A stretch of DNA of 63,336 nucleotides, the filler included, from Chrysochromulina tobinii (lineage: Eukaryota): NCBI GenBank assembly GCA_001275005.1. It is 5 parts of 5 records of this genome, joined end to end, with 100 filler letters (N's around TTAATTAATTAA, not from the genome) between each part and the next. Parts side by side here need not be neighbours in the genome. Positions count along the whole stretch, not along the records: positions 1 to 18,756 come from JWZX01000738.1; positions 18,857 to 30,068 come from JWZX01000742.1; positions 30,169 to 40,842 come from JWZX01000743.1; positions 40,943 to 57,280 come from JWZX01000744.1; 1 more part is not named here. One strand, written 5' to 3'. The translations under genes were made by a program, and so were the position numbers. Positions 1-63,336 of the stretch are shown here, one piece after another (the stretch's first letter is position 1; each line of letters starts with the position of its first letter). The notes beneath the pieces were generated by a model. It had not been told where the DNA came from. It did not search any database and saw only the letters and a list, made by a program, of their open reading frames with translations.

Positions 1-1075
1 AGCAGGGACCGGGTTGTCGCGCTCACCAGGCTGCTTGTGTAGCTCTGATGAACAGCAATTCAAGTCAAACACGCGACCAAGTTTACGGCACTGTTACTGC
101 CCGCTCGTTCACGCCATCCTCGGACAAACAACACGTAAAGTTCAACACGAGTGGGCGCGTGTTTAGGCCTCCTGCCCTCATCGCTCGCTGCGGGGCACTT
201 TTTGGACCTAGGGCGACCTTCCCTAATGCATCTTGAGAGAGGGTCAGTTGAATCGACACACAAGGTACCGACCAGCCACTACCACACGAAACACTGCCAC
301 GCAGTGGTCGCGTCGGCATTGCATGCTCAGCTGGGCCTGTCTAGCCAGCTCGTCCTGGTGCTGGGAGCCCTCATTCACAATTGCTCATTCACAGGCACTG
401 AACGGAACACAACCACACCTGCGGTGAGCTTGAGCTCAGCTTCACAGTTGGGTCTGGATCGGTTGGGATCAATATTGCCTGACAAATACATGGTGATGGT
501 CCGCTGAAAGCGAAAGTTTGCGAAAGCCCGCCCCGCCCCCGGATTTGCGGGCCGATACCGTACACTGATGTCCGCGTGGGGCCTTGCAACCGTGCTTTTC
601 CGGACGTTTGGGCGAGGCCAAGGGTAATCCATCGCCCCGGTAGGGTCGAAGACGTCCGAACGGTCGATATCTGAACGATCTATTATGATCACTGATGCGA
701 CTCACTCACACCACACACGCACGAATCAGCAATCACGGTCCACACGCGATAATATACTTTCGTTTCGGGAATCCCATATCTGGTGGACCGGACGGCGGAC
801 GAATACTTACCGGTCTATGTTCATTTCACGGTTTTCGTCCGCCCGTCCCACCTAAGCATGCTAAAGACCAACACGTCCTGGGGAATCTCCCCAGGACCTT
901 TCTCCCCGCTCACACGCCCCCCCAAAGCCTCAGAAATCCCATTGTAATCAGCTCGTCCTTATATCCGTGCGCGGCCATAGGTGTAGCCTGTTTCACAAGA
1001 AGTCAGAGCTCGCACCCTGCTCCTCTCCACGTGGGCGCAGATGTCGCAGGGTGACGGGCCATTTGCCGCATGCCT

Positions 1076-1740
1076 TCAGTAGGTCCACCACGGTTTCGTG
1101 TACTTGGCCTTTGGTTTCAGCAGCTCCGACGGCAGCTGCAGCTTCTGGACAATCTCATCGGGGATAGGGCTCTTGCACGTCCAGCCGCGATCCCTCATGT
1201 ACTTTGTGAGGCGTCGCTCCTCGGAAGCACTCGGCAGCTGCCGGTAGAATACAAACTTTTTCGACTGGCAGTGCTTGATGGCCTTCGAGAGCGAGACGAG
1301 CTTCGAGTTGTCCACCTTCATTTTCAGCCCGCCCTTGTCAAATGCAAAGTTGCCCACGTCGCAGTCGACGCCAGGCGGCGTCTTGGGCTGCGTCTTGGGG
1401 TCGACCAGATCCATTTCGAGCTTGTGCTCCTGGAATTTGAAGCAGAGCGTGTGCGCCGCGCCCTTCGCCTTCTCCTCGACGCACTTGAGGCCGTGGCTTT
1501 CGAGCACAGTCTTGATTTTCTCCTTCTTTTTCTGCACATCGTCCACCAGCGTGTCCACGTCATTCGCTGTCTCGCCACGGATGAGCCAGTCACGCAAGAT
1601 GCCTGCGCACATGAGTTCGAGTCACAAGTGGGTGCACACAAGAGAGGCAGAGGGGTGGAGGGGGCATGTCCGACTTGCAGCATACTGACCACCGTACACG
1701 CAGCCATCTGCGTCCCAAATTGCCGTGTGCGCTATCAAGA
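1076..1740 (-). other. Pol-beta-fold nucleotidyltransferase domain (CCA/poly(A) polymerase head-like) at C-terminus of the giant protein
   Basis: After splicing: VYGGILRDWLIRGETANDVD (hGGxxRD...DxD), third acidic residue in EMDLVD, DCDVGN (resembles DFTxN), RLTKYMRDRGW. Confidence 0.8.
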
Positions 1741-4700
1741 GCAAAGCCTGGTCCTTGTTCTGCGGACTGGGCGGCTTGGTCGGTGTGCGCAGCAGCATCT
1801 GGCGCGTCTGTAGGCCGCTACTTACCCCTTGTCCGTCGGCCGCTACTTCCGCTCCGCTGACAGTCTCCGGATTCAGCATGTTCATTTTCATCGAATCGCC
1901 GCCACCGGAGCTCCATTGGAGATTCTGCTCCAGTCCGAGCGTCTCAATGAGTTTGGCTCGCACACGGCCGACCACCGTACTCTTGAGCGCTCTCGCCCGG
2001 CCCGCCATGCGGATTCGCACGCGGAAAGGACCCGCCGCACCCTTGGTATCGCCGTCCCAGCTTTTGGTCTCAGCGTTCCATCTCTCGACCCTGATCCACT
2101 GGCCTTTGCCCTCTTTGCCCTCGAGCTGTTTGCGGTTGTCGTTCTCCGCTGCCCCAAGCGACTCATCGAGCTCATTACTGAGGTCCTGCTGCAGCACCTG
2201 CTTCACTGTAATGAATTTGCCAATTTTGCCGCTCGCTTCCGGCGGGATGGGCAAGATGATATCCTCTTCGCCGAGGTGCTCGAGCCGCCGGTTGATGCGG
2301 CGCGTGATCGCGGCCTCCATCGCCGCGGGGCACGTGACGATGAGGCTGCTCCTATCCTCCTTGCCGCTAGGCGCGTGACCAAAGTTGATCAAGGCCGACG
2401 GGAACTTAAGCCGGATCGTCTCAAAGAAACCATAGTTGCCGTCCTGGAGCAAGGCGTTGTGGCCCTTTTCGCCAAGGGGCAGAGTGAAGGTGGTGCGCTT
2501 GAAGTCCCTGATCACTTTGGCCATCTTGGAAGGGTCGGGTGCGCTGTTCTCGAGCATCTGCGCGTCAATGTACGAGGCTACCTGCGCCGACGGTTGCATT
2601 TTCCCACCGTCCTGTCATCCCACACGTGGTGGCAAAGGTGGAGACATTCACGTGCGCGTCAGAGCAGTGCAGCGCAATGAGCACACGCAGAAGAAGAGGG
2701 AGAGACGGACGCACCGTTTGGATGACGCTGCCAAACAGCACGAGTTGCGAGGTGTTCGAGGCGGGCAGGGCAAGCTCGGGCTGCCAGAGCGTCGAGTTTT
2801 TGTCGAGCTTGACCTCTGCGGCGCGCTGAGCATGCGCATCCTTATCCTCCTGCTGTTTGATCTGCGCCTTAGCTTGCAAGAGCTGCGCAATGCTTGCTCG
2901 CGCAGCGGTCGTGGACTCATCGTCGCCGTCCTTGTCCTCGCTATCATCTTGTCGCCCGCGCTCCTCGACAAACGCGCGGATGCCTTGCGCTTGCTCGTGC
3001 GAGTTCTCCGAGATCCAAATGAGGCCGTGGCTGAGGTCCTGCGCCTTCTTGGGCACTGCGACCTGGTCATAGTACGCCTTGCACAAGGCAGTGAGGAGGG
3101 CCTGTTTGAGCTCCTCTGGCGGCGACGTCTTTGCGTCCTTCCAATGAAACGGGTCATCCGCGGGATCGTACCCTTTTATGCCTTGCTTACCGAGGGTGGC
3201 TATGATGTGATCGTACACGTCCTCAGCCTCACCCAAAGGCTCAAGGGGTAGGTGGTGCTCCATACACCAGTTGTACCCTCTGCCCTGCGCCTCCTCAATG
3301 AAGCCCTTGACCGTGCGCAGCAGCGTCCAATGGTCGCCCGAGCTATCCTGGAAGGGCGACGTCCTCGCCCCCGATGGCTTGCCTGCATGCCCCGGGCCAA
3401 AAAAGCCCCAGAGTGAGGAAGCCCACGAGGGCGCCGCGGGCGTCTGCACCTGCCTCACCTTGCGCTCCTTATCGGTGGCGTTGTTGGTCTGCACGATCTC
3501 GCCCTTTTCAACTCTGGCCGTGTATTGCTGGCCCCGGCTCTCGTAGCTGACGGGCTTCTGGTCCTGCAGCAGCTGGCGCAGCCTGGCGACGACGGCCGTG
3601 TCGTGGATGTGACTGAACTGCCCCGAGCCATTCTCGACCTCGAAGCCGTGAGGAGCGTGAGACGGCGCCTTGGCGGCCGCCGCTGACTGGATCGGCTTGA
3701 GCGGCAGCAGCTTGACATGGTCGCTACTTGAGAGGGCTGCCGCGAGGTAAACCCCTGCAGCGAGGCATGACAACGACTCCGGCCGTCCCGGGTACGCGCA
3801 GTGGTAGAGGAAGAGGCCGAGGCGCACGCCAAGGCCGAGGTTCAGGTTGAGGCGGCCAACCGATGTCAGGAGGTCAACCTCCCGGCCGCCGATGGTCTGC
3901 TTCTCCAGGAGGCCAAGCGTGCGCAGCCGCTGCTTTGCCAATTGAACGGCCTCCTTCGGTAGCGACTCGATCATCTCGAGCGGCGGCGGAGCCTGCTTCG
4001 TCTTCGGGTCGGGTTTCTGCGCATCCACAAGGCGAAGGACGGTCTGCTCGATGTTGGCCTCGGTGATGGCCGCCGGCGGCTCGTCTACAAACTTAGCTTC
4101 GTCGTCGGCCGAGTAGAGGCGCACGCAGATGCCCGAGGACACGCGTCCTGCGCGTCCGGTACGCTGGCGCATCGATGACTTGGTAATCGACTTCGTGATG
4201 AGCTCCTGCATGTTCGTATGGTGGTTGAAGCGCGCGCGTCGCTCGAGGCCGGTGTCGATGACGTAGCGCACGTTATCGACGGTGATGCCCGTCTCGGCGT
4301 AGTTGGTCGTGAAGACGATGACGCGATCCTCGCGCGGGTTGAGGACCGCGTCTCGCTCCGCCGAGGTGAGCTTGCCGTGGAACGGGTGAATACCGACGAG
4401 GATGCTCTTTCTCTTGCTCTTGCTCTTGCCTCCACCCCAGCCACCACCACCACGCTCAACCGCCGCACCCGCCACTTTGTGGTCGGCGTCTGCGTCAACG
4501 TCGAGGTGAAAGGAGAAGCCCTTGCCGGGGCGGTCAAAGGTGGTGGCGCTCGGGTCAAAGGGGTCGGAGAACCGGCTGCGACAGAAGCTGAGTGCGCGAT
4601 TGATGTCGCCCTCCCCCGGCATGAAGACGAGCACGTTGCCGTCGGCCGAGCTCTGCAGCAGCTCGACAGCCTGCTCCAGCGCCACCTGGCAAAGCACCTT

Positions 4701-7700
4701 GCCCACGCCTGCGGAGCCGAGCTGGCGCGTCTTATCGTGCAGCGACGCGTCTGCGCTGCCGGCCGCCGCGCCCGTCATCATCGAGATGTCGCAACGTTGC
4801 ACGAAGACAGGGTACGTCTTGCCGGTGAGCTCCACTACCTCTGGTAGCGGCTTATCGGGCCCCTCGCGCAAAAAGTTGCGGAAAACCTCTTTCGAGCTGC
4901 CGATGGTTGCCGAGGTGATGATCACGCGCACATCCGTCGCCGCGACGAGCCGCTTGATGAGAGCGAGGCTCATGTCGATCTCCGCTGAGCGCTCGTGCGC
5001 TTCGTCGAGGATGACGGCCGCGTAGCCGACCGACTCCAGGGCCGCGGCCGCCGACGGATCGGCCGGCAGGTCCCCATCGGCATCTTGTTGATCTCCAGCC
5101 GGCGCCGAAGTGCGCGCAAGCTTCCTTGCAAACCGCTGGGGGTCCTTAGCAAGTTGAACGAAGAGGCCATGAGTCATGAAGCGGATTCGTGTCTCGCTCG
5201 AGGCCTTCTCCTCACCTCGGCCCACTGTGTAGCCTACCTCTCGGCCGGCGAGGGTGCCGCGCTCTTCGGCGACTCGATCGCAGAGGGATGACGCGTTCAC
5301 GCGGCGCGGCTGCAGCACAGCGACCTGCCGCGTCTCGTTGGGGTCCAGCACGTGGTCGAGCACATACTGCGGCAGCTGCGTCGATTTTCCCGAGCCCGTT
5401 GGTGCAGTGACAATCAGCACCTGATGCTGCTTGAGCTTTTTGATCAACTGCGCACACAGGTGGTGGAGCAGATGAGCTGGCAATCACAGCACAGTGAGTT
5501 GGCAATCAGCACAATGAGCTGCCATGGAGAGACAGTGAGCTGGCAGTCGATTGGCAGGTAAGGTGCCGCGCCTCACCTCCTCCTTGGCCGCATAGACGGG
5601 AAGACCAGCGTCGAATTGGCGCTTCTCGCGCTCAAACCTGTTGCGAAGATCCTCGTGAGCTGCATCCTCCGATGAACCACTCAGCTCCTTGTACGTGTGC
5701 TCGAATTCGCGCAGGCGCGCGGTGTAGTAGTTGACCGCCTTCCGGCCGTCGTCATACGCTGCCTTGGCGAACGCGTCCTCTTCCTTCTTGATCTGCTCTC
5801 TCAACTCCTGTGCCACCTTGGCCGCCTTCGCCGCTGCCTCCCGCTCGGCTGCACCCGGGTCGACGGCTTGTCCGGTATCCGTACCGAAGTCGACAATGTG
5901 TGTTGGCACGACTTGCTTCGTGTGTTGCCACACTAGAACAGATCCGGCAGGAGGGTTGCTGGCGTTGCCGCCGAGGTTCTGCAAGCATGCCGGCGAGAAG
6001 GCGACAGGGTTGACCAAGCCGTTCATGACGAGGATCGAGCCGCTAGTTCTTGCATATGCGTTCGGCGTGCTCATGTTTCCGTACACGCTGTACACGCCGC
6101 GGCCCCACGCAAGGCCGTTCACACTACCAAAGATCTTCTCATCGAAGCCGTTCAGCGCGATCGAAGTCGAACGCCATACGTCGGGTGTCCCATGAAAGAC
6201 GTCCCCGAGCTCGCGTTGCAGCGCACCCTTGGCATGCAGCGCGCCCTTCTCCTTTTCGTACTCGGCCTGCCGCACGCCCACCTTACACCGGCGAATCGAC
6301 GTGATCACGCGCCCCTGAGGGACCAGCGCCGTCAGCCGCCTGTACTCGTGGTCCGACGGGGGCAGCGGCATGATCGGCGGCGGTGGTGGCGGTGGCGGCG
6401 CAGCCTTCTTGAGCGTCCACTCGCTGCCAAACTTTGCCTGAGGCCATGCCTGCTGATCCAGCTGGCTCAGCCTGGAGCACTTGTTCAGCTCCGCCTGGAT
6501 GGTAGCGCCGAGGTCTTCGGTGATCTGAACCTGCTGCACGTAGCCAGAGACGTGCGGCCGGCGACACGCGTAGCACACGAGACGCATGGGGGCGTAGTAC
6601 TCTCAGCGGACGAGAGAAGCGCAGGGATCGAGGGAATTGACAATGTGGAGGCACTCAGGAGAGTGTCGGTTGGCTAGGCACTCAGGAGAGTGTCGATTGG
6701 CGAGCGCACCGCGCCGTTGAGCACGCTCTGCACCGCTTGCTGCACGAGCGGCTCCTTGACCATCTTGGCCAGAAAGCCCGAGATGCGCTCTCGTGGGTGG
6801 CGGAACTCGCGGTAGGCACCCTGCTCGGTGGTAGGCATCGTCGGGTTTCCACCGCCCTTGTCGACTGCGGCGACGAGGGCGGCCCATGAGACCCAAGTCA
6901 GGTAGGCGGCCTCGGCGCCGTGCGGCTTGAAGTGCATCGAGTTGTAGTGCTTCGCCACGTGCGCAAACGCGAGCCCTCCCTCCTTAGGACGCGCAACGTA
7001 GAGGACATACTTGCCTTGACGGCCCGCGAGGTAGATCTGGCGCGCGGGCGGTTTGGAGAAGAGAGCCCTGAGGGAGCCCTTGTCCAACTTGAAGCCCGTC
7101 TCCTCGCAGAACTCGCGGCATGCCACGTCGAGCGGCAATTCGCGCGAGTGGTCTCGCTTGCCGCCGAGTGGTTTGAGGCCCTCGCCATATTCCATACCGA
7201 GGAGTACTTCCGGCTCACCACCATGGCCGCGGCGCAGCGTGAGTGCGCCGGCTGAGCTGAAGCCGCCCTGCTCCTTTGGCTGCAGCTGAGCAGGACGCAG
7301 CTCCTTGGGCGCCGTGGCGTCGTAGCTCTCGCCATCGTCACCACGGGGTATTCCGCCGCTACTGCCGCCACCGTCGCCACCCGCCGCTGCGCGCCCAGGG
7401 TACCATCTTGGAGCGGCTGTTGGAGGATAGGAAGGCATCGGATCCGCACCACCATCGGGTGGGCCTTCAAGCGGAGTGGTCACCTGGAAGTCGCACGAGT
7501 TGAGGCGTCCCGGTCGGTGAGTCACACGATGCTGGCAGTAGCTCAGCGGCATAGCGCATATGCAGGCACTCTTGCCGCAGCGTGCGGGCAGTACGCGCGT
7601 GCGGGCGGGCGGTACGGGCGGTATTACAATGCCAAAGACGCCCTCCCTCTGCACCCCCATGACCGCGGCCATGCCGGAGCCAAAGATTCGCTGGCCAGCG

Positions 7701-8559
7701 CGCAGATTCCAGTTGCCTGCGTTCGCACCCCACACATGGTAGTTCAAGGAGCACGCGTCCTCGCCGACACGGCCGAAGACCACCCGGTCGGGGAACATGT
7801 CACGCAGGTTGTAGATGGATTCGTCAAGTGCATCGATGAAGCGCTGGTACTGCGCGTGCGTGAAGCCTTTGCTCTGCGCCGAGGGGTGGCAGCGCAAGCG
7901 GTGTGAGGTGTATATGAAAGGGCAGTAAGATATGGTGGCGCAGGCACAGCGGTCACCAGCCACTGATTTATGGCGAGGCCCTTGCCCAGGCGTGGCTCAC
8001 GGCCGTCGTCACTTGGAATGGTCGCCTTGGCGTCTTGCTTTCTTAAGAGGATGCCGACCAGCTCACCGATGCGCTCGCGGACGTGGGCAATGTAAACCTC
8101 GACGGAGTGTTCTTCGATTGCAGGTGCAGCCGGAGCATGCATGGCATCCGGGCTGCCATAAATTTCCCCACGCTGACCGCGATGACTATCTGGGGCGTCT
8201 TTCTCTGCTTCAGACTTTGGGGCGGAATTCGTGCGGGTTGCGGATGGCGGGCCGCTGCCGCCGTTGGGTCTTCGTTGCTTAATCTGCTTCTTGATTTCCA
8301 TGGAGTGGCCTCGGGGAATGCCCTCTATTTGGAGCTGTTCGTGCATCTCCTGAAGTTCATCGTCATCGTAGTTCAGCAGTATTTCCAAACTGCTGAAGCC
8401 AGACCGCCGCATGATTGCCGCGTAGGTTGAAGCGTTCTCAACCACATGCGGATGCGCCGATTCTGTAAGGAATCCGTCGAGCGTTTCGTCGGGCGCGGAG
8501 CACGCGGAGGACGGCCTAAAGGCGCCGGGCGCGTTGAATACGACATGCGGTGGCGGCAT
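1076..8559 (-). CDS. Giant 7-exon multidomain protein (~2,250 aa): SAM - macro-like? - Nudix - PARP catalytic - DEAH-box RNA helicase (WWE-like insert) - KH-like - nucleotidyltransferase
   Basis: Exons 8559-7957, 7873-7628, 7483-6710, 6533-5577, 5447-2715, 2611-1690, 1602-1076 join in frame via GT-AG introns (7874-7956, 7484-7627, 6534-6709, 5448-5576, 2612-2714, 1603-1689). Two junctions rebuild conserved motifs: LPVYAAKEE|LIKKLKQHQVLIVTAPTGSGKSTQLPQY (DEAH N-terminus) and GCVYGG|ILRDW...NDVD (NTase signature). The Nudix-PARP join (acceptor 6534 or 6531) is the least constrained. Confidence 0.8.
2715..5610 (-). other. DEAH/RHA RNA helicase (RecA1, RecA2, HA2, OB-like) of the giant protein
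   Basis: Motifs APTGSGKSTQLPQY, QPRRVNA, VGY, FMTHG, ILDEAHER, TSAT, LVFMPG, TNYAETGITVDNVRYVIDTG, QRTGRAGR, GDHWTLL. Confidence 0.97.
5886..6370 (-). other. PARP-family ADP-ribosyltransferase catalytic domain of the giant protein
   Basis: Ordered motifs: EYRRL...ITSIRR...EYE; VFHGT (6186-6197); SIALNGFD; AWGRGVYS; NAYA; ILVM; VLVW...QVVPTHIVDF. Confidence 0.85.
6750..7260 (-). other. Nudix hydrolase domain of the giant protein
   Basis: SAGALTLRR...EVLLGMEYGEGLKPLGGKRDHSRELPLDVACREFCEETG, a Nudix box (G..x..E-x7-REUxEExG) with catalytic glutamates intact, ~7096-7166. Confidence 0.9.
8275..8490 (-). other. SAM-like domain at N-terminus of the giant protein
   Basis: LDGFLTESAHPHVVENASTYAAIMRRSGFSSLEILLNYDDDELQEMHEQLQIEGIPRGHSMEIKKQI fits the SAM pattern (fL..l.L..Y...f...gf.sl..L......L..l..Gi..GH..kI). 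Confidence 0.65.
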
Positions 8560-8831
8560 TTCTCGTCGAGGTCGTGCTCTTCGCGAGCGCGGCGCACAAA
8601 ACCCGAGCGATGTGGACTCGCTACTGCCGCGATACCCGCCAATGTGTGAATGCGTGTGTGGGTGAATGCTAACACGTTCACGTTCATGCTCACTCGGCAA
8701 GGATGCCTTCTTTGTTCCGCTCGTTAATTAAAAGGCGCCGAAACGCGTGTTTCCCCACAGGGGGAGAGGTCCCTGGAGCCGATGGCTGCCGCGCGCGCTC
8801 GGCTTCTATTGCCCGTGCGATCGACTGTAAG
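8560..8831. promoter_or_regulatory. Probable bidirectional promoter between the two multidomain genes
   Basis: 272 bp between divergent ATGs at 8559(-) and 8832(+), with an AT-rich patch GTTAATTAAAA near 8723. Inferred from geometry only. Confidence 0.5.
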
Positions 8832-11354
8832 ATGCCCCAACCCAATCTTCTGAAGTATAAGCAAAGAAAAATGGAGCAGGAACTGCTCGCACGCGTGCTA
8901 CTTGCGCAAGATGACACTATGAGCGGATACGCCACGGCTCTGCGCGAGATACGCGCCGGCCACAAGCAGACGTGTTGGATCTGGTGGATATGGCCCACAC
9001 TGGCAGGTGTGCGCGAGACCAGCAAACCAGAGTTTTACGTGCCGGACGCAGAGGCTGCCTTGAAGTGGATTCGACATCCGAAGCTTGGCCCTCGCTTTGT
9101 CGATATCACGCGCCAAGCGGTGGACCACCTTGACGCTGGCGTGAGTCCATTACGGCTGTTCGGCTGGCAAGCCGACGTGGATAAGTTTCACGAGAGCGTG
9201 ACACTCTTCGGTGAGGTTACCAGGTGCAGCTACCCCGATCAAATTCGGCTTGAAGTTGTGTCGCTGTGTAATCGTGCGCTGAAGGCGCTGCAGCTACCAC
9301 CCCACCAGAAGACGCTCGAGGTGCTGCAACGGACGGGCGAGTCCTTCAGGCCGCAGCTCGACCCCCACTCGTTCGATCGCTCCATGTCGAATTCTCAATT
9401 GGCGTCAACACCTCCTCCTACCGAGTTGGCCGTCTTCCTCGCCGAGCTCGGCCTCGCCGCGCACACGGCGGTGATGCGCGCCGAAGGTTTCGATAGCATT
9501 GCCGCCCTCGGCACGATGGACAGTGACGATGCCACCGAGATGCGCTCGGCGCTCGCCGCCCGCGGGGTGCCTGGAGTCGACGTCGACCGCATTCTCGGCG
9601 CGGCAGTAGCCTGGGTGCACACCCCCCAAGCCGAGAATGTGCCGAGAATGCGCCCGGTGCTCCAAGCGGCCGGCAGCGGAGCCGTGACTGGAACGCCTGT
9701 GCAGCCGCAGCCACCGCCCATGTCCCAGGCCGCCTCCGTGATAGCTGTGGCGAGGGTCGCGGACGATTCTCGTCTCCTCTCGCAGCAGCCTCACCCGACA
9801 CGTGGCGCTGGTGGTGCGCCGGCTCTAGAGGTTGCAGCGGCCTTCGACGGTAGCACGCGTGCTGCAGGTGAGGCGAGTGGCGGAGGAGGTTCAATGAGGT
9901 CCCACACAGGGCCCCCTGCACAGGCATTCCAGCCACCGCAGGCGCAGGTCGCGGCCGCCAGGACCCCCGCCACGGTACCAAGGTTCGCGACGACCACAGT
10001 TCGACTGTGGGATAACGACGCGGACGTGGCCCAGCAGGCTGACAATTGCCTGCGGAGGATGAACGAGGCCACACTGGCGGATCCGGCAACGGCCGAGAGC
10101 CTCAAGCCTCTGTGCACCGTGGACGCACCCGTCCGAGATGGTGAGGCGATTCGTGGCTGGTCGTGCGTACGGATGGCGAGTGTGGCGCTGCCCGTGCCCT
10201 TAGCGCCACGCCTCCTCGCGCTCGATGTAGAGATGATAGAGAGGCGTGCCGACGGCGTGCGGCTGCCGGTGAGCGCCGCCCTCATCTGCTACGACCTTTC
10301 GCCACGGCAGCCGCAGCGCGTGCTCTTTTCTGGCCTTGTGGACCCGTCGGACTTTGATCGCGAGTGGCTGAGCGGCCCCATGGCTTACGACTACAAGGAG
10401 CGCTGGGTCGGACTCGACTACATGGCGCTGCGTGCGGCGCGTGAGCGCGGCGAGATGACGCCGGTGCGCGACCTCCAGCGCCTCGTACAAAAGCACATGC
10501 ACAGCGCCACCTATCTCGTCGGCCACTCCCTCAGTGGTGACCTCAAGGTGCTTCGCTTACACGGCCCCGAGCTTGAAGCGCGCGTCGTCGATACGCAAGC
10601 GCTGTACCCGCTGCCAGCGGGAGTCGGCCACGCGCGTCTCAAGGCCCTTGTGGAGGACATGCTACCGGCCGAGGCGTGGCGGCACTTCCAGGCGGTAGGC
10701 GCGGCGCACCCACCTGATCAGGACGCCAATGCGGCACTCGAGCTCGTGACGCGTGAGCTCGAGCTTCTCCTCGAGCAGCCTCAGCGCCGTATCGGCATGT
10801 GGAGCAACAGCGACGGTAGCGGCGGCAATCGCGGTGGCTGCTCGAAGCGTCCAATAACGGCCAACGATTCGCGGGCGATTCGAACGTTGCTAGTGGCCGA
10901 GTCAGACGTCGGACGTCTGATTGGGAAAAAGGGCTCAAAGATCGAGCAGCTTCGCGCCGACAGCGGTGCGCAACTCGAGCTTCTCTCACAAGCCGAGAGC
11001 CACACGCGGGGCGGGAGCACAGACGATACAAAACGAGTGCTGCGCATCGAGGCGCCTGACTGGGCCACGCTTGACCGTGCGTGTGCGCTCATCCATGCGT
11101 CGGTGCTGGTGCCTCCCGTTGTTGCCGGCATGGAGCATCTGACTCAGACCCCAGCCGACGACGTTGCCGCGGTGGTCCAGGGTTCGGCGCGGTATGAGGA
11201 GGATCGCGTGAGCACATCGGTGCGATCCTGTGGCCCCTCCCGAGCGAAGACGCTGTAGCTCCGGCTCAGGTCAGTGGCCCCGATGAGCATGGGCGGCATG
11301 GGCGCACCGATGGGCGGTGCTGCGCCGATGGGCGGTTTTCCGATGGGCAAGTAA
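8832..11354 (+). CDS. DUF1810 - SAM - DEDDh (REX/ISG20-like) 3'-5' exonuclease - KH domain protein
   Basis: DUF1810: GYATALREIRAGHKQTCWIWWIWPTLAG...HPKLGPRF...LFG...DVDKFHESVTLF (~8923-9300). SAM: LAVFLAELGLAAHTAVMRAEGFDSIAAL (~9421-9610). DEDDh: LALDVEMI / LVGHSLSGDLKVL / VVDT / HPPDQDANAALEL (~10200-10760). KH: VGRLIGKKGSKIEQLRADSGA (~10880-11100). A likely 78-nt intron (11192-11269, GTATGA..CTCAG) removes the TAG and adds a Met/Gly-rich tail ending at TAA 11354. Confidence 0.85.
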
Positions 11355-12026
11355 GCGCGCACGCAAACGGATCTTTGCTTTACGGTCCGTGGCAAATGAA
11401 GTGCCGGCCACTAATACTGCACAGTTTCTCGGTCATGGGCGCTCATGCAACTACCGTACGCTACACGCAGTTTTCTCGGGGGGGTCGGTCCCGGTCCTGC
11501 ATTGTGATTGTCACCTCAGAGGGCCGGCGGGCGTCAGCCACTGTGTTGAAACACCATAGGGTAACTACCTGTGTAGTGAAACCCTCCCCCTAGGTCAAAA
11601 TCTTGCGCCGGGCAGCGGTACGGTACGCAATGATAGAGCGAACACTCGACAGGTACCTACACACAGTTTTAACGCTCGCTTCACGAGTGCGGATCGCGCA
11701 AAACCCCGAGCGAGCCCTGGCAGGAAATCAGTTTCGTCGCGGTCCCCCGAAGCGCTCACCTCACCGGCATACTCAACGGACCGGACGGGACGGCTCCGCA
11801 CCCCTCGGTCAACACAAGAATCACAAGTACGAAGTAGAAGTACTGCTCGCTCTCTCGTGTCACTCCATTATGCTAGTGAGGTTAATGGGAGAGACAAATG
11901 CACAGCGTTCTGCACCCGCTGGCGCGGCGGCCATTGGTAGTCATCGGGTACGCCCGCCATGTCGCCCTTTGCGCCGCCACGGCATCGAGCAACAGGTCGC
12001 CGCGGCGCAGCCCAACGGCCACCAGG

Positions 12027-12899
12027 CTATGGGGCACGGGCGACCGTCTCGCCATCCACTTCGTCTAGACTTGGTTTTGCCTTCTTGTCGCCCCCGCCCG
12101 TGTCCCACTTGGATTTTCGCTTCACGACGGACGCGTCGGTCGCCGCGGCTGGCGGCGCTGCCGTAGAGGTGCCGATGCCGGCGGCGCCGCTCGGCGCCGC
12201 CCTTGGCTGCTGCTGATGCTGCTGCTCGAGGAGGCCCGAGGAGTGAAATTGCACACGCTCGCCCGGCTTGCGGCTCTGTCGCTCCTCGTACTCGCGCCGC
12301 GCGCGCTCGAGTTCCTCATAGAACTCGTGGGGCTCCACGGCCGTCGGGTCGTAAATCTCGCTCGGGTAGTTGCTGCCATTCTCAACAACGTCCATGAACG
12401 CGACCAACTTCTCGAGCAGGTCGGGGTTGCGAAAGCGCTTGGAATTGCGAATGTAGTCATTGACGCGATTGCCCTCCGTGGAGGACTTCACAAAGCCAAG
12501 AAACTTGGCCATGACCTTTGGGTTGCACTCGCCGGGCGGCGAGGGCGGCACCTGGAAGGACGGACGCACGTCCTCCTTTGGCGCAGGAGCGTCGGGCGTG
12601 CTGGAGGTGGTGCCATCGGCGTCCGAGGCGACGGCGAGCTTGGCGCTGCGCTTCACGATGGACACCTGAACGCTGCCCAGCCGCCGCGTGCCGCTCTTGA
12701 CGATGTCATCGTCGTCCAAAGAGACGCCCAGGTCCCTCGCAGGCATGGGCGGTTTGTCACCATTGCGGTAATCTACAATGGAGAGTAGGCCCGACGCGGG
12801 CGCCGGTGCGGCCGCGTTGCTGGTGCCGGCGGACGCCGGGGCCTCGTCGCCCGCGCTCTCCATCGGCTCGGGTGTCTCGGAGTACGCGACGAGGGACAT
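12027..12899 (-). CDS. SAP30BP: SAP30-binding protein (HCNGP-like)
   Basis: PPSPPGECNPK...IRNSKRFRNPDLLEKLVAFMDVVENGSNYPSEIYDP...FYEEL and C-terminal KRKSKWD; N-terminal MSLVAYS. Confidence 0.9.
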   Translation of the reverse strand: MSLVAYSETPEPMESAGDEAPASAGTSNAAAPAPASGLLSIVDYRNGDKPPMPARDLGVSLDDDDIVKSGTRRLGSVQVSIVKRSAKLAVASDADGTTSSTPDAPAPKEDVRPSFQVPPSPPGECNPKVMAKFLGFVKSSTEGNRVNDYIRNSKRFRNPDLLEKLVAFMDVVENGSNYPSEIYDPTAVEPHEFYEELERARREYEERQSRKPGERVQFHSSGLLEQQHQQQPRAAPSGAAGIGTSTAAPPAAATDASVVKRKSKWDTGGGDKKAKPSLDEVDGETVARAP

Positions 12900-13041
12900 G
12901 GCGTTCACAGCTGCTTCACAGTGGAGAGAATTTTCAGACTAACTTCGGCGCGGCAAAAGAATAGGAATTCACGACACCACGGGACCTGTCGTCTTGCCGT
13001 GATGGCAATTTAATTAACGCGAAGGTGAACGTGAGGAATTC

Positions 13042-13890
13042 ATGTCCGAAGTCACTCTCGACTTCATCGCTCTCCTCCGCCGACTCGTCGCGGACGTGCC
13101 GTCTCGCGGCGCCACCCTCAACGCGGCGTTGCAGCAACTCGCCTCCCAGGAGCTGCGTGACCTCGAGCCGGACGCGTCGCTGCTCGAGGCGCTGCTCTCC
13201 GTTCCCACCACCGCATGGGACTCCTTCTCTGCCGACGACTTGTACAAGTGGCACACGTTGCTGACGGGTGTGCTGCAGATCCCCGAGGTCGTCAGCGCCG
13301 CACCTGCGGCCGCCGCGTACGCCACCGACGCGCTCATCGACGGCGCCTTCGCGCGAGCTGCCCTGCCGCCCGCCGAGGAGACAGCTCAGGCGATGACTCC
13401 AGGCAGCTCGCTGCCTGGCTGCGTGAGCATGGTGAGCACGGGCGCTTCGAGCGCGAGCACGCGCACCGCGGCCCGGGTGGGAGGCCCGGGAGGCGGCGCC
13501 GCCGCCGGGAGTGCGCGTGCGCGACCGGCTGGGCCACGCGGCCGACCGTCAGCCCCCATCAGTGATGCGACACCACAGGCGAAGCAGGCGGCCGAGCTTG
13601 GGGCGGTGCGTGCGCTGCTGCACTGGCTGTACCGGAGCGGCGACGTGGTCGTAAAGTTCGCGGATGTTGACGATTTTTTCTCCGTGGCAACCACTAGTCA
13701 GTTCACTAGTCCCCCAGTTGGCCCTCTCGAACTCAAGTCGGCGTCGGCCTTCGTGCTTGGCCGCAACTTCCTTGTACCATTCGACGTGATTCTCACTGAC
13801 CCGCTCGCACGAGTCGAGAGGGACCTTGGCGCGGTCTCTGCGAAGCTTGAAGAGCTCATAGCCATGCAAGCACCTAAAACAGATGCTTAA
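13042..13890 (+). CDS. Hypothetical protein (282 aa)
   Basis: ATG-initiated ORF with coding-like composition, divergent from SAP30BP; no recognisable motif. Confidence 0.6.
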   Translation: MSEVTLDFIALLRRLVADVPSRGATLNAALQQLASQELRDLEPDASLLEALLSVPTTAWDSFSADDLYKWHTLLTGVLQIPEVVSAAPAAAAYATDALIDGAFARAALPPAEETAQAMTPGSSLPGCVSMVSTGASSASTRTAARVGGPGGGAAAGSARARPAGPRGRPSAPISDATPQAKQAAELGAVRALLHWLYRSGDVVVKFADVDDFFSVATTSQFTSPPVGPLELKSASAFVLGRNFLVPFDVILTDPLARVERDLGAVSAKLEELIAMQAPKTDA

Positions 13891-14090
13891 TTGCATGAGG
13901 AGCCTCTCAAGGAGCTCGCGACGACGCTATCGCTGCCAGTCCCGTGCAGCTAATACGGGACCATTTTCTTCTCGCGCGAACAGTGCCGTGTGTACCCGCG
14001 CACAGCGTCATGTTCCGTGACGTGAACTTTGACACAACTCGTGGGTTTACCGTAATCCAGTATTCACAGTGCAGGCCGCCGACTTTTTTA

Positions 14091-16218
14091 ATGGGCTGCG
14101 CCCAGGCGCGTCTCAAAACCAAGGTCGACGTGCGCGACCTGGAGTCGATTGTGCGCACGGGCGACCTCATTCTCTTCTCGTCCAAGCACGCTGCAGCGCA
14201 GGTGACCAAGTGCTTCACGGCGTCGACTTGGGATCACTGCGGCATGGTGGTCAAGTTCTCGTCGCGGCATGTCTTCATCCTCGAGTACGCAGGCGGTGTC
14301 TTCCTCTACCCGCTCTTTACACGGCTCTACACGTACTACGCCATCCAGGGCCGGGAGATCGTGCTGCGGAGGCTGCTACCCGGGCAGGACCGCGTCGAGA
14401 TGCAGAGGCGCGTCGAATCCTTCGTGCGCGGAGTGCTTGGGCAGAAGCCGCCGTCGATCGAGGAGATCCTCCTCGCCGTCCTGAAGCAAGAGGGCGTGGT
14501 CTCCTCGTTCCTCGCACGCCTCGCGGGCACCAACGAAAAGGAGCACGTGGACAACCTCGAGACCCTCTTCTGCTCAAAGCTGATCGCGTGCGTGTACAAG
14601 GAGGTTGGCATCCTAGGTAAGCACCGCAAGTCGTCGGACTTTCTGCCCAAGCACTTTGCGGAGGAGTACGACGAGTACCTCGACCTGCAGGCGGGCGCGC
14701 TGCTCGGCCCCGGGCTGCCCATCAATTTCATGAGCGTCGCAGAGGAGGTTGAGAACATCCGTCAGCGGATAGTCGAAGAGGAGCGTAAGAAGCCCGAGGC
14801 GATCGTGCGGGCCGTGTCGCAGTTCTACGTGGCGGCGCGCTCGGGCGTCGGAGGGCTCGGCGACGAGATCTCGCGCTCATTCCGCAATCTCGAGCGCGGC
14901 TTGCATGGCTGGTCCGAGGCAGCCCTGATTGCCTATGATTGCCTATGATTGCCTAGGATTGCTTAGGATTGCTTAGGATTGCTTATGATTGCTTATGATT
15001 GCCTACCTATAATTGCATGGCTGGTGTGAGGCAGCCCTGATTGCCTATGATTGCCATTCGCCCTGAGAACCCTGAGCCCGGAGTGCCAGTAGCCCTGATT
15101 GCCACTCATGACGGATGGCCTCTGATGGCCACTGATGAGCGCTGATTGCCACTCATGACGGATGGCCTCTGATGGCCACTGATGAGCGCTGATTGCCACT
15201 CATGACGGATGGCCACTCATGACGGATGGCCGCTGACGAGCGCTGATTGCCCCTCTCATCAGGTCCGAAGCGGCCGAGCTCGCACTTTCACGCACCTCGA
15301 GCTTCGCCAAGTTCGAGCAGCCCTTGATGGCAGAGGCTCCCGAAGCAGAGGCTCCCACAAGTGGGCGCCGTCGTGGGCGCGCCATCGCCCCGAACGGCAC
15401 CGCACAGGACGACAGCGCCCACGACGGCGCTGATGCTCACGACGGCGCTCCGACTCACGACGACGCCCACGACGGCGCGACAGCTCACGACGGCGCCCAC
15501 GACGGGTCGAGTCCACCCCTCCGCGGTGAGGAAGCCGCCGAGCTAGCTGAAGCGCGAGCGGCCGCCATGGACGACTCTCAGGCGAGGGAGCGCTTCGCCC
15601 GAGCCCAATCGCAGAGTCAGCGCGGCGCACATGCTGCACAAGGGTCAAGTCGGTACGATCGGCCGCCCGAGCGCCTGCCCAACGATGAGACACAGTTGGC
15701 CAACAATGGTGGTTACAACGCGTCTCAAGTGGCAGTGGCGCTCGATGACGACGTGGCGGCAGCGCGTGCGAACGGAGCGTTGACGCCGCTGCGGCGCAAC
15801 AGCAGCAGCGTGGCCTTCGATCTGTCGCGCGTCGGCAGCAGCGGAGGGCTGCGCTTGCAAGGGGGAGCTCTCGTCGACGAGGTGAAGGATGTGTCGCCGT
15901 GGTTCCACTCCCTCCTAATTGCCTCCGGATTGCCTCCTAATTGCCTCCGGATTGCCTCCTAATTGCCTCCGGATTGCCTCCTAATTGCCTCCGGATTGCC
16001 TCCTAATTGCCTCCGGATTGCCTCCGGATTGCCTCCTAATTGCCTCCGGATTGCCTCCTAATTGCCTCCGGATTGCCTCCTAATTGCCTCCGGATTGCCT
16101 CCGAATTGCCTCCTAATTGCCTCCTAATTGCCTCCAGGTGGAGAATGTGTCGGATGGCGGCGTGTACGCTCCAAGCGCCCTCAACGGCTACAGCCCGCCT
16201 TCGGCTCCACCTTCGGTT

Positions 16219-16249
<31 letters not shown>

Positions 16250-16293
16250 ACCAGGAGGTACCGAGGAAGAGCCTGCTGAGTGCCTTCCAATGA
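14091..16293 (+). CDS. Permuted papain-like amidase (YaeF/YiiX, NlpC/P60 superfamily), 3 exons
   Basis: RTGDLILFS...WDHCGMVV (His) precedes LFCSKLIACVY (Cys), then DFLPKHF. Starts MGC. Introns 14912-15262 and 15882-16137 give an in-frame low-complexity C-terminus ending TGA 16293. Confidence 0.8.
14925..15250 (+). repeat. Intronic tandem repeats (GATTGCCTAT/GATTGCTTAG)n plus longer CTGAT-containing units
   Basis: Directly visible arrays inside intron 14912-15262, which ends CCTCTCATCAG. Confidence 0.9.
15911..16135 (+). repeat. Intronic 22-nt tandem repeat (CTCCTAATTGCCTCCGGATTGC)n
   Basis: About ten units directly upstream of acceptor CCTCCAG at 16137. Confidence 0.95.
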
Positions 16294-17016
16294 GCGACTA
16301 CGGTGTGCATCTGAGCGAGTACGGTTTGCATCTGCATGTGACAAGAAGCGGACTTGAGGTAACATCGACGAGGGTACAGTTCTCGGCCCCCCCGGCGTAC
16401 CGCCGCCCTGGAAGCGGAACGCGAACCCGGGAGCCTAGGGTAAGGTCACGGGCGAGCGGTGTGGGTGGCCCGGGGTGGTCGCGCCCCTTGGCGTCCGGTG
16501 TGGGTGGCCCGAGGCTCCCCCGGCCCGTCGGCGGAGCGCCGCGATCTACTACGCTACTACCGGTACCAACTGAGGCCTTACGAGGCCCGCCCACGGCGTG
16601 CGGCTGCGGGCGGTCCGGTCACGTGTGGAGACACCGGGTTCAACGGTACATTCTACATACGCATACGGCGATACGGGCGATAACCGGCGCGCGAACGTAC
16701 CCGGGGTTACCGCGACGTCCGCGTGGGCCCACTGGCGTGGTTGGTCCGAGGTAATACGCGATAGTCCGAGGACCAGGACGGATCATGTCGGGGCGCAGCG
16801 CGGAGCGGGGAGCGCGCCCGGGGTCGTCCCCCGCCGCCGCCCGCGCCCGGGGACGGTACGCGTTCATACGCGCGGAGTCCGCGGACCGCCGGACGCGATT
16901 AATACACGACAGATTACACAATACACATGAGATTACAGCGTGGGTACGCGCGGTGATCTAATCGAATAATCAGCTTGGTCTCAGCTACTTTGAACTCGAA
17001 ACGGTCAGTACACGTG

Positions 17017-17773
17017 CTAACTCGTAACTGCACCCTGCTCGCTGCTGGGGCCGGGCTCTGCTAAATCGCCGCGACGTTCGAGCCACCTTAACTCGTAGAA
17101 CTCCTCATAACTGCTGCCAGCTGCAGCAGCTGCTGCTGCTGCGCGTCTGCGAGGGGAATCACATCAGCTGTGAATGCTCTCACGTAAGCAGCGCTCTCAC
17201 TGCACCTTCCCGATGAGCGGATCGGCCGCACGCACGACCAGCAGCTGGTCGTAGATACCCACGCCTATGGGCGTCTTGCTGCCCGGGATGGGCAGCGGCT
17301 TCGTGCCGAGCGCCGACGCGCCACCACCAGGCGCCATGTTGGCCGTTTTGCGATAGGAGGCCGTGCCAAAGTGTGGACTACACACAGAGAGAGTCGATCG
17401 CACGCATGTAAGCACGGTCATCGAGGGCCGCGGGGCGCGCTGGAGGAGAAGGCTGTACGCACATGAACTGCGCTGCCTGCTCGCCCATGTTTTTACCAGT
17501 GTGCTCCGGCCGGACGCGCGGGAATGTGCCACCATAGCCGACGAGTGGCGGCGGCAGTGAGTGCCGCTCCCTTGGCGGTACCCACGGATCGTCCATTTTG
17601 ACAAGGCCATGTGTGTCACGGCCGCGGATCGCTTCCTCGAATAGCGGGCCTGGGACGATAGAGGCTGGCCGCCGGCCGACGCGATCATGCTGTCTGATGC
17701 GATCGCGCGTGAGCTCAGTGGCTTGAGAAGTCGGCTCGTTGAAGATCGTTGTCCACAAGACGTTGCCGCTCAT
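17017..17773 (-). CDS. Hypothetical protein with a P-x-x-GYGGxxP motif (possible ciliary microtubule-inner-protein type); multi-exon
   Basis: ATG 17773; MSGNVLW...PLVGYGGTFPRVRPEHTGKN. Continues through two probable short introns (~17380-17405 and ~17147-17200) to TAG 17017; splice sites uncertain. Confidence 0.45.
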
Positions 17774-17969
17774 GGCTGCCGGACCGCCACTGCGCTGCGA
17801 TCGAGGCCTGTGCTTGCGGAACCGACTCTCGAGCAAGACGAGTTCCTGCGACCGTTGAGTCGTTCCAACAGCTCAAACCCCGCGCCGCTCGCCTTCTCCC
17901 CCCCAGCCTTTTTGGGAAGTGTGTCGGTCGACTTGACGCCAGACCCCCTGCCCTCCTGGCAACCCGGCC

Positions 17970-18569
17970 ATGCCCTCGGCCAGGCAGCCGCCGTGGATGC
18001 AGGAGCCCGCCGACGACGAGGACGGGGACGACGACGTCGACGAGCTCGATCCCATTGGGCGTAACACGCTCAAGCTGCGGAGCCGCTCCATCGTGGAGTC
18101 GATTGCGGTCGGGGCATCACCGCCAAAGTTGCCCCCTTCCAATTATTCAGGCCAACTATCGGCGCGCGGAGCGGGCGAGAATGTGTACAGGAGCAACGCC
18201 TATGCGCAGCAGCCCGCGCCCGGGGGCTTCTCAGCAGAGGCCGCCCGCTTTATGCCGGCAACGCCGCAGCCCTACCATCCACAGCATCCACCGCCTTACC
18301 CGCGGCCATCCGCGTATCCAACTGCGCAGTCGAGCTTAGGTGGAGGGCAGCACCCGCCGCCGTTGCAGCAGCAGCAACTACCCTCCATGGGGCAGAAGCG
18401 GTGGGAGATTAATGATACTATGATGCATCAGTCTTGGGGTACGCACGGCTTCGCCCCTTTCCTGTCCAACGGCCGCCCGAGCAGCACTTTGCATGCACGT
18501 AGCGCAAGCGCTCTCCCCTCACGTGTTGCACGCTTCCCGCCGGCGCAGGTACGGTGCTGCGCACGCTGA
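17970..18569 (+). CDS. Hypothetical Pro/Gln-rich protein, probably 3'-partial
   Basis: 199-aa ORF with a donor-like CAG|GTACGG near 18549 just before the contig end. Confidence 0.45.
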   Translation: MPSARQPPWMQEPADDEDGDDDVDELDPIGRNTLKLRSRSIVESIAVGASPPKLPPSNYSGQLSARGAGENVYRSNAYAQQPAPGGFSAEAARFMPATPQPYHPQHPPPYPRPSAYPTAQSSLGGGQHPPPLQQQQLPSMGQKRWEINDTMMHQSWGTHGFAPFLSNGRPSSTLHARSASALPSRVARFPPAQVRCCAR

Positions 18570-18756
18570 ATAGGAGCTGATGAGGAGGCCTACCGCATGC
18601 TCGCGCATTACCCAACGTCTTAACGCCCGAAATACGAACCGCGCATGATCTCGATCTGTGGGCATGTCTGCATGGGCCTTTAGGCCGGGCCAGAGTGACG
18701 TCTGACGAAGATGTCACAGGATCCAGGATGATCCATACTAAATGTAACCCGCCCGC

Positions 18757-18856
18757 NNNNNNNNNNNNNNNNNNNNNNNNNNNNNNNNNNNNNNNNNNNN
18801 TTAATTAATTAANNNNNNNNNNNNNNNNNNNNNNNNNNNNNNNNNNNNNNNNNNNN
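18757..18856. other. Artificial contig spacer
   Basis: N44-TTAATTAATTAA-N44, which places stop codons in all six frames. Confidence 0.99.
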
Positions 18857-19130
18857 ATGGAGATGTGTGTCTCCGTGTGCTCTGTAGGTTCGCTTTCTGG
18901 AAAACTCTCTTCAGCAACGCGCTCTTCTCTGCTCTGCTCTCTCACCCAAGCCCCTTGGAACGAGTGTGCTTTCCTTTCATGTCCTTTGAGAAACTCGAAC
19001 GCTATGACCAACGTCTGCCGCCGTGACGGGCTTCTTGTTTCGTCGACTGATGTTTCTTTTTCGCTTTGCGTTGACACTCTCGGGGAGAAACAGTACCGTC
19101 TCTTCTCTTTGACCCGGCACACTCAAGCTG

Positions 19131-19809
19131 TTGCTGTTGGATTTCATGGTCCTCGATGTCCCAGGTGGTGACAGTGCTGAAGGAATGGCCATCGTCGAGC
19201 GTGCCAACGTGATGAAGGCTGCCGGGAGCTACGGTGCCACCTCTGAGTTCCTCGCGCCGAAGCCAAGCTTCTTCAACATCCTCTACACGCACCCCAAATT
19301 CGGAGCGAGTGCGTACCTCGCCTTGCAGCGCGGCGCCTGAGCGCGCCGCCGACTCCACTGTTTGCGCCTCACTCGCGTTGGCACCCTCTGTTTGCTGCTG
19401 TGCCGTCGCAGTGCCGCAGTGGGGTGAGGTGCAACATCGCATCAAGTACACCGAGCCCATCGCGCTGCTGCCGAATTTGAATAGCGTGAAGGGTGCTGCG
19501 ATCGACCCTGCGCTGCGCCGTGCTACGCGCGTACCGTGGGGGCAGGGGCAGTCGTCCTCCGCCTTCCTGCCCCTGCATCTGACACAGCTGCCGAGCAGCC
19601 CGCTTGGCAAGCACCCTGCGCCGACGCCCGAAATGCCAGTGGTGGACAACTACTCAGCTTTAGGCAAGGTGCCGTACCATCAGAGCGCACCAGAGAGCCT
19701 CAATCCATGGGTGCGCAACCCGCCGCACAGAGCGAGCACGCGCCAGATCTACGAGCGGTTGTACGGACCGGAGAAAAAGGTGCCCCAAAAGTCCAAGGGT
19801 GTGCTGTGA
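19131..19809 (+). CDS. 3' exons of a hypothetical gene truncated by the contig start
   Basis: Two coding-like segments (LLDFMVLDVPGG...HPKFG; WGEVQHRIKY...KSKGVL*) separated by a probable intron ending GTGCCGCAG near 19419. Confidence 0.5.
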
Positions 19810-20203
19810 CACTGTGTCACCGGCGTCTCCACCGTCGTCGACATACTGCTATGACGTGGGTAATGTCGTGTGAAGGCAACACATACTGTACAAGTACTAT
19901 ACTCGAAAAATACATATGATGCAGGTATTAATGTCTTTCTATCATCTTAAACGGCATCCGGCCATCGGGCGATGGGGCCAATTTAAGATATGGAGTGTGG
20001 ATGTTCGCAGTGCGAAACATGTGTGTTTCCGGGGTTTGTCCGATGCGTTTAAGTACATGTGACGAGGGAGACAACTTTGCGTCGACGCGAAATGACATGC
20101 CTCATCAAGACGAAAGTCGCCGACCGCGAGAGTCTCCTGGGTGGACGGATCGCTATAGGCGTCCTTTCCGCTGACGCGATTCTTCCTCACCAGTGCGGCG
20201 CTG

Positions 20204-23200
20204 ATGAAGCGCCACGAGCCGTGGGAATGGGACAGCGATCCAACCACCGAGGAGCTCCCCATGTCATTTAACGTCCACCGAGCGTCTCCCGCCGCTGCAT
20301 GCAAAGAGCCCCCTGCGGCCACTCTGCAGCATGGTGCTTATGGCCGCCGCGAGAGTGCCGCGCGCGCCAACGCGTCACGCCCACTGCTCTCCTCGCTGCC
20401 CTCCTCTCATCCACCGCCGTCCCAGTCGAGCGACTCGCCACCAAGCAAGATGAAGGTAGCGCGCCCTCCGCTTGCCTGGGAGATGGAGCCCCCGCCGTCT
20501 AGGCGGCCACGGACTCGCGCCCTGGGGAGTGACGCGCTCAGTGAGCCTCTGCTGCTCCCTCTTCTCTCCGCATCGATGCATGCAACGCCTGTGACGACGC
20601 CGGACGCGGAGGCGGCCAGCGAGGGCGTGCGGGAGTACCGGCTGGGGCCCGAACAACCTCCCACCGCGACGAAGATAACGCCGATGCCGACGGCAGCGAC
20701 GCCGGCCGCGGCGGCAAGATCGGTGCATGCATCGCCCGCGACGACGACGCCCGCTCGCGCTGGGGACGCGCTGTTCTCATGGGCGTCGTCATGTGCTCCG
20801 GCCCCGGTCTCTCCCAAATTAGGGTCGGTCTCTCCGGCCTGTGAAGTCAGCTTCCGATCTGTGAAGTCAGCTCCGGCCCCGGTCTCGTTGGCCTCGTCGT
20901 CGTCCTACAACTTCTCTTCGACCTCTGTCTCCCCTGGCGACCCCTTCTCCCCGACTTGCCCAACGCCGCGCCCGTGGCGTGACGCATGCTCGATGTCGGG
21001 ACGGATGCATGCTCGAGAAGGCCTCGACGAAACCGTGCAGCATGCATGCTCGACGTCGGGACGGATGCATGCCCGAGAAGGCCTCGACGAAACCGTGCAG
21101 CATGCATGCTCGACGTCGGGACGGATGCATGCTCGAGAAGGCCTCGACGAAACCGTGCAGCATGCAATGCAGATCGCCATGCGCGAGGCCGCAAGCGCCA
21201 AACCGCGCCGACAGCGCCCGGCGCCTCCTCCGAACCTCGACGAAACCGTCCAGGCCGCGATGCATGCGGCGCCTCCTCCGAACCTCGACGAAACCGTCCA
21301 GGCCGCGATGCATGCGGCGCCTCCTCCGAACCTCGACGAAACCGTCCAGGCCGCGATGCATGCGGCGCCTCCTCCGAACCTCGACGAAACCGTCCAGGCC
21401 GCGATGCATGCGGCGCCTCCTCCGGACCTCATAGACTTATTGGCATCCCCTGACCTCCTGCCGAAGTTGGGTGCGTCGGTACCCGACGCCTTTGCAGAGC
21501 TCCTCCTCTTCCCACAGCTACCGCCCACGACGGCGCTCAAGTCCAAGCCGCCGTCGCTCCCTTCCAAATTAGGAAGCGACGCAAGCATGAATGCGACCTC
21601 GAGGCGATCTGTGAAGTCAGATTCCACTGTGAAGTCAGCTTCCACTGTGAAGGGGTCGCCTCTGAGGGCAGCTGTCGCCGCAGGACGCGCCGACGCGAGC
21701 GCCGCCTCGCCCACGGCAGCGCCTACGTCCACGACGGTGCTACCCTTCTTCGATTTGCTGCGCCTGGACGGTGAGCAGACGATCCCGTCGTACGAAGCGC
21801 CGAGCGCGCCCGATACGGCGCTCGAGGTGCCGCCGCCGCCGCCGCCGCCCGCCCGCCCATCGGCGACTCCGATGGCCAATCTCGCGCCCGATCTCGCGCC
21901 CGATCTGGCGTCCAATCTCGCGTCAAATCTCGCGTCCGATCTCGCGTGCGATCTCCCGTGGAGCTCGACGCAGGCCGAGGCGCCTTCGGGCGTCGTGGCG
22001 GGCGCCTCGCCAGCTTCCGTAGCCTCCGCGGCCACGGCAGCCGCGGCATCCCTGGGCGTCGTGGCGGGCGCCTCGGCATCCCTGGCAACCTTGGCGACCC
22101 TCCGGCTGCCCCCCGAGATGCACGACGAGATCCGGCTGCCCCCCGAGGATGACACCGACACCGAGAGCGCCGACTTGAGCGGCGACGAGTGGTCGGCGCT
22201 GTCCGAGGCGGGCGCTGAGAGCGGCTTCGACTCCGCGGCAGAGGACTCGAGCTCCCGAATCTCCATCGTCGGAGATGCCATCTCGCGCCGTCTGGACGCG
22301 AGCGCCGTCTCGAGCGCTCGAGCGCCGTCTCGAGCGCCGATCTCGCCCGAGTGGGGGGCGGCGTCCGGCGACTCGTTTTGCTCCGAGGGCTCGTGGCAGA
22401 GCGCCAAGCAGATGTGCGCGCAGGAGTCGACTCATTTTAGGCACGAGGCCGAGGCGAGCCATGTTAGGCAGGTGAAGGTGGTCGCTCAACTCGGCGCTCC
22501 CGTCGTCTGCCCAACGGCCGCGCTCAACTCGGCGCGCGATCGCCCGGCACGGCGCGGCGAGGTTCGTCACGAGGCTCGTTCGGACGACGAGGACGCTGAT
22601 GACATTGATGACGAGACCGAGCTGTGGAAGGGCGCGCTGCGTGCCGAGTTGAGCCCTTCACACCGTCGCCACGTCCGCACCCCCGAGGTCAGCCCTTCGC
22701 CTCGTCGCCACCTTCGCACGCCCTCGGCTGAGGACGAGGAGTTGCCTAATATGGACGAGGTGGATGAGCGATGCCCTCGCTCGATGCCCTCGCTCCCGTT
22801 TGCGGCGTGTGCGCCCACGTACCTGCGCTCGACGCTCGGCACGGCGCTCGGTTCACAGTCGCATTCACAGCGGGACACGCGCGCGGCAGGCGGCGGTGCC
22901 CGATACGACGCGGCGCACGTGGGGGCGGAGGGTGTGAACGCCCGATACGGCGCTGCGGCGCGCGCCGAGGAGCCCGATCTCGTGGATGAGGAGATCGAGA
23001 TGGTCGAGATCCCCTCGGCTGACGAAGCTGACGAAGCCGTGGATGAGAGCGAGTTTTGGCTCGTCGAGGGTCTGATGGAGTGGCGAGGGGGGTCCATCTC
23101 CGCGCTCGAGGTGGCCGAGATCGCGATCGAGATTGCGCGGCAGGCGCGGCGGGCGCGGCAGGCGCGGCGGGCGGCGGTGCAGCTGGGAGCTCGCGAAGGC

Positions 23201-26200
23201 GCTCAGTACGACGCTCTCAAAGGCGCTCAGTACGACGCTCGCGATGGCGCGGCAGCTGCGAGGGAAGTCGACGGCGAGGAGGAGTTGCCTAATATGGACG
23301 ACGAGGACTGCCCCGAGGCCCAGGGGCAGCTTCGAGCGCTTGTGTGCGCGACGGCCCACTTGTCGCCGCCCGAGAGCGTCGTACTGAGCGTGATGGACCC
23401 CCCGCCGCCGCCTCCGCGGCACTCCTCCACCTCTCCATCGTCGTCGTCGTCATCATCATCATCATCAACCGCCTCAAAAGCTGCCTCCACAGCGCCGTAT
23501 CGGGCGTTCACACCCTCCGCCTCAAAAGCAGCCTCCACAGCGGACGATGGATTGGTGGGGGTGCTCCGGCTTGGACGGATCGAATGCCCTTTGTATGGAC
23601 GCAAGACGCCCGTCCTTCATGTTCAGGGTGCCGAGCTGCCTAATATGGACACCGAGCTGCCTAAAATGGACGCCGAGCTTCCTAATATGGACGCAGTCAC
23701 GGCTGAAGGCGCTGAGGCTCACCAAGGTCGCGGGGCGTCCTATTACGTCCTGCCGACGAGCGACGGCAGCCTCGTCTGCTTCACACTCGCGCCCGGGACG
23801 GCGCCGGCGGCTTGCGCGGCGCTGTACTGAGCGGCTCGGCTCGAACCTGAGTGCCACTCTGATAGCGCCTGATTGCGCCTGATTGCGCCTGATGAGCTCC
23901 TTCATCAGGTACAAGTGGCTGGGCTCGCGCGCCACCCTTATGTCATGGTCCATCCCGCTGTGGGAAGATGAGAGCATGCTCACCGCGCCGCCCGTGCAGG
24001 TGAATGCGCCTGAGTGCACCTGATTGCAACCTGAGTGCTCCTGAGTGCACCATGATGACCTCTGATGGCACCAGTGATTGACGATGAATCGACCTGTCAC
24101 TGACGACCTCTGATGACCTCAGATGACCTCAGATGACCTCTGATGACCTCTGATGACCTATGATGACCTCTGATGGCCCCAGCAATTGACGAATCGGCCC
24201 GTCACAGATGGTGGAGGCCGGCCCGCGTCTCGTCAATGCCATCCACTCGTCATCACGCGCCCTGCAGCACGTGATGCTCGGGACGGCGCGCGCGGTCGCC
24301 CTCTCATGCTCGGTCCTCTCGTATGGCGCGCACAAGCTGCAGGCGGCACAGGCGCGCCGTGCCGAGCGCCCGCCGCCGCCGCTGCCGCCGCGCCAGCCGC
24401 GCCAGCCGCTCCTGCCGCAGCTCGTTGATGAGGAGCGCCATCAGCCGCAGCTCGTTGATGAGGAGCGTCATCAACCAAACGGCCACGCGGCGTCCGAGGG
24501 CGCGCCCATCACGGCGCCTGCGGCTGCGGAGCTCCTCCGCGCTTCGTCAAAAGAGGACGGCGGCGCCTCCGCATCGCCCGCGACGGCGCCCGCGTCTCCA
24601 GGCAGACTGAAAGCGAAAGGGAGCGATGGCGGCGGCGGGAGTTGCGGCAAGGGCGCTCAGATTCGTCAAGGGCTCGAGAGGACGCGTGTATACCTGCAGC
24701 ACGTGGCACTCGTGTCGGATTGCATCGGGCGCTCGGTGCTGCACGGGGGCAAGCATGTACTCCGGTAATGGCCACTAATGACCTCTGATGACCACTAATG
24801 ACCTCTGAGTACCTCTGATTACCTCTGAATAACTTCTGAGGGCCTGCCTGATTGCGTCCCTCATCAGGTACACTGCGCACGCCGCCTCCCACGCGGCCCT
24901 CGCGATGGTGCCCGCGGGGGCGCCCGAGACGGCGCTCGGCCAGATCTGGCGAGATCGCATCTCGTCGCCGCTCCGAGGCAGCTCGGCGCGAGCTGCCGGT
25001 TTCGTCAGACGCTCGGGGGCGGTCGACGTCCTCAGCCACGGAGGTGCGCTTGATGGCGCTTGATGATCACCTCTCAGATCACACCTCGGACTGCCTTTTC
25101 ACACCTCGGACTGCCTTTTCACACCTCGGAATGACTCTTCACACCTCGGAATGACTCTTCACACCTCGGAATGACTCTTCACACCTCGGACTGCCTCTGA
25201 CGACGTCTGCGTAGCCTCTTCACACCTTGCCTGTTCACACAGGGCGGGCCCTCGTTGCCGCGGCCGACACGGCAGTCGTCGCGCGCAGCCTCATGTACAG
25301 CTCCGTCCGGCAGGTGCGATCTCCCTTGATTGTCCTTGATTGTCCTTGATGGCACTCGTCGCGCGCAGCCTCATGTACAGCTCCGTTCGGCAGGCAACCT
25401 CCGACCTCACGAGCGCCGTCTTGGGCGCGGACGCGGGCTCGGTGGTGGCCGAAGGGCTCGACACGATCGTCGCGGCCCAGGCGAGCCGCTCTCGCCTCGA
25501 ACCTAAGATGGACCCTGCCTTGCATGTATGTGCTCACCACGGCGCCCTCTCCCCTCGTTGCGTCGCACACACAGGCGACGCTCTCGTCTGTCACGTGCAC
25601 CGGCGTCGGATGGCTCCTGCAGGCGAGTTCTGAGTACCTCTGAGTACTTCTGATGACCTCTGATGACCTCTGATGACCTCTGATGACCTCTGATGAACTC
25701 TGATGACCTCTGATGAACTCTGATGACCTCTGATGAACTCTGATGACCTCTGATTGCAGGCGAGCTCCTCCGCGTCGCTCGCCAATAATCTTCTCTACGT
25801 GGGCATCAAGAGAGGCTCGACCGAGGCCGTCGTTCGTCACTTCGGACCGGCCCTTGGTGCGGTCACAGTGGAGGGCTTGGATAGCCTCTCGATGCATGGA
25901 CTCTCTACCCATGGGCTCTCACAGCTGCCTCTCTCCTCGGTGCGTGGCTGATTGCCTCTGATGACCTCTGATGACCTCTCTCCTCGGTGCGTGGCTGATG
26001 GCCTCTGATGACGTCCCTCATCAGGTCTCATCGGTAGGCTGGGCCCTCTCCGGATGCCACGTGGCCGACCAGCTGATTGCCTCTGATGACGTCCCTCATC
26101 AGGTCTCATCGGTAGGCTGGGCCCTCTCCGGATGCCACGTGGCCGACCAGCGTCGCATCCTCTCAACCACCGTCAGCCATCGGCACGAGCCGCCCATAAT

Positions 26201-27427
26201 AGGCAACTCGCCCCCCATAATAGGCAACTCGCCCTCCATTTTAGGCAACTCGCCTGCAGAGCCAAACCAGACAGCATCACCAGCGGCAGCGGCGGCATCA
26301 CCAGCGGCGGCAGCACCAGCGGCAGCAGCTGCGGCAGCACCGGCGGCGGCGGAGGCGAAGGCGGCGGCGACGGCGGAAGAAGAGGAGGACGAGAAGGACG
26401 AATGGATACTACTTGGTTCGCATTGATGAGCTCTGATGAGCTCTGATGACCACTGATGAGCTCTGATGAGCTCTGATTGCCTCTGATGGGCTCTGATTGC
26501 CTCTGATGAGCTCTGATAACCTCTGATGAGCTCTGATGAGCTCTGATTGCCTCATCAGGTTCGCCCTGGCTCGAAGGGTTCATCGCCCTGATGAGCTCTG
26601 ATGAGCTCTGATTGCCTCATCAGGATCGCCCTGGCTCGAAGGGTTCATCGCCATTCAGCCCATGGAGACCGGTACGACGCCCGGCACGACGCGCCAGGCA
26701 GTGGGCGGCTGGCGACGGGTGTGGTGCGTGCTCCAAGACAGCGCCATCTCCTTTTTTGGGCACGAGCGAGCCGCCCTCGATGGGGTCGTCGAGCCGATCG
26801 AAACCATCGAATGGCTTCATCTCCGTGCCATCACCCTCCGCCCGGTCGCGCCCAACACGGCGCCCAAGCCGGCGCCCGACACGGCGCCCGGCGCCGCGCC
26901 CGGCACGGCGGCGCGTGAGCACGGGTGCACGTTTGAGATACAGCTTGGCGCGCATGCAAGTGCTCAACACGGCGCACGTGAGCACGGGTGCACGTTTGAG
27001 ATACAGCTTGGCGCCGGCCGTTCGATTGCGATGCGGGTTGAGACGGCAGCACAGCGCGCGCTATGGGTACGCATCCTCGCTGACAATGACCTCTGATGAC
27101 CTTGTGATGACCTTCTGATGAGCTTCTGATGAGCTTCTGATGACCTCTGATGGCCTCTGATTGCAGGCGCGCAGTGGGTACGCGAGCTGCTCCGCCTTGC
27201 CTCGTGGCGCGCATGCAAGCGCTCACCACGGCGCGTCCACTACCCCCTCCCTCTCCCCACAGGTACGCGAGCTGCTCCGCCTCGCCTCGTGGCGCGCGGT
27301 GCACTCGCTGCAGCTCGCGCTCGCACGGGGCTCTTCCACAGAGTGGCAGCCGGTCCATGTGCTCGATACGGCGCGGGCGCCGCGGGACGCGCCACCCGCC
27401 TCGAATCCCCCAGCGGCGCGGGACTAG
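20204..27427 (+). CDS. Large multi-exon protein: low-complexity N-terminus, senescence/spartin-like region, C-terminal PH domain
   Basis: 1208-aa first exon, then introns including 23824-23908, 24000-24207, 24765-24867, 25314-25393, 25481-25759, 27067-27262. PH: WLEGFI...GWRRVWCVLQDSAISFF...FEIQL...RVETAAQRALW|VREL. Senescence-like: SVRQATSDLTSAVLGADAGSVVAEGLDTI (tentative). Confidence 0.65.
20985..21430 (+). repeat. Coding minisatellites: 60-nt x3 (HACSTSGRMHAREGLDETVQ) then 48-nt x4+ (AAPPPNLDETVQAAMH)
   Basis: Directly visible; both arrays share the core CCTCGACGAAACCGT (LDETVQ). Confidence 0.95.
23860..27165 (+). repeat. Series of intronic decamer arrays (GATGACCTCT, GATGAGCTCT, GCGCCTGATT, GATTGCCTCT)n and a 21-mer (CACACCTCGGA...)n
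   Basis: Arrays at ~23860-23895, 24055-24175, 24770-24850, 25080-25195, 25630-25755, 25950-25975, 26425-26555, 27090-27165; each lies in an intron, typically ending CTCATCAG or GATTGCAG. Confidence 0.9.
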
Positions 27428-27737
27428 TGGCCTTGCATGCAAGTTTGGGGAAGCTCGAGGAGATCAGCGCGTGTGATGACTCGACTGATGGGATTGGTCA
27501 TCAAAACGTCATCTCGTCGTCATCTCGACGTCACCTCTCCTGTGACGCGCTACCTAATTCCTGATACGAAATCCTAAGTAGGATTGCCGCGTGCCGGTGG
27601 CGTGTTGCACACGTGCCTCGGGGCCCTCGGCCACGGCGCGCCGCCGGATGAGACTTCGCTTGAGAATGAGAGGCGCCAGCGCGTCCTCTGAGATGCAGGC
27701 TGTTTTGTGTTTAACGTCTGGGATCGGCAGGTCGTGC

Positions 27738-27992
27738 CTTAAGCCCGGAGGGGGCGACTTAAGCCGCGCCGGTACTTAAGTCGGGACACCGCGACTTAAG
27801 CGTGAACAATCTCCTTTAAGTCACGCGTGCTCCGACTTAAGTCGCCCATGAAGTCGCCGGGGCCGACTTAATATGATCGGTGCACACGGGCCGACTTAAC
27901 TCTTTTAAGTCGGCCCCCGGCGACTTAAGTCTTAACTCTTAAGTCCGAAAGTCGAGGCCGCCCCCAGCTCATTAAGTTATATAAGTCGGCCC
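27738..27992. repeat. Palindromic GACTTAAGTC-rich element (possible MITE/foldback)
   Basis: 13 TTAA tetramers in ~250 bp; perfect 12-bp stem GGGCCGACTTAA (27888-27899)/TTAAGTCGGCCC (27905-27916). Confidence 0.7.
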
Positions 27993-28404
27993 GGTGATAT
28001 TACTGTGCGTGTTCGCAGTATAAGGAGCGACCCCGAATATGATCGCCGATGGTCGGATGCACGTTTGCGATCCGCATGCTCATGCGCTATCCTACGCCGG
28101 CTCTGCAACGGCCAACGCGACGCGACACTCGAATACTCGCATCCCGAAAGCGGCCCCACCTGTATGTGCGTGCGGTGGGCGCCCTCTCGTGCGAGGCCGT
28201 GTGTGGCGCTACCGGGGAGCGCGTGCTCGCGACGCCTGTGTCCCGCTGTCCGTTGGAGAGACCGAGCCCACGCCGCCGCGCGGGGCAACCCCGATGAGTC
28301 GGTCGCGGCTGATGCCTCCGGGGCATCGCACGGCGCGCGGCGCGAACACGCCAGAGAGAGATGTGGGGCCTGTGGTCTTCCGCGCAGCGCGCTCCAGTGC
28401 CGGC

Positions 28405-29930
28405 CTATGCGCGGGTGACTTGAGTGTGCTCGCTGAAGGCCGATGGGTCGACGACGGTCGCTGATGGGATCGTGATCGACGCGAGAGAGGTGCAGTCGTA
28501 AAAGGCGTCGTAACCAATCTGCATCACCGACTCGGGGATCGTGATCGACGCGAGCAAGGTGCAGCCGAGAAAGGCTTGCTCACCTATCTGCGTCACCGAC
28601 GCGGGGAGCGTGATCGATGCGAGCGAGGTGCAGCCGAGAAAGGCTAGCTCACCAATCTGCGTCACCGACACGGGGAGCGTGATCGACGCGAGCGAGGTGC
28701 AGCCGTGAAAGGCGTACCCACCAATTTGTGTCACTGACTCGGGGATCGTGATCGACGCGAGCGAGGTGCAGCCCTGAAAGGCAGCCACACCAATCTGCGT
28801 CACCGACGCGGGGAGCGTGATCGACGCGAGCGAGCGGCAGCCCCAAAAGGCCCACGTGCCAATCTGCGTCACCGACGAGGGGAGCGTGATCGACGCGAGC
28901 GAGGTGCAGCCGTAAAAGGCGCTCTCACCAATCTGCGTCACCGACGAGGGGAGCGTGATCGACGCGAGCGAGGCGCAGCCGCGAAAGGCGTCCTTACCAA
29001 TCTGCGTCACCGACGCGGGGAGGTTCGCGACCGACTTGAGCGACTCGCAGTCTCCCATCTTGAGCTCTCGCAGCGCCGTCAGCCTCGCCACAGACGCCGG
29101 CAGCGCCTCCCCCTTCCACTTCTTCCCGCTCAGATTCAGCCCGCGCACGCGCGCCCCTCCTCCTTGTCCGCCGTGAGCGCCCTGCCGAGCCCGTCCCGGC
29201 CGCCCTCCACCCCCGCCGCCCACTCGGGATCCTCCAGGATCCACGCGTCCTCAGACGCCCCGATGAGCTCCACGTCCGTCGCCCCGATGAGCTCCAGAGC
29301 CGTAAAGGTGACTTGAGTGTGCTTGTCGAAGGCGCATGGGTGGACGAGGTTCGCCGATGGGATCGTGATCGACGAAAGCGAGGTGCAGACCTTAAAGGCG
29401 TCCGGACCAATCTGCGTCACCGACTCGGGGATCGTGATCGATGCGAGCGAGGTGCAGCCGTAAAAGGCGCGCTCACCAATCTCCGTCACCGACGCGGGGA
29501 GCGTGATCAACGAAAGCGAGGTGCAGTCGTAAAAGGCATGCCCACCAATTTGCGTCACCGACTCGGGGAGCGTGATCGACGCGAGCGAGGTGCAGCCCTG
29601 AAAGGCAGCCACACCAATCTGCGTCACCGACGCGGGGAGCGTGATCGACGCGAGCGAGGTGCAGCCGAGAAAGGATTGCCCACCAATCTGCGTCACCGAC
29701 GCAGGGAGAGTGATCGACGCGAGCGAGCGGCAGCCGAGAAAGGCTTGCCCACCAATCTGCGCCACCGTCGCGGGGAGCGTGATCGTCGTCAAAGATTTGT
29801 AACTTAACGAGCTACCCTCCCAATTGGCGGGACCGTGCACAAACAGGACCTGACACAGTTCGACGAGTGGATTCGGCGGGGGCACTGAGGGACAAAAGCA
29901 CCGCAACATGAACTTGCATGCATGCAACAA
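28405..29930 (-). CDS. BspA-type (TpLRR/LRR_5) leucine-rich repeat protein; two repeat blocks split by a frameshift at ~29154-29157; probably 5'-partial
   Basis: 23-aa repeats LASITLPASVTQIGxxAFxGCTS in ORFs 29136-29930 and 28405-29244. One extra G in the GGGG run would join ...ADKEEG to ARVRGLNLSGK...LPASVARLTALREL. Confidence 0.85.
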
Positions 29931-30068
29931 ATAGACTTTTCGGCCAACGTTCTCGCAGGCGCGTGTGAGAGGTGCAGCGTGTGCAAGGGGCTGGGAGAGC
30001 CCCTTGGCGTGTGTGAGGAAGGCGAGTACATCATTTTGAGCGCGGATATGTGCTCACGCGCCTACACC

Positions 30069-30168
30069 NNNNNNNNNNNNNNNNNNNNNNNNNNNNNNNN
30101 NNNNNNNNNNNNTTAATTAATTAANNNNNNNNNNNNNNNNNNNNNNNNNNNNNNNNNNNNNNNNNNNN
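30069..30168. other. Artificial contig spacer
   Basis: N44-TTAATTAATTAA-N44. Confidence 0.99.
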
Positions 30169-31974
30169 CGAGGGCGGCGGCGGGGGTCGTGGCGGCGGCG
30201 AGGGCGGCGGCGGGGGTCGTGATGGCGGGGGCGGCGGGGAGGGCGGGCGGGAGGGCGGCGGCGGCCTGGGCGGCGGCGACGCCACGACGCAGCTGCCGTT
30301 GTCGACGTTGGCGCTCGGGTTGAAGTTGGTTGCCGCCGCAAACGTGCAGCCGAGGACGGAGAAAAGGCACGTGGTGTTAAACCCAGCAGTGACGTTGGCC
30401 AAAAAGTTCCTGGCCGTCGGGTTATTGCAGCCACGCACTGGCCACGTGCACCCGCCGTTGTCGACGGTGGCCGAGGGGTTGTAGTTCGCGGCCAGAGGGT
30501 TCGTGCAGCCGCTAATGACGTACGTGCACAACGAGGCGACGTTGACGTTGGCCGTGGGCATGTAGTTGCTGGCGGCAGAGTCCATGCAGCCCTGGACGGC
30601 GTACGTGCACGAGCCCTGGACGTTGGCGTTGCTGTTGTAGTTGAGCGCTCCGGTCGCCATGCAGCCGGTGACACGGGGAATGCACGACGAGGTGGCCGTG
30701 GGGTTGCCCGCCGTGGCATTCGCCAGGTAATTGAACGCGGTGACATTCGTGCAGCCCAGGACGTGGTACGTGCAAGCGGACTGATCGTGCGACGTGGCCA
30801 AGGCCGAATAGGTCGATGCGGCCGGGTCCATGCAGCCCGGCCCCTGCAGCCGGCGACCCGGCGCGTCCTCTGACGAGACCTCGAGGCGGCGGCCCGAGCC
30901 CGCGCACGAGCCCGGGGTGGCGAAGGTGTTCCGCGCGCTGTAGTTGGCATTGCCCACGGTCATGCAGCCGCCGTAGGAGCAAGAGCCAGGTAGCTGCACG
31001 TTGTAGACCGCGTTGTAGTTGAGCGCACTACGTTCGGTGCAGCCTGGGTTGTTCGGGCACGAGCCGTCGCTGACAGTGGCCTGCGGATTGTAAGTGGAAG
31101 CCAACGAGTTCATGCAGCCGTAGAAGATGCACGAGCCGGGGAGCAGCGTGTTGTAGAGCGCGTTGTAGTTGGCTGCCGCCGAGTTCGTGCAGCCCCGGAC
31201 GCGGGGAGTGCATGGATAGGCGCTCGCGTTGCTGTACGTGGCGGACGGGTTGTAGTTGAGGGCGTCCGGGTTCATGCAGCCATACACGGGCGTGGCCATG
31301 ACGCAGCAGTTGCCCGTGGGGCAGTAGGTGGCGCTCGCCTGGTAGTTGACGGCCGCCGTGTTCGTGCAGCCCGGGACAGGCGGCGCGCAGCCGCCGTTGT
31401 CGTACGAGGCCGACGGGTTGTACTGGGGGAAGCGCGAGTCGGTGCACCCGCCAATGATGCACGAGCCGTCGTCGGTTATGGCAAAGGGGCGGTAATTATA
31501 CGCGGCGGTATTCGTGCAGCCGGTCGGCGGCGGCGGGGGAGGCGGCGGTGAAGGTGAGGACAGCGGCGCTGAAGGTGAGGGCGGCGGCGGTGAAGGTGAG
31601 GGCAGCGGTGAGGAGGGCGGTGGCGACGTGGGCGGCAGCGAGGGCAAGGGTGGCGGTGGCGACGGTGAGGGGGGCGGTGGCGAAGGTGGCGGCATCGAAG
31701 GCGGCGGCAGTTGCGAATGAACAGACTCCATGTTGCCGAGCAGGGCAATGAACCACAGTGCTCGGTGTGTCCTGGTGCAGCGGGCATTGCGCTGTTGGTG
31801 GAGCCCTTGTAGCTGCTGCGGCGGGCACTGCTGCTGTTGCTGGCCACAGACCTTTTCAGCAGAGTGAGGCACGCACGAGAAGCTGGGCGGTAGGGGTGGA
31901 GCTCCTGGCATCCGACGGCTTGCCCATAGCGTGGCCAGTCGGCTCGATGGAGCGGGCTTGGGCTGTTTCCGCAT
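30169..31974 (-). CDS. Secreted/surface protein with Ser-Pro-rich linkers and about 14 GC[TM]xxxAxNYNPxAxxxxGxC repeats; 3'-partial
   Basis: Hydrophobic ALWFIALLG segment, SPPPP runs, repeats such as GCTNTAAYNYRPFAITDDGSC and GCTNPLAANYNPSATVDNGGC; reading frame runs into the contig end. Confidence 0.85.
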
Positions 31975-32627
31975 GGTCGAGCGACGGCACCAGGTTTAGT
32001 CTGCTGCAGGCAAGACGCCGTGACGGATTGCCGGTTTCGCAGACCTATCTGCCCAAAAAGTTGCCGATGCATGTCTCCGTTTTCGTTCCAGAAGTAAGAC
32101 CTGGGGGGAGCGTACGTCTCCGTCTCGGCCAGACACGCACCCGCAAGCCCCGGAGAGGCGTGCGCGGGAGGCGCTCACTCACACATGGGCAGCATACACT
32201 CGCGGAGATGCGGGAGTCGCGCTCAGGCAAGCTTCACCACGACACCACCTTCCACCTTAGTGAGGTGTCGCTCTGCCTGCCCGCGCAAGTGTATAGAGGT
32301 TGGCCCGCTGCAGCCGTGGCCCGGCCCTTCCGCATGCGCTCGCCTGCATCCCTGGATGCGTCCGTCGCACCCACTGCCGGACCTGCGTCGCACCCACTGC
32401 CGGCCCCCCCTCGCTCCACGCTCGGCCCAGCGCCCACCGTCTCGGTCTGCGCGCGCGCTCTGCGCGCTCGTCGCTCCCTCTCCGGACTCCCGTATCAGTT
32501 TTTGGGCGTCGATCATGCAGGTCGCGCTGAAACGTCGTTCGCACGGCCGACGCAAATCGTAAAGCTCGTGCAAGAATAAAACTCAGACGAGCGCGGCGGT
32601 AATTAAAAGACACGTCTGAGCGGTCGC

Positions 32628-33677
32628 TCACACAGGCGGCGGCATGTCGTCCTCATCGAGGCCATCGACGGCGTACGCCGTCGAGAAGAGCGCACTGAGG
32701 GCCTGCTGCCTGCCCGCCTCCTCATCCTCCTCGCCCACGAACGGCTCCTCTTCCGGCTGCTGCGCGAGGGGTCGCGGCGACGCGCTGGGGCCCTCCAGGG
32801 GCAACAGCGGCGGCGGCAGCGCCATCGCGGCCCGCAGCTCAACGGCGCCCGGCACGGCGCCAGTGAGCACGGGCGCGGCGTAGTCGGAGAGGAAGCCTCC
32901 GATGATCTCGGCGCGCTGCATGTCCGCGCGCTCCGCCGCCGCCTCGCCGCTCGCCTCGCGCTTCAGACGGCGCTCCTCGAGCCTCTCGAGGTAGATAGGG
33001 TTCTGGCCGACACCGAACATCGGGCACTCCCGACACCCGCGCGACGGGCAGTTGTTGCAGCGCATGCCCATGGCCGGGTTGTTGTAGAAGAGTGCCTTGG
33101 TCTTGGGCACCGCCAGCGCGCCGCCCGTCCATGCCTGCTTGAAGCTGCCGTAGTTGTTGATGGTCACGTCGCCCTCACGTGCCATACGCTCCTGCTCAAG
33201 GATCACGAGGTCCTCGTGCGACACGTAGTGGATGCAGTTGACCGGGCAAGTATCGATCGCGATTGCTATGTCCTCTACCGTGTCGCCGCCCTGCTGGTAC
33301 ACGCGCGCCTTGCCAAAGTCATCTTCCATGAAGAAGGTGTTCTTGGCGACGCACGCGCAGTTCTTGCAGCCTATACACGTCTGCTCGTCCACGTAGGTCA
33401 TGCGCGGGAGCACGGGCTTCTTGGTCTCCTCATCGAGCTCAAGGCGCATGTGCGATGGCACGCTCGTGTCCAGCACTTCGCGCGCGTCTACGCCGCTGTA
33501 TAGAACGTCGAGCATGGCTTCACGAATATCTCCGCCATCAGCCATGGCTGTCGGCCAGGCGCGTCTGCTATACAACGAGTGGACGCCGGTGGTGCTACCA
33601 GTGCTCCACAAGTGGGTGCTCACAGCCATTGGCATAACGTAGGCGCTGACGACGGCATGCGCGAGCGCTCCTGCCAT
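32628..33677 (-). CDS. 4Fe-4S ferredoxin-domain protein (DnaJ-Fer/CDJ3-type ferredoxin, no J domain), probably plastid-targeted
   Basis: YVDEQTCIGCKNCACVAKNTFFMEDDFGKARVYQQ...AIDTCPVNCIHYV; extra CNNCPSRGCRECP motif; N-terminal MAGALAHAVVSAY resembles a signal peptide. Confidence 0.85.
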   Translation of the reverse strand: MAGALAHAVVSAYVMPMAVSTHLWSTGSTTGVHSLYSRRAWPTAMADGGDIREAMLDVLYSGVDAREVLDTSVPSHMRLELDEETKKPVLPRMTYVDEQTCIGCKNCACVAKNTFFMEDDFGKARVYQQGGDTVEDIAIAIDTCPVNCIHYVSHEDLVILEQERMAREGDVTINNYGSFKQAWTGGALAVPKTKALFYNNPAMGMRCNNCPSRGCRECPMFGVGQNPIYLERLEERRLKREASGEAAAERADMQRAEIIGGFLSDYAAPVLTGAVPGAVELRAAMALPPPLLPLEGPSASPRPLAQQPEEEPFVGEEDEEAGRQQALSALFSTAYAVDGLDEDDMPPPV

Positions 33678-33782
33678 GCTGAACGCGAACTGGCAGATTC
33701 GCGCACGGAATCTTACTTGAGGGGCTAGCAGGGACATACAAGTCATCGGTTTCGTCGCGGTCCCCCCGCACAAAGTAGCTCC

Positions 33783-35138
33783 TCATGGCCCACGCCTAAT
33801 CTTTGGGTCCGTACCCCACAAATTCCAAAACTCGTACTCGTGCGGCCAGCAGCGCAGCTCGTCCTTGCCATCTGGTCCGCGTGCTTCCCGCAGACAATAG
33901 TCGGCGCGCAGTGAGCGCCACTCAACCTCGAGCAGCACATTCACGGTGCAGCAATGTTTTGCTAGGGGATCTCCTTCTGGCCAGAGCACGTACATTTTCC
34001 GCCGGGTGCTCAAGCAAGCGTTCGCCACGACGCTCCACTCAATGTTATCTGGCCCAGTCAGCATCGCCATCGTACTGGAGCGGTTCCCCAAGGCATGAAC
34101 AACCTCGGGGGCAGGAACGGAGAGGCCGCCTTTCTGTGGTGCCATAAGAAGAAGCCTTCTGCCCGCACGCGCTCTCATGGTGCATTGGCCTTCAACAGCC
34201 CATGGTTTCATCTTGCCCTTGAAGTGGACTGCATGCACGTGCGGGTGAGCAACAGGCCACAGGCACTCCTCCTCAATGTGACTCGCAATCGCCCCGCAGA
34301 TTACGCGACCGACGCGACCATGGCTGATGCAATCGCGGAACCCTGGTTTTCCAAGACCGTAGCGCGGAACTGCAACGTCGTAGAGATAGTTGCAAGGCAG
34401 CGTGTGCAGCTGCTGACGTTGGAAAAAGTAGCAGGTCAGGGGAAGCTGCTCGGAGAAGTGCTGAAGGTCGAAGCGGCTCATACTGCGTGCGTAGGCGATG
34501 GCTCCATCGTGCAGCGCCTCGTTTGGACGCAACGCCAATAGTGCACCGACGCCTCGCTGCGGGAGCGGAATGCCGCATTTCGAGCCTTGCGCCAAGTCAT
34601 AGGGGTGCCGAGCTATTGTCAGCCCTTGCTGCGGCACCGCGAAGAGATCGCTCATGTCTCGGAGGATGAGCATGTCTGCATCAATCAAGACCAGTGCCTG
34701 GTATTGGGTGAAGTTCATCGCGCGCAACTTGTCAGCTGATGGTATGCCGCTGATGACATGCGCAACCACGATCTGCTTGATTTCGAACCGCTTCGCTGCC
34801 GCTTCAAACAACCTCGCCCAGGTTTTCCTGAGAGGAAACGCTCGACAGTCTGAACGTTGGCACGAAGAAATGATCGACTGCACATACTCATCTATCAGCA
34901 GGAGCACGTCGCGTTTGCAAGCAACTTCTGTAATCCGCAGGGACTCCAACATGACTTGAAGCAACCGCAACTGTGTATTCATGCGGGGTATCAGCGTTTT
35001 TTGGCGTGTGATTTCTGTGCTCGTTGCGTTGCTATCCTTGTGCACCGTCAGAATCGTGACGAATGCTGTCGCATCAGCGCAACGTGGGAGTGCAAGCGGA
35101 CTCAAGCGTGGTAGCAAGGTCATCTGCCCGGGCTGCAT
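33783..35138 (-). CDS. Glycosyltransferase family 8 (glycogenin-like)
   Basis: AFVTIL; DKLRAMNFTQYQALVLIDADMLILRDMSDLF (DxD); SEQ; YLY; VHFKGKMKPW. Confidence 0.85.
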   Translation of the reverse strand: MQPGQMTLLPRLSPLALPRCADATAFVTILTVHKDSNATSTEITRQKTLIPRMNTQLRLLQVMLESLRITEVACKRDVLLLIDEYVQSIISSCQRSDCRAFPLRKTWARLFEAAAKRFEIKQIVVAHVISGIPSADKLRAMNFTQYQALVLIDADMLILRDMSDLFAVPQQGLTIARHPYDLAQGSKCGIPLPQRGVGALLALRPNEALHDGAIAYARSMSRFDLQHFSEQLPLTCYFFQRQQLHTLPCNYLYDVAVPRYGLGKPGFRDCISHGRVGRVICGAIASHIEEECLWPVAHPHVHAVHFKGKMKPWAVEGQCTMRARAGRRLLLMAPQKGGLSVPAPEVVHALGNRSSTMAMLTGPDNIEWSVVANACLSTRRKMYVLWPEGDPLAKHCCTVNVLLEVEWRSLRADYCLREARGPDGKDELRCWPHEYEFWNLWGTDPKIRRGP

Positions 35139-35335
35139 GTTCCCGCTCCCCCGCCGGCGCACGACACCCGACCGGCGGTATACCGGTAAAAATACTGTAC
35201 ATATAGGCGAAACCTTGGCTGAAACGGCTCCCTTTTTTGGCGGGACTCGCGGAGTCCAAGGTTGGGCACCGATTGCAACCAATTCGCAAATGCCCAAAAA
35301 GGGGAGGTGTGATTGGGCCCAAACCTTCACAACGT

Positions 35336-35791
35336 ATGTTCAAGGACGAGGAGCTTTTGCCCTTCTTGGCACAGCATGGCAAGTTGGTCCTCGCCTTCCT
35401 CTTGACGCTTCTGGCGCTGCTCGTCTACCTGAACATTCGGTTTTATCAGCGGTGGCTGCGACATCGCGCCGGCGAGGACGATAATGCACCAAATATTGAC
35501 TGGTCTCAGAATATGGATGAGCTTGAGTTGGACTTTCCGCTCCCGCTGGGCGCAACGAGCAAGGACGTCGAGTGTCGCATCACCTCGACGACGCTGTGCT
35601 TCGCGTTCAAGAATTGCGATCGTCCAGTCGAGCTCGAAGGCACGCTGTATCGAAACGTGCGGCCTGATGAGTGCAACTGGCAGCTGTGGCCTATCAGCAA
35701 GCCGACACACGTGAAGCTGTCGCTCGTCAAGGCGAATATGGGTCATTGGAAAGATGTACTGCAAGACCACACGAATAAAAAGGCTGAGTAG
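35336..35791 (+). CDS. CS (p23/NudC-like) domain protein with N-terminal transmembrane helix
   Basis: LVLAFLLTLLALLVYL, then WSQNMDELELDFPLPLGATSKDVECRI...LEGTLYRNVRPDECNWQL...LSLVKA...W. Confidence 0.85.
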   Translation: MFKDEELLPFLAQHGKLVLAFLLTLLALLVYLNIRFYQRWLRHRAGEDDNAPNIDWSQNMDELELDFPLPLGATSKDVECRITSTTLCFAFKNCDRPVELEGTLYRNVRPDECNWQLWPISKPTHVKLSLVKANMGHWKDVLQDHTNKKAE

Positions 35792-36805
35792 ATTGAGTAG
35801 ATAGTGCGCGTGCATGTTGGATATGTGGAAATGTGTCGCCTTGCAAGAGCTGCGGGGTCCGTATCGCCCGCATAGCGCGGGTCGCCCTCCCAAGCCGCGT
35901 CGCCTCCCCAGGAGCAGGACGCCAGTAATCTGTTTGCCGAAATGCACACACACACACGCCAGCGACCACCGTCGGGAGGCCGGCCCGCAAGCCACCTTGC
36001 CTCAGCACAATGGCGAGTCCTCGGCAGACCGAATGAGTGCCGGTATCCGTCTGACCCAGGCGGTCTGACCGCGTCTCTGCACCGCTGGCCGTCATCTCCG
36101 GCTGCTCAGTGCTCTCGGTGGCCGCGCGCGCCGGGATTCTCCTTAGTTTTTCCATTGATATCGCTCTCATGCCCGATACAAGGGGCGTATAGCCTGGCGT
36201 ATAGCCTGCGTATACGGCTATACACCCCCGGTGCACGGTGCCCCCGGTCCCGTCGGTTCTCCATCTGTCTGACTGTCCACCACGGCAAGGGCACCACCGG
36301 TCCACCATGGATGCCATGGTCTGAAAAATCCGGGCACACCAGCCCAGGCTGAGGACGAAGCTCCAGGATGAGGAGGCTCCAGGAGGCCAGCTGCCTCCTA
36401 CTTGTAGCCCAACGGTAAATTTGTTGTACCAACGGTAGTTTTGTTGTACCGGTATCTTAGTCACCGGGCCGCCGGCTACCCGAAGCACCCAAACTTCCTC
36501 TATATTACCTCCTACACTACCTATACAGTAATGTCTGAATACCCGGACGCTTTTGTATAGCGACAACGGACATATTTCGCGTCGTTGCAAGCGACGTCGC
36601 GAGCACAAAGTGAGGTGGTTTCCTCGCCATATCTACAACCGTTTCTGTGGTCCTGTTACATGTTTTGTCGTAGACGGCCCCGTCGGTCACACCTCCGTCC
36701 ATTGCGATATCCGGATAGAGGGGCCGGGGAACGATAGAGTGTGTGTAGAGTGTGAGCGTTCGTGTTTCACAGCAGGCAACAGCAGACCTCGCGTCTCTTC
36801 GTGGC

Positions 36806-37486
36806 ATGGCTGCGCTGCTGCTTCGCTGCCGCTTGGCTTCTCGCCTGGCGAAGCCGGAGACGCTACGATGCGGACTCCGTGCACTCTCCTCGCGTCTTCC
36901 GCCGGGCGGCGTGCAGCTCACCGAGTCGCAGCAGCGTCAGGATCGCATGGAGGAAGAGCTGGAGGAAAAGATTTGGGAGAAGCTGCATGCGACGCCAGAG
37001 CCACGACTCCGCTCCGAGGTGCCGCTGCCACCGACCACTCACCGAGAGTCGTGGACCCCCGCCGCACTCGTCTCCGACCAACCGGCCGAGAACGTCCTCA
37101 ACTTCTCGTCGCGCTTTTACATCGACGCGTCCGGCGAGCAGCCCGCATGGGCAAACAAGGTGGAGCTCTCCGTCAAGGTTGCGCAGCTGGGACTGAGCGA
37201 GCTCGAGCAACGCCGCCTTGTGGCGGTCGCGGCTCGGCAGTACGATCGCAAACGCCGAGAGCTTCGCTTCACCTGCCGGCTTCACGCTGAGGTGGCCAAG
37301 AACAAACAGGAGCTGCGGGCAACGCTAGGAAAGCTCCTCGCGGACGCGCGCGAGCATGCGGCGGCGCACGCGCAGACGCCGGACTCACAGCTACCACTCG
37401 CCTTGCGGCAGCGGCCCTGGCACGCGCGCGACCCCAGGGCTTACAAAGGCTACTCGAGATTCCGAGAGCGCAGCCGGGCGTGTTAG
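36806..37486 (+). CDS. MRPS35: Mitochondrial small ribosomal subunit protein mS35
   Basis: Arg/Leu/Ala-rich presequence; NKVELSVKVAQLGLSELEQRRLVAVAARQYD...LRFTC...KNKQELRATLGKLLADA fits the MRP-S28/mS35 domain. Confidence 0.8.
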   Translation: MAALLLRCRLASRLAKPETLRCGLRALSSRLPPGGVQLTESQQRQDRMEEELEEKIWEKLHATPEPRLRSEVPLPPTTHRESWTPAALVSDQPAENVLNFSSRFYIDASGEQPAWANKVELSVKVAQLGLSELEQRRLVAVAARQYDRKRRELRFTCRLHAEVAKNKQELRATLGKLLADAREHAAAHAQTPDSQLPLALRQRPWHARDPRAYKGYSRFRERSRAC

Positions 37487-37620
37487 AGGTGCGACCCGGG
37501 TCGAGTCTCTGTCCCGCCGTCTCTGACGCTGATCGCCAATGTGTGGTGGCGGGGACCGGGGCGACGGGGTTCCTTGTGTGTTCGGTGTGAATTCGAGAGT
37601 CGGTTCATTTTCTCTTCCCC

Positions 37621-40152
37621 ATGCGGAGGACCACGACGGAGGCTCTGCTCGGCAACTTTTCGTTCCCGCCGCTAGTGCTGCACGGCGACCCGCTGGCCGC
37701 GGCGCTCATCGCACGCAGCCCCGCGGGCACCCTCTCGCTGCACACTCTGCGGGCGGCGCTCATGCTCAACTCGACTCGGATCTCGACGATCCTGACGTCC
37801 ATGTTCCCTGAGGGCGACGGGCAGTTGAGCCTGGCCGACTTCCTTTCCATGCTCGCAGCGCTCGGCCTGCACGCCGAAGGTCACCGGCGTCTCGAAGAGG
37901 AGCTCTTCGAGAAGCATCTCGACTCGGGTGACGGCACCACGTCCGCGCACAAGCTCCTCGAGTTTGTGGTCGGCCGAGAGGGGATGAAGGCGCGCAAGAA
38001 GCGGCGTGAGCCGCGGCTCGTCGTGGAACTGCCCGAGCTGCCCACGGGCCCCAACCCGCCCAAGAAGTCGGCGGCCAAGCGCGGCGCGCACGGCGGCCGC
38101 GTGGACTTTGCTGCCGCAGTCGCGGAGATCGTTGCATCCCCCAAGGGGCACGGCTCCCCGGTCGCCGCGGCGCGCGCGCTGATCGGAAGCACTAGTTTAC
38201 CGTCGTACTTCCCGGGCATGCAGCTCCCAGGCAGGCCCAACGCGGGCAAGCCGCAGCTCGCCCCGGCCGGGCCGAGACCTGCGAACGCCGCGCGGCTCGG
38301 CCCGTCGCCACTGCCGCCGCCGCCACCGCCGCCGCCGCCACCGCCGTCGAGCTCGTCCGAGGTTCGATCTCCGGCGCCGCCGCCCTCGAGATCCCAAAGT
38401 ACGCCGCAAAGCACGCCGCACGGTCGCGAGGCCACCGTCCTGCCGCCGCCCGCGGGGCCCTCGGCAGACCCGACGAACCCGACGAACCCGACGAACCCGA
38501 CGAACCCGACGGACCCGACGGACCCGACGAACCCCTATGGCCCGTATCGGATCGAACTCGATGCCGGCGGTGTGCTGCTCGCGCTGGATCTCTGGGGCGC
38601 CCGACACGGCGCCCCGGAGACGCGCGAGCCGGTCGACGACGGAGGCGCCGTGTCGGGCAGCCCCACGCTCTCTCCTGACCCAGCGGGCTCGCCTGGCGAC
38701 GAGGCGGCAGGGAGCGGCAGCAGACCGACGGAGGGCCGCTCGCCAAAGTCGCACCCAAGGCGACGCAAGAGCCCCTCGCCCGGCCGCGTGCATTTCGCCC
38801 AACACGACGCGCGAGTCATCACGCCGCTGCCGCGCCCGGCCATCGGGAAGCAGTCGAGCTCGGAGATGCGCAGTGCGGGCGCGATCGCCTTCGGAAAGGC
38901 CGCACGGCCCTGTGCGCCCTGTGCGCTGCCAGAGGGCACGCCGAGCGCCGCGCCGAGCGCCAACGCGTTGGCGGCGGAGTCGACTTCAGAGGCCGCCGCG
39001 CATAGCGGTGAGCGCCACCGCTCGCTCAAGTTGCCTCGCTCCGTACGGCGGCGCGATGTGATCACGCAGGCCGAAGTGCTCCATACGGTCGCGGAGGAAG
39101 CTGCCGAGAGGGCGGCCGCCGAGGAGGCGGCCGCAAAGGAGGCTGCAGCGAAGCAGAAGCTGGGCGAGAAGCCGAGCTGGGCCAAGGCGAAGTCGCTCGG
39201 CGGGCTGCTGGGCAAGCTGGCCAGTGCGGCGCAAGGCGAGGGCCAGCTGGCTAGGGAGGCGGAGAAGATTGCCTCCCCTGCCGAGGTTTCGTCACTGCTC
39301 GAGACGATCTCGGAGGTGATTGACGAGCTGATGAACACACTGAGTGACTGGGACTCGGACTTCAAGGGCGATGGGACTGTCTCGAAGCGTGACTTCCGGC
39401 GTGCGCTCCCACTGCACGGCATCTCCGCCGAGCGGCACGTCGTCGACGCCCTCTTCGCCTCTCTCTTGCCCAAGGACGAGGCGCCCACTTCAGCGCCCAC
39501 TGCAGGCTCAGCTAGCGCCGCCCAACACGGCGCCACTGGGACGCTGGGCGCCGCCCCGAGCACCTCTCCACCCTCTCCACCGAGCCCAGTGCACACCGAG
39601 AGGAGCACCGACTCGAAGCGCGGCCCGACGATGGAGCTGTGGCTCCTCGATCGCGGCATCCGGTGGGCGCCTGGCTCGAAGGCGAAGCGCTCGAAGCTGC
39701 TCGCCGGTCCGCAGGCGGGCCTCTTCCAGGACGCCCGCAGGACGGTCGTCGAGCAGCTGCGCGATGCGCTCGTGGCGAACTCGATGCGCGTGATCGACCT
39801 CTTCCGCGAATGGGACGACGACGGCGACGGCGAGATCACCAAGGAGGAATTCCGCAAGGCCATCCCGCGCCTCGGGCTCGTCGGTCACTCGGACTCGATC
39901 GACACGCTCTTTGACGAATTCGATCTCGACCACGGAGGCACGATCACGTTCCGCGAGCTCAACAAGCAGCTACGCCGCGACGTCAAGACCGAAAAGGTGG
40001 TCAGGGACGGTGTCAAGGTGGAGAAGGGCGTCGAGATTGCCGACGTGGCCGCGCTCCGCCGCTCGATCAAGTACGGGCTGCTCAACATAGTGAACACCGA
40101 GTGCTTCAGCATTGACCTATTCACGGGCGAGCGCAAGTACTCCGGGCTGTGA
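37621..40152 (+). CDS. EF-hand calcium-binding protein (843 aa) with Pro-rich middle
   Basis: VIDLFREWDDDGDGEITKEEFRKAI and LFDEFDLDHGGTITFRELNKQL; degenerate hands near DGDGQLSLADF and KGDGTVSKRDF; (PTN/PTD)n 9-nt repeat at ~38468-38533. Confidence 0.85.
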   Translation: MRRTTTEALLGNFSFPPLVLHGDPLAAALIARSPAGTLSLHTLRAALMLNSTRISTILTSMFPEGDGQLSLADFLSMLAALGLHAEGHRRLEEELFEKHLDSGDGTTSAHKLLEFVVGREGMKARKKRREPRLVVELPELPTGPNPPKKSAAKRGAHGGRVDFAAAVAEIVASPKGHGSPVAAARALIGSTSLPSYFPGMQLPGRPNAGKPQLAPAGPRPANAARLGPSPLPPPPPPPPPPPSSSSEVRSPAPPPSRSQSTPQSTPHGREATVLPPPAGPSADPTNPTNPTNPTNPTDPTDPTNPYGPYRIELDAGGVLLALDLWGARHGAPETREPVDDGGAVSGSPTLSPDPAGSPGDEAAGSGSRPTEGRSPKSHPRRRKSPSPGRVHFAQHDARVITPLPRPAIGKQSSSEMRSAGAIAFGKAARPCAPCALPEGTPSAAPSANALAAESTSEAAAHSGERHRSLKLPRSVRRRDVITQAEVLHTVAEEAAERAAAEEAAAKEAAAKQKLGEKPSWAKAKSLGGLLGKLASAAQGEGQLAREAEKIASPAEVSSLLETISEVIDELMNTLSDWDSDFKGDGTVSKRDFRRALPLHGISAERHVVDALFASLLPKDEAPTSAPTAGSASAAQHGATGTLGAAPSTSPPSPPSPVHTERSTDSKRGPTMELWLLDRGIRWAPGSKAKRSKLLAGPQAGLFQDARRTVVEQLRDALVANSMRVIDLFREWDDDGDGEITKEEFRKAIPRLGLVGHSDSIDTLFDEFDLDHGGTITFRELNKQLRRDVKTEKVVRDGVKVEKGVEIADVAALRRSIKYGLLNIVNTECFSIDLFTGERKYSGL

Positions 40153-40842
40153 GAACGCGGGCGCGCGACCACGTCTAGAAGTTACATGAGCGATCCGATA
40201 GTGCGACTCGGGCCGGAGAGTACGGCCCTATTATGATTATTGATTATGTATGTTGCGTTTCTGATAGAAAATCGGTACTAAAATGTAAAGATAATGGCGG
40301 CGCCGGTGCTGGGCGAGTCCGAGTGCCATAACGATCGCCCATAAGCATAAGCCATAACGATTGCGCGTCAAAGCTTACTGCTTAGTCAAAGCGAAAGCCC
40401 CCCCGGGGACAGAGCAGCCGAACGCAAGGGCGGTCACACCCGGCGGGGAGGGCGGCGGCGGTGGCGGGTGGGAGGCGTGGGACTCGGGACTGCCCTCGAG
40501 CCCGGGGACAGTGGCGAGGGCGGTCACACCCGTAGGAATCCGCAATCCCGGCGGCGTAAAACGGTAAAACGGCGGCGGTGGGACGGCGATCGGGGCGGAG
40601 CGGAAACATGGAGCGGAGTGTCCGGAACCTGAGGCGTGGGGGCACCTCGGACCTCTCAGCTGTTGGCACCGCACGGTGGTACGGTGGGATGCCGAAGCCT
40701 AACACGTGGTGCATCCCACCGATGTTGCGATGTCCGATGAGTGTACAATGTATGCGCACCGCCGTCACCATTGGCGCGCGACGTGGGCAACCCGATGCTC
40801 GGCGCCGTCGAGATGTCGCCGTACGTCAAGGCCCTCTTCGCG

Positions 40843-40942
40843 NNNNNNNNNNNNNNNNNNNNNNNNNNNNNNNNNNNNNNNNNNNNTTAATTAATTAANN
40901 NNNNNNNNNNNNNNNNNNNNNNNNNNNNNNNNNNNNNNNNNN
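40843..40942. other. Artificial contig spacer
   Basis: N44-TTAATTAATTAA-N44. Confidence 0.99.
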
Positions 40943-42946
40943 TCATCCCCTCTCGACTCGCGCCGTACCGGCTGCTCCGCTGAGCGTGACCCGCGACACG
41001 CGAAGGGAAGGGACGCGCGCGCCGCTCCTCTCGCTGAGGAACCCACGACTGTCGAGCTCTCTGGCGGTGCTGCTCACCCGGCCGAGTTCGTCGCATTTTG
41101 TTGCGATCACGATGACAGCTTCACCGACATTGTGATCCGTGTTGAGCACAAGGCCTTTGTTGCACATCGAAATGTGCTCGCAGCTGCGTCACCGTTCATG
41201 CGTGTCCACTTAAAGCAGCAGAACTTCGCGGACAGCGGCACCCGTGAGCTCGTTATCTCCGATCTCAGCGCGGTGGCCTTCGAGGTCGCGCTCGAGTTTG
41301 TCTACAAGGGCAAGGCGATGCTCAAGGACGACACTCGATTGCAGAGCGTGCTTGAGGCTGCGTCGCGGCTTGAGATCGCGCCGCTGCTCGAGGCGGTGAG
41401 CGCTGCCATACAGCATCGTCTAACGTGTGCGAACAGCGTCGACATTTGGGATCTGGCCGCTCACCTTCAACCGAGGCCTTGATTTGATCGATGCAGGGAG
41501 CCTCTCCTCGATGAACTCGTATAACACGCTCCGGCCGGTCGGGAGAAAAAATGCTAGCTGGCCACACTCGAGACATCAGCCCGGCGGATGTGCCTCAGGC
41601 GCTTTGAGGCGCTGGTCGAAAACCCAAGCTTCCTAGGCCTGTCGCGCGAGCGGCTGCTCGCTCTGGTAAGCGACGATGAGCTCAGCGTTAAGTCTGAGCG
41701 GATCGTGTTCGAGGCTGTGCTGCAGTGGGCGCGTCACCATGGAGCAACCTCCGACGGGCAGCTCGCCGAGCTGCTTGCACCCGTGCGCTTCGGGTTCATG
41801 CCGCGGGAGCAGCTGCAGTACGTGCTGTCGGAACCGCTCGTGAAGGCGTCGCCCATGGTGCTGATCGATGTGGCGTCCGCCCTTGCCGATAAGCACGATG
41901 CGACTCCCCAGATGGCGCGAAGCTCTCCACGTCAGGGCTGCCAGCTCATCTACTTGATTGGGTTCAGCAGCAAAGACGGAACGAAAGACTCTCCCGTCTA
42001 CGGTCGACTGTGCAAACGATTTGATCCGGTCACGAGCGCTGTGACTTCAATCGCGCCTCTGCCGGAGTATCACGATGCAGTGTCAGCGGCCGCTCTTGGT
42101 GGCAACATTTACGTGGTTGCGTCCATTGTGGACAAATTTACGTGGGATCGAGAAGGGCGTTTTCTATTAGACCGAGGACGAATGGCGATGCTGCGCTACG
42201 ACGAGGCCAAGGATGAATGGCGCACACTCTCTCCCCCGACGACTTATCACGGCGAAGCAAGGGCGTGTGCCGCTGCTCTGGATTGCAAGATCTACTTGGC
42301 TGGAGGTGGCAACCCGGCAATCGCTGACGTTGAGGCATACGACCCGACGACCGACACTTGGCAACCGGTCGCGCCTATGAATGTAGCGCGCAGATACTTT
42401 GGCCTTGTGGCGGCGCAAGGATGCCTATTCGCCATCGGCGGTATGAACGATGGTGATGATCCTGATGAAGCAAGCGTCGAGAAGTACGATCCCAAGACCA
42501 ATGCGTGGACTCTCGTGCGTGCCATGCCACGCGGCATGAATGACATGGCTGCAGCAGTCGTGGGTAGCGGTGAAATGACAGCAATTGTTACAATTGGAGG
42601 CGAAATGTTTGCCCCGGACGGTGGTGTCACCCAAGACGGCGAAGACGTTGGTACTGCTGTGACCGATGCGTGCTACGCATACTACCCGGATGTCGATGAA
42701 TGGGAGCCAGGAGTTTCTGGCCGACTCCCATGCGCCGCCGCAGCCATTGGAGTCGCCGAAGTGGGTGGCACCCTCTGGCTCTTTGGAGGCTTTGATCGCC
42801 ACGACCACGACATCGGCACGATTTCTTGTCAACGTCCTGGACCGATTGACCCTCTGTGCGTACACTGGGGCACGTTTGAGCCCATCACGGCGGTCAAGCA
42901 CTTGGAGATGCCACCTGGGCGCATCTTATGCGTGACAGATGCGTGA
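40943..42946 (+). CDS. BTB-BACK-Kelch (KLHL-like) protein, 5'-partial, interrupted by 87 nt at 41471-41557
   Basis: FTDIVIRV...FVAHRNVLAAASPF...LEFVYKG (BTB); FLGLS...LVSDDELSVKSERIVFEAVLQW...VRF (BACK); IYLAGGG...VEAYDPTTDTW...PMNVAR and LFAIGG...VEKYDPKTNAW (Kelch). Confidence 0.9.
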
Positions 42947-43514
42947 TGTTCGCTCATATAGGTCAAAGCGCGTGACGCCCGACGGTGACGCTATTGCTCG
43001 TCTCGAACTCGATCTCACGACTGGGCTGAGCGACCTTAGGTGTTGCTAGGACAGACGTGGGAGAGTCACATGTGAGGTGAAGGTGCAAGGTGAGTGTGCA
43101 CAAGACCACAGTACTGTGAGATTACATGCCTCCCTTGCGCGAGGCGCGAGCGATCAATATTAGTTCTGACGAGTTATCAAGCAGGGCAGCTGTTGAGCCC
43201 CTGTTGAAATGCTAATCATCTGAGTCCCAGCCGGCAGAGAGAGAGTCGAGAACCTCGGGGCGGCTGCTGCGTATAAACTTGTCCATCTTGGTTCTTGCAT
43301 CATTCACATTCTTCATCGTCGGCATCGAGGTCGAGAAGGTGGACAAGTTTAGTCGGCGGCGTTCTAGAAGGGTTTAGTACCGTACGTCTACGTGGCGTGG
43401 CGCATCGCCGCGTTCACCGTTCTGCGTACCACTGCGCTGCGTTCTGATCGACTGACTGACTACCGACTGTGTACGCGACGTGCGGCCCGGTGTCTTCGAA
43501 AAATAATGAGCATG

Positions 43515-44099
43515 CTAATCAGAGAGCACGACCACGTCTTCGGGTGGCGGCAAACTACCCGCCCGTCGCTTCGCGCTTGGCTTTCCGACTGGTGCTTTGC
43601 GTGCGGCTGGGGCCGCCGGCGCGGGCGCACTCGCCTTCTCTGGCGAGGCGAGGAGGTCGCACTCAGCGGTTTGGACGCAGCGCGGTGCCAGCACAGCATC
43701 ATAGAAGGTGAAGAGGGCGCTCGCCGCCACGCGCAACGCCTCTGATGCCGCCTCGTCCTCGTCGTCCGCGCCCGCGATGGCGCCCGCGTCCCCTCGGGGT
43801 TCGTCGCTCTCGCCTTGGGTCACGTGCTGGCTCGCCTGCTGACTCACGACGTCCTGGCTACCGCCGCCGCCCGCTGCTCGACACGGCGCTGCTCGACCCG
43901 CGCCGCCCGCCGCGCCACCGCTCCGCCGCTCAAACTTTCGGAGCCGTCGCTGCAGGTCGCCAAGTGCAGCACACGTGGCTCGGAGACTCGGGCCGTCCCC
44001 AAGCAGCCCCAGCCGCACCAGCCGCCGCGTGGCCGCGAAGCAGGTCGCCACAACTAAGAACCACTCCTGCCGCAACGGCCGCAACGGGCGGCGGCGGCG

Positions 44100-44140
<41 letters not shown>

Positions 44141-46228
44141 ATGCTGCGGCTGCGCCACTCCTCCATCCACAGTGCCCATGACGGCGCTCGGCCGTTGCCA
44201 GAGCAGGCGCAGCATTGCACCGTCGAGGGGCGCGTTCGTACCGATGGCAAGCGACGCGAGGCTATCAGCCGCAGTGGCGCGGCCCGCCTCTGTGCTCGGC
44301 GGCGGTGCGAAGCGGGCCCGCGGTAGCAGCGCTATGAGCAGCGCTATGAGCAGCGCATCCGCCGCCGCCGCCTCCGCCGCCGCCTCCACCGCCATCGCCT
44401 CCGCCGCCGCCTGCGCCACCGCGTCGGCCGCCGGTGCCACCTCCGCCGCCAGCTCCATTCCGCTGCGGCGACGAGTACTCATCTGTTGGCTCCTCTCCTC
44501 AAGCGCCGTGACGAGAGCCCATATGCCAACCGTTTGTGCGCTGGGCGTGGAGATGGGCATGGCGCTCGCGTGCGCCCCTGGCGTCACCGCCCACGCCACC
44601 AGCTGCCCGATGGCGGAGGCATCGTCGACGTCGCGCGCGATAGCAAGCGTACTTGCGTGCACGTGCGCCAAGATGTGCACAGCAAGTCCTCGAGCCGCAG
44701 ACAAGAGCGCCCGCGCCATCGGCGGCGCGTCCTCGGACCTCACGCCAATCTCAAACAAGGCCAGAGCGGCCCGCAGAAGGGCCCGCCGCTCGGCAGGCAC
44801 GTGGACGCCGGGCTCTTGCGGCACGCCGGGGCCGGCTGCCTTGCATGGCGCGTGGCAGGGCGGCGGCCGCGTGAGTAAGGCACAGAGCATCTGGAGAGGT
44901 AGTCCGAGGAGCCACAACCGCGCCGTCGAAGCCGTGTGAATCGGCGCTGTGAACGACCGACCGTCAGTTAGCAGCGCCTTGGACGACTCGAGCGCAGCGC
45001 AAAGGAGCGCGGCGGGCTTCGCGCCAAAGGGCGTGGCCGGGCGCGCGTGCAGGTGCGCCCGAAGCCCCGCCATTGCATGCTGCACATCCTCGACCCTCGA
45101 GGCACTGAGCAGCTGAGCCAATTCGGCCACGCACAGCTCCTCGGGGGGCGCGTGTCCTAGCCGAGAGAGGGTGGTCGCGAGGAGTGCACAGCGACCTGTG
45201 TGGTTCGGGCGTAGGGTGCCGTCGCTGCCGCCGCGGCCACCGCCGCCGCCACCGCCACCAACACCTCGGCCTCCCTCACCTCCCTTCCCCCCGCCGCCGC
45301 CACCGCCACTGACACCTCGACCAGCGCGCTTGCCACCCCTGCCGCCCGCCTCGTCCTCGTCATCAGTCGCGTCCTCATCGCCTGCCGCCGCCACACATGC
45401 AACGGCGAGGTTGCGCACGTGTGCCGATGCGGAAGCACCGCCCTCGACACGCCCGAGCGCAGGCGCGGCGCTGGGCAGCAGCCACGCTCCAAGGGCGGCG
45501 CGGGTTTCGTCAGGGAGCATGGGGCCATGAGGAGCTACCGGAGGGCCCGCGCGGTGCGGCGGGCGCGAGTCCTCCTGCCCCCGTGGGCGCTTGGTAGGCC
45601 GTGCGACGACGGGCGTCGGTGGCAGCGGCTCTGCTCGAGCAGCGAGCGACGCTACGGGTGCGCGCTGTGTGGCGTTCGGGCTCGATGAATCACTTATAGC
45701 GGGCTCGGCCGAGCCGTGGATCGCCACCGGCGGCGTGGAGCAGTCCGCGCCTGTTGTGGCCGTCGCTGCATCGGATGCATCGCCACCATATGCCACCACG
45801 TGGTACCTGTACACGTGCTCGTCCAAAAGCGCGCCGCGTTGCATCAGCTGAGGAGCACCGAACACGATCTCAGAACCAGCGTGCGCCTCCGCATGGCCAC
45901 CAAGTGGCACAAGCGTGCCATCGACCGTGGTCCCATTGAGCGACCGCGTCTGCTCGTGTGGCGATCCATCGTAGACCACGAGCACCATTTGGCCACTGCG
46001 TCGCGTGCAACGCAAAAATGCGTGCTTGCGGGAGAGCAGCCTGCACTCAACGTTGCCATTGAGCCACATAGTCGGCACGGGTGCACCATCCATTGAAGCC
46101 GGAGTGGCATTGTGCATCATGCGGCGGATGGCCATGTTGCCGCCCCGGGGGACAGAAATACGATCGGGCCGGTCGTCACGCGGTACGAGCGAGGCGTCGA
46201 GCACTAGCGTGAGGCCACCGGCCGACAT
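43515..46228 (-). CDS. FHA-domain protein with Ala/Leu-rich helical C-terminus; probable frameshift in the (GGC)n run near 44090-44140
   Basis: LLSRKHAFL...VYDG...SLNGTTVDG...GSEIVFG (FHA). ORF 44054-46228 appears to continue in ORF 43515-44084 (PLRQEWFLVV...). Confidence 0.7.
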
Positions 46229-46636
46229 TGTCGTGTGGTCTACGTGTGGTAGTAGGACAATATTGTCCTAGGCTGTCCAGAATGGTCCCCTGTAGTAGTA
46301 GGAAGGCCAGAAGCGGCGCAAGAGGGGCTGAGGCGTCTCAAAGAATATGAGCTGCCATAGGTGCTCCAGCACCCAAGGCACCTGCTCCTCGTGATTTCAG
46401 CACGCCGGCGTGTGAAAATAGGACGGAGACAGGACATGTGAACAAACCCCGTTTTATGGTGTGAACAGACAATGAAAAATAACCATTGCAGCCTGTGAAA
46501 ACCAAAACGTGTGGGCCGGGCCGGTGATGACACGGCGGCGATCACGTTTGGAGCATTGGAGCAGGCAACAGCGGTTGGACGGCGGCCTATAGGTACGGTT
46601 CGCGCGGCCTCGCCTCTACCATCTCACCCTCAGACC

Positions 46637-47977
46637 TCACCGGAGGTAGCGAATGTACTCCGGCTCGACATCCTCCTCCTCATCGCCATCGTCGTCGTAG
46701 CGGATGTTGCATGTGCCGTCCGGATTGACCGAGGTCACCATGCCCTCGTACCATTGGGCCGCCTTCTCTGGCCCCATGGAGGACGCCATGTAGCGGGCCT
46801 TGACGCGGGTGCCCGGCTGGAGCGTGCTGCTCCTTGCGACGTCGCGGGGGTTGGGCAGAACGGGTTGCGGGGGTTGGGTAGCCGTTGGACCACTCGCACA
46901 TGAAGTGGAGGTGACGTCGACGTTAGAGGATGCATCGCGTTTGCCGGTCGGGCTCTTCTGTCGCTTCGAGATGGGCTGATCCTCGTCGTTAGAGGATGCA
47001 TCGCGTTTGCCGGTCTGGCTCTTCTGTCGCTTCGAGATGGGCTGATCCTCGTCGTCCGACGGCACCTGCGGCTCGGCTCCGGGCACGGCAGGCGTCGGCG
47101 CGGCGGTCGTGGCCTCGGAAACAGGTAGAGCGCGGCTCTCCACTTGTCCGGCGCTCATATTTGCCCACACGGAGGCCTCGTCGCCGCTCGCGCTCTGTGC
47201 TCTTGCCAGGGCGCTCGCCTGCGCGTGGGCTGTGGGGCGTGCATCCGGCCACACGAAGGGGAAGAGGTGTCGCCAGAAGAGCGCGCGTTGGTATTGCTTC
47301 ATCTTCTCAAACGGATGGGTGAAAGTCCAGCCGTTCGACTTGTCCTTTGCTAAAGGGAGCCAGATGAGCGCCCGCTTGAGGGCCGCGTCCAGGTCATGGC
47401 GAGGCGTGTACCGCACGCCTTCGTCAAACTTGCCTGTTTTGTAGTTGCAGGAGACACCCTCCCCAGATGCCAGCACGGCCACTGTGGAGATCACTTTCTT
47501 GAAGTTGTCGCGCGAGGGCACGCAGAACGGCTCGGGCATCTTGCCCCCGTACGCACGCAAAAAGCACAGAGCGTCGTTCACCCATTCATCACCGTCGTCC
47601 ACGACAAGAGTTTCGCGTTCCTCGTCGCTGAGAGCAGTTGAGAGAGCGCGTTTCTGCTCAGGTGTCAGAGGCGGACGTATGATGCCTTCGGGGGTCCACC
47701 AGCAGCATAACGGGTGTCGCTCCTCCGGAGGGTCGGGCATCCAAATGGTGCCAGCGTCGACAGATGAGGATTCTTCGATTGGCACACCAGAGAGGCGCGA
47801 GGAGGTGCGCGCTGGGCCTGTTGATGCAATAACGTCCTGTTTGGGCTTGGGCGGAGCCTTGGCCTTTGGCTTCGCCTTTAATGCCTTGGCGTCATCAAGC
47901 AGCCCGAGCGCCATGAGATAAGCATTGTTGGCCTTGATTCGCTCAGCGCGACTGAGCTCATATTCGCTGAGCGACAT
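46637..47977 (-). CDS. Nuclear protein with N-terminal SEYE..R..RI..N...L..LGL motif and C-terminal Tudor-like domain
   Basis: GTRVKARY...WYEGMVTSVNPDGTCNIRYDDDGDEEEDV; 66-nt tandem duplication (DEDQPISKRQKS.TGKRDASSN) at ~46922-47055. Confidence 0.75.
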   Translation of the reverse strand: MSLSEYELSRAERIKANNAYLMALGLLDDAKALKAKPKAKAPPKPKQDVIASTGPARTSSRLSGVPIEESSSVDAGTIWMPDPPEERHPLCCWWTPEGIIRPPLTPEQKRALSTALSDEERETLVVDDGDEWVNDALCFLRAYGGKMPEPFCVPSRDNFKKVISTVAVLASGEGVSCNYKTGKFDEGVRYTPRHDLDAALKRALIWLPLAKDKSNGWTFTHPFEKMKQYQRALFWRHLFPFVWPDARPTAHAQASALARAQSASGDEASVWANMSAGQVESRALPVSEATTAAPTPAVPGAEPQVPSDDEDQPISKRQKSQTGKRDASSNDEDQPISKRQKSPTGKRDASSNVDVTSTSCASGPTATQPPQPVLPNPRDVARSSTLQPGTRVKARYMASSMGPEKAAQWYEGMVTSVNPDGTCNIRYDDDGDEEEDVEPEYIRYLR

Positions 47978-48115
47978 TGCTGCCGACACTGCCCCCACCC
48001 ACCAGCACCAGTCGCACCGCGTGCTCCCGCCAAACCCACGAAGTTTTCGGGCTGTGAAAGCTGGGAGTGAACTGTGAAGACAATTTTAGACGTTGGAAAA
48101 CAACCCCGCCTGATC

Positions 48116-49036
48116 TTAACGCTCATCGTCGTCAATCACACCAACCAGCACCGGCATGCCCAGGATGACGACGATGATCAGGATCACGCTCGCTACCCAG
48201 CAAGTGAACTCGCGCTTGCGCCTCTTGTAGTCGTTGGCCCGGCGCAGCTCCTCGAGGGCGCCGCCCGTGTTGATGACGCTGTGGCCCACGGCGTGCTCGA
48301 TCTGGTTGAGCAGCTCGCCTTGCGCCTCGACGAGCACGGACACATCCAAGAAGAGTTGGTGCAGCTCGTTGATCGAGGTCTCGAGCCGCAGCAGGTCTTT
48401 GTGCCGGTCCTGGATGTCGGCGAGCGCGTTGCGCACGGCCGTCTGGCCGGCGATCTGCTGCGAGAACAGGTCTGCCTGCGGATTCTCGACGATCACCTGC
48501 ACCTCCTCCTTGGTCGCCGTCGGATTGATAATGCGGTACTGGCGCTCCATGCGCTCCCGGTACTTGGTCTTGTAGCGCGTCTGCAGGTCCTGGTAATCGG
48601 CCATCAATTCGACAAATTTGCGCGTGAGCGAGCCATGCATGTTGGTGCGTATGCGCGACTCCGTCGCGCCTTCGGTCGTCGACTTGTACCGTGCCGCGTG
48701 CTCCTTGTTGGCCTCATCCAACTCCTTGAGCCGATCGCGGACCTGAGCGACGATCCTGTTGGTCGCCTGCGTCAGCTCCTCGAGCTGGTTCGACCACCGA
48801 CGGCTCTGATCGGTGGACATAGCAGTCAAGTTCTCGTTGTGCGACTCCTCCATCAGTCGCACGTTATTGCGCATCAGCTCCATGCTTTGCTTAATCTCCT
48901 GCACCTCTGCGAAGAAGTCCTGCATGATAACTGGGCCGGCCGCGGTAGCAGATGAGGAGGATCCAGCTGCGGCGCTGCTGATAGCCGCGCTGGCGGTCGA
49001 CGAACTGCCGATAAGATCCGAAAGCCGGTCATTCAT
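48116..49036 (-). CDS. Plasma-membrane-type syntaxin (Qa-SNARE, Stx1/SYP1-like)
   Basis: MNDRLSDL N-peptide, MQDFFAEVQEIK Habc region, IQDRHKDLLRLETSINELHQLFLDVSVLVEAQGELLNQIE SNARE motif, C-terminal TM. Confidence 0.95.
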   Translation of the reverse strand: MNDRLSDLIGSSSTASAAISSAAAGSSSSATAAGPVIMQDFFAEVQEIKQSMELMRNNVRLMEESHNENLTAMSTDQSRRWSNQLEELTQATNRIVAQVRDRLKELDEANKEHAARYKSTTEGATESRIRTNMHGSLTRKFVELMADYQDLQTRYKTKYRERMERQYRIINPTATKEEVQVIVENPQADLFSQQIAGQTAVRNALADIQDRHKDLLRLETSINELHQLFLDVSVLVEAQGELLNQIEHAVGHSVINTGGALEELRRANDYKRRKREFTCWVASVILIIVVILGMPVLVGVIDDDER

Positions 49037-49433
49037 GGCGCGTAGTGGCTTGTAAGCCGGCGGGCTTATCATTCAAGGCGTTCGACTCCGCGGTTGGAGA
49101 AATGTGTGAATTGGCTGTTAAAATAGAGTCCGAGAAAAGGGCAGCCGCGGCGCGCGCACCATATTTGGACTTACGCGACAGAGCCGACACACGCGCCCGC
49201 ACCCCCCCAAGAAACAACTAACAACATATGCCAGTACTGCACGGAACAGCCGTTTAGAACAAAAATGTGCCACCGGCACCGCGTAAAGCCGTAAACTATA
49301 CTCGCCGCGCCACCGCGTGCCGCACCCGCAGCAACGATGGTCGCGATGCTCTATCCCAACGAAAGTGCCCGCTCGCGGCCGCCGCGCGTGGGCCTCACCA
49401 TGGCGGCTCACGACCTTGCAGGCTCGTCAAGGC

Positions 49434-51113
49434 TTAGGACTTGCAGACGCGCAAGTCGTATCTGGCCGCTTTCGACGCGTCTCCGAGGTCTAAGGTTTGC
49501 AGCGCCAAGAGCTCCGTGCGCTTGCGAGCAGCCTCCTCTGCCGCACGGCGCTGCTCCTCCTCCGCACGGCGCTGCTCGGGGGTTAGCTCGGGCTCAGCGG
49601 CCGCGGAGCTGATGCCACGGCCGCGCGCGGAGCCCGTCGAGGCCGACTGAGCGCGCTGGACCATCGCGTGAACCCGCTCCTTGACCTTTTCGAAGCGGTG
49701 CACATTGGCCGTCCACCAACGGGCGGCGTCGAGGTCACTCATGAGCTTAGTGTCGAAGAGGATAGCCTGCGCCTCGGAGACCTTCGCGTGCGCCACCCGC
49801 CCCATGAGCAAGGTCACGCCGCGCTCGCCCGTCTCAGCGTCCTTGACTCGGAATTCCGCTGAGACGCGTCCGTCGAACATCTCGGACTCGAGAACGCGGA
49901 AGAGCTTCTTGCCGGGGAACATGGGCCACACCTCGAGGCCCTTGTCGCCAAAGGCGTCGCGGATCTCGAGCGTCTCCGAGTGCATTTTGGCCTGCGCGTC
50001 CACCTGCTCCTTCTGCTCCTTGTATCTCAGCTCCATCTCAACTGCACGCTGGTGTGCCTCCGCCGCGCGCGCGTCCGCCGCGGCGCGCTGCTCCTCCGCC
50101 TTGGCCTTGGCGATGGCGAGTGCCTCGGCCTTGGCGCGCTCCTCGAGCAGCTTGGACTCCGCCTGGTCGCGCCGCTCGCGCTCTCCCTCCATCTGCTCCT
50201 TGAGATCGCTCTTCCAAGTCTCTTCGGCTTTGACTCGCTCGCGTTTCATCACGCTCTCCACATGCGCCCACTGCTTGCTTGCCTTGACCACCTTTGCAGG
50301 GGCCGCCTCGGCCTCGCGCTCGCGATCCTCCTTCTCGAGGCGCAACTTCTCGCGGTTGGCCGCCGCCTTGGCCGCCCACTGCATCTGGCGCTCGAAGATG
50401 CCCGCTGTCACAGCAGTCACCGCGCTCACCGGGCGCGGCGCGGTCTCCTTGTCAGGTGCGCCAGCCACCGCCTCCGCGCCGCTCGCCGTGGTGGCCGGAG
50501 CGCCAGCGGTGGCCTCGGCAGTCGTCATGGTTGCAGCAACTCTGTTGGCGCGGGCCGACACGGGCGCCGTGATAAAGCACGTGCTCGAAGCGTCGGCTAC
50601 CGCTGGCGTCGGCGCTGCCGCCAGCTGCTTGAGAATGACGTCGTCCTTGGCCTTCTCGGCAGCAGCGACGGCGGCGGCGGCCTTGCTGGTCTTCTTGGGT
50701 CTCACCTCCGCCTGCACTCCGCAGTCGACCATCAGCGGCTTGGGCTTCTCGGGCGGCGAGAAGCGAGCTCGGATATCGCGCAGGACCGAGCTGCGGATGG
50801 CTGCCTTATCGCAACGCACGATGCGCTCGACGGTGGTAGTCATAGCGTCGCAAATCATGGCAGAGAGCTCTTCGCGTTTGGCCGCCTTGAGCGCCAGGTC
50901 GATCGAGCCGGTCGACGACTCGGTCGACGCGGCGTTCAGAGCCGAGAAGGAGAAGAACAACTTTGTCACTGTCGCGTTCAGCGTTTTGACGAGCGCCTTG
51001 ACGGCGATCGTCTGGTCGTCCTGCTTCTCCTTGGGGGCAGGGACCTTGACGGCGGAGTTGCCGGCGCTGCTCGCGAACGGGGCGCCGATGCTGGGCAGGG
51101 CGACGTCTGTCAT
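49434..51113 (-). CDS. Coiled-coil hypothetical protein with a small globular C-terminal domain
   Basis: ~560-aa ORF; E/K/R/A-rich coiled coil followed by FRVKDAETGERGVTLLMGRV...EAQAILFDTKLMSDLDAARWW. Confidence 0.7.
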   Translation of the reverse strand: MTDVALPSIGAPFASSAGNSAVKVPAPKEKQDDQTIAVKALVKTLNATVTKLFFSFSALNAASTESSTGSIDLALKAAKREELSAMICDAMTTTVERIVRCDKAAIRSSVLRDIRARFSPPEKPKPLMVDCGVQAEVRPKKTSKAAAAVAAAEKAKDDVILKQLAAAPTPAVADASSTCFITAPVSARANRVAATMTTAEATAGAPATTASGAEAVAGAPDKETAPRPVSAVTAVTAGIFERQMQWAAKAAANREKLRLEKEDREREAEAAPAKVVKASKQWAHVESVMKRERVKAEETWKSDLKEQMEGERERRDQAESKLLEERAKAEALAIAKAKAEEQRAAADARAAEAHQRAVEMELRYKEQKEQVDAQAKMHSETLEIRDAFGDKGLEVWPMFPGKKLFRVLESEMFDGRVSAEFRVKDAETGERGVTLLMGRVAHAKVSEAQAILFDTKLMSDLDAARWWTANVHRFEKVKERVHAMVQRAQSASTGSARGRGISSAAAEPELTPEQRRAEEEQRRAAEEAARKRTELLALQTLDLGDASKAARYDLRVCKS

Positions 51114-51244
51114 CGGGAAGGCAGTTGGTCCGTCCGACGACAACTCCGCTGCGAGCCCTCTTTTTTCTCATTCGCCATTCACGCGCTTCCGGTGAGGGTC
51201 CTTCCTCGGTTCGGCGAGAGCTCCTCTCTTGCCGGCCGCGAAAC

Positions 51245-54200
51245 ATGGCGTCGCGCCCATCTGGCGCTCCATCAGCGGACCGCGAGGCGGGGCCCACGAC
51301 GGAGCCCAAGCCCAGGGGCCCACCTGGCATGCAATTCGTGCCACTGCCCGTGCCGATCGCCGCCACGCTTCCGCCGCCATCGAGCATAGAGCCTCTGCTC
51401 CCTACGCCGAGCTCCAGCGAGCGGGAGCAGATGCTCTTCGAGGCGCAGGAGCGACGCCGGGCGCTCGCGGAAGCCGGGCAGGTGCTCAATCGAGTCGTGT
51501 ACGACTCGATGGTCTTCGTGCCCGCCTCCGTGGAAAAGGTGCCTGGCGGCGCGCTGCTCTTCGAGTCGCGCTTTGAGAGCGGCAACCTGCGGCGTGCGGT
51601 GCATGTCAACGGTAACGAGTACGACCTGCTGCTTAACTGGGATCACGGCACGCGCGGTCACACGCAGTGGTACTATTTCTGCGCCTCCGGCGCCAAGGTG
51701 GGCGAGACGTACAGGTTCAACATCGTCAACTTTTGCAAGTCGCAGTCGCTGTGCGCTGCCGCCCGCCGCCACCCGCTTCGTCCATGCGCATGCCGACCCG
51801 CGTGCGAAGCCGCGCCAGCCAGCTGCGCACCTGCTCTGACGCTCTCACTGAGCTCTGACGTGCCGCCGGCCCGACTCCGTTGAGTGCCGCGTTGTGGCAG
51901 GTACAAGAATGGCATGCGCCCTCTCCTGTACTCGACCCAAGCGGCCGCCAAGCTCGGGCACGGCTGGACACGAAGCGGGCACGAAGTGCTGTACTACGAG
52001 AACGGCGTGATCCGGCGCGACCGCGGCGACGGCAAGACCAACCCGAATGCGCAGCACTCGACCCTCTCTTTCAGCTGGACGGCAGAGTATACGGGCGACC
52101 TCATCTACTTTGCGATGTGTTACCCTTACTCTTACACGGAGCTACGCTCTTACCTGGCGCGCATTCAGGCGGAGCCACTGCGAGCACGGCACGTCCGGCG
52201 GCAGCGACTTGCGCTGACCATTGCCGGCAACGAGTGCGAGATGCTCTGGGTGACCGACCACTCCTCTCCTGCTGAAGCGGTCAACGCGCGCCCGGTCGTC
52301 GCCCTCTCAGCGCGCGTGCACCCAGGCGAGTCGAACGCGTCGTGGATGATGCAGGGGGTGCGCCCGCTCCCGCCCACCCCCCCTCCCCCCACGCCCCCTA
52401 GCCCCTCATGCGCGTGCGCCCGCCAAGCCCGCGCCCCCCGTCCCGCGCCGCGATTGCGCCTCCGCCCACCATGATCAAACGAGCGCATCCACTCACTTTT
52501 CGCACCTCGTGGACGCGCCCACCACGACGCGCCATGCCGCGTGAGTGCAGATCATCGATTTTCTTACGGGCCGCTCGGCGGAGGCGGACGCGCTGCGCCG
52601 GCACTGCCTCTTCCTGATCGTGCCGATGCTCAACCCAGGTGGCTACGTGACCTCTGATGACCTCTGATGACCTCTGATTGCCTCTGATTGCCTCTGATTG
52701 CCTCTGATTGCCTCTGATTGCAAGCTCGTGCCGATGCTCAACCCAGATGGCGTCATCTGCGGCAACTACCGCTGCTCGCTCGCGGCCGTCGACCTGAACC
52801 GTCGATGGGCTCGTCCCTCGGCCAAGCTGCACCCGACGATCCATGCGCTCAAGAAGCTGCTGCTGCGGCTGCACGTGCGCCAGCCGATCGCCATGTTCGT
52901 CGACCTGCATGGGCATTCGCGAAAGCAACGCGTCTTCATGTACGGCTGCGATGAGTCGATCACGGCCGCGGCTGCCGCCGGCGGGTATGGGCCTACAATC
53001 GGCCTCAACGGCAAGCTCGGCCGCGTGCCTGCGTTGCTGCAGCAAGTCTTTCCACTCCTGTGCTCGCGCACCTGTACCACCACGAAGCGCGAGACGGGCG
53101 GGCAGGGCTCCGACAACTTCTTCTCGTTCAGCAGCTGCAGCTACATCATCAAGAAGTCGAAGGAGTCGACGGGGCGGGTAGTGGTGCATCGGGAGCTACA
53201 GCTCCTCACCTCGTACACGATGGAGGCCTCTTTTTGCGGCTGCGACGACCGGCGGCGCGCGCGCGCCGCCGAGCTCGACAGCGACGAGGACGAGGACGAG
53301 GCGCCCGCGTCTGCACCCGCGTCTGCGCCCGCGTCTGCGCCCGCGTCTGCGCCAGCTGACGAGAGCGCCCGCGACAGCGCCAAACCCAATGGCGGCGGCT
53401 TCCATTTCTCAACGGCGCACCTGCAGCAGATTGGGTGCCGCTTCTGCCGTGCGCTGCATGGGTACTTTGGACTGGGCGCGCCGCCCACGGCAGAGGAGTC
53501 CGCGCGGATCGACAAGGCGACCATCGACGCCATCGAGGGCGTCAAAGCCCTCCCGTCCAACGTGGCGATCCACCAGACGCTCATCGACCTCATGTCGGGC
53601 GAGTTCGACGCCGGAGCCGACGGCGACACAGAGGGCTCCGACGGCGGCGAGGGCTCTGACGACGAGAGCAAGAAATTGGCGGCGAGTATAGAAAACGGCG
53701 GCACCGCGCCCGTCGCGACCGGCGCCGCCCCGCCGGCCGACGGCACGAAACTACGCGTCGCCGCGCCCCCAAACGGCGGCGCCGCGCCCGCCTTCGTTAC
53801 AAAGGTTGGGCCCACCCCTTCGCCGACGAATAAGGACAAGATTGACAAGGTGGCGAGGAACTCTATCTCGACGCGTCGCACTCGCGAGCAAGAGATGCGC
53901 GCGGCGGCGCAGCGCGCCGAGGCGGCCGCGGCGGCCGCGGCTGCGCTGCTGGGCCATCGGCCCGACCTTCTCGGCGGCGCGACGCTGCCGCTGCCTCGGC
54001 CGCTTGTTGGGCTGGCCGCCCACCACTTTGCGGCTCGCGAGCAGTTTGGGCGTGACGACCTGCGTGGGTCGGATGCAGGGGGCAGCCGCCTTGCAGCAGC
54101 AGCCGCACTTGCAGAATCTTCACTCGATCGGCTTCCAGCAGCAGCCCCATTTGCAGCCGCAGCTGCCGCAGCCGCCGCAACCATCCTCCGGCTTCCAGCA

Positions 54201-56172
54201 GCAGCCGACGGCGACTGCCGCGCCTCCGCACATGCAGTACGTTTCCACCTTCCAGCAGCAGCCACATCTGCAACATCAGACGCAGCAACCGCAGCAGCCG
54301 CAGCAGCCGCCGCCGCCGCAGCCGCAGTTGCTGCAACAGCAGCAGATGCCGCAGCCGCATTCGCTGCTGCTGCAGCAGCAGCAGATTCAGATGCAGCTGC
54401 AGATTCAGCAGCAGCTGCTGCAGAGCGCGGTCGCAAACGCGGCGCTCCGGCCTCCCATCGACCGATCCCAATCCGCGACCGACACAGACACCGGATACGA
54501 GGGCGAGAGCGGGTACGATGGCGACGATGGCGTCGACGGCGCCATCTCGCGTGGCGCTTCGTACGAGCGTGGCAGGGGCTTTGCCGGCAAGTCGATCTCG
54601 GTCCGCTCGCAGCCTGCCACATCCATCAACACGCAGTGGGCCATGCGCGGCGGCCGACCTCCAGTGGGCACTTCCATTGCGCCGTCGCCGGCGCTCGCGC
54701 CCGGCGCTCAAGCGGCGCTCGCCCTCGCACAGAGTGGCACTGCCCGTCCGGAGCGCATCTCCTCGGGCTCTGAGGCACGAAGGCCTATGGCGGGGGGGGG
54801 CGTCGCCGCATCGGGCGCCGCATTGGGCGCCTCGCCAGCGCAGGGCAGCGCCGGCACGCCGACGGTGGCGCCACCGGGCGTGAGCCAGTTTGCGCAGCCT
54901 GGCGGCGGCGGCGCGCTGCTCAAGCGGCGGGCGCAACTGCCTCCTGCCCTGGGCCAGGAGAGTGACGATGGATTGGGTGGCGCGTTGGGTGGCGCCATCG
55001 GCATACTAGGCCTTGGCGGCGCAACCAACGGCGGCGTCATCAATGGCCTCGGGGGCACCATCTCGCGCTCTACGCCTTTCACGGAGCTCCTAGCGCGCCG
55101 TGGCTGTGACACGAGCGGCGTTCTCGCCTCACCCGCGCTCGGCGCCGGCGCGGCGGCCGGGCTGCTCGCGAACCTGCCGCCCGGCTGCATGCATTCGGGC
55201 ATGCATGCGGACGCCCCTCCGGAGCCGGGCGTGGTCGCGGGCTTGGAGCTTCTGACGGCGCACATGCGGAGGCATGGCGATCTCGGCGGCAGCGCGTACG
55301 GCGCCGGCGAGGGCGCCAGCGGCGCGGACGGCGCGGCGTCGGCGCCGCATGCGCACTCTGGTATCGGACACGCCCGTGGCGAGTCGTTGCCTGCCGCGAG
55401 GAGGCGCGCGCACCCACCCTCAGCCCACGCGAGCTCGCTCGGGCAGGCGGCGGCGGCGATGGACGGAGGGCTCGGTTCGTCCCACCCAGACGAGGTCACC
55501 GCGGCCGAGGTGGACGACGCGATGTATTCCTTCGCGAGGTCGCGCCGCGCTCTGTCGGGCGTCGTCACGGGCGGCGACGGCGCTGAGGACGACCCGCCGA
55601 TGCACGTCGGCTATTCGGCTTTGGGGATCAGTGACGAGGCGAGTGCGCCGATGGAGGCTTCGTTGCCGCTGTACGCTTGCGATGGCACCTTCAGCAAAGG
55701 CGGCAGCCTGAGCGCCAGCCTGGGCGGCAGCCTGGGCGGCAGCCGCGGCGGCAGCGGACGGCCGAGCTCCGGTGGCAGCCGTGCCCGGCCCGGCTCGCTC
55801 GGCGTGGGCGGCGGCGGCGCGTGTGGCGTGCTCGTGGGCGGCGCTCCCCCGGCCTGCGCGAGCGTCGCTGGTGCCACGTCGGCCACTGCGATGTGTGGAC
55901 GCCGGTACGCGGGCGGAACGTCGGCCCTCTCTCAAACGCTACCGGTCAAGCCGCCCGCTCACGACAGCGTGGGCTCCATAGGGGCCGGGGCGCTGATGGC
56001 GGGGGCGCCTGGCGCGGCACCTGGCGCGGCACCGTCAGCGTCGCTCCTGGGGAATGGCTCATGGCCGCGCTCGGGGCTTTCGCGCCCGCGCACGGGCGAG
56101 GCGGTGCCTGGTGGCCGTCCGCTCGACGTACGCTCGAATCCGGCACAGACCAACCGACGGACCGCCTATTGA
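51245..56172 (+). CDS. Cytosolic carboxypeptidase (CCP/AGBL, M14; tubulin deglutamylase) with long Gln/Gly-rich tail
   Basis: FESRFESGNL, HTQWYYF, YPYSY, ARVHPGESNASW, PMLNP|DGVICGNYRC...DLNRRW, DLHGHSRK, TMEASFCG. Introns 51751-51900, 52358-52550, 52639-52746; a further intron or frameshift near 54000-54079 leads into ORF 53806-56172. Confidence 0.92.
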
Positions 56173-57280
56173 CGCATTGGAGGCGCGCCGTCTCTCAAGG
56201 ATGCCTGCCTGTGCCTCAGAACGGCCCAGCCTTCTGTGTCGGAGAAAGGGCCGCAAAAGTTGCAGAGCAAGCCTGCGCCATGGAAGAGCAAACCAAAAGG
56301 AGTGGACTGTGGGGCTGGGGGCGGTCCGGCGCTGCAATATGCGCTGCACATGTGCACCTGAGAGTGCACGATGTGATTCAAGCGTTCGCTACGGTATCGC
56401 CTGTCGGTGTACATGTGAATGGGTCTAAGAGTAAGACTCTGCCGTGTGGAGGGGTTTTCGCCCGTCTCTCGGTCCGTCCCCGACGCGACGTACACGACAC
56501 ACACGCCCGCAAAATAATTTTGCTACTTTTGGGGGCGACCGTGTTGCTGTTCGGCTTCGGGCGGAGACGCACCGGTCCGACGCGCGCGACGGGGCCAGGC
56601 CGCAGGCGCCAGCTGCCGACGGCCGCGCGCACCGGCCACCGCGACCCGGAGCGACCCGCCGACCCGGGGACCAGCACGCACCCACAACCCAGGACCACCA
56701 GACCTCTCCACGTCGAACGTAACGTCTTACGTCCGCCGAATCTGCAATCTCGCCCCGGACGATGGCGTGGTCTTCAACTTGAACTTCAGATCGTTCATAC
56801 ATTGTTACAATTTCGAATTTGGATTGCGGCCTGGCCCTGCGCGCGGGCGTGGCACCCATGCACCCGGGAATAATCTAAATCTTAACCGCGCGACGATGTC
56901 CCATCGTGTGCCTTGTCGTGGTCTTAGTGCGTGGGCGGGTGGAGCGCTGGAGCGGAGCGCCGCGGGCCGCGCGCGCCGGCGCCGGAGAGTCCTCGAGAGA
57001 CGAGAGCGAGCCGTGCGTGGCGCCAGGGGCCCGCGCTCGCCCGCAGTCAGCACAACAGCAGTGCGGCGGTTATGCGGCGGAGCCCCGCCGCACCGCCGGG
57101 GCCCGAACGCCCCCGCCCCGGGGACCGCGCGGCCGGAGGGAACCACGCCGCCCCGCGATACAGCGCATACACCTTGTCTGCTCCAATGGGTCGGTACCAC
57201 TTGTCGAGGACCGACAGGGGGGCGCGTTCTGGAAGGGGTATTCAAGTTGCCCCTTAGCCCGCCGCAGGCGCGAAAATTTG

Positions 57281-57380
57281 NNNNNNNNNNNNNNNNNNNN
57301 NNNNNNNNNNNNNNNNNNNNNNNNTTAATTAATTAANNNNNNNNNNNNNNNNNNNNNNNNNNNNNNNNNNNNNNNNNNNN
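57281..57380. other. Artificial contig spacer
   Basis: N44-TTAATTAATTAA-N44. Confidence 0.99.
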
Positions 57381-57749
57381 ATCCCGCATGTATTCCCCGT
57401 ATCTCGACTGTATCTCGGCGAATATCTCGCATAAATCTCGCATGATTAACTAATATCGCGCCCGACATCCCTACCAAAAAAGTTTACAAGGCTGTATACC
57501 ACAATAATCCACGTCACCACCCTTCTCCACAGAGGGAGAGTGGGACCACCCCCCTCTACGGGGGCGGCCGCGACGTCCAACACCGCCACACAGCAAAGAA
57601 AACGAAACCTCCCAACCCACCACCCGTCGGAAAAGCGGGGTTCGAGGTGTGGGTTCTCTCTAAGGGGGGTCTAGTTAGGGTGCACCACTGCAGACTGTAC
57701 TGTACCGTAGTATACGCCCATCTCATTGGGGAGATACGTCGAACCCTCG

Positions 57750-58500
57750 GGTGCGTGCGTGTATAGGTATGGTCCGGTCACCAAAAGCAAACTTTTCTGT
57801 ATCAAAGGTGCGAGTGACAGACGCGTCGAGGAAGGAGCCGAACTTGGTGATTAAGTCGGTGACATACAGCTCCTGCGACATCGAGAGGGTGCGAGCCTGA
57901 CGATCGCGCGTGATAGCCACACTCAGGATCCATTTAAGCTCTCCCTTGTCCTCAGTGGGGAAGCGTGCGGAAAGGTCGGCGACAAAACGGGCGCGAAGCT
58001 CGGGGTCATTGTCGGCGATGAGGGCGTCATCAACGTAGACGCAAATCCAGAGGATAGATCCTGCAGTCTGGAAGACGTAGAGACAGGGGTCGATCGTCGA
58101 TTGCGTCATGCCCCACGAGATGAGGAAGGAGGAGAAGAGGGCGGCCCATTCCTGACCGGCCTGCTTGAGGCCATACAGAGATCGCCGCAACAACTTGCAC
58201 ACCAATGGGTTCCCGTGCTGATCGAAGGGAAACACATCCAGGTTGGGTAGGAGGTATGCTGGTTGGCGAGGTGAAAGCGGTGGAGGCTGGACGCATCATC
58301 CGAAAGCCAGACTTGCGAGCGGCGTTGCCCTAGCGTTGCCCGTCCTCGTCGAAAAAAGCTCAACGAGCAGCCGTGGCTTCGTCTTATGTGTGCCCAGACG
58401 AAGCTCTAGGGTCACGTCAAGCCGTTGGATGAAGAGGGGAGCACCATGTGGCGGCGCTCTCGATTTCCCGCTTCAGCTCAGACGGATGTCCGCAGTTCTC
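57750..58500 (-). mobile_element. Degenerate Ty1/copia reverse transcriptase (RVT_2) fragment
   Basis: RSLYGLKQAGQEW, IDPCLY, VYVDDALI, DKGELKWIL, MSQELY. Upstream frameshifted remnants (EIE..TW, FVWAHKTKPRLL, AYL) with stops; no LTR pair recognised. Confidence 0.9.
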
Positions 58501-58814
58501 GCGTGGACGAACGAACGAGAGCGAAAGTTAGGTCTTCTTTTGGGTTCCAAACGTCGCCGCGTGAACGCGAAGAACCGGAAGCAGCTTCCCATTCGATTGC
58601 CGTAGAGTTCATCGTTTGGAACCCTCCGGATCGCCTGATTCACACCTCATGTATTGGTGTGAAAGTTCGGAGCCTCGTTTCACAGCCTTGCTACACATAT
58701 TGGGAGCGCCACCCGGGGGTGGGGAAGCCGGCGGTAGCACTCTAAACATTTTGCGCGCACCCGCGGCGCGCGCGCGCGATCAAAAATGATTTCACGACGG
58801 CCGCGTGTGTGACG

Positions 58815-59813
58815 ATGAATGTGCCGACCGTCGAGCCCCTTCCCGACGTCAGAGTTTCGCTCGCGAGCCTGCCGACCTCGGCCCTGACGCAGGCGCTCTA
58901 CCACTTGCTCGAGCTTTCTCTCTTCTCTGGTGAAAAGGGCTACCGATCCATCTCCATCGTCGGTGGCCAGACAATAACCATTGTGGACGAGCCGAATACA
59001 CTCGCATCAATTCAGGCGAGCGTACCGGCGCTTGTGCAGGACGACGTCGAGTGGGCAGTCGTCCGCGTCGCCGAAGGTTCTGCCGGTTTTGAGACCGTCG
59101 GCGTTGTGGAGCGTCTGACTGAGCCCCTGGCACAACAAGGCATCCCAGTGCTGTACCAATCCACATTCTCGACAGACTATTGCCTGATTCCGATCGACCG
59201 ATTGGATGAGGCGCTCGAGTGCTTGCATAGCCACTCCGCGAACGGAGCTGCTGATGCGCCAGCGACCATGCCCACCGCTGCCGGCAACGGTGCGATCAAC
59301 TTAGAGGATCTACCTTCCTTGACACGCGGAGAGAGCCGCGTTAGGCACAACTACCCGCTAACGGTCATGGACCGCGCCTCGGTGCACGTCGTCCGCCTGG
59401 AGAAGTCACATCGCCAACGACACACGGGAGCGCTGCTGCGTCTGCTCTTCATGCCGCATTCGGATGACGCGCCGCAGGCCATCACGAGCCTAACAGAGAC
59501 AGCTGATGAGATCAGCCTGATCGTGGGCGAGGCGGCCTGGTGGGCGGACTATTCTCGCAGTGCAATCGGTCTGCGACACGATACCACAGGGTGGGTGCCC
59601 ATCCGCGTCGGCGACGAGTCGGGCACGCCGCTCGAGGAGACGGGTGTCATCGCGAGCCAGGCCAAGGTGCTCGCTGATGCCAATCTGAGCATTTTATACC
59701 TCTCGACCTTTTATAGCGACTTTACTCTCGTCCGACGAGCGGACCTATCTGCGGCTGAGCAAGCTTTCCAGAGCAGCGGCTTTCGCGTGAAGAAACAGCA
59801 AGCAATTGGATAG
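58815..59813 (+). CDS. CASTOR/GATSL-like tandem ACT-domain protein
   Basis: Two halves: WAVVRV...GFETVGVVERLTEPLAQQGIPVLYQSTFSTDYCLIP and WVPIRV...LEETGVIASQAKVLADANLSILYLSTFYSDFTLV; also SLTETADEISLIV. Confidence 0.85.
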   Translation: MNVPTVEPLPDVRVSLASLPTSALTQALYHLLELSLFSGEKGYRSISIVGGQTITIVDEPNTLASIQASVPALVQDDVEWAVVRVAEGSAGFETVGVVERLTEPLAQQGIPVLYQSTFSTDYCLIPIDRLDEALECLHSHSANGAADAPATMPTAAGNGAINLEDLPSLTRGESRVRHNYPLTVMDRASVHVVRLEKSHRQRHTGALLRLLFMPHSDDAPQAITSLTETADEISLIVGEAAWWADYSRSAIGLRHDTTGWVPIRVGDESGTPLEETGVIASQAKVLADANLSILYLSTFYSDFTLVRRADLSAAEQAFQSSGFRVKKQQAIG

Positions 59814-60425
59814 CAAAGTATCCTCGGCGATATCTGCATTCGAACTGAGCTAGATCTCGGCGCCGCCGGACGCAGAGTCGGCAGCTGCGTCGGGCGCCTC
59901 AGGGTCGAGACGTGCGTCCCCCCCCCCCCGGTATAACGCGTTACCGCCCCGGGGCGGTCCTCGTCCTGCGGGCGGCTTTCGGCCCCGATACGGCGCGGCG
60001 CGGCACAAGGTAATCATCAACGCAATTCGTGATGTCGCGTGCGCGCGTTGCCCGCGCTATTTGCATTCCCGGCGTGCGGCGAGACCGCCGCGCGTCTGGC
60101 ATTCTTTGATACGATCCGGAACCGGCGCCCGACATATTTCCGAGAAGTTACGATCTGTGTCGCACTTGATAGAAGCAACTCCGGAAGATACCCATACCGA
60201 CGTGCATGATATGAAAATCGATAACGAAATAATGCCAATACACGAAACATTTAACGCGTGCGCACGCGGTCGAGGCACGAGGGGGCGGCAGACGTCGAGG
60301 GCCGGGCGGTGTCGCGGTGACGACGGCGAGGTCCGTTCCGTTCGGGAACGAGGCAGCCACAGTCAAAGTGCTGGACCGGGGAAAACGGTATCCAGACTTG
60401 CATCGCGCCTTCCGTCGCGCCTTGT

Positions 60426-62084
60426 CTATTGTGGCAAGCTTCGCAAGAGCTGCTCCACACGTGCGATGTCCTTGCTCAAGTCTGCACGGTCCGGGTCGTC
60501 GACGTGGCCGATGGGCGTCATGTTGGGCGTGCTGGCACTGTTCACGAGCTCGAGAAGTCGGTGCTGCACTTGCAGCCGAACCATCAAGAAGCGCTCGGCA
60601 GTCGCATTTGGTCCCAAGGCAGATGCGCGGAGGGCAATGCCGAGGACATACGCTATGGCCAAAGGCTCGGCGACCTCCAGCGCAGCGGTGCTCAGCCACT
60701 TCGCAAACCCGGTAGAAAACGTCAACAACTGCTGCTGCTGTACGACGTTAGGGGCCTCACCCTGGTCGGCGTGGGCCGCCCGCTGCACTCGCATGGCGAC
60801 CAGTAGACCGTATGCAGCACGCACGACGCGGCGGTCTGCCTCCGTAGACGGCATCGGTAACGGTGTCTTCCCAGTCGTGGGCGACGGCCAGCTCGGAAGC
60901 AGATTGTGCGCCAAGAGAATTGGCAAGAGCTGTGTGATGGCATGTTGCCATTCGGCCGCGCTACCTTGCGCCAGGCCCACAGCCAGCGCGGTCACCACGT
61001 CATCCCCGCTGACAGCCGATTTGAAGCGCTCTTCACTGAGCATGGCGAGCAGTGTTTGGCGCACTGGTAGCCCAGGCGTGGCTGCGGCGATCACGAGCGC
61101 AACGAGCGCCTCGACCACACTGGCAAGGCCCAATGTGTGCTGCAGCCACGCTGCCAGCCGCTCGCCCGCGCTGGCACGAGCTGAGGCACCTCCTGAGGCA
61201 CCTTCCGCCTCTGCAGAGCTCTCCGCGGGAGTGGTCGGATCTCTCGTAGTTGAATGACAACGAGGAGCAATCGAGCGCATCCGATCGACAAGTGGCCACA
61301 CGTGCAGCTGCGTGCGCCATGAAAGGGCACTCCACTGTTGCTGCGCCACGAGCAACCATGACGAAGCGCTGAGCGTCGCTGCACGCGCTCGAGGCAGCAG
61401 CAACTGGACGCTGGCGTGCGAGCACCTCAGGAGCAAATCCACCGTCTCAACCGAGAGCTGCGAGCGTAGCTCGAGTAGCTCGAGTAACGCGCCGAGCAGT
61501 GCACTGAGGACCGCTGTGCCCAAAGGTCGCTCCTTGAGGCACGTCGAGAGTTGCTGTGCTGTCGGCTGCGCAGAGCGACCGCTGAGCACTTGAAGTACAG
61601 CCTCCAAGACCACACTCCCTTTTTGGGCGCGCGTGATTTGCGCGGTATCCTGGCGTAGCAGCGGCACGAGGACGACTGAGAGGAGCAGATCGCGACTCAC
61701 AAGGGGCTGGCCATCTCTCGCATCCTGAATGTCGTTCAAAGGGTGCTCGATTTGTTGAGTCAGGCGAGCCATGAAAAGCAGGAGAGCACGCTGCCGAGGA
61801 ATGGGCAACTCTTGGTCGAGCATACCTCGGAGTAGGTGCAACAGGTGTGGCACGCTGGTGCTGCCGTGCTGCACCATCCAAGGCAGGCGCAGGAGCAGCC
61901 CATAAATGAGCTCGGCTTGCTCCACAGCGAGGCTGGCACATTTCAAGCTACCAGCCAGCAACTCATCAGGGTCGGACTGTGCCAACACGCAAAATTCAGA
62001 CATGAATGTTGCATCGCTGAGACACATTGAAGTCGCCCGATTCAGAAGACGTCGGACTGCGGCAACCCGAGACGTGTGTGCCAT
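60426..62084 (-). CDS. Hypothetical Leu-rich alpha-helical (ARM/HEAT-like) protein
   Basis: ~550-aa ORF from ATG 62084, amphipathic Leu/Ala-rich helices; family not recognised. Confidence 0.65.
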   Translation of the reverse strand: MAHTSRVAAVRRLLNRATSMCLSDATFMSEFCVLAQSDPDELLAGSLKCASLAVEQAELIYGLLLRLPWMVQHGSTSVPHLLHLLRGMLDQELPIPRQRALLLFMARLTQQIEHPLNDIQDARDGQPLVSRDLLLSVVLVPLLRQDTAQITRAQKGSVVLEAVLQVLSGRSAQPTAQQLSTCLKERPLGTAVLSALLGALLELLELRSQLSVETVDLLLRCSHASVQLLLPRARAATLSASSWLLVAQQQWSALSWRTQLHVWPLVDRMRSIAPRCHSTTRDPTTPAESSAEAEGASGGASARASAGERLAAWLQHTLGLASVVEALVALVIAAATPGLPVRQTLLAMLSEERFKSAVSGDDVVTALAVGLAQGSAAEWQHAITQLLPILLAHNLLPSWPSPTTGKTPLPMPSTEADRRVVRAAYGLLVAMRVQRAAHADQGEAPNVVQQQQLLTFSTGFAKWLSTAALEVAEPLAIAYVLGIALRASALGPNATAERFLMVRLQVQHRLLELVNSASTPNMTPIGHVDDPDRADLSKDIARVEQLLRSLPQ

Positions 62085-62268
62085 TGTTACCGGTACAACT
62101 TGGCGCTGAATTGCACTTATGTAGTTTCGTAACGTCAGGTCGAAGATACCGTCACATATTTCCAACGATTTCATTCTGCGTAAACTTCGAAGTCCAAATT
62201 TGGGCGAGATTGCGCATCCGGCACGCACGTGAGGCCGCCCAAAAAACGTCCTATCCAGATTCTGCCTT

Positions 62269-63130
62269 ATGTTCACTCCTCCGCCTCCGCCTGCGGCACT
62301 GAATGTGACGGTGTCTCCGCCTCCGCCGCCGCCCGGGAATCTGTCGCTGCCGACCACTCCTTTTGGCTCGTGCTGGATGCGTCACCCGACGGGCTGCCCG
62401 TGCTCGTCGGGCAGCGGCTGCCGCGCTGCGAACAGCAGCGCGTACTACCCAGTGGCCGGATGGAACCGCGACTTTTACGGCGAGAGCAACCTGAACCTGA
62501 ACACGCGCACGTTTGCGGGCTGCGCGTCGCGCCAAACATCTGAGAACAACTGGTGCGGCACGACGAACATCGTGACGTACTACGTACCGTACCCGTCTCC
62601 GTCACCACCTCCTTCGGTGCCACCACCGCCCTCGCCGCCCCCACTTCCTCCGCCTCCTGTGCCGCCATCCCCACCTCCGCCGTCGCCGTCGCCGCCGCCG
62701 CCGGTCGTTACGTTACCAACATCGCCTTTCGGCTCGTGCTGGATGCGTCACCCGACGGGCTGCCCGTGCTCGTCGGGCAGCGGCTGCCGCGCTGCGAACA
62801 GCAGCGCGTACTACCCATCGTATCGATGGAACCGTGACGTTTAAGACAAGAGCAACCTCAACACGCTTGTGGGCTGCACGTCGCGCGCAACAACTAAGAA
62901 CAACTGATGCGGCACGACCGTAGCCGTAACCCATCTCCGTACCCGTAACGATGTTCCGTACCCGTCTCCGTCACGACCTCCATCCGTAACGATGTTCCGT
63001 ACCCGTCTCCGTCACGACCTCCATCGCAGCGCATTCCTCGCCGCATCCGACCTCGCCCTCGCCGCCTTCACCCTTGCCCTCGCAGCCACCGACTGTGCCA
63101 CCCTCGTGTCCGCCGCAATCTGCGCCACCG
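62269..63130 (+). pseudogene. Pro-rich protein with a duplicated Cys-rich module; second copy has nonsense changes
   Basis: Module PFGSCWMRHPTGCPCSSGSGCRAANSSAYYP..WNRD at ~62345-62600 and ~62711-62930. In copy 2, TAC>TAA (62842-62844) and TGG>TGA; SPPP-coding sequence continues downstream. Confidence 0.65.
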
Positions 63131-63134
63131 CCAA

Positions 63135-63336
63135 TCAGCAGCCGCGGATCAAGATGGTGAACTCGTCCTCGGGGGGGCCGCCCTCTGAGCGGCCGCCGAC
63201 GATCACCAAAGAGAGGGCGCCATACTTACCTTGGCGCACGAAGACGAGGTGTCCGCTGGACACCCCCTTCGTCTGGGACGAATGATAGTCACTCGAGGTG
63301 ACGTCCCAGACACGGTACAACTCCGTCTCGATTACG
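63135..63336 (-). CDS. 3' end of a gene entering from beyond the window
   Basis: Open frame VIETELYRVWDVTSSDYHSSQTKGV...ILIRGC* from the window edge. Confidence 0.4.
   Translation of the reverse strand, partial: VIETELYRVWDVTSSDYHSSQTKGVSSGHLVFVRQGKYGALSLVIVGGRSEGGPPEDEFTILIRGC

Follow-up and report, generated by a model that had tools for sequence, protein, structure and literature searches.

A predicted RNA-processing enzyme joining an ADP-ribosyltransferase, a DEAH helicase and a nucleotidyltransferase in protists, and its head-to-head neighbour in Chrysochromulina tobinii

Several described proteins resemble parts of the locus presented here. PARP14, PARP12 and PARP10 carry an ADP-ribosyltransferase (ART) fold with a catalytic triad lacking the glutamate; ZAP/PARP13 combines an ART-fold domain with CCCH zinc fingers and acts on foreign RNA; DEAH11/DEAH12-type proteins have a helicase-KH-RBR layout, and rotifer helicase-PARP-WWE proteins join a PARP to a helicase. 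The substrates of mono-ARTs are mostly proteins. ADP-ribose on the 5' phosphate of RNA blocks translation in human cells, and such ADPr-capping shields RNA from XRN1. Gad2 (a phage anti-Gabija protein), giant-virus nucleotidyltransferases (NTases) and the head of class II CCA enzymes have GG..RD, DxD and D motifs in common, and Gad2 and giant-virus-type NTases are domains of virus-host conflict; Gad2 is described as a predicted nucleotidyltransferase (10.1101/2023.05.01.538930). The exonucleases SDN1, REXO and ISG20 share a set of five DEDDh residues.

Here, we analyse two genes, A and B, of the alga Chrysochromulina tobinii. All positions refer to the window, the whole 63,336-nucleotide stretch of joined genome parts that was studied (Table 1). 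As a sequence-only reading of this DNA had proposed, the genes lie head to head on a single contig, with ATG codons at 8559 (minus strand) and 8832 (plus strand), 272 bp apart; locus L001 matches positions 1-13652 of the window at 99.96%. All six introns of gene A are GT-AG introns (6/6), intron 3 having its acceptor at either 6533 or 6530, and their spliced joints are present in RNA contigs and in none of the DNA runs with which these were compared; two of the joints were seen again in a second contig comparison. A start at 8871 is also possible for gene B. Its end, earlier placed at 11354, had to be corrected to a stop codon at 11256-11258; RNA contigs of three runs span 11258-11572 gap-free, and an intron extending the gene to 11354 is rejected because these contigs cross without a gap. 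Both genes have contig coverage in 4/4 RNA runs. Run X21 gave short scraps only.

Table 1. Features of the two genes, with positions in the window
Feature	Position	Strand	Evidence or remark
Gene A	1076..8559	-	7 exons, 2,253 aa, joined frame open
Gene A exons	8559-7957, 7873-7628, 7483-6710, 6533-5577, 5447-2715, 2611-1690, 1602-1076	-	
Gene A SAM domain, aa 24-97	8269..8490	-	Pfam SAM_2 E 0.045, under cut-off; profile links to Pfam-positive SAM proteins
Gene A conserved domain, aa 150-290, no family given	7463..8112	-	Split by introns 1 and 2
Gene A Nudix hydrolase, aa 355-530	6743..7270	-	Pfam E 2.6e-4, 21.4 bits vs cut-off 21.1
Gene A ADP-ribosyltransferase, aa 595-760, mono-type triad H655-Y689-V740	5877..6374	-	Model and Foldseek
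Gene A long helix/coiled coil joining ART and helicase, aa 765-850	5607..5864	-	Model helices 226-284 and 290-308; aligns across family
Gene A DEAH helicase core and HA2 start, aa 851-1445	3693..5606	-	Pfam DEAD and Helicase_C
Gene A WWE-like insert, aa 1458-1528, unconfirmed	3444..3656	-	Pfam WWE E 0.089
Gene A HA2/OB region followed by KH-like domains, aa 1559-1998	1931..3353	-	Family alignment
Gene A C-terminal nucleotidyltransferase, aa 2056-2253	1079..1759	-	YGG..RD, DxD, third D
A-B spacer, presumed shared promoter region	8560..8831	.	272 bp
Gene B	8832..11258	+	No intron, 808 aa; open frame, gap-free RNA contigs
Gene B DUF1810 (Rv1873-like)	8886..9224	+	Pfam E 1.8e-20; PDB 2jek E 1.5e-9
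Gene B SAM domain, aa 196-261	9417..9614	+	Pfam SAM_1 E 0.05, under cut-off; profile search
Gene B DEDDh 3'-5' exonuclease, SDN1/REXO-like	10209..10766	+	PDB 5z9x SDN1 E 8.8e-5; Pfam DEDDh_C E 0.0026
Gene B KH domain, GKKG loop	10884..11096	+	Pfam KH_1 E 9.3e-11

Most of the catalytic domains that had been read from gene A hold. The Nudix hydrolase passes its Pfam cut-off and carries the box GGKRDHSRELPLDVACREFCEETG, which follows G..E..REUxEExG and is intact in 20/22 aligned family rows; as to its subfamily, the best PDB match reaches only E 0.06. The domain called a PARP has the ART fold but not the polymerase glutamate. Its model (pLDDT 87.5) is nearest in fold to PARP14/12/10 (Foldseek E 4.5e-9 for PARP14 and 5e-9 for PARP12, TM-score by target 0.65-0.70), and Pfam gives PARP at E 0.17 only. 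Across the family rows the NAD-binding residues H655 and Y689 are each found in 22/22 and Y701 in 21/22. The PARP1-type catalytic Glu of H-Y-E is absent from gene A and from the third triad column of the aligned rows (0/22), which have V, I or F instead; in gene A this is V740, presumably the third position given its spacing to the following Gln, as in PARP1 and PARP14. Because the triad is H-Y-V/I/F, without Glu in any row, and the fold is nearest to PARP14/12/10, sequence and model point to a mono-ART.

The helicase (Pfam E 3e-10) has the motifs GSGKST, DEAH, SAT and QRTGRAGR; motifs I, II (DEAH), III and VI with HA2/OB assign it to the DEAH/RHA class, and K881, D1008, E1009, H1011, Q1288 and R1295 are present in 22/22 family rows. 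The WWE-like domain of the sequence-only reading could not be confirmed: the insert is limited to gene A and the P0001 cluster (18/22 rows are empty and two have 4 and 31 residues), scores 13.6 bits against a Pfam cut-off of 21.1, and has no match to a shallow home-made WWE profile of four sequences. Members of the family match HA2_C, OB_NTP_bind and KH_1 at E 1e-5 to 4e-3. Exon 6 of gene A has no Pfam match of its own and the GxxG loop of its KH-like domains is degenerate in this copy. The supposed macro-like region (aa 150-290) could not be confirmed either. It occupies the slot where Macro sits in many family members and is conserved in P0185, P0189 and P0001, but has no match in Pfam, NCBIfam or PHROGs, aligns to the family's own Macro domains with an hhalign probability of 0.4% (from a very shallow query alignment), and has a best Atlas score of 0.84, a mere lead.

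For the C-terminal nucleotidyltransferase, motifs, model (pLDDT 89.5), Atlas and Foldseek agree. The hGG..RD, DxD and third Asp on an NTase fold are those of the class II pol-beta head and of Gad2-like proteins, and the seven key residues are kept in 21/22 family rows. Atlas gives Gad2 at 0.97 (195/256 features), and Foldseek finds megavirus and related giant-virus proteins at E 4e-6. Matches to solved structures are middling (Foldseek E 6e-3 for CCA enzymes; VIA Z 7.2). Unlike Gad2 and the giant-virus NTases, the domain ends a spliced cellular gene, and it has no sequence-level phage or IMG/VR match: a tblastn search of phages with the NTase exon, a test of low sensitivity, gave none, and the 82 matches to the NTase alignment pattern in IMG/VR include no relative. 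In GTDB genomes 12 sequences fit the ART motif pattern, of which 0 aligned to the gene A family by tblastn, and in IMG/VR there were 0; these pattern searches are exact-motif or low-sensitivity tests.

Gene A belongs to a clade of 24 proteins (gene A and 23 others) from several protist groups, oomycetes, chrysophytes and Kipferlia among them; apart from these three, the only named sources are two unclassified eukaryotes. They share the order [Macro]-Nudix-mono-ADP-ribosyltransferase-DEAH helicase-KH-nucleotidyltransferase, with nearly invariant catalytic residues. Twenty-one family matches scored 244-1265 bits, against at most 183 for other helicases among the matches listed, and two further members were found through the Nudix-ART region. 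The alignment to gene A runs from Nudix through helicase in 22/23 members (P0013 begins past the Nudix) and reaches the NTase in 21/23. In a quick helicase tree of 55 rows with midpoint root, the 24 family rows lie on one side of a branch with an SH-aLRT of 99. The alignment also shows N-terminal modules swapped between members. A Macro is present in 12/23 (11/20 in one scan, P0005 by a precomputed annotation and 0/2 in another scan), and these proteins therefore hold ADP-ribose writer and eraser in one chain. Members from outside the haptophytes have helical domains at the N-terminus that resemble SAM on visual inspection, but tests did not bear this out (hhalign 1.2%, Pfam 0/6 segments) and we do not count them as SAM.

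Set against the described systems, gene A resembles PARP14, PARP12 and PARP10 in its ART, and many members of its family have Macro and KH in the same chain as those proteins do; it differs in that the ART precedes a DEAH helicase in the chain, Nudix and NTase come in addition, no RRM or confirmed WWE precedes the ART, and Macro is undetected in this copy. With ZAP/PARP13 it shares an ART-fold domain and, as proposed here, action on foreign RNA, but it is without the CCCH zinc finger (Pfam scans of all exons found no zinc-finger family), retains both NAD-site residues, H and Y, and has its own helicase. The next-best helicase matches are the DEAH11/DEAH12-type and rotifer proteins, which have the DEAH-HA2-OB-KH core in common with it. 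In the rotifer type, however, the PARP is C-terminal and no Nudix, Macro or NTase is matched, and both groups form branches separate from the gene A family. The quick tree does not nest the gene A helicase among DEAH12 proteins, and the C-terminal RBR of DEAH11/12 helicase-RBR proteins is missing, IBR domains numbering 0 in gene A and in the 20 scanned members (0/20).

Searches of the openly accessible literature turned up no account of this architecture, in keeping with the claim that it was undescribed; nothing specific came from NCBIfam, PHROGs or PADLOC. We predict from the sequences that gene A encodes a widespread, hitherto undescribed enzyme of RNA processing in protists, with a plausible role in defence.

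The best explanation, to which we assign a rough probability of 0.45, is that gene A is a single-chain Nudix-ADP-ribosyltransferase-DEAH helicase-KH-nucleotidyltransferase that likely binds and unwinds RNA and is predicted to rework both of its ends as a self-contained and probably defensive RNA-silencing enzyme. Gene B would be a fast-changing exonuclease restricted to this lineage, probably under the same promoter and not a required SAM-bound subunit. The KH domains and helicase would load onto a target RNA; the Nudix domain may strip a cap or pyrophosphate to leave a 5'-monophosphate, to which the mono-ART would add ADP-ribose; the Macro of other family members could remove this mark, and the C-terminal transferase would add a 3' tail. 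ADPr-capping protects RNA from XRN1, and therefore "silence or store" fits equally with "destroy". This copy of gene A, with no detectable Macro and a degenerate KH loop, sits less easily with such a scheme.

The same domains could serve sensing rather than RNA reworking, a reading we consider unlikely though worth keeping in mind. Foreign RNA would then be the trigger detected by the helicase and not the substrate, the NTase would make a nucleotide messenger or modify a protein, the ART would mark proteins, and Nudix and Macro would reset the system. The NTase is compatible with this: it has about 200 aa, is nearest to Gad2 and giant-virus proteins, and lacks the neck, body and tail of CCA enzymes and bacterial poly(A) polymerases, of which body and tail hold the tRNA in CCA enzymes (gene A ends ~160 aa past the DxD; TM-score by target 0.2-0.27). 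PARP14/12-type ARTs, moreover, are best known for modifying proteins. Yet the top solved-structure matches of the NTase are RNA-tailing enzymes (tRNA nucleotidyltransferases and TENT5/FAM46), not cGAS or OAS, and KH, OB and helicase would hand over an RNA 3' end.

The sequence-only reading had joined the two genes into one system, a SAM-linked complex in which gene A unwinds and tags RNA and the DEDDh nuclease of gene B degrades it. Its domain calls for gene B, which has the layout DUF1810-SAM-DEDDh-KH, are borne out. The exonuclease is SDN1-like and complete in D, E, D, H and D (motifs ALDVEM, GDL and AHPPDQDA), with SDN1 as the best PDB match; it differs from SDN1/REXO/ISG20 in being fused to DUF1810, SAM and KH. 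Both SAM domains fall below the Pfam cut-off, but a profile of the two found 53 proteins, including SAM proteins that pass SAM_1, and the calls hold. The two are of the same subtype with an inserted helix, and in P0184, a single sequence from a contig of 1,865 bp, an A-type SAM is fused to a B-type KH. The head-to-head spacing is kept in L002, L004 and L005 (94-96% DNA identity; 3/3 informative near-identical loci) and the adjacency, judging by contigs of identical length, probably in one more diverged haplotype, and both genes are covered in all four RNA runs. At the spacer, the RNA contigs listed for four runs end at 8579-8602 and restart at 8779-9026 while DNA contigs span it, which hints weakly at separate transcripts in the two directions.

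Against such a complex, which we regard as quite improbable, stand the SAM domains themselves. They are only 27% identical, with mutual scores of 13.5 and 12.4 bits, and 29/41 other SAM-bearing matches score higher than the partner for the SAM of gene A and 26/41 for that of gene B; within these DNA runs, further contigs carry diverged near-copies of both SAM exons. By sequence, the two are not a specific pair. In the diverged haplotype gene B is 66-68% and the 5' part of gene A 54-57% identical, but the Nudix part of gene A is 93% identical (P0233), so that it may be a close relative in which synteny is expected. The sequence-only reading had itself cautioned that adjacency alone counts for little, and the next pair is likewise head to head (HCNGP start at 12899, B56-kinase start at 13042, 142 bp apart). 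The pairing argument is weak because of this neighbouring housekeeping pair, the low SAM identity, the closer relatives and the near-copies.

The distribution of the genes argues the same way. Gene A is conserved as a single polypeptide in distant protists, and its clade is without any gene B domain. A single, length-limited protein search with gene B found 7 clusters, in close relatives only and none named from the distant lineages of gene A, and gene B has no match at E 0.01 among the 120 listed helicase matches. Linkage is thus seen among near-identical loci and probably in the diverged haplotype, and this search found no gene B alongside distant gene A homologues; of the proposed two-gene system the chemistry and the SAM calls survive, although the chemistry is nearly all in gene A and the SAMs are not pair-specific. 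From these comparisons, gene B is probably not an obligatory partner.

It is also quite unlikely that gene A is a housekeeping enzyme of RNA repair or turnover, active in stress or in clearing up ribosomes or tRNA, that has no part in defence and has gene B as an incidental neighbour, for although its catalytic residues are all strongly conserved over long distances, it is covered in 4/4 RNA runs with no infection on record, and PADLOC gives generic helicase matches only for gene A and none for gene B, its patchy spread, N-terminal module exchange and virus-type NTase would be more typical of conflict genes. A bolder extension is a long shot: gene A as a protist innate-immune enzyme that senses viral RNA, replaces its cap by ADP-ribose and extends it with a tail made by the Gad2/giant-virus-type NTase, having recruited the SDN1-like gene B through one promoter and SAM polymers, with polinton-like viruses carrying a mimic of the gene B SAM. 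A search with P0186 found no viral locus.

Protist antiviral defence is largely open, and the gene A clade is a concrete candidate, with a predicted mono-ART writer, a Macro/Nudix eraser, a DEAH motor and a Gad2-like NTase in one chain across several eukaryotic lineages. If the preferred reading of gene A as a single-chain RNA-silencing enzyme is true, RNA ADP-ribosylation, so far described mainly for human enzymes (in vitro and in cells), could be an ancient activity that has machinery of its own, and gene A would give the first cellular context for an NTase type otherwise of phage anti-defence and giant-virus genes. Short of SAM binding, the two-gene pairing adds little to this.

Some smaller points concern gene B. 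The literature on DUF1810, judged from titles and the opening of abstracts, held nothing related. On small counts, gene B and the N-terminus of gene A change fast and the helicase does not: dN/dS is about 1.05-1.1 for the DUF1810 of gene B, and over 418 codons the helicase differs from that of L004 at 4 synonymous sites and at no nonsynonymous one. A 3' tail added by gene A would be chemically compatible with the SDN1-like 3'-5' nuclease of gene B, which favours a link between the two.

The weight of the finding lies with the gene A family rather than with the pair formed by genes A and B. The start codons at 8559 (minus strand) and 8832 (plus strand) place the two genes divergently with 272 bp between them, as the sequence-only reading described, and its end for gene B at 11354 moves to 11258 on gap-free cover by RNA contigs (808 aa). 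RNA evidence was taken from contigs of four of the six RNA runs containing the stretch; six GT-AG joints in gene A were found there and in none of the DNA runs compared, giving a joined frame of 2,253 aa, with intron 3 retained in a contig from one RNA run. Since gene B has no intron, its RNA-run cover could include DNA. In the spacer, the listed RNA contigs of four runs end on either side and DNA contigs span it, a weak hint of two separate transcripts.

A single public contig (L001) equals window 1-13652 at 99.96% identity, beyond which the window carries other sequence; the gene cut at 13652 runs on in L001:13057-16620, where a PP2A B56 subunit domain is fused to a protein kinase. At window 1978 all four runs compared have A instead of T (Thr1983 to Ser), the T being likely a sequence error or allele.

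Features of genes A and B and of the surrounding window
Feature	Amino acids	Window
Gene A (minus strand, seven exons)		1076-8559
SAM, gene A	24-97	
Conserved domain without family assignment, gene A	150-290	7463-8112
Nudix, gene A	355-530	
ADP-ribosyltransferase (ART), gene A	595-760	
Long helix, gene A, between ART and helicase		
DEAH helicase with HA2, gene A, after the long helix		
WWE-like insert (candidate), gene A, between helicase/HA2 and OB		
OB and KH-like domains, gene A, after the insert		
C-terminal nucleotidyltransferase (NTase), gene A	2056-2253	
Gene B (plus strand): DUF1810, SAM, low-complexity linker, DEDDh nuclease, KH, in this order		8832-11258
GMGAPMGG-type frame 3' of the gene B stop, matching other transcripts		11287-11354
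Repeat of high copy number around 11570 (depth about 6,000 in one DNA run)		within 11530-11860
Segments with short diverged copies elsewhere in the same runs		8011-8100, 8164-8223, 8251-8400, 8498-8561, 9363-9713, 10097-10149
BspA-type leucine-rich repeat ORFs		28408-30053

The ART model of gene A (pLDDT 87.5) has the fold of PARP14 and PARP12 (E 5e-9), so the PARP assignment holds for the fold; it does not extend to the polymerase glutamate. Because the triad is H655-Y689-V740 and Glu occurs in 0 of 22 aligned rows, the domain is predicted to be mono-type, not a polymerase. The domain without family assignment has a conserved pattern, HVWGAN..G.GMA..MG....VFGI, in the Macro slot and may resemble a macro-like phage family; its macro-like call, as with the WWE call for the later insert, is a candidate assignment. 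The NTase model (pLDDT 89.5) finds its best matches among giant-virus proteins (E 4e-6, with 28 matches reaching E 0.001 in that search), with weak likeness to tRNA nucleotidyltransferases (E 6e-3; VIA Z 7.2, rmsd 4.0, 140 aligned). In Atlas it falls with Gad2 clusters (0.97); Gad2 is described as an inhibitor of Gabija and a predicted nucleotidyltransferase (10.1101/2023.05.01.538930).

Searching longer proteins with the helicase exon of gene A gave 241 matches; among the 120 listed, 21 scored 244-1265 bits versus at most 183 for the rest, and the Nudix-ART region of one member added two more, making 23 members besides A. These include Phytophthora boehmeriae, P. nicotianae, Pythium oligandrum, Aphanomyces stellatus, Ochromonas danica, Pedospumella encystans, Kipferlia bialata, and Eukaryota sp. 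GEM-RC1 and TZLM3-RCL. Alignment to A runs from Nudix through helicase in 22 of the 23 and reaches the NTase in 21 (P0020 and P0179 end earlier), and a Macro domain lies upstream of Nudix in 12. The alignment of A with the first 21 members (22 rows) shows no variation in the helicase motifs; 21 rows keep the NTase residues and 20 the Nudix box. In a quick tree search of 55 helicase cores (A, the 23 members and 31 outsiders picked from the 99 other listed matches), a single branch (SH-aLRT 99) parts the family from all the outsiders. No paper describing this architecture was found in the largely open-access literature searched; the component domains are of known kinds, and neither the single-chain arrangement nor the clade that carries it appears to have been described. 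In a separate clade (P0086, P0112, P0115 and P0119, one from Rotaria), a C-terminal PARP and two WWE domains are fused to a DEAH helicase, an independent case of helicase-PARP fusion.

Our leading reading, with a probability of roughly 0.45, is that A acts alone on RNA ends, every step being inferred. The helicase and KH domains would load onto RNA, Nudix would expose a 5'-monophosphate, the mono-ART would cap it with ADP-ribose, Macro (in members carrying one) would undo the cap, and the NTase would tail the 3' end. Such chemistry has precedent: phosphorylated ends of RNA are substrates of PARP10, 11 and 15, with reversal by macrodomains (PMC6582358), and ADP-ribosylation of RNA is found in toxin conflicts (PMC11833690). 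ADP-ribose-capped RNA is untranslated and XRN1-resistant (PMC9458441).

A defensive role is favoured in that the family is patchily distributed, exchanges its N-terminal modules and carries a virus-type NTase, and in that the 5' part of A and gene B change fast. From small counts, dN/dS is 0.5-1.4 for exon 1 of A and about 1.1 for the DUF1810 of B, while B as a whole gives 0.7-0.8 in three comparisons and, on a single synonymous change, 3.35 in a fourth; it is 0.39 for Nudix, 0.45 for ART and 0 for the helicase, likewise on small counts. Relaxed constraint accounts for the fast rates as well.

That A is instead a signalling protein seems unlikely. Less probable again is the SAM-linked complex of A and B proposed by the sequence-only reading, whose observation is partly confirmed and interpretation partly supported. 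In favour of the pair, all three close loci that include upstream DNA (L002, L004 and L005; 94-96% DNA identity) have A head-to-head with B and upstream of it, leaving aside L003, without upstream DNA, and L006 and L007, unrelated genes with DUF1810 in other fusions. Further proteins are 66-68% identical to B and 54-57% to the 5' part of A; equal longest contigs (19,347 for P0155, P0234 and P0233; 6,295 for P0124 and P0241) suggest that each set shares one contig. The Nudix part of A is 93% identical in the 19,347 record, so this may reflect a close relative whose 5' haplotype has diverged and not deep conservation. In one sequence on a short contig (P0184, 1,865 bp), an A-type SAM is joined with a B-type KH: over 111 aa it matches the diverged N-terminus of A at 94-96% identity, and then the KH region of B at 81%; it is either a rearrangement or an assembly chimera.

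Against the complex, the two SAM domains are only 27% identical. A profile built from both gave 53 matches, many of them fragments and 12 being A- or B-type proteins; in the other 41, a set chosen by that profile, 29 outscore B against the SAM of A and 26 outscore A against that of B. Both SAM-coding segments have diverged copies on other contigs in two DNA runs, and the adjoining HCNGP and B56-kinase genes are also head-to-head, 142 bp apart. B matches none of the 120 listed proteins from the helicase search; DUF1810 and DEDDh are absent from every scanned A-family member. Least probable is that A is a housekeeping enzyme.

The DEDDh domain of B keeps all five catalytic residues, with Arabidopsis SDN1 as best solved-structure match (E 8.8e-5), and searching proteins 444-1414 aa long yielded seven clusters of B relatives, 50-96% identical. 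Introns appear to interrupt relatives of B (L003:1571-2087; P0123, P0124, P0127), unlike B itself, and P0001, a relative of A, is a single frame of 2,019 aa across positions of introns in A; these close relatives seem to have gained or lost introns. Short diverged copies of segments of A and B sit on further contigs from the runs that cover them, some of them from RNA runs; both genes are mosaics of modules reused within the genome.

A protein of 1,657 aa (P0196) has a SAM at aa 210-277 that is 47% identical to that of B, its remainder being 46% identical to the largest ORF (L020:7352-14062) of an AT-rich 16-kb IMG/VR contig; that ORF shows no SAM. The contig, presumably polinton-like by its look, has ATPase, lipase and capsid-like ORFs, with Pfam support for the lipase and a weak NTPase only. 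Viral capture of a host SAM is possible on these likenesses; another protein, P0186, has two SAMs like that of B and no viral match.

Follow-up and report, generated by a model that had tools for sequence, protein, structure and literature searches.

Proteins that both write and erase ADP-ribose marks are known among the macro-PARPs, in which writer and eraser share one polypeptide (PMC10499325, PMC13224862), and PMC10499325 describes PARP14 as an antiviral protein that both writes and erases, with protein and nucleic acid as its targets. In the macro-PARPs the macrodomain lies N-terminal to a C-terminal ART with WWE, there is no helicase, and PARP14 carries KH domains in the same chain. Among helicases, DEAH11/DEAH12 is a DEAH-KH-RBR E3 ligase ending in RING-IBR-RING, whereas the rotifer-type DEAH-PARP-WWE proteins place an ART after the helicase. 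We analysed a window of Chrysochromulina tobinii DNA (the whole joined stretch of 63,336 nucleotides) that holds, on its minus strand, a gene of a family with the predicted formula [SAM]-[macro or permuted DUF7831]-Nudix-mono-ART-DEAH-KH-KH-NTase, conserved in protists. The order Nudix–ART–DEAH–KH–NTase is the same in 21 long proteins from oomycetes, chrysophytes, Kipferlia and others. PARP14 lacks Nudix, DEAH helicase and NTase, whereas this family has all three, and the ART of the gene is internal (aa 594-762 of 2,253), followed by DEAH, KH (shared with PARP14) and NTase. An earlier note on this DNA had called the architecture very unusual; a writer and an eraser in one chain have their precedent in PARP14, and the unusual part is that ART and Nudix are joined, in a conserved way, to a DEAH helicase plus an NTase. 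We found no description of this fusion in the literature searched, a set to which the two likeliest reviews, that of ARTs by Aravind et al. 2015 and that of RNA repair by Burroughs and Aravind 2016, did not belong.

Removal of six GT-AG introns leaves a coding frame of 6,762 nt (2,253 aa plus stop, no internal stop) that runs from the ATG at 8559 to the stop at 1076 on the minus strand. A single chain of about 2,250 aa, joined in frame by six such introns, had been predicted before; its intron coordinates proved exact (83, 144, 176, 129, 103 and 87 nt), while the “five ORFs” from which it was built have to be corrected, as the seven exons sit in six stop-to-stop ORFs. Exon 1 (aa 1-201; 7957..8559) begins at the first ATG of ORF 7744-8727, and the RNA contigs end beside it at 8579-8602 and do not by themselves prove the start codon. 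Exons 2 (aa 202-283; 7628..7873), 3 (aa 284-541; 6710..7483), 4 (aa 542-860; 5577..6533), 5 (aa 861-1771; 2715..5447) and 6 (aa 1772-2079; 1690..2611) follow from the spliced frame and RNA contigs, and exon 7 (aa 2079-2253 plus stop; 1076..1602) from the spliced frame, with RNA contigs continuing to 673-712.

Each of the six runs has RNA contigs over the gene, and every one of the six joints occurs in such contigs. The joints of introns 1 (7874..7956), 2 (7484..7627; stop-free and in frame, so that its retention would insert 48 aa) and 4 (5448..5576) were present in 6/6 runs, and those of introns 5 (2612..2714) and 6 (1603..1689) in 4/4 covering runs. The proposed PARP-helicase junction at intron 4 indeed reads LPVYAAKEE|LIKK, and the helicase-to-KH-like join at intron 5 is in frame as claimed. 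At the NTase junction, likewise foreseen, the phase 1 intron 6 splits YGG|ILRD, the joined product reads VYG|GILRD and the motif is contiguous in 20 homologues; the short side of this joint is just 28 nt in all four runs. The six runs come from one year and one habitat and may belong to one campaign; their contigs carry no expression-level information, and no read or contig among them crosses the whole mRNA. GC3 is 0.64-0.82 across every exon. Between two related data sets, 20 of 32 changed codons were non-synonymous, a tally drawn from the 40 displayed of 184 differences, a biased subset with no control gene. We disregarded a 67-nt skip within exon 1 (run X16), as its ends are non-canonical and one side measures 21 nt. 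Taken together, we regard the gene and its family membership as described here as highly probable.

Transcripts that all ended within 6534-6709 would have split the gene; instead, intron 3 (6534..6709, GT-AG, 176 nt) was spliced in 4/6 runs, with an unspliced form in 5/6. Its acceptor is a tandem CAGCAG, and the alternative 179-nt form (+3 nt), which stays in frame, was found in one of the four splicing runs (X3), on a contig of 1,728 nt that links the Nudix exon to the ART exon. In runs X1 and X9 the contig passes unspliced through intron 3, while X2, X14 and X10 hold spliced and unspliced forms at similar depth. Since retention leads to a stop after aa 552 and an in-frame ATG (6587) lies inside the intron, the locus might be two genes or make two main products, a 552-aa SAM-DUF7831-Nudix protein from the retaining RNA and an ART-helicase-NTase protein from ATG 6587, and in one relative (L142) the family architecture is indeed divided over two ORFs. 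We consider this very improbable. Unspliced forms of introns 1, 2 and 4 occur too, therefore unspliced intron 3 is sufficiently explained by libraries that contain pre-mRNA or DNA; these forms and the full splicing in X3 weaken a specific retention. Moreover, three paths (two acceptors and retention) may make the assembler keep only one, and Nudix and ART share one chain in 19-20 of 21 homologues.

The N-terminus of the single chain begins with a weak SAM-like domain (aa ~22-97; 8269..8496). The region reported earlier as SAM is present and conserved among close relatives, yet its Pfam matches (SAM_2 E 0.043, SAM_1 E 0.31) are both below the cut-offs. The macrodomain slot behind it (aa ~148-290; 7463..8118) is occupied by a domain that the earlier reading overlooked and that introns 1 and 2 split. 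With 114 homologues, hhalign identified it as a circularly permuted DUF7831 (PF25176): the permuted profile matched at 96.8% (E 2.4e-10, 114 columns) against 39 columns unpermuted, ten column-shuffled control profiles reached at most 3.6%, and each half of the gene's domain matched DUF7831 in its opposite half (E 5.8e-6 and 8.1e-7). Both subdomains are thus homologous to those of DUF7831, from which the gene's domain differs in being permuted and in its settings, a eukaryotic fusion on the one hand and contigs of giant viruses on the other (13 viral contigs, 9 of them labelled GVMAG). While 20/20 tested comparison proteins passed the Pfam cut-off for DUF7831, the direct scan was nearly blind to the permuted form (1/34 members, E 0.1). 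A macrodomain, matching that of PARP14 in one relative (E 4.2e-42), takes the same slot N-terminal to the ART in 12/21 relatives, as in PARP14/PARP9/PARP15; 8/21 have neither module. A macro fold is suggested for DUF7831 (Atlas TM 0.56 over 101 residues). The permuted domain showed no significant hhalign match to ten family macrodomains at any cut point (probability <=0.4%), nor did DUF7831 to macro (1.1%), and neither profile had a credible match in PDB.

The Nudix hydrolase domain follows at aa ~355-495 (6848..7270), with the box GG..REFCEETG and a Pfam NUDIX match just under the cut-off (E 0.0013). Compared with the consensus GX5EX7REUXEEXGU, the gene's box, GGKRDHSRELPLDVACREFCEETG, has D in place of the first E; the box is intact in 20/22 family rows. 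A search for its subfamily (ADP-ribose-specific or decapping) with a four-sequence profile gave one PDB match (E 0.82). The likely ADP-ribose erasers of the chain would be Nudix and the macro/DUF7831 module. The predicted writer is a PARP-like ART (aa ~594-762; 5871..6377) with H655-Y689-V740, assigned from the family profile and conserved residues: single-sequence PDB and Pfam searches missed it, and the single-sequence model of its exon reached pLDDT 42. Best PDB matches of the profile were PARP12 (E 1.9e-9) and PARP14 (E 2.6e-7), with tankyrases scoring nearly equally and the matches skewed to human PARPs; KptA was absent from all 48. H655, G656 and Y689 occur in 22/22 rows and Y701 in 21/22, while at the third triad residue, 740, 20/22 rows have V, I or F and none has E, nor is there an E at 739. 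The PARP assignment made before therefore stands as to the ART family and is refined as to type: a predicted glutamate-less H-Y-V mono-ART, nearest PARP12/14, and not a poly-ART of the PARP1/tankyrase H-Y-E kind. The missing glutamate is shared with the clade 3 mono-ARTs (PARP14/PARP9/PARP15 and PARP12), but the ~24 residues ahead of the last strands in PARP12 are lacking in this ART. WWE and RRM domains were not found in the protein. A long helical, coiled-coil-like linker (aa ~766-858; 5583..5861), seen as helices in an otherwise low-confidence model and matching 10 family members, leads to the helicase.

The DEAH-box helicase (2609..5603) comprises RecA1/2 (aa ~852-1335; Pfam DEAD and Helicase_C above cut-off) and an HA2/OB-like part to aa ~1772, for which relatives have Pfam HA2 and OB matches. 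Motifs I, II (DEAH), III (SAT) and VI (QRxGRAGR) are present in 22/22 rows. PADLOC matches were few and not placed on proteins, and several were helicase models. In the helicase tree the 21 family proteins form one clade with support 1.0 and a long stem. Its sister is the DEAH-PARP-WWE group (0.975), and the two unite with the RBR type (0.76-0.95). The next-best helicase matches are DEAH11/DEAH12-type and rotifer-type DEAH-PARP-WWE proteins. The family shares with DEAH11/12 the KH after the helicase, but Pfam scans of the gene's ORFs and of 18 family proteins gave no IBR/RING; from the rotifer type, a separate clade, it differs in having the ART before the helicase. One member of that sister group (L143) carries DEAH, ART, WWE and the same NTase. 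With the gene's own domains as queries, Nudix was matched by 19/21 family proteins, ART by 21/21 and NTase by 20/21, whereas the other 99 listed long helicase matches gave no Nudix, no NTase and one weak ART. Among the 21, the Nudix box is degenerate in one protein, and another lacks Nudix. Two relatives (L136, L137) encode the whole architecture in unbroken ORFs of 2,027 and 2,058 codons; together with the RNA splice joints and the 21 same-order full-length homologues they bear out the single Nudix–PARP–DEAH–KH–NTase chain proposed earlier. Among named matches the family is patchily distributed, and its N-terminus is swapped freely. The search for longer proteins gave one fragment with the ART exon and none by alignment in the range 3,858-5,000 aa, and narrow pattern and tblastn searches of viral contigs, prokaryote genomes and phages detected neither the ART nor the NTase of the family.

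Two KH-like folds (aa ~1800-2005; 1910..2527) come next, the P0001 model matching FBP KH3-KH4 (Z 8.7) and PCBP2 KH3 (Z 7.2); the GxxG loop is present in several homologues and absent from the gene. The chain ends with a class II-type NTase head/neck (aa ~2052-2253; 1079..1771), identified by fold, profile and motifs (YGG.RD, D2093, D2095, D2143, DxDxxN). Its head motifs (GG.RD, DxD, third Asp) occur in 21/22 rows, the remaining row being a partial record. The NTase model (pLDDT 79) matched CCA-adding enzymes best (3h3a, Z 11.4 for the P0001 model, rmsd 3.5, 165 aligned), over about residues 5-207 of 418; Pfam PolyA_pol gave no match. CCA enzymes carry an RRD motif, where the NTase has GVD. With these enzymes and bacterial poly(A) polymerases the NTase shares head/neck fold, GG.RD, DxD and third Asp, but not the tRNA-binding body and tail, as the protein ends ~200 aa past the NTase start. 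The likeness to CCA enzymes would suit housekeeping RNA repair or quality control, in which the helicase would open damaged RNPs, the ART and macro/Nudix would clear phosphorylated or ADP-ribosylated RNA ends (cf. Tpt1/KptA with Macro) and the CCA-like head would restore 3' nucleotides; PMC7824862 places KptA-ART, Macro and Nudix together with CCA-like NTases among the components of RNA repair in jumbo phages, and contigs cover the gene in every run. We consider this rather unlikely, given the missing body and tail, the PARP12/14-like ART with no KptA among its matches, and the family's patchiness among named matches with its exchangeable N-terminus.

The NTase also resembles giant-virus NTases (E 2.9e-7), PHROG 1614 (E 4e-4) and Gad2 clusters (0.96, Atlas features); PF26128 (Gad2) appeared in Atlas labels only and in no Pfam scan, so that the Gad2 likeness is one of features. 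Gad2 acts in phages as an anti-defence protein that stands alone, its mechanism given as not established in 10.1101/2023.05.01.538930, whereas the NTase here is part of a fusion. Furthermore, the NTase is also encoded apart from the helicase, in ORFs of its own that carry other N-termini (L134 reverse strand, L138-L141), and DUF7831 is fused elsewhere to SLOG/YAcAr and DUF4326 domains. These traits are consistent with a sensor-signalling enzyme, whose helicase would sense foreign RNA and thereby activate the NTase. The latter would then produce a second messenger of nucleotide type or nucleotidylate proteins, while ART, macro and Nudix tune an NAD+/ADP-ribose signal. The substrate of the NTase could be a protein or small molecule; nevertheless, the KH pair directly before it favours RNA, the fold is of the CCA head type, and cGAS/OAS were not among the 50 fold matches listed, which is weak as evidence. 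We consider a signalling role unlikely.

The data here demonstrate splicing, the order of the domains, the conservation of catalytic motifs and membership in the family. Beyond this, we tentatively propose that the spliced gene encodes a 2,253-aa machine for RNA-directed surveillance or antiviral action. Its KH pair would, with the DEAH helicase, bind and translocate along target RNA or RNP, the adjacent CCA-type head would extend the 3' end of the RNA without a template, leaving a loading tail or mark, and the ART would use NAD+ to attach single ADP-ribose units to RNA ends or to bound proteins. This mark would be read or removed by the module at the N-terminus, macro or DUF7831, and Nudix would cleave released ADP-ribose (or cap) to AMP, which would make the mark reversible and spare self RNA, with SAM oligomerising the complex. 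The PARP12/14-like ART, PARP14-like macro, giant-virus/Gad2-like NTase, N-terminal module common to viral contigs and non-synonymous tally make a case for such a role, one we rate as close to evenly balanced; the NTase resembles housekeeping CCA enzymes equally, which is a counterweight. The same order in oomycetes, chrysophytes and other protists therefore makes an old RNA-tagging machine likely; possibly it is antiviral.

Antiviral defence of microbial eukaryotes is largely open, and the family is a conserved candidate with four predicted catalytic sites, present in algae and oomycetes, where its members bear no annotation beyond hypothetical, Nudix or PARP protein. The family would extend PARP14-like writer-eraser logic outside animals, coupled to an RNA helicase and a predicted terminal transferase, and the stand-in for a macrodomain is a functional hint for DUF7831, the permuted form of which Pfam misses. 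Doubtful, though with a real chance, is an innate-immune reading, in which an ancient single-chain machine of haptophytes, stramenopiles and metamonads finds viral RNA by DEAH-KH, tails it by the Gad2/giant-virus-type NTase and caps or marks it with ADP-ribose, the eraser slot being exchangeable and the permuted DUF7831 that fills it in Chrysochromulina being traded with giant viruses. If true, DUF7831 and its permuted form would be a new ADP-ribose reader/eraser class, used by both sides of the conflict.

Removal of the six introns proposed in the earlier note, each of which has GT and AG ends in the window sequence, leaves one frame of 2,253 amino acids without a stop, from 8559 to 1076 on the minus strand. 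The proposed fusion protein is upheld, but not its origin from five ORFs, as its seven exons are spread over six stop-to-stop ORFs. RNA came from 14 runs of a mixed culture, each with more than 90% of the sampled words, and joints were scored in six of them on assembled contigs, which are not molecules and none of which spans the whole gene. Introns 1 (7874-7956), 2 (7484-7627) and 4 (5448-5576) were spliced out in all six runs, introns 5 (2612-2714) and 6 (1603-1689) in all four with coverage there, and intron 3 (6534-6709) in four of six. ART, helicase and KH exons share a single 4,614-nt contig in run X14. The intron 6 joint is supported by contigs with 28 nt on their short side, and the motif that removal of this intron was said to restore is uninterrupted in 20 homologues. 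At 1978, each of four RNA runs compared there has A for T (T1983S), which would reflect an error of the assembly or a difference between strains or alleles. Short tandem repeats occur in introns 4 (5473-5545), 3 (6648-6709) and 2 (7580-7620), with units of 20, 27 and 21 nt. RNA contigs of several runs match the gene briefly at 8517-8561, 8164-8223, 6729 and 4305 and then diverge, and probably stem from other parts of the genome that carry paralogues or shuffled 5' segments. No fused record of the gene appeared among the matches listed in protein searches with the helicase and ART exons, a weak indication that public annotation splits it.

Intron 3 has a tandem CAGCAG acceptor (6531-6536), both AGs of which are used (176 and 179 nt; the second in run X3), changing one residue in the Nudix-ART linker. 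Its unspliced form was found in five of the six RNA runs and was the sole assembled form in X1 and X9. Retention would stop translation after residue 552, with an in-frame ATG inside the intron for the remainder of the protein, as expected of two separate products; this reading is nevertheless very improbable, given the 1,728-nt X3 contig connecting the Nudix exon to the ART exon and the spliced form in four of six runs. Since introns 1, 2 and 4 likewise have unspliced contigs (in X3, 12.9 versus 13.4, 8 versus 14.8 and 11.2 versus 41.2), unspliced intron 3 is attributed to pre-mRNA or DNA, a regulated short isoform still being conceivable. Splice joints of the gene were absent from two further data sets, X15 and X16. 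Of their 12 listed indels (nine more lie beyond these), 11 are intronic and one, of 3 nt, is exonic; the 40 listed of 184 substitutions, a biased subset without control, include four intronic changes and 32 changed codons (20 non-synonymous, 12 synonymous, no stops).

The fusion is conserved. A helicase-exon search among proteins of 1,596-4,555 amino acids gave 241 matches; among the best 120 listed, the top 21 scored 244-1,265 bits and the next 183. The window's Nudix, ART and NTase domains as queries matched 19, 21 and 20 of the 21 family proteins, and among the other 99 listed none, one (weakly) and none, respectively. Members include Phytophthora boehmeriae, P. nicotianae, Pythium oligandrum, Aphanomyces stellatus, Ochromonas danica, Pedospumella encystans and Kipferlia bialata. 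The order Nudix-ART-DEAH-HA2/OB-KH-NTase is invariant across the family, and two metagenome contigs (L136, L137) hold it in full in uninterrupted ORFs of 2,027 and 2,058 codons, with no gene prediction involved. In a helicase-core tree (FastTree, 56 sequences, 378 columns, HrpA root; P0078, which lacked a motif match, excluded) the family forms a clade with support 1.0, and its sister group comprises DEAH-PARP-WWE proteins (0.975); the DEAH11/12 RBR helicases lie near it with support 0.76 (0.95 in an earlier tree). The sister-group contig L143 has DEAH, ART, WWE and the same NTase, differently ordered: its 2,094-codon ORF (L143:1-6282) carries DEAH, Cys-rich stretch, PARP, two WWE and NTase.

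Catalytic motifs are largely retained in the alignment of the family and the window's gene. In the ART, H655, G656 and Y689 are present in 22 of 22 rows and Y701 in 21, and the third-position glutamate is absent from this alignment; a 14-sequence ART profile matched PARP12 (E 1.9e-9), PARP14 (2.6e-7) and tankyrases (1e-6). Helicase motifs I, II, III and VI occur in all 22 rows, the NTase YGG, RD, DxD, third Asp and Asn in 21, and an intact Nudix box in 20 (degenerate in P0003, missing from P0013).

The final 475 residues of P0001, a close homologue, modelled with AlphaFold2 from a 20-row alignment (pLDDT 79, pTM 0.76), resembled CCA-adding enzymes (Foldseek E 4.5e-4; Z 11.4, rmsd 3.5, 165 aligned) and KH tandems (Z 8.7); giant-virus NTase-like proteins matched better than the CCA-adding enzymes (E 2.9e-7). 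By language-model features of the NTase, 28 of 30 Atlas matches (0.96) were clusters of Gad2, a phage protein that counters Gabija and has a predicted NTase domain (10.1101/2023.05.01.538930). Separate ORFs (L134:2686-3603 and L142:3-1217, both minus strand; L138-L141) code for the family NTase as well, with different N-termini that are possibly WWE-like or CCCH; in L134 and L142 they adjoin the fusion gene on the opposite strand.

The N-terminal slot varies: 12 of the 21 relatives have a macrodomain, one a domain like that at residues ~148-290 and eight neither, as counted with profiles built from those sequences themselves. One relative's macrodomain matched PARP14 (E 4.2e-42), the sole macro entry among the best 60 of 65 rows. 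The gene's own SAM domain match is weak. For the domain at ~148-290, absent from the earlier note and unnamed in Pfam and PHROGs, we found 114 homologues among 1.84 billion representatives, and 13 viral contigs (nine labelled GVMAG) encode it. Its halves correspond in swapped order to those of a phage family (E 5.8e-6 and 8.1e-7), and with the alignment permuted the match covered 114 columns (96.8%, E 2.4e-10), against 39 (87.7%) before, with shuffled controls (n=10) at 3.6% at most. This family is DUF7831 (20 of 20 tested members; 99 used), whose fusion partners include SLOG/YAcAr and DUF4326 domains and whose model resembles a cluster auto-named 'putative Macro domain' (TM 0.56, 101 residues). 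Profile comparison of the permuted domain and DUF7831 with true macrodomains was not significant, so a macro-like, ADP-ribose-handling role is suggested by position, weak fold likeness and context. In the giant-virus contigs L001-L013 the permuted domain is part of long ORFs that are uncharacterised (beside a helicase in L013), and other proteins combine it with OTU, UCH, PIF1 or Exo_endo_phos domains.

Elsewhere in the window, a head-to-head gene (8832/8871-11258, plus strand) starts about 270-310 bp from the fusion gene's start codon and encodes DUF1810 (E 3.7e-19), a weak DEDDh exonuclease match, KH and a SAM-like segment similar to that of the fusion (phmmer E 0.0013); possibly it is another RNA/ADP-ribose gene, driven by a promoter common to both. 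The minus strand further carries BspA-type leucine-rich repeats, in two ORFs at 28408-30053, and a Copia-type reverse transcriptase fragment (57726-58295; RVT_2, E 1.3e-15).

PARP14 unites writer and hydrolase in one chain and has protein and nucleic acid targets (PMC10499325, PMC13224862). The product would work most like PARP14 grafted onto a DEAH11/12-related helicase with an NTase replacing the RBR, and its architecture excludes it from the macro-PARPs, DEAH11/12 and the CCA enzymes. The portions of the literature covered, including PMC7824862, hold no description of the architecture; key reviews and supplements outside this scope may list it. The fusion is real, conserved and apparently undescribed.

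Of six clusters of neighbouring genes compared, two include Chrysochromulina parva proteins within 90% identity, which assigns the window to a Chrysochromulina-like haptophyte. Chrysochromulina is a host genus of giant viruses. Housekeeping repair is an unlikely function for the product, and sensor-signalling slightly less likely again. Our tentative preference is for a machine of RNA-directed surveillance or antiviral defence, with every enzymatic step predicted from motifs and folds.

Follow-up and report, generated by a model that had tools for sequence, protein, structure and literature searches.

Gene Pair at the Locus

Within the analyzed stretch of Chrysochromulina tobinii DNA (63,336 nucleotides, filler included; hereafter, the window), frame translation revealed one intronless ORF on the plus strand (positions 8832–11258), encoding an 808-aa protein in which a DUF1810 domain, a SAM domain, a low-complexity linker, a DEDDh exonuclease domain and a KH domain are arranged in this order. 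All four domains share a single reading frame. The initial annotation had placed the end of this gene at 11354, which is the next in-frame stop downstream; the ORF is closed earlier, by a TAG at 11256–11258, and P0002 and P0003, two nearly identical full-length relatives, end at the same residue. Translation may start at the ATG at 8832 or at an alternative ATG at 8871; the listed RNA contigs of the gene begin at 8771–8783, which weakly hints at one of these two codons and not at 8703.

The fusion gene is transcribed. Among 18 listed sequencing runs, 14 were RNA runs containing more than 90% of the words of the stretch, and four of these 14 were examined. Two RNA contigs (8771–11572 and 8779–11477) span the ORF with neither gaps nor changed letters. 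In two of the four runs (X1 and X4) a single, unspliced contig covers the whole ORF, and in the other two (X10 and X12) it is covered jointly by two adjoining contigs. As the same four runs splice six introns in the neighboring gene, the contigs of the fusion gene must represent, at least partly, mRNA. The public gene model P0011 (NCBI, UniRef, and EukProt) comprises only the last 341 residues of the protein; it begins at M468, inside DEDD motif I, and thus lacks D465, E467, and the entire DUF1810 and SAM domains.

The second gene lies head-to-head with the first one, on the minus strand (1076–8559). It has six GT-AG introns and encodes a protein of 2253 aa; its splice joints were seen in all four RNA runs, splicing leaves one open frame, and both genes are transcribed in each of these runs. 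The RNA contigs of the two genes are separated by approximately 170 bases (8603–8770), likely a shared promoter region of the divergent pair, with the contig ends serving as a weak hint of the transcript ends. The window is eukaryotic, having spliceosomal GT-AG introns as well as syntaxin, kelch, and EF-hand genes, and a window-wide search found no second DUF1810 in it.

Several domains may be distinguished in the neighbor, all on the minus strand: a SAM-like domain (8275–8481; SAM_2, E 0.042), similar to the SAM of the fusion protein, a Nudix domain (6968–7255; PF00293, E 3.4e-4), borderline in that its score of 21.0 bits falls just short of the cut-off (21.1), a PARP-like ADP-ribosyltransferase motif region (5886–6359; FHGT ... 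GRGVYS ... AYA, read by eye), a DEAH-box helicase core (4140–5450; DEAD, E 4e-10, and Helicase_C, E 3e-10), and a nucleotidyltransferase-like motif (1340–1700; GGxxRD ... DxD) that spans the last intron. The latter, which presumably resembles the motif of CCA/poly(A) polymerases, gave no database matches. In the PARP-like region, the H and Y motifs of the H-Y-E triad are present and Glu was not seen at the usual third position. The region had no match in Pfam or PDB, nor to a profile of 37 viral PARP-like sequences; it did match a three-sequence viral profile (E 3e-4), a partly circular result given that the motif itself had served to select the seeds. The PARP assignment of the neighbor is kept at the level of a motif. 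The PARP/Nudix gene noted in the initial annotation is thus real and adjoins the fusion gene, and it proved to be a single spliced gene in which the Nudix call is borderline and the PARP call motif-level only.

The SAM regions of the two proteins are, judging from the alignment (36% identity over 39 aa; profile E 2e-5 over the six frames of the window), homologous. A complex predicted between them scored 0.49, compared with 0.19 for the best of three controls, and the prediction runs agreed in at least 97% of contacts, with a pLDDT of the partners of at least 76. Of 78 solved pairs, 51 attained the pass mark applied here, as did two of 108 mismatched pairs; among those passing at 0.60 or below there were only five of the 78 solved pairs, but all four passing mismatches. 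Since SAM-SAM structures have already been solved (e.g., 5ZRZ), the pass may reflect likeness to them, the controls being non-SAM proteins. The prediction is weakly suggestive of binding between the SAM of the fusion protein and that of its neighbor. The adjacency of the two genes is visible only in four loci (L122, L123, L125, and L126), which are 93–100% identical in the exons of the neighbor.

Domains of the Fusion Protein

The DUF1810 signature that had been noticed at the N-terminus was borne out by Pfam (PF08837, aa 19–131, E 3.4e-19, 69.5 bits against a curated cut-off of 25). The domain occupies positions 8868–9335 (plus strand; aa 13–168), and in the AlphaFold model it adopts the fold of Rv1873 (2JEK; Z 18.9, rmsd 1.7, 137 aligned residues, TM 0.79). 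It is followed by the SAM domain (9411–9620, plus strand; aa 194–263), which had no Pfam match and was identified by structure only: in the model the region shows the five-helix SAM fold and resembles SAMD5 (5ZRZ_B; Z 8.0, rmsd 1.9, 63 of 64 residues aligned) and the SAM of tankyrase (Z 7.7 in the fold search). Downstream there is an Ala/Gly/Pro-rich linker of low complexity and poor conservation (9624–10016, plus strand), with a pLDDT below 50.

The SDN1/REX-like DEDDh 3'-5' exonuclease domain (10212–10766, plus strand) contains the complete catalytic set D-x-E, D, H-x4-D in the correct order (D465, E467, D570, H626, and D631), in agreement with the intact site (DVE, D, H..D) reported earlier for this protein; the same residues are kept in its relatives. 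Its top sequence match in PDB, a modest one, is SDN1 of Arabidopsis (E 1e-4 when the domain is used by itself and 8.8e-5 with the family profile), in an alignment that covers motifs II–III only, and in the AlphaFold model this region has a pLDDT below 50 and is not confidently folded. The last domain (10869–11114, plus strand) is a type I KH, supported by its profile (PF00013, KH_1, aa 685–755, E 6e-9), by its fold (Z up to 11.8 against type I KH structures) and by its GxxG loop, IGKKG, which had been read in the same way previously. The union of these four domains in one protein, as proposed in the initial annotation, was thus recovered by domain, fold, and motif matches.

The mean pLDDT of the whole model is 47.5, and most of the DUF1810, SAM, and KH domains are confident; a model of the DUF1810 domain alone was of poor quality. 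Neither Pfam nor the fold search listed AlkP, KIX, or CHORD domains for the protein, the middle region of which is poorly modeled, and PHROGs and NCBIfam added nothing.

Conservation of the Architecture

Seven clusters of relatives with the same fusion, sharing 50–96% identity with it, were found among 7994 scored candidates. Relatives down to approximately 50% identity retain all four domains, and the four full-length ones (P0002, P0003, P0007, and P0008) have lost neither the KH loop nor any of the five catalytic residues. Three shorter relatives terminate at apparent unspliced introns; in locus L124 introns occur at the same positions (two of them clear, the third placed by eye), and the gene runs on into KH. 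In the two most distant relatives, identity reaches 99/152 and 91/152 in DUF1810, 39/66 and 34/66 in SAM, 133/185 and 118/185 in DEDDh, and 54/80 and 51/80 in KH, i.e., 52–72% per domain, against 17–25% in the linker (22/126 in P0007 and 32/126 in P0008). As the domains are conserved while the linker drifts, all four appear to be selected together.

The four-domain fusion is real. It combines known parts in a new architecture, which was found only in a single, narrow eukaryotic lineage (the seven clusters), and its RNA-binding and RNA-degrading context, pointed out at the beginning, is present and conserved. A description of this architecture was not found in the literature searched, the scope of which excluded subscription papers and bioRxiv supplements.

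DUF1810 Family and the Position of the Fused Domain

A DUF1810 profile searched against 1.84 billion representatives matched 2241 proteins (clusters at 50% identity). The best 150 matches are mostly 100–300 aa long, with DUF1810 as the sole domain, and 10 clusters that were looked up included one from the dinoflagellate Polykrikos and one with an MMETSP member. The view of DUF1810 as a usually stand-alone protein therefore held, whereas its supposed restriction to bacteria and fungi was too narrow. DUF1810 was present in 10 of the 201 genomes of one sample (two "class" draws proved to be the same 200 genomes and were counted once), and phage records yielded no matches with a eukaryotic query and one with a bacterial query.

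The prokaryotic set, the eukaryote-like set, and the fusion protein have in common Q26, E39, G43, K45, W49, and W51 (in the prokaryotic set, K-H-W-W had been preselected by the search pattern), as well as P55, L85, R88, D115, and K118. Within the family motif (K-x-x-H-W-x-W-x-x-x-P-Q, D-x-x-K), the fusion protein keeps K, W, W, P, D, and K, with H replaced by C48 and Q by T56. Both of these positions vary in the eukaryote-like subfamily: in 145 relatives, the H position is occupied by H (101), C (29), or Q (1), 14 having no pattern match, and Q is retained in 17. Since the prokaryotic H and Q correspond to C48 and T56, the fused DUF1810 may have lost or changed an activity.

In a quick tree of 129 DUF1810 domains (every second profile match, with 35 prokaryotic rows, rooted only for drawing), the five fusion rows formed one clade (support 97–98), nested in a group of 71 rows (support 95) which includes none of the 35 prokaryotic and two of the 16 viral rows. 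This placement assigns the fused DUF1810 to a large eukaryote-like subfamily whose members mostly stand alone. The bacterial or viral origin that had been raised, understood as a recent import, is not favored by this tree, the root of which is not fixed.

Homology of DUF1810 and OGFr_N was also considered and found unsupported (an HH-align score of 13.9 was within the shuffled range of 8–29 and no better than the reversed control); both families occur with UBA, UCH, and ADP-ribose-related partners. No relative of the fold outside DUF1810 (including Macro, NADAR, ARH, and OGFr_N-like proteins) was among the matches listed, a list filled by KH matches, and the Atlas returned only DUF1810 clusters and nothing usable after exclusion of PF08837. 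The literature searched assigned no function to DUF1810. The family appears as a single table row, as a candidate for fungal transfer (PMC5025739), and Rv1873 is listed as a predicted ATP binder in a structure-based survey of a purely computational kind (PMC5624866); DUF1810, Rv1873, and OGFr are absent from the main text of a survey of viral NAD+/ADP-ribose domains (PMC9503650).

Partners of DUF1810 and a Sporadic Link to ADP-Ribose

In all, about 500 genes flanking DUF1810 were examined for ADP-ribose families, the neighboring ORFs being called by a simple script that misses some real genes. Eighty prokaryotic DUF1810 loci were fetched, and 298 of the 301 flanking ORFs of 78 loci were scanned. 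No family had more than five members among these 298 proteins, and neither Macro, NADAR, Nudix, ARH, or PARP, nor nuclease-operon or phosphatase families, were among the 25 families listed per set; the three remaining ORFs and the neighbors of the other two loci contained nothing relevant. ADP-ribose families were likewise absent from 41 ORFs flanking 12 of the loci in the randomly sampled genomes and from two sets of viral neighbors (68 and 108). Six annotated plasmid regions with DUF1810 encoded no ADP-ribose hydrolase; a RES-family toxin-antitoxin pair is located three genes from DUF1810 in one of them, and metallophosphoesterases are present in another. None of the 146 closest relatives carried an ADP-ribose family, and at most six had any second Pfam family (E 1e-3). 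Fusions are undercounted, since many eukaryote-like DUF1810 matches are probably exon fragments.

Viral contigs provided 97 distinct DUF1810 segments, of which 15 and 19, picked mainly for length, were scanned. One ORF (L245) joins DUF1810 to an ADP-ribosylglycohydrolase (E 2e-36), and a giant-virus-like family of proteins longer than 2200 aa combines a partial DUF1810 match with cytidylyltransferase/NMNAT-like matches in four of four scanned members and with Macro matches above (L222) or below (L318) the cut-off; this Macro, DUF1810, and NMNAT-like family was counted as one event. Partners of the phosphatase type or related to ubiquitin occur as often as the ADP-ribose ones; over all the proteins scanned, viral or not, the other partners comprised UBA (L300 and L306), UCH (L310 and L313), a dual-specificity phosphatase (L128), HD (L093, E 9e-5), a calcineurin-like phosphoesterase (P0067), a RamC_N/phosphothreonine-lyase-like domain (P0084, E 9e-4), and a weak P-loop kinase-like match (P0080), in addition to unrelated partners such as DUF285, CBM20, DUF7738, and glycosyltransferase 90. 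What these partners share, if only loosely, is the removal or handling of phosphate, ADP-ribose, or ubiquitin marks, and not of ADP-ribose alone.

The survey thus gave partial support to a DUF1810–ADP-ribose link, which exists and is sporadic. Of the macro, NADAR, PARP, and Nudix partners for which the initial annotation suggested a survey, Macro was recovered in the one giant-virus family (among 19 long viral ORFs), and no ADP-ribose family was seen in the neighborhood scans; similarly, the proposal that DUF1810 acts on ADP-ribose-type substrates can draw on one ADP-ribosylglycohydrolase fusion and one giant-virus Macro/NMNAT-like family, with nothing added by the neighborhoods or the 146 relatives.

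Proposed Function

The best overall explanation, the chances of which we consider evenly balanced, is that the protein would be a four-domain 3'-5' RNA exonuclease whose DUF1810 would target a modification of the nucleotide or phosphate type. The parts of this proposal deserve different degrees of trust. The protein is likely a 3'-5' RNA exonuclease of the SDN1/REX type that has a KH where SDN1 has its RRM, and the predicted exonuclease activity is quite probable. That DUF1810 acts on a nucleotide or phosphoryl group is a tentative idea, with a little less than an even chance, proposed on account of its partners elsewhere (phosphatases, ADP-ribosylglycohydrolase, Macro, and deubiquitinases), and the domain layout hints only weakly that it handles modified nucleotides or RNA ends. 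Specific action on ADP-ribose, which is one candidate ligand and not an established one, is doubtful. We infer that RNA is the substrate and that SAM mediates assembly; the assembly of proteins is a common role of SAM domains. The RNA would be held by KH, by analogy with the RRM of SDN1, and trimmed at its 3' end by the DEDDh domain; SAM would join the protein to its partners, and DUF1810 might recognize or remove a group of the nucleotide or phosphate type, as a reader or eraser, so that the nuclease could choose modified RNA ends or unblock them.

Other readings of the locus have to be weighed against this one. The chance that the single ORF is an artifact, produced by mis-assembly or by reading separate genes as one, is negligible: such an explanation could appeal to the public model P0011, which starts at M468 without DUF1810 and SAM, but that start breaks into DEDD motif I at the cost of D465 and E467, and one open frame, spanning RNA contigs, independent assemblies, and intron-bearing relatives all show the fusion. 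This reading is refuted by the fusion clusters, the introns of L124, and the unspliced RNA contigs. More weight, if still well below an even chance, is due to the possibility that the protein is a lineage-specific but otherwise ordinary RNA exonuclease that acquired DUF1810 by domain shuffling, as a promiscuous accessory that binds protein or is inactive. The unrelated partners of DUF1810 elsewhere (e.g., DUF285, CBM20, DUF7738, and glycosyltransferase 90), the lack of a recurring neighbor, the replacement of the family H and Q, and the long, poorly conserved linker between DUF1810 and the nuclease all speak for it. However, across the fusion clade the conservation of DUF1810 roughly equals that of the catalytic domain, DUF1810 keeps those charged and aromatic residues that prokaryotic and eukaryote-like members have in common, and Cys48 is not a defect peculiar to this protein, as 29 of the other 145 relatives also have Cys there.

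A system specific to ADP-ribose, in which RNA is unwound and ADP-ribosylated by the neighbor, the ADP-ribose is recognized or taken off by DUF1810, and both proteins are held together by their SAM domains as one machine for RNA surveillance or antiviral defense, seems unlikely. The head-to-head genes, with approximately 170 bases between their RNA contigs and transcription in four of four runs, the homologous SAM regions, and the existing DUF1810 fusions with ADP-ribosylglycohydrolase and Macro are consistent with it, as is, weakly, the predicted SAM-SAM complex (0.49 versus 0.19 for the best control). Against it, the pass of that complex may come from likeness to solved complexes, the PARP-like call of the neighbor is derived from motifs only, the adjacency is seen only in near-identical loci, and ADP-ribose partners are rare in the survey of the DUF1810 family. 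Its most elaborate form, a SAM-linked machine whose one half (with its ART, Nudix, DEAH helicase, and nucleotidyltransferase parts) would mark and unwind RNA and whose DUF1810 half would read or remove ADP-ribose and degrade the RNA, DUF1810 being a new fold for reading or erasing ADP-ribose, is slightly less probable still.

Returning to the favored reading, a four-domain exonuclease with a modification-handling DUF1810, the fusion is a moderate lead on the function of DUF1810. The family is widespread and its structure is solved, and fusion to a nuclease with an easy read-out gives a handle for assays, allowing one to ask whether DUF1810 enables action on blocked or modified RNA ends. The fusion also exposes the large eukaryote-like DUF1810 subfamily and shows that the public model P0011 cuts off DUF1810 and two catalytic residues. 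The chance that the fusion forms one half of a new system for marking and degrading RNA is small. Should the SAM-linked pair prove genuine, it would represent a new RNA-modification-and-decay module in microbial eukaryotes.

Comparison with Known Systems

The best solved-structure match of the nuclease is SDN1 (PDB 5Z9X), in which the RNA is held by its 3' end in the DEDDh domain and by its 5' part in a C-terminal RRM, which provides processivity (PMC6123492). As in SDN1, the DEDDh residues of the fusion protein are followed by a single-strand RNA-binding domain; unlike SDN1, this domain is a KH and not an RRM, and DUF1810 and SAM are added at the N-terminus, so the protein was not classed as an SDN. 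The Rex1/Rexo5/Sdn5 and Rex3/REXO1 proteins are described as DEDDh exoribonucleases with family-specific accessory domains (PMC12129344), and the fusion protein is likewise a DEDDh enzyme with accessory domains. Its accessory set differs from those of the Rex1 and Rex3 clades, consisting of DUF1810, SAM, and KH, with AlkP, KIX, and CHORD not detected.

As in L245, L222, and L318, DUF1810 is joined here to an enzyme, and the partners in those proteins act on nucleotide-derived groups; by contrast, their DUF1810 domains lie elsewhere in the tree, and the fusion protein is without an ADP-ribose enzyme domain. With Rv1873 (PF08837, 2JEK) it shares the fold and the core motif residues of DUF1810. 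It differs from Rv1873 in that its DUF1810 is fused and not stand-alone, has H changed to C and Q to T, and falls into a separate, eukaryote-like subfamily.

The fusion gene and its surroundings

Past the stop codon of the intronless DUF1810-SAM-DEDDh-KH fusion ORF, an in-frame stretch rich in Met, Gly and Pro (window 11259-11354, plus strand) lies inside an RNA contig and looks like a coding remnant. The public model of the fusion gene (P0011) starts at M468, within DEDD motif I, and is devoid of both the DUF1810 and SAM domains.

The divergent neighbour (window 1076-8559, minus strand) is a single spliced gene encoding a 2,253-aa protein, in which SAM-like and Nudix parts are combined with a PARP-like part, a DEAH helicase and a nucleotidyltransferase-like part. 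Its residues 200-285 contain a 'WGAN...G-G.A' stretch, which we take to be reminiscent of macro-like domains; no database match was found for this resemblance. The HCNGP-like gene (window 12027-12908, minus strand), the C92 (permuted papain-like) peptidase (13944-14948, plus strand) and the BspA-type LRR repeats (28408-30053, minus strand) look unrelated to the DUF1810 fusion.

DUF1810 and OGFr_N in other genomes

Giant-virus-like proteins of more than 2,200 aa (L198, L222, L247, and L318) carry a partial DUF1810 and an NMNAT-like domain, two of them with an additional Macro domain. DUF1810 is also encoded on high-GC phage contigs (L107-L109, L114-L116, L118, and L119), the proteins of which share a C-terminal extension of about 90 aa without a Pfam match. 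On several proviral contigs, a gene of an N6/N4 DNA methylase adjoins DUF1810 (L091, L092, L094, L216, L249, and L257, each with a Pfam match, and L089, assigned by its matching layout). Within the eukaryote-like set, L127, P0060, and P0150 each contain two tandem DUF1810 domains.

Regarding OGFr_N, an ADP-ribosylglycohydrolase gene is located immediately downstream of a bacterial OGFr_N gene (L144:330-2292); viral OGFr_N domains are fused to NADAR (L152 and L163), UCH (L148) or UBA (L161 and L168). These partners overlap in part with those of DUF1810.

Follow-up and report, generated by a model that had tools for sequence, protein, structure and literature searches.

The window analyzed here, a 63,336-nucleotide (nt) stretch of DNA made up of five contigs of the freshwater alga Chrysochromulina tobinii joined by N spacers, holds evidence of real and ongoing intron gain by duplicating insertions. 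This gain is partly demonstrated: one new intron, in a cytosolic carboxypeptidase (CCP) gene, is supported, one further case may be either a gain or a renewal, and the rest are secondary or old. The intron boundaries that carry copies of neighboring exon ends, which a preliminary description had gathered under one explanation, are heterogeneous and not one single phenomenon. As described there, they lie on three of the contigs, in the following genes.

14091-16300: gene A, with a weak C92 match below the cut-off
20200-27424: gene B, PH-domain-like
Gene C: cytosolic carboxypeptidase (CCP, M14), carrying intron 52639-52746

Junction copies in the window

By sequence similarity, the contigs appear Chrysochromulina-like: one open reading frame (ORF) of the window falls into a 90% cluster with a Chrysochromulina parva gene model (P0200), and the top named homologues of two window genes are from the haptophytes Prymnesium parvum and Haptolina brevifila. 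P0200 joins gene A with a sigma-factor gene lying upstream and leaves out exon 16138-16258, and is likely a mis-model. Elsewhere in the window, we observed a large minus-strand gene at 1-7900 with helicase-like motifs recognized by eye, whose four candidate introns have neither junction repeats nor 10-mer filler; a 69-nt repeat array of about 14 copies at 28466-29785; and a minus-strand stretch at 57800-58250 that, judged by eye, resembles a Copia-type reverse transcriptase fragment.

Five copy pairs were confirmed at 52618 and 52726 (21/21 matches), 25276 and 25356 (37/38), 27178 and 27263 (34/35), 26561 and 26626 (27/27), and 26025 and 26103 (49/49), as were two donor-side mimics of the next exon start, at 14912 (11/13) and 15882 (13/15). 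A junction repeat score of at least 7 was reached by 7/20 introns, a set that includes the picks of the preliminary description and so gives no genome-wide rate, versus 4/380 cross-paired donor/acceptor controls (Fisher P = 7e-8). Thirteen of the 20 introns were delimited through transcript-derived proteins or a spliced contig and three by eye or RNA contig ends; the remaining four, on the minus strand, were delimited by reading frame only. One junction repeat had previously been overlooked:

25623-25759, + strand: GC-AG intron with a 10-nt junction repeat, at which relative P0246 breaks too

In gene B, GC-AG introns at 25481 and 25623 stand back to back.

Across ten events, the duplications are 14 to 49 nt long and the fillers between the copies 22 to 337 nt. 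Within the window, six fillers of 25 to 337 nt were compared with one another; their global identities were 0.07 to 0.57 and no terminal inverted repeat was found in them, so that for these six the proposed distinction from introner elements bearing such repeats appears to hold. Inverted repeats at the filler ends, a trait of many though not all introner families, measured 0 to 1 nt in 9/10 fillers and 8 nt in one. Older, shared introns keep decayed copies, and young introns near-perfect ones. Such intronic copies mislead gene callers, which started ORFs within a copy.

Two filler families recur in the window introns, one a 10-mer repeat and the second of about 23 nt; judged by its repeat unit, the filler is about half G+C. 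In DNA and RNA runs mapped to the window, summed contig depth on filler bins was thousands of times the single-copy level, which suggests that both families are abundant genome-wide (pile-up depth not being equal to copy number) and that templates are plentiful. Joints from reads or contigs over 18857-28400 were swamped by filler matches and were left out of the results, and run X22 and those runs that had almost no words in common with the window gave no information. Searches with the filler patterns found no match in viral contig and genome contig collections. Of the 54 loci that one metagenome scan returned, only three (L001, L002, and L037) are from C. tobinii itself, and none is DNA of close relatives. 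The acceptor end that introns of the 10-mer family have in common (26588-26623 and others) corresponds to one repeat variant in reverse complement, and the 8-nt inverted repeat there could reflect fold-back synthesis or element ends.

A recently gained intron in the CCP gene

52639-52746, + strand: 108-nt GT-AG intron in the cytosolic carboxypeptidase (M14) gene, spliced in RNA contigs

This intron is built from a 26-nt duplication (52618-52643 and 52726-52751) flanking 82 nt of 10-mer filler. The exact 21-nt copy described earlier is present, but the real extent is 26 nt with one mismatch and reaches beyond the junction. The single mismatch is the donor G, which turns the exonic AG/AT (the slash marking the junction) into AG/GT. 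A freshwater-sample RNA contig (X17 record 7) joins 52617 to 52726, thus keeping one copy, and contig L037 has the same splice; 52639-52746 is the sole GT-AG reading compatible with the RNA contigs. Two contigs of DNA run X8 (51380-52647 and 52696-53300) span the two junctions at a depth of 47, equal to the flanking level, and L001 and L002, which may stem from the same culture, show no difference from the window over the intron. The locus is no assembly artifact. Near 54071, the CCP gene is frameshifted by a G that L001 and L002 do not have, an assembly error in the window.

The occurrence of the intron in relatives was read from predicted proteins, not from DNA. The sister lineage is a cluster of 12 ENA proteins from contigs of 3.9 to 60.8 kb, with 93.6 to 94.5% identity over about 1,125 residues (96.5% for one 170-residue member). 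Eleven of the 12 ORFs read through the CCP site unbroken, and as their first residues come from translation through the 3' end of the intron before the site, they look genomic; the 12th begins at the site and is hence uninformative, as are P0003, P0005, and P0134, which begin there as well. P0004 (74% identity over the first 185 residues) runs through the preceding intron and has no break at the CCP site. A recent gain in the lineage of the window is the simplest reading of these comparisons and is supported by them. The insert is in frame, yet contains stop codons, which makes it likely that the donor arrived with the insertion event. We also considered whether the intronic copy is the true exon and keeps an ancestral Lys (K-L-V); this was rejected, as transcripts and haptophyte homologues read F-L-I-V.

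Intron 25314-25393 and an unspliced insertion in gene B

25314-25393, + strand: 80-nt GT-AG intron whose 3' end is a 38- to 43-nt copy of the upstream exon end
26914-27014, + strand: unspliced in-frame exonic insertion of 63 nt, in which 25 nt of second-family filler lies between the copies of a 38-nt duplication

P0242 and P0224 have intron 25314-25393 spliced out, and P0241 and P0236 retain it; in P0241, all downstream introns are spliced. Sixteen proteins were retrieved for this site from the 50% representatives, and their states are mixed. P0243 has the same form as the window; P0244 (29/29 in the next exon) has both flanking introns and none at this site, and could be a partly spliced RNA. 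In P0245 and P0248 (29/29 and 28/29), a different insert occupies the site; it contains 10-mer filler together with a short copy of the exon end and, as deduced from the protein, reads as a mosaic in which filler is combined with copies of the downstream and the upstream exon. In P0256 (23/29), the site holds an intron whose translated start resembles that in the window, and the genomic-looking P0246 and P0252 (20/29 and 17/29) have none. The intron has a young 3' end, and both parallel gains and an older gain followed by loss and re-made 3' ends fit this pattern.

The exonic insertion at 26914, absent from the preliminary description, has a copy without AG/GT, and the spliced proteins P0237 and P0241 keep its 21 extra residues; on this ground, its reading as a GC-AG intron was rejected. 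An unspliced, in-frame insert of this kind implies that the insertion process needs no splice sites. Among 52 listed proteins that cover this site (for the two large clusters, 15/46 and 15/38 members were listed), 41 have no insert there, 4, with the window included, have the same one, and 7 have a different second-family insert, so that insertion recurs at this site. Near 24655 in gene B, other strains (P0222, P0223, P0226, and P0231) carry further in-frame exon duplications of the same event type, and in P0231 an exon-start copy lies ahead of 10-mer filler.

Older introns and secondary duplications

14912-15262, + strand: older 351-nt intron of gene A, in which a 13-nt copy of the next exon start has decayed
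15882-16137, + strand: older 256-nt intron of gene A with a decayed 15- to 17-nt boundary copy
25940-26102, + strand: intron of gene B with a duplicated donor region (25928-25952 and 25975-25999) and a 78-nt tandem duplication of acceptor and exon start
26416-26623, + strand: older intron of gene B with a 65-nt tandem duplication of acceptor and exon start
27067-27262, + strand: compound intron of gene B, with an old donor and 10-mer filler, a copy of the next exon start, and second-family filler

All seven other genomic ORFs run into intron 14912 (among the members listed, 15/97), as do all 13 into intron 15882 (15/44 listed). Both introns therefore look older and common to all listed relatives, which matches their decayed copies. 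Within intron 14912-15262, the region of its own donor is copied as well (about 14901-14945 and 15014-15058).

In gene B, the joins 25940-26102, 26416-26623, and 27067-27262 are transcript-derived. The copies at 26025-26151 and 26561-26652 are exact, as described, but belong to the 78- and 65-nt tandem duplications, which include the acceptor. RNA contigs begin on the second copy, at 26102 (X16 record 15) and at 27262. The segment 27178-27212 is a 34/35 copy of the next exon start followed by second-family filler, and a 15/17 copy of the donor region, read off the sequence, lies near 27168. Position 27178 does not start an intron, since 27067-27262 is the only GT-AG join that yields the transcript-derived protein. 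Among the relatives' ORFs listed, 21 open within an acceptor end resembling the one at 26558/26623, and 47 other genomic ORFs, with identities as low as about 80%, extend into the donor at 27067. As introns 26416-26623 and 27067-27262 are common to relatives, both predate the strains, and their copies are then later events, assuming that the relatives lack these copies, a point on which protein sequences are silent. None of the three copies at 26025, 26561, and 27178 is a gain; they are secondary duplications, and two of their host introns are common to relatives.

Taken together, the earlier proposal of young introns formed by duplication plus filler is supported for CCP and possible for 25314, and its extension to all cases as gains is not supported. 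The expectation that relatives lack the introns is borne out for CCP (11/12 sister ORFs), gives a mixed picture at 25314, and fails at 14912 and 15882, which are common to all relatives listed. Its second part, that boundaries are being renewed, fits 26025, 26561, and 27178, the last two in host introns shared down to about 80% identity.

Possible mechanism and alternative explanations

The copy-filler-copy build, the splicing of two inserts, and the retention of a third in mRNA were observed directly, and sequence comparisons indicate that the CCP intron and the exonic insert are absent from close relatives. On balance, we favor as the probable explanation a splice-blind insertion, likely by error-prone break or fork repair with template switching, that places filler in the target and repeats 14 to 49 of its bases. 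Under this model, repair of a break or fork would place short repeat filler in genes, the same event would repeat 14 to 49 bases of the target around the filler, and the filler would derive from the two abundant intronic repeat families, whose ends are donor- and acceptor-like. Selection would then keep spliced-out inserts as new introns, in-frame inserts as exonic insertions, and inserts within existing introns as renewed or doubled splice sites, and the copies would decay with age. Duplication of an AG/GT proto-splice site, suggested earlier as the cause, does not fit, as the CCP target is AG/AT and an insert of the same build without splice sites stays in the mRNA. The variable lengths of duplications and fillers, the lack of shared ends, and the mosaic inserts fit template-switching repair better than a cut-and-paste element, and different inserts recur at two sites (25314 and 26914) in other strains. 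No repair enzyme or template locus behind the insertions was identified, and no junction microhomology was found for the two key introns against a library of only the 16 introns of this window, in which four positive values were circular.

The sense orientation of all fillers seen would not be required by a repair process and would suit short nonautonomous mobile elements, introner-like and possibly of a retro type, whose repeats expand later; the two recognizable and very abundant filler families, the variable long duplications that retro-type target-primed insertion gives, and the introners reported from a Chrysochromulina metagenome-assembled genome (MAG) in the available part of PMC9860276 point the same way. 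Such elements nevertheless seem rather unlikely, as the fillers start and end at differing points and are not alike end to end, the duplications exceed the 3 to 9 bp of described introners, and several of the events simply duplicate, in tandem, sequence that spans a splice site already present. The intron of P0256 at the 25314 site, with its similar start, fits an old intron and speaks against the repair reading there; together with the intronless P0244 and the one-sided 25314 copy that ends at the junction, it would suit an aborted intron loss, in which one end of an old intron is rewritten by partial copying from an intronless template (cDNA or allele). Five of seven internal mismatches outside the CCP donor are silent and allele-like, which by a rough estimate is not significant. 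We regard aborted loss as improbable: the exonic insertion at 26914-27014 is beyond its reach, the copied CCP segment lies on either side of the junction, and the CCP intron is missing from P0004, a more distant relative, as well as from the sister lineage. Assembly artifacts at repeat-rich junctions are largely refuted and very improbable: at least one assembly error does occur in the window (a 1-nt insertion near 54071), and X8, L001, and L002 may share one culture, but both CCP junctions are crossed by DNA contigs, L001 and L002 match the window over the intron, and the exonic insert and the intronic copy are found in RNA-derived proteins and are shared by other strains (P0239 and P0243).

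Beyond repair with template switching at these loci, we tentatively offer, as a possibility less likely than that reading itself, that introns breed introns without a transposon: repair might copy pieces of repeat-filled introns, splice signals included, into exon breaks, duplicating tens of target bases, in a process that would be ongoing in Chrysochromulina populations, would return repeatedly to the same sites, and would be missed by introner surveys that filter simple repeats.

Comparison with known systems

For most intron gains, the source cannot be identified. In the window, a single small region combines a new gain, an unsuccessful one that the protein retains, variant inserts across strains, and decayed older cases; as the host can be cultured and many lake metagenomes are at hand for it, populations offer a test of rate, filler source, and mechanism. 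In the openly accessible Chrysochromulina and haptophyte literature searched, no title on such repeats was found, nor did a search there return papers linking new introns to microhomology and template switching; the available text of PMC4580454 gives about one intron per gene and holds nothing on them.

Introners resemble the present cases, according to the available parts of PMC9860276, 10.1101/2020.10.14.339549, and PMC12130899, in forming repeated intron families, in taking a splice site from the duplicated target, and in being absent from close orthologues. Their target duplications, where present, are 3 to 9 bp (4 bp in the Chrysochromulina MAG), and those of dinoflagellate introner classes 3 to 8 nt (10.1101/2020.10.14.339549, available part), whereas the fillers of the window have no fixed 3- to 9-bp duplication, no fixed ends, and no end-to-end similarity. 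As PMC12130899, in its available part, excluded families whose similarity came mainly from simple repeats, fillers such as these would likely be omitted from introner surveys.

Seven proposed routes of intron gain are reviewed in the available part of PMC3443670, with 188 gains by tandem duplication and 5 by break repair; with the 90 new Daphnia introns of PMC4202315, these figures indicate that the "few clear examples" mentioned in the preliminary description overstate the rarity. Like the AGGT tandem duplications reviewed there, 26025-26102 and 26559-26623 are GT...AG units from a duplicated AG/GT, but they adjoin an existing intron and interrupt no new position, and the CCP target is AG/AT and holds 82 nt of foreign filler.

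The closest known system would appear to be the neointrons of Daphnia pulex, which the available part of PMC4202315 attributes to staggered double-strand-break repair, inferred from footprints as in the window. In both systems, the introns are spliced and missing from close relatives, a direct repeat of the exon end lies at the intron's opposite end, later secondary duplications occur within introns, and different inserts occur at one site. They differ in that the direct repeats are 4 to 12 bp in Daphnia and here 21 to 43 nt for exon-end repeats, with duplications of up to 26 to 49 nt, and in that the Daphnia inserts average 78% AT and are mostly of unknown source, whereas those in the window are drawn from genome-wide intronic repeat families.
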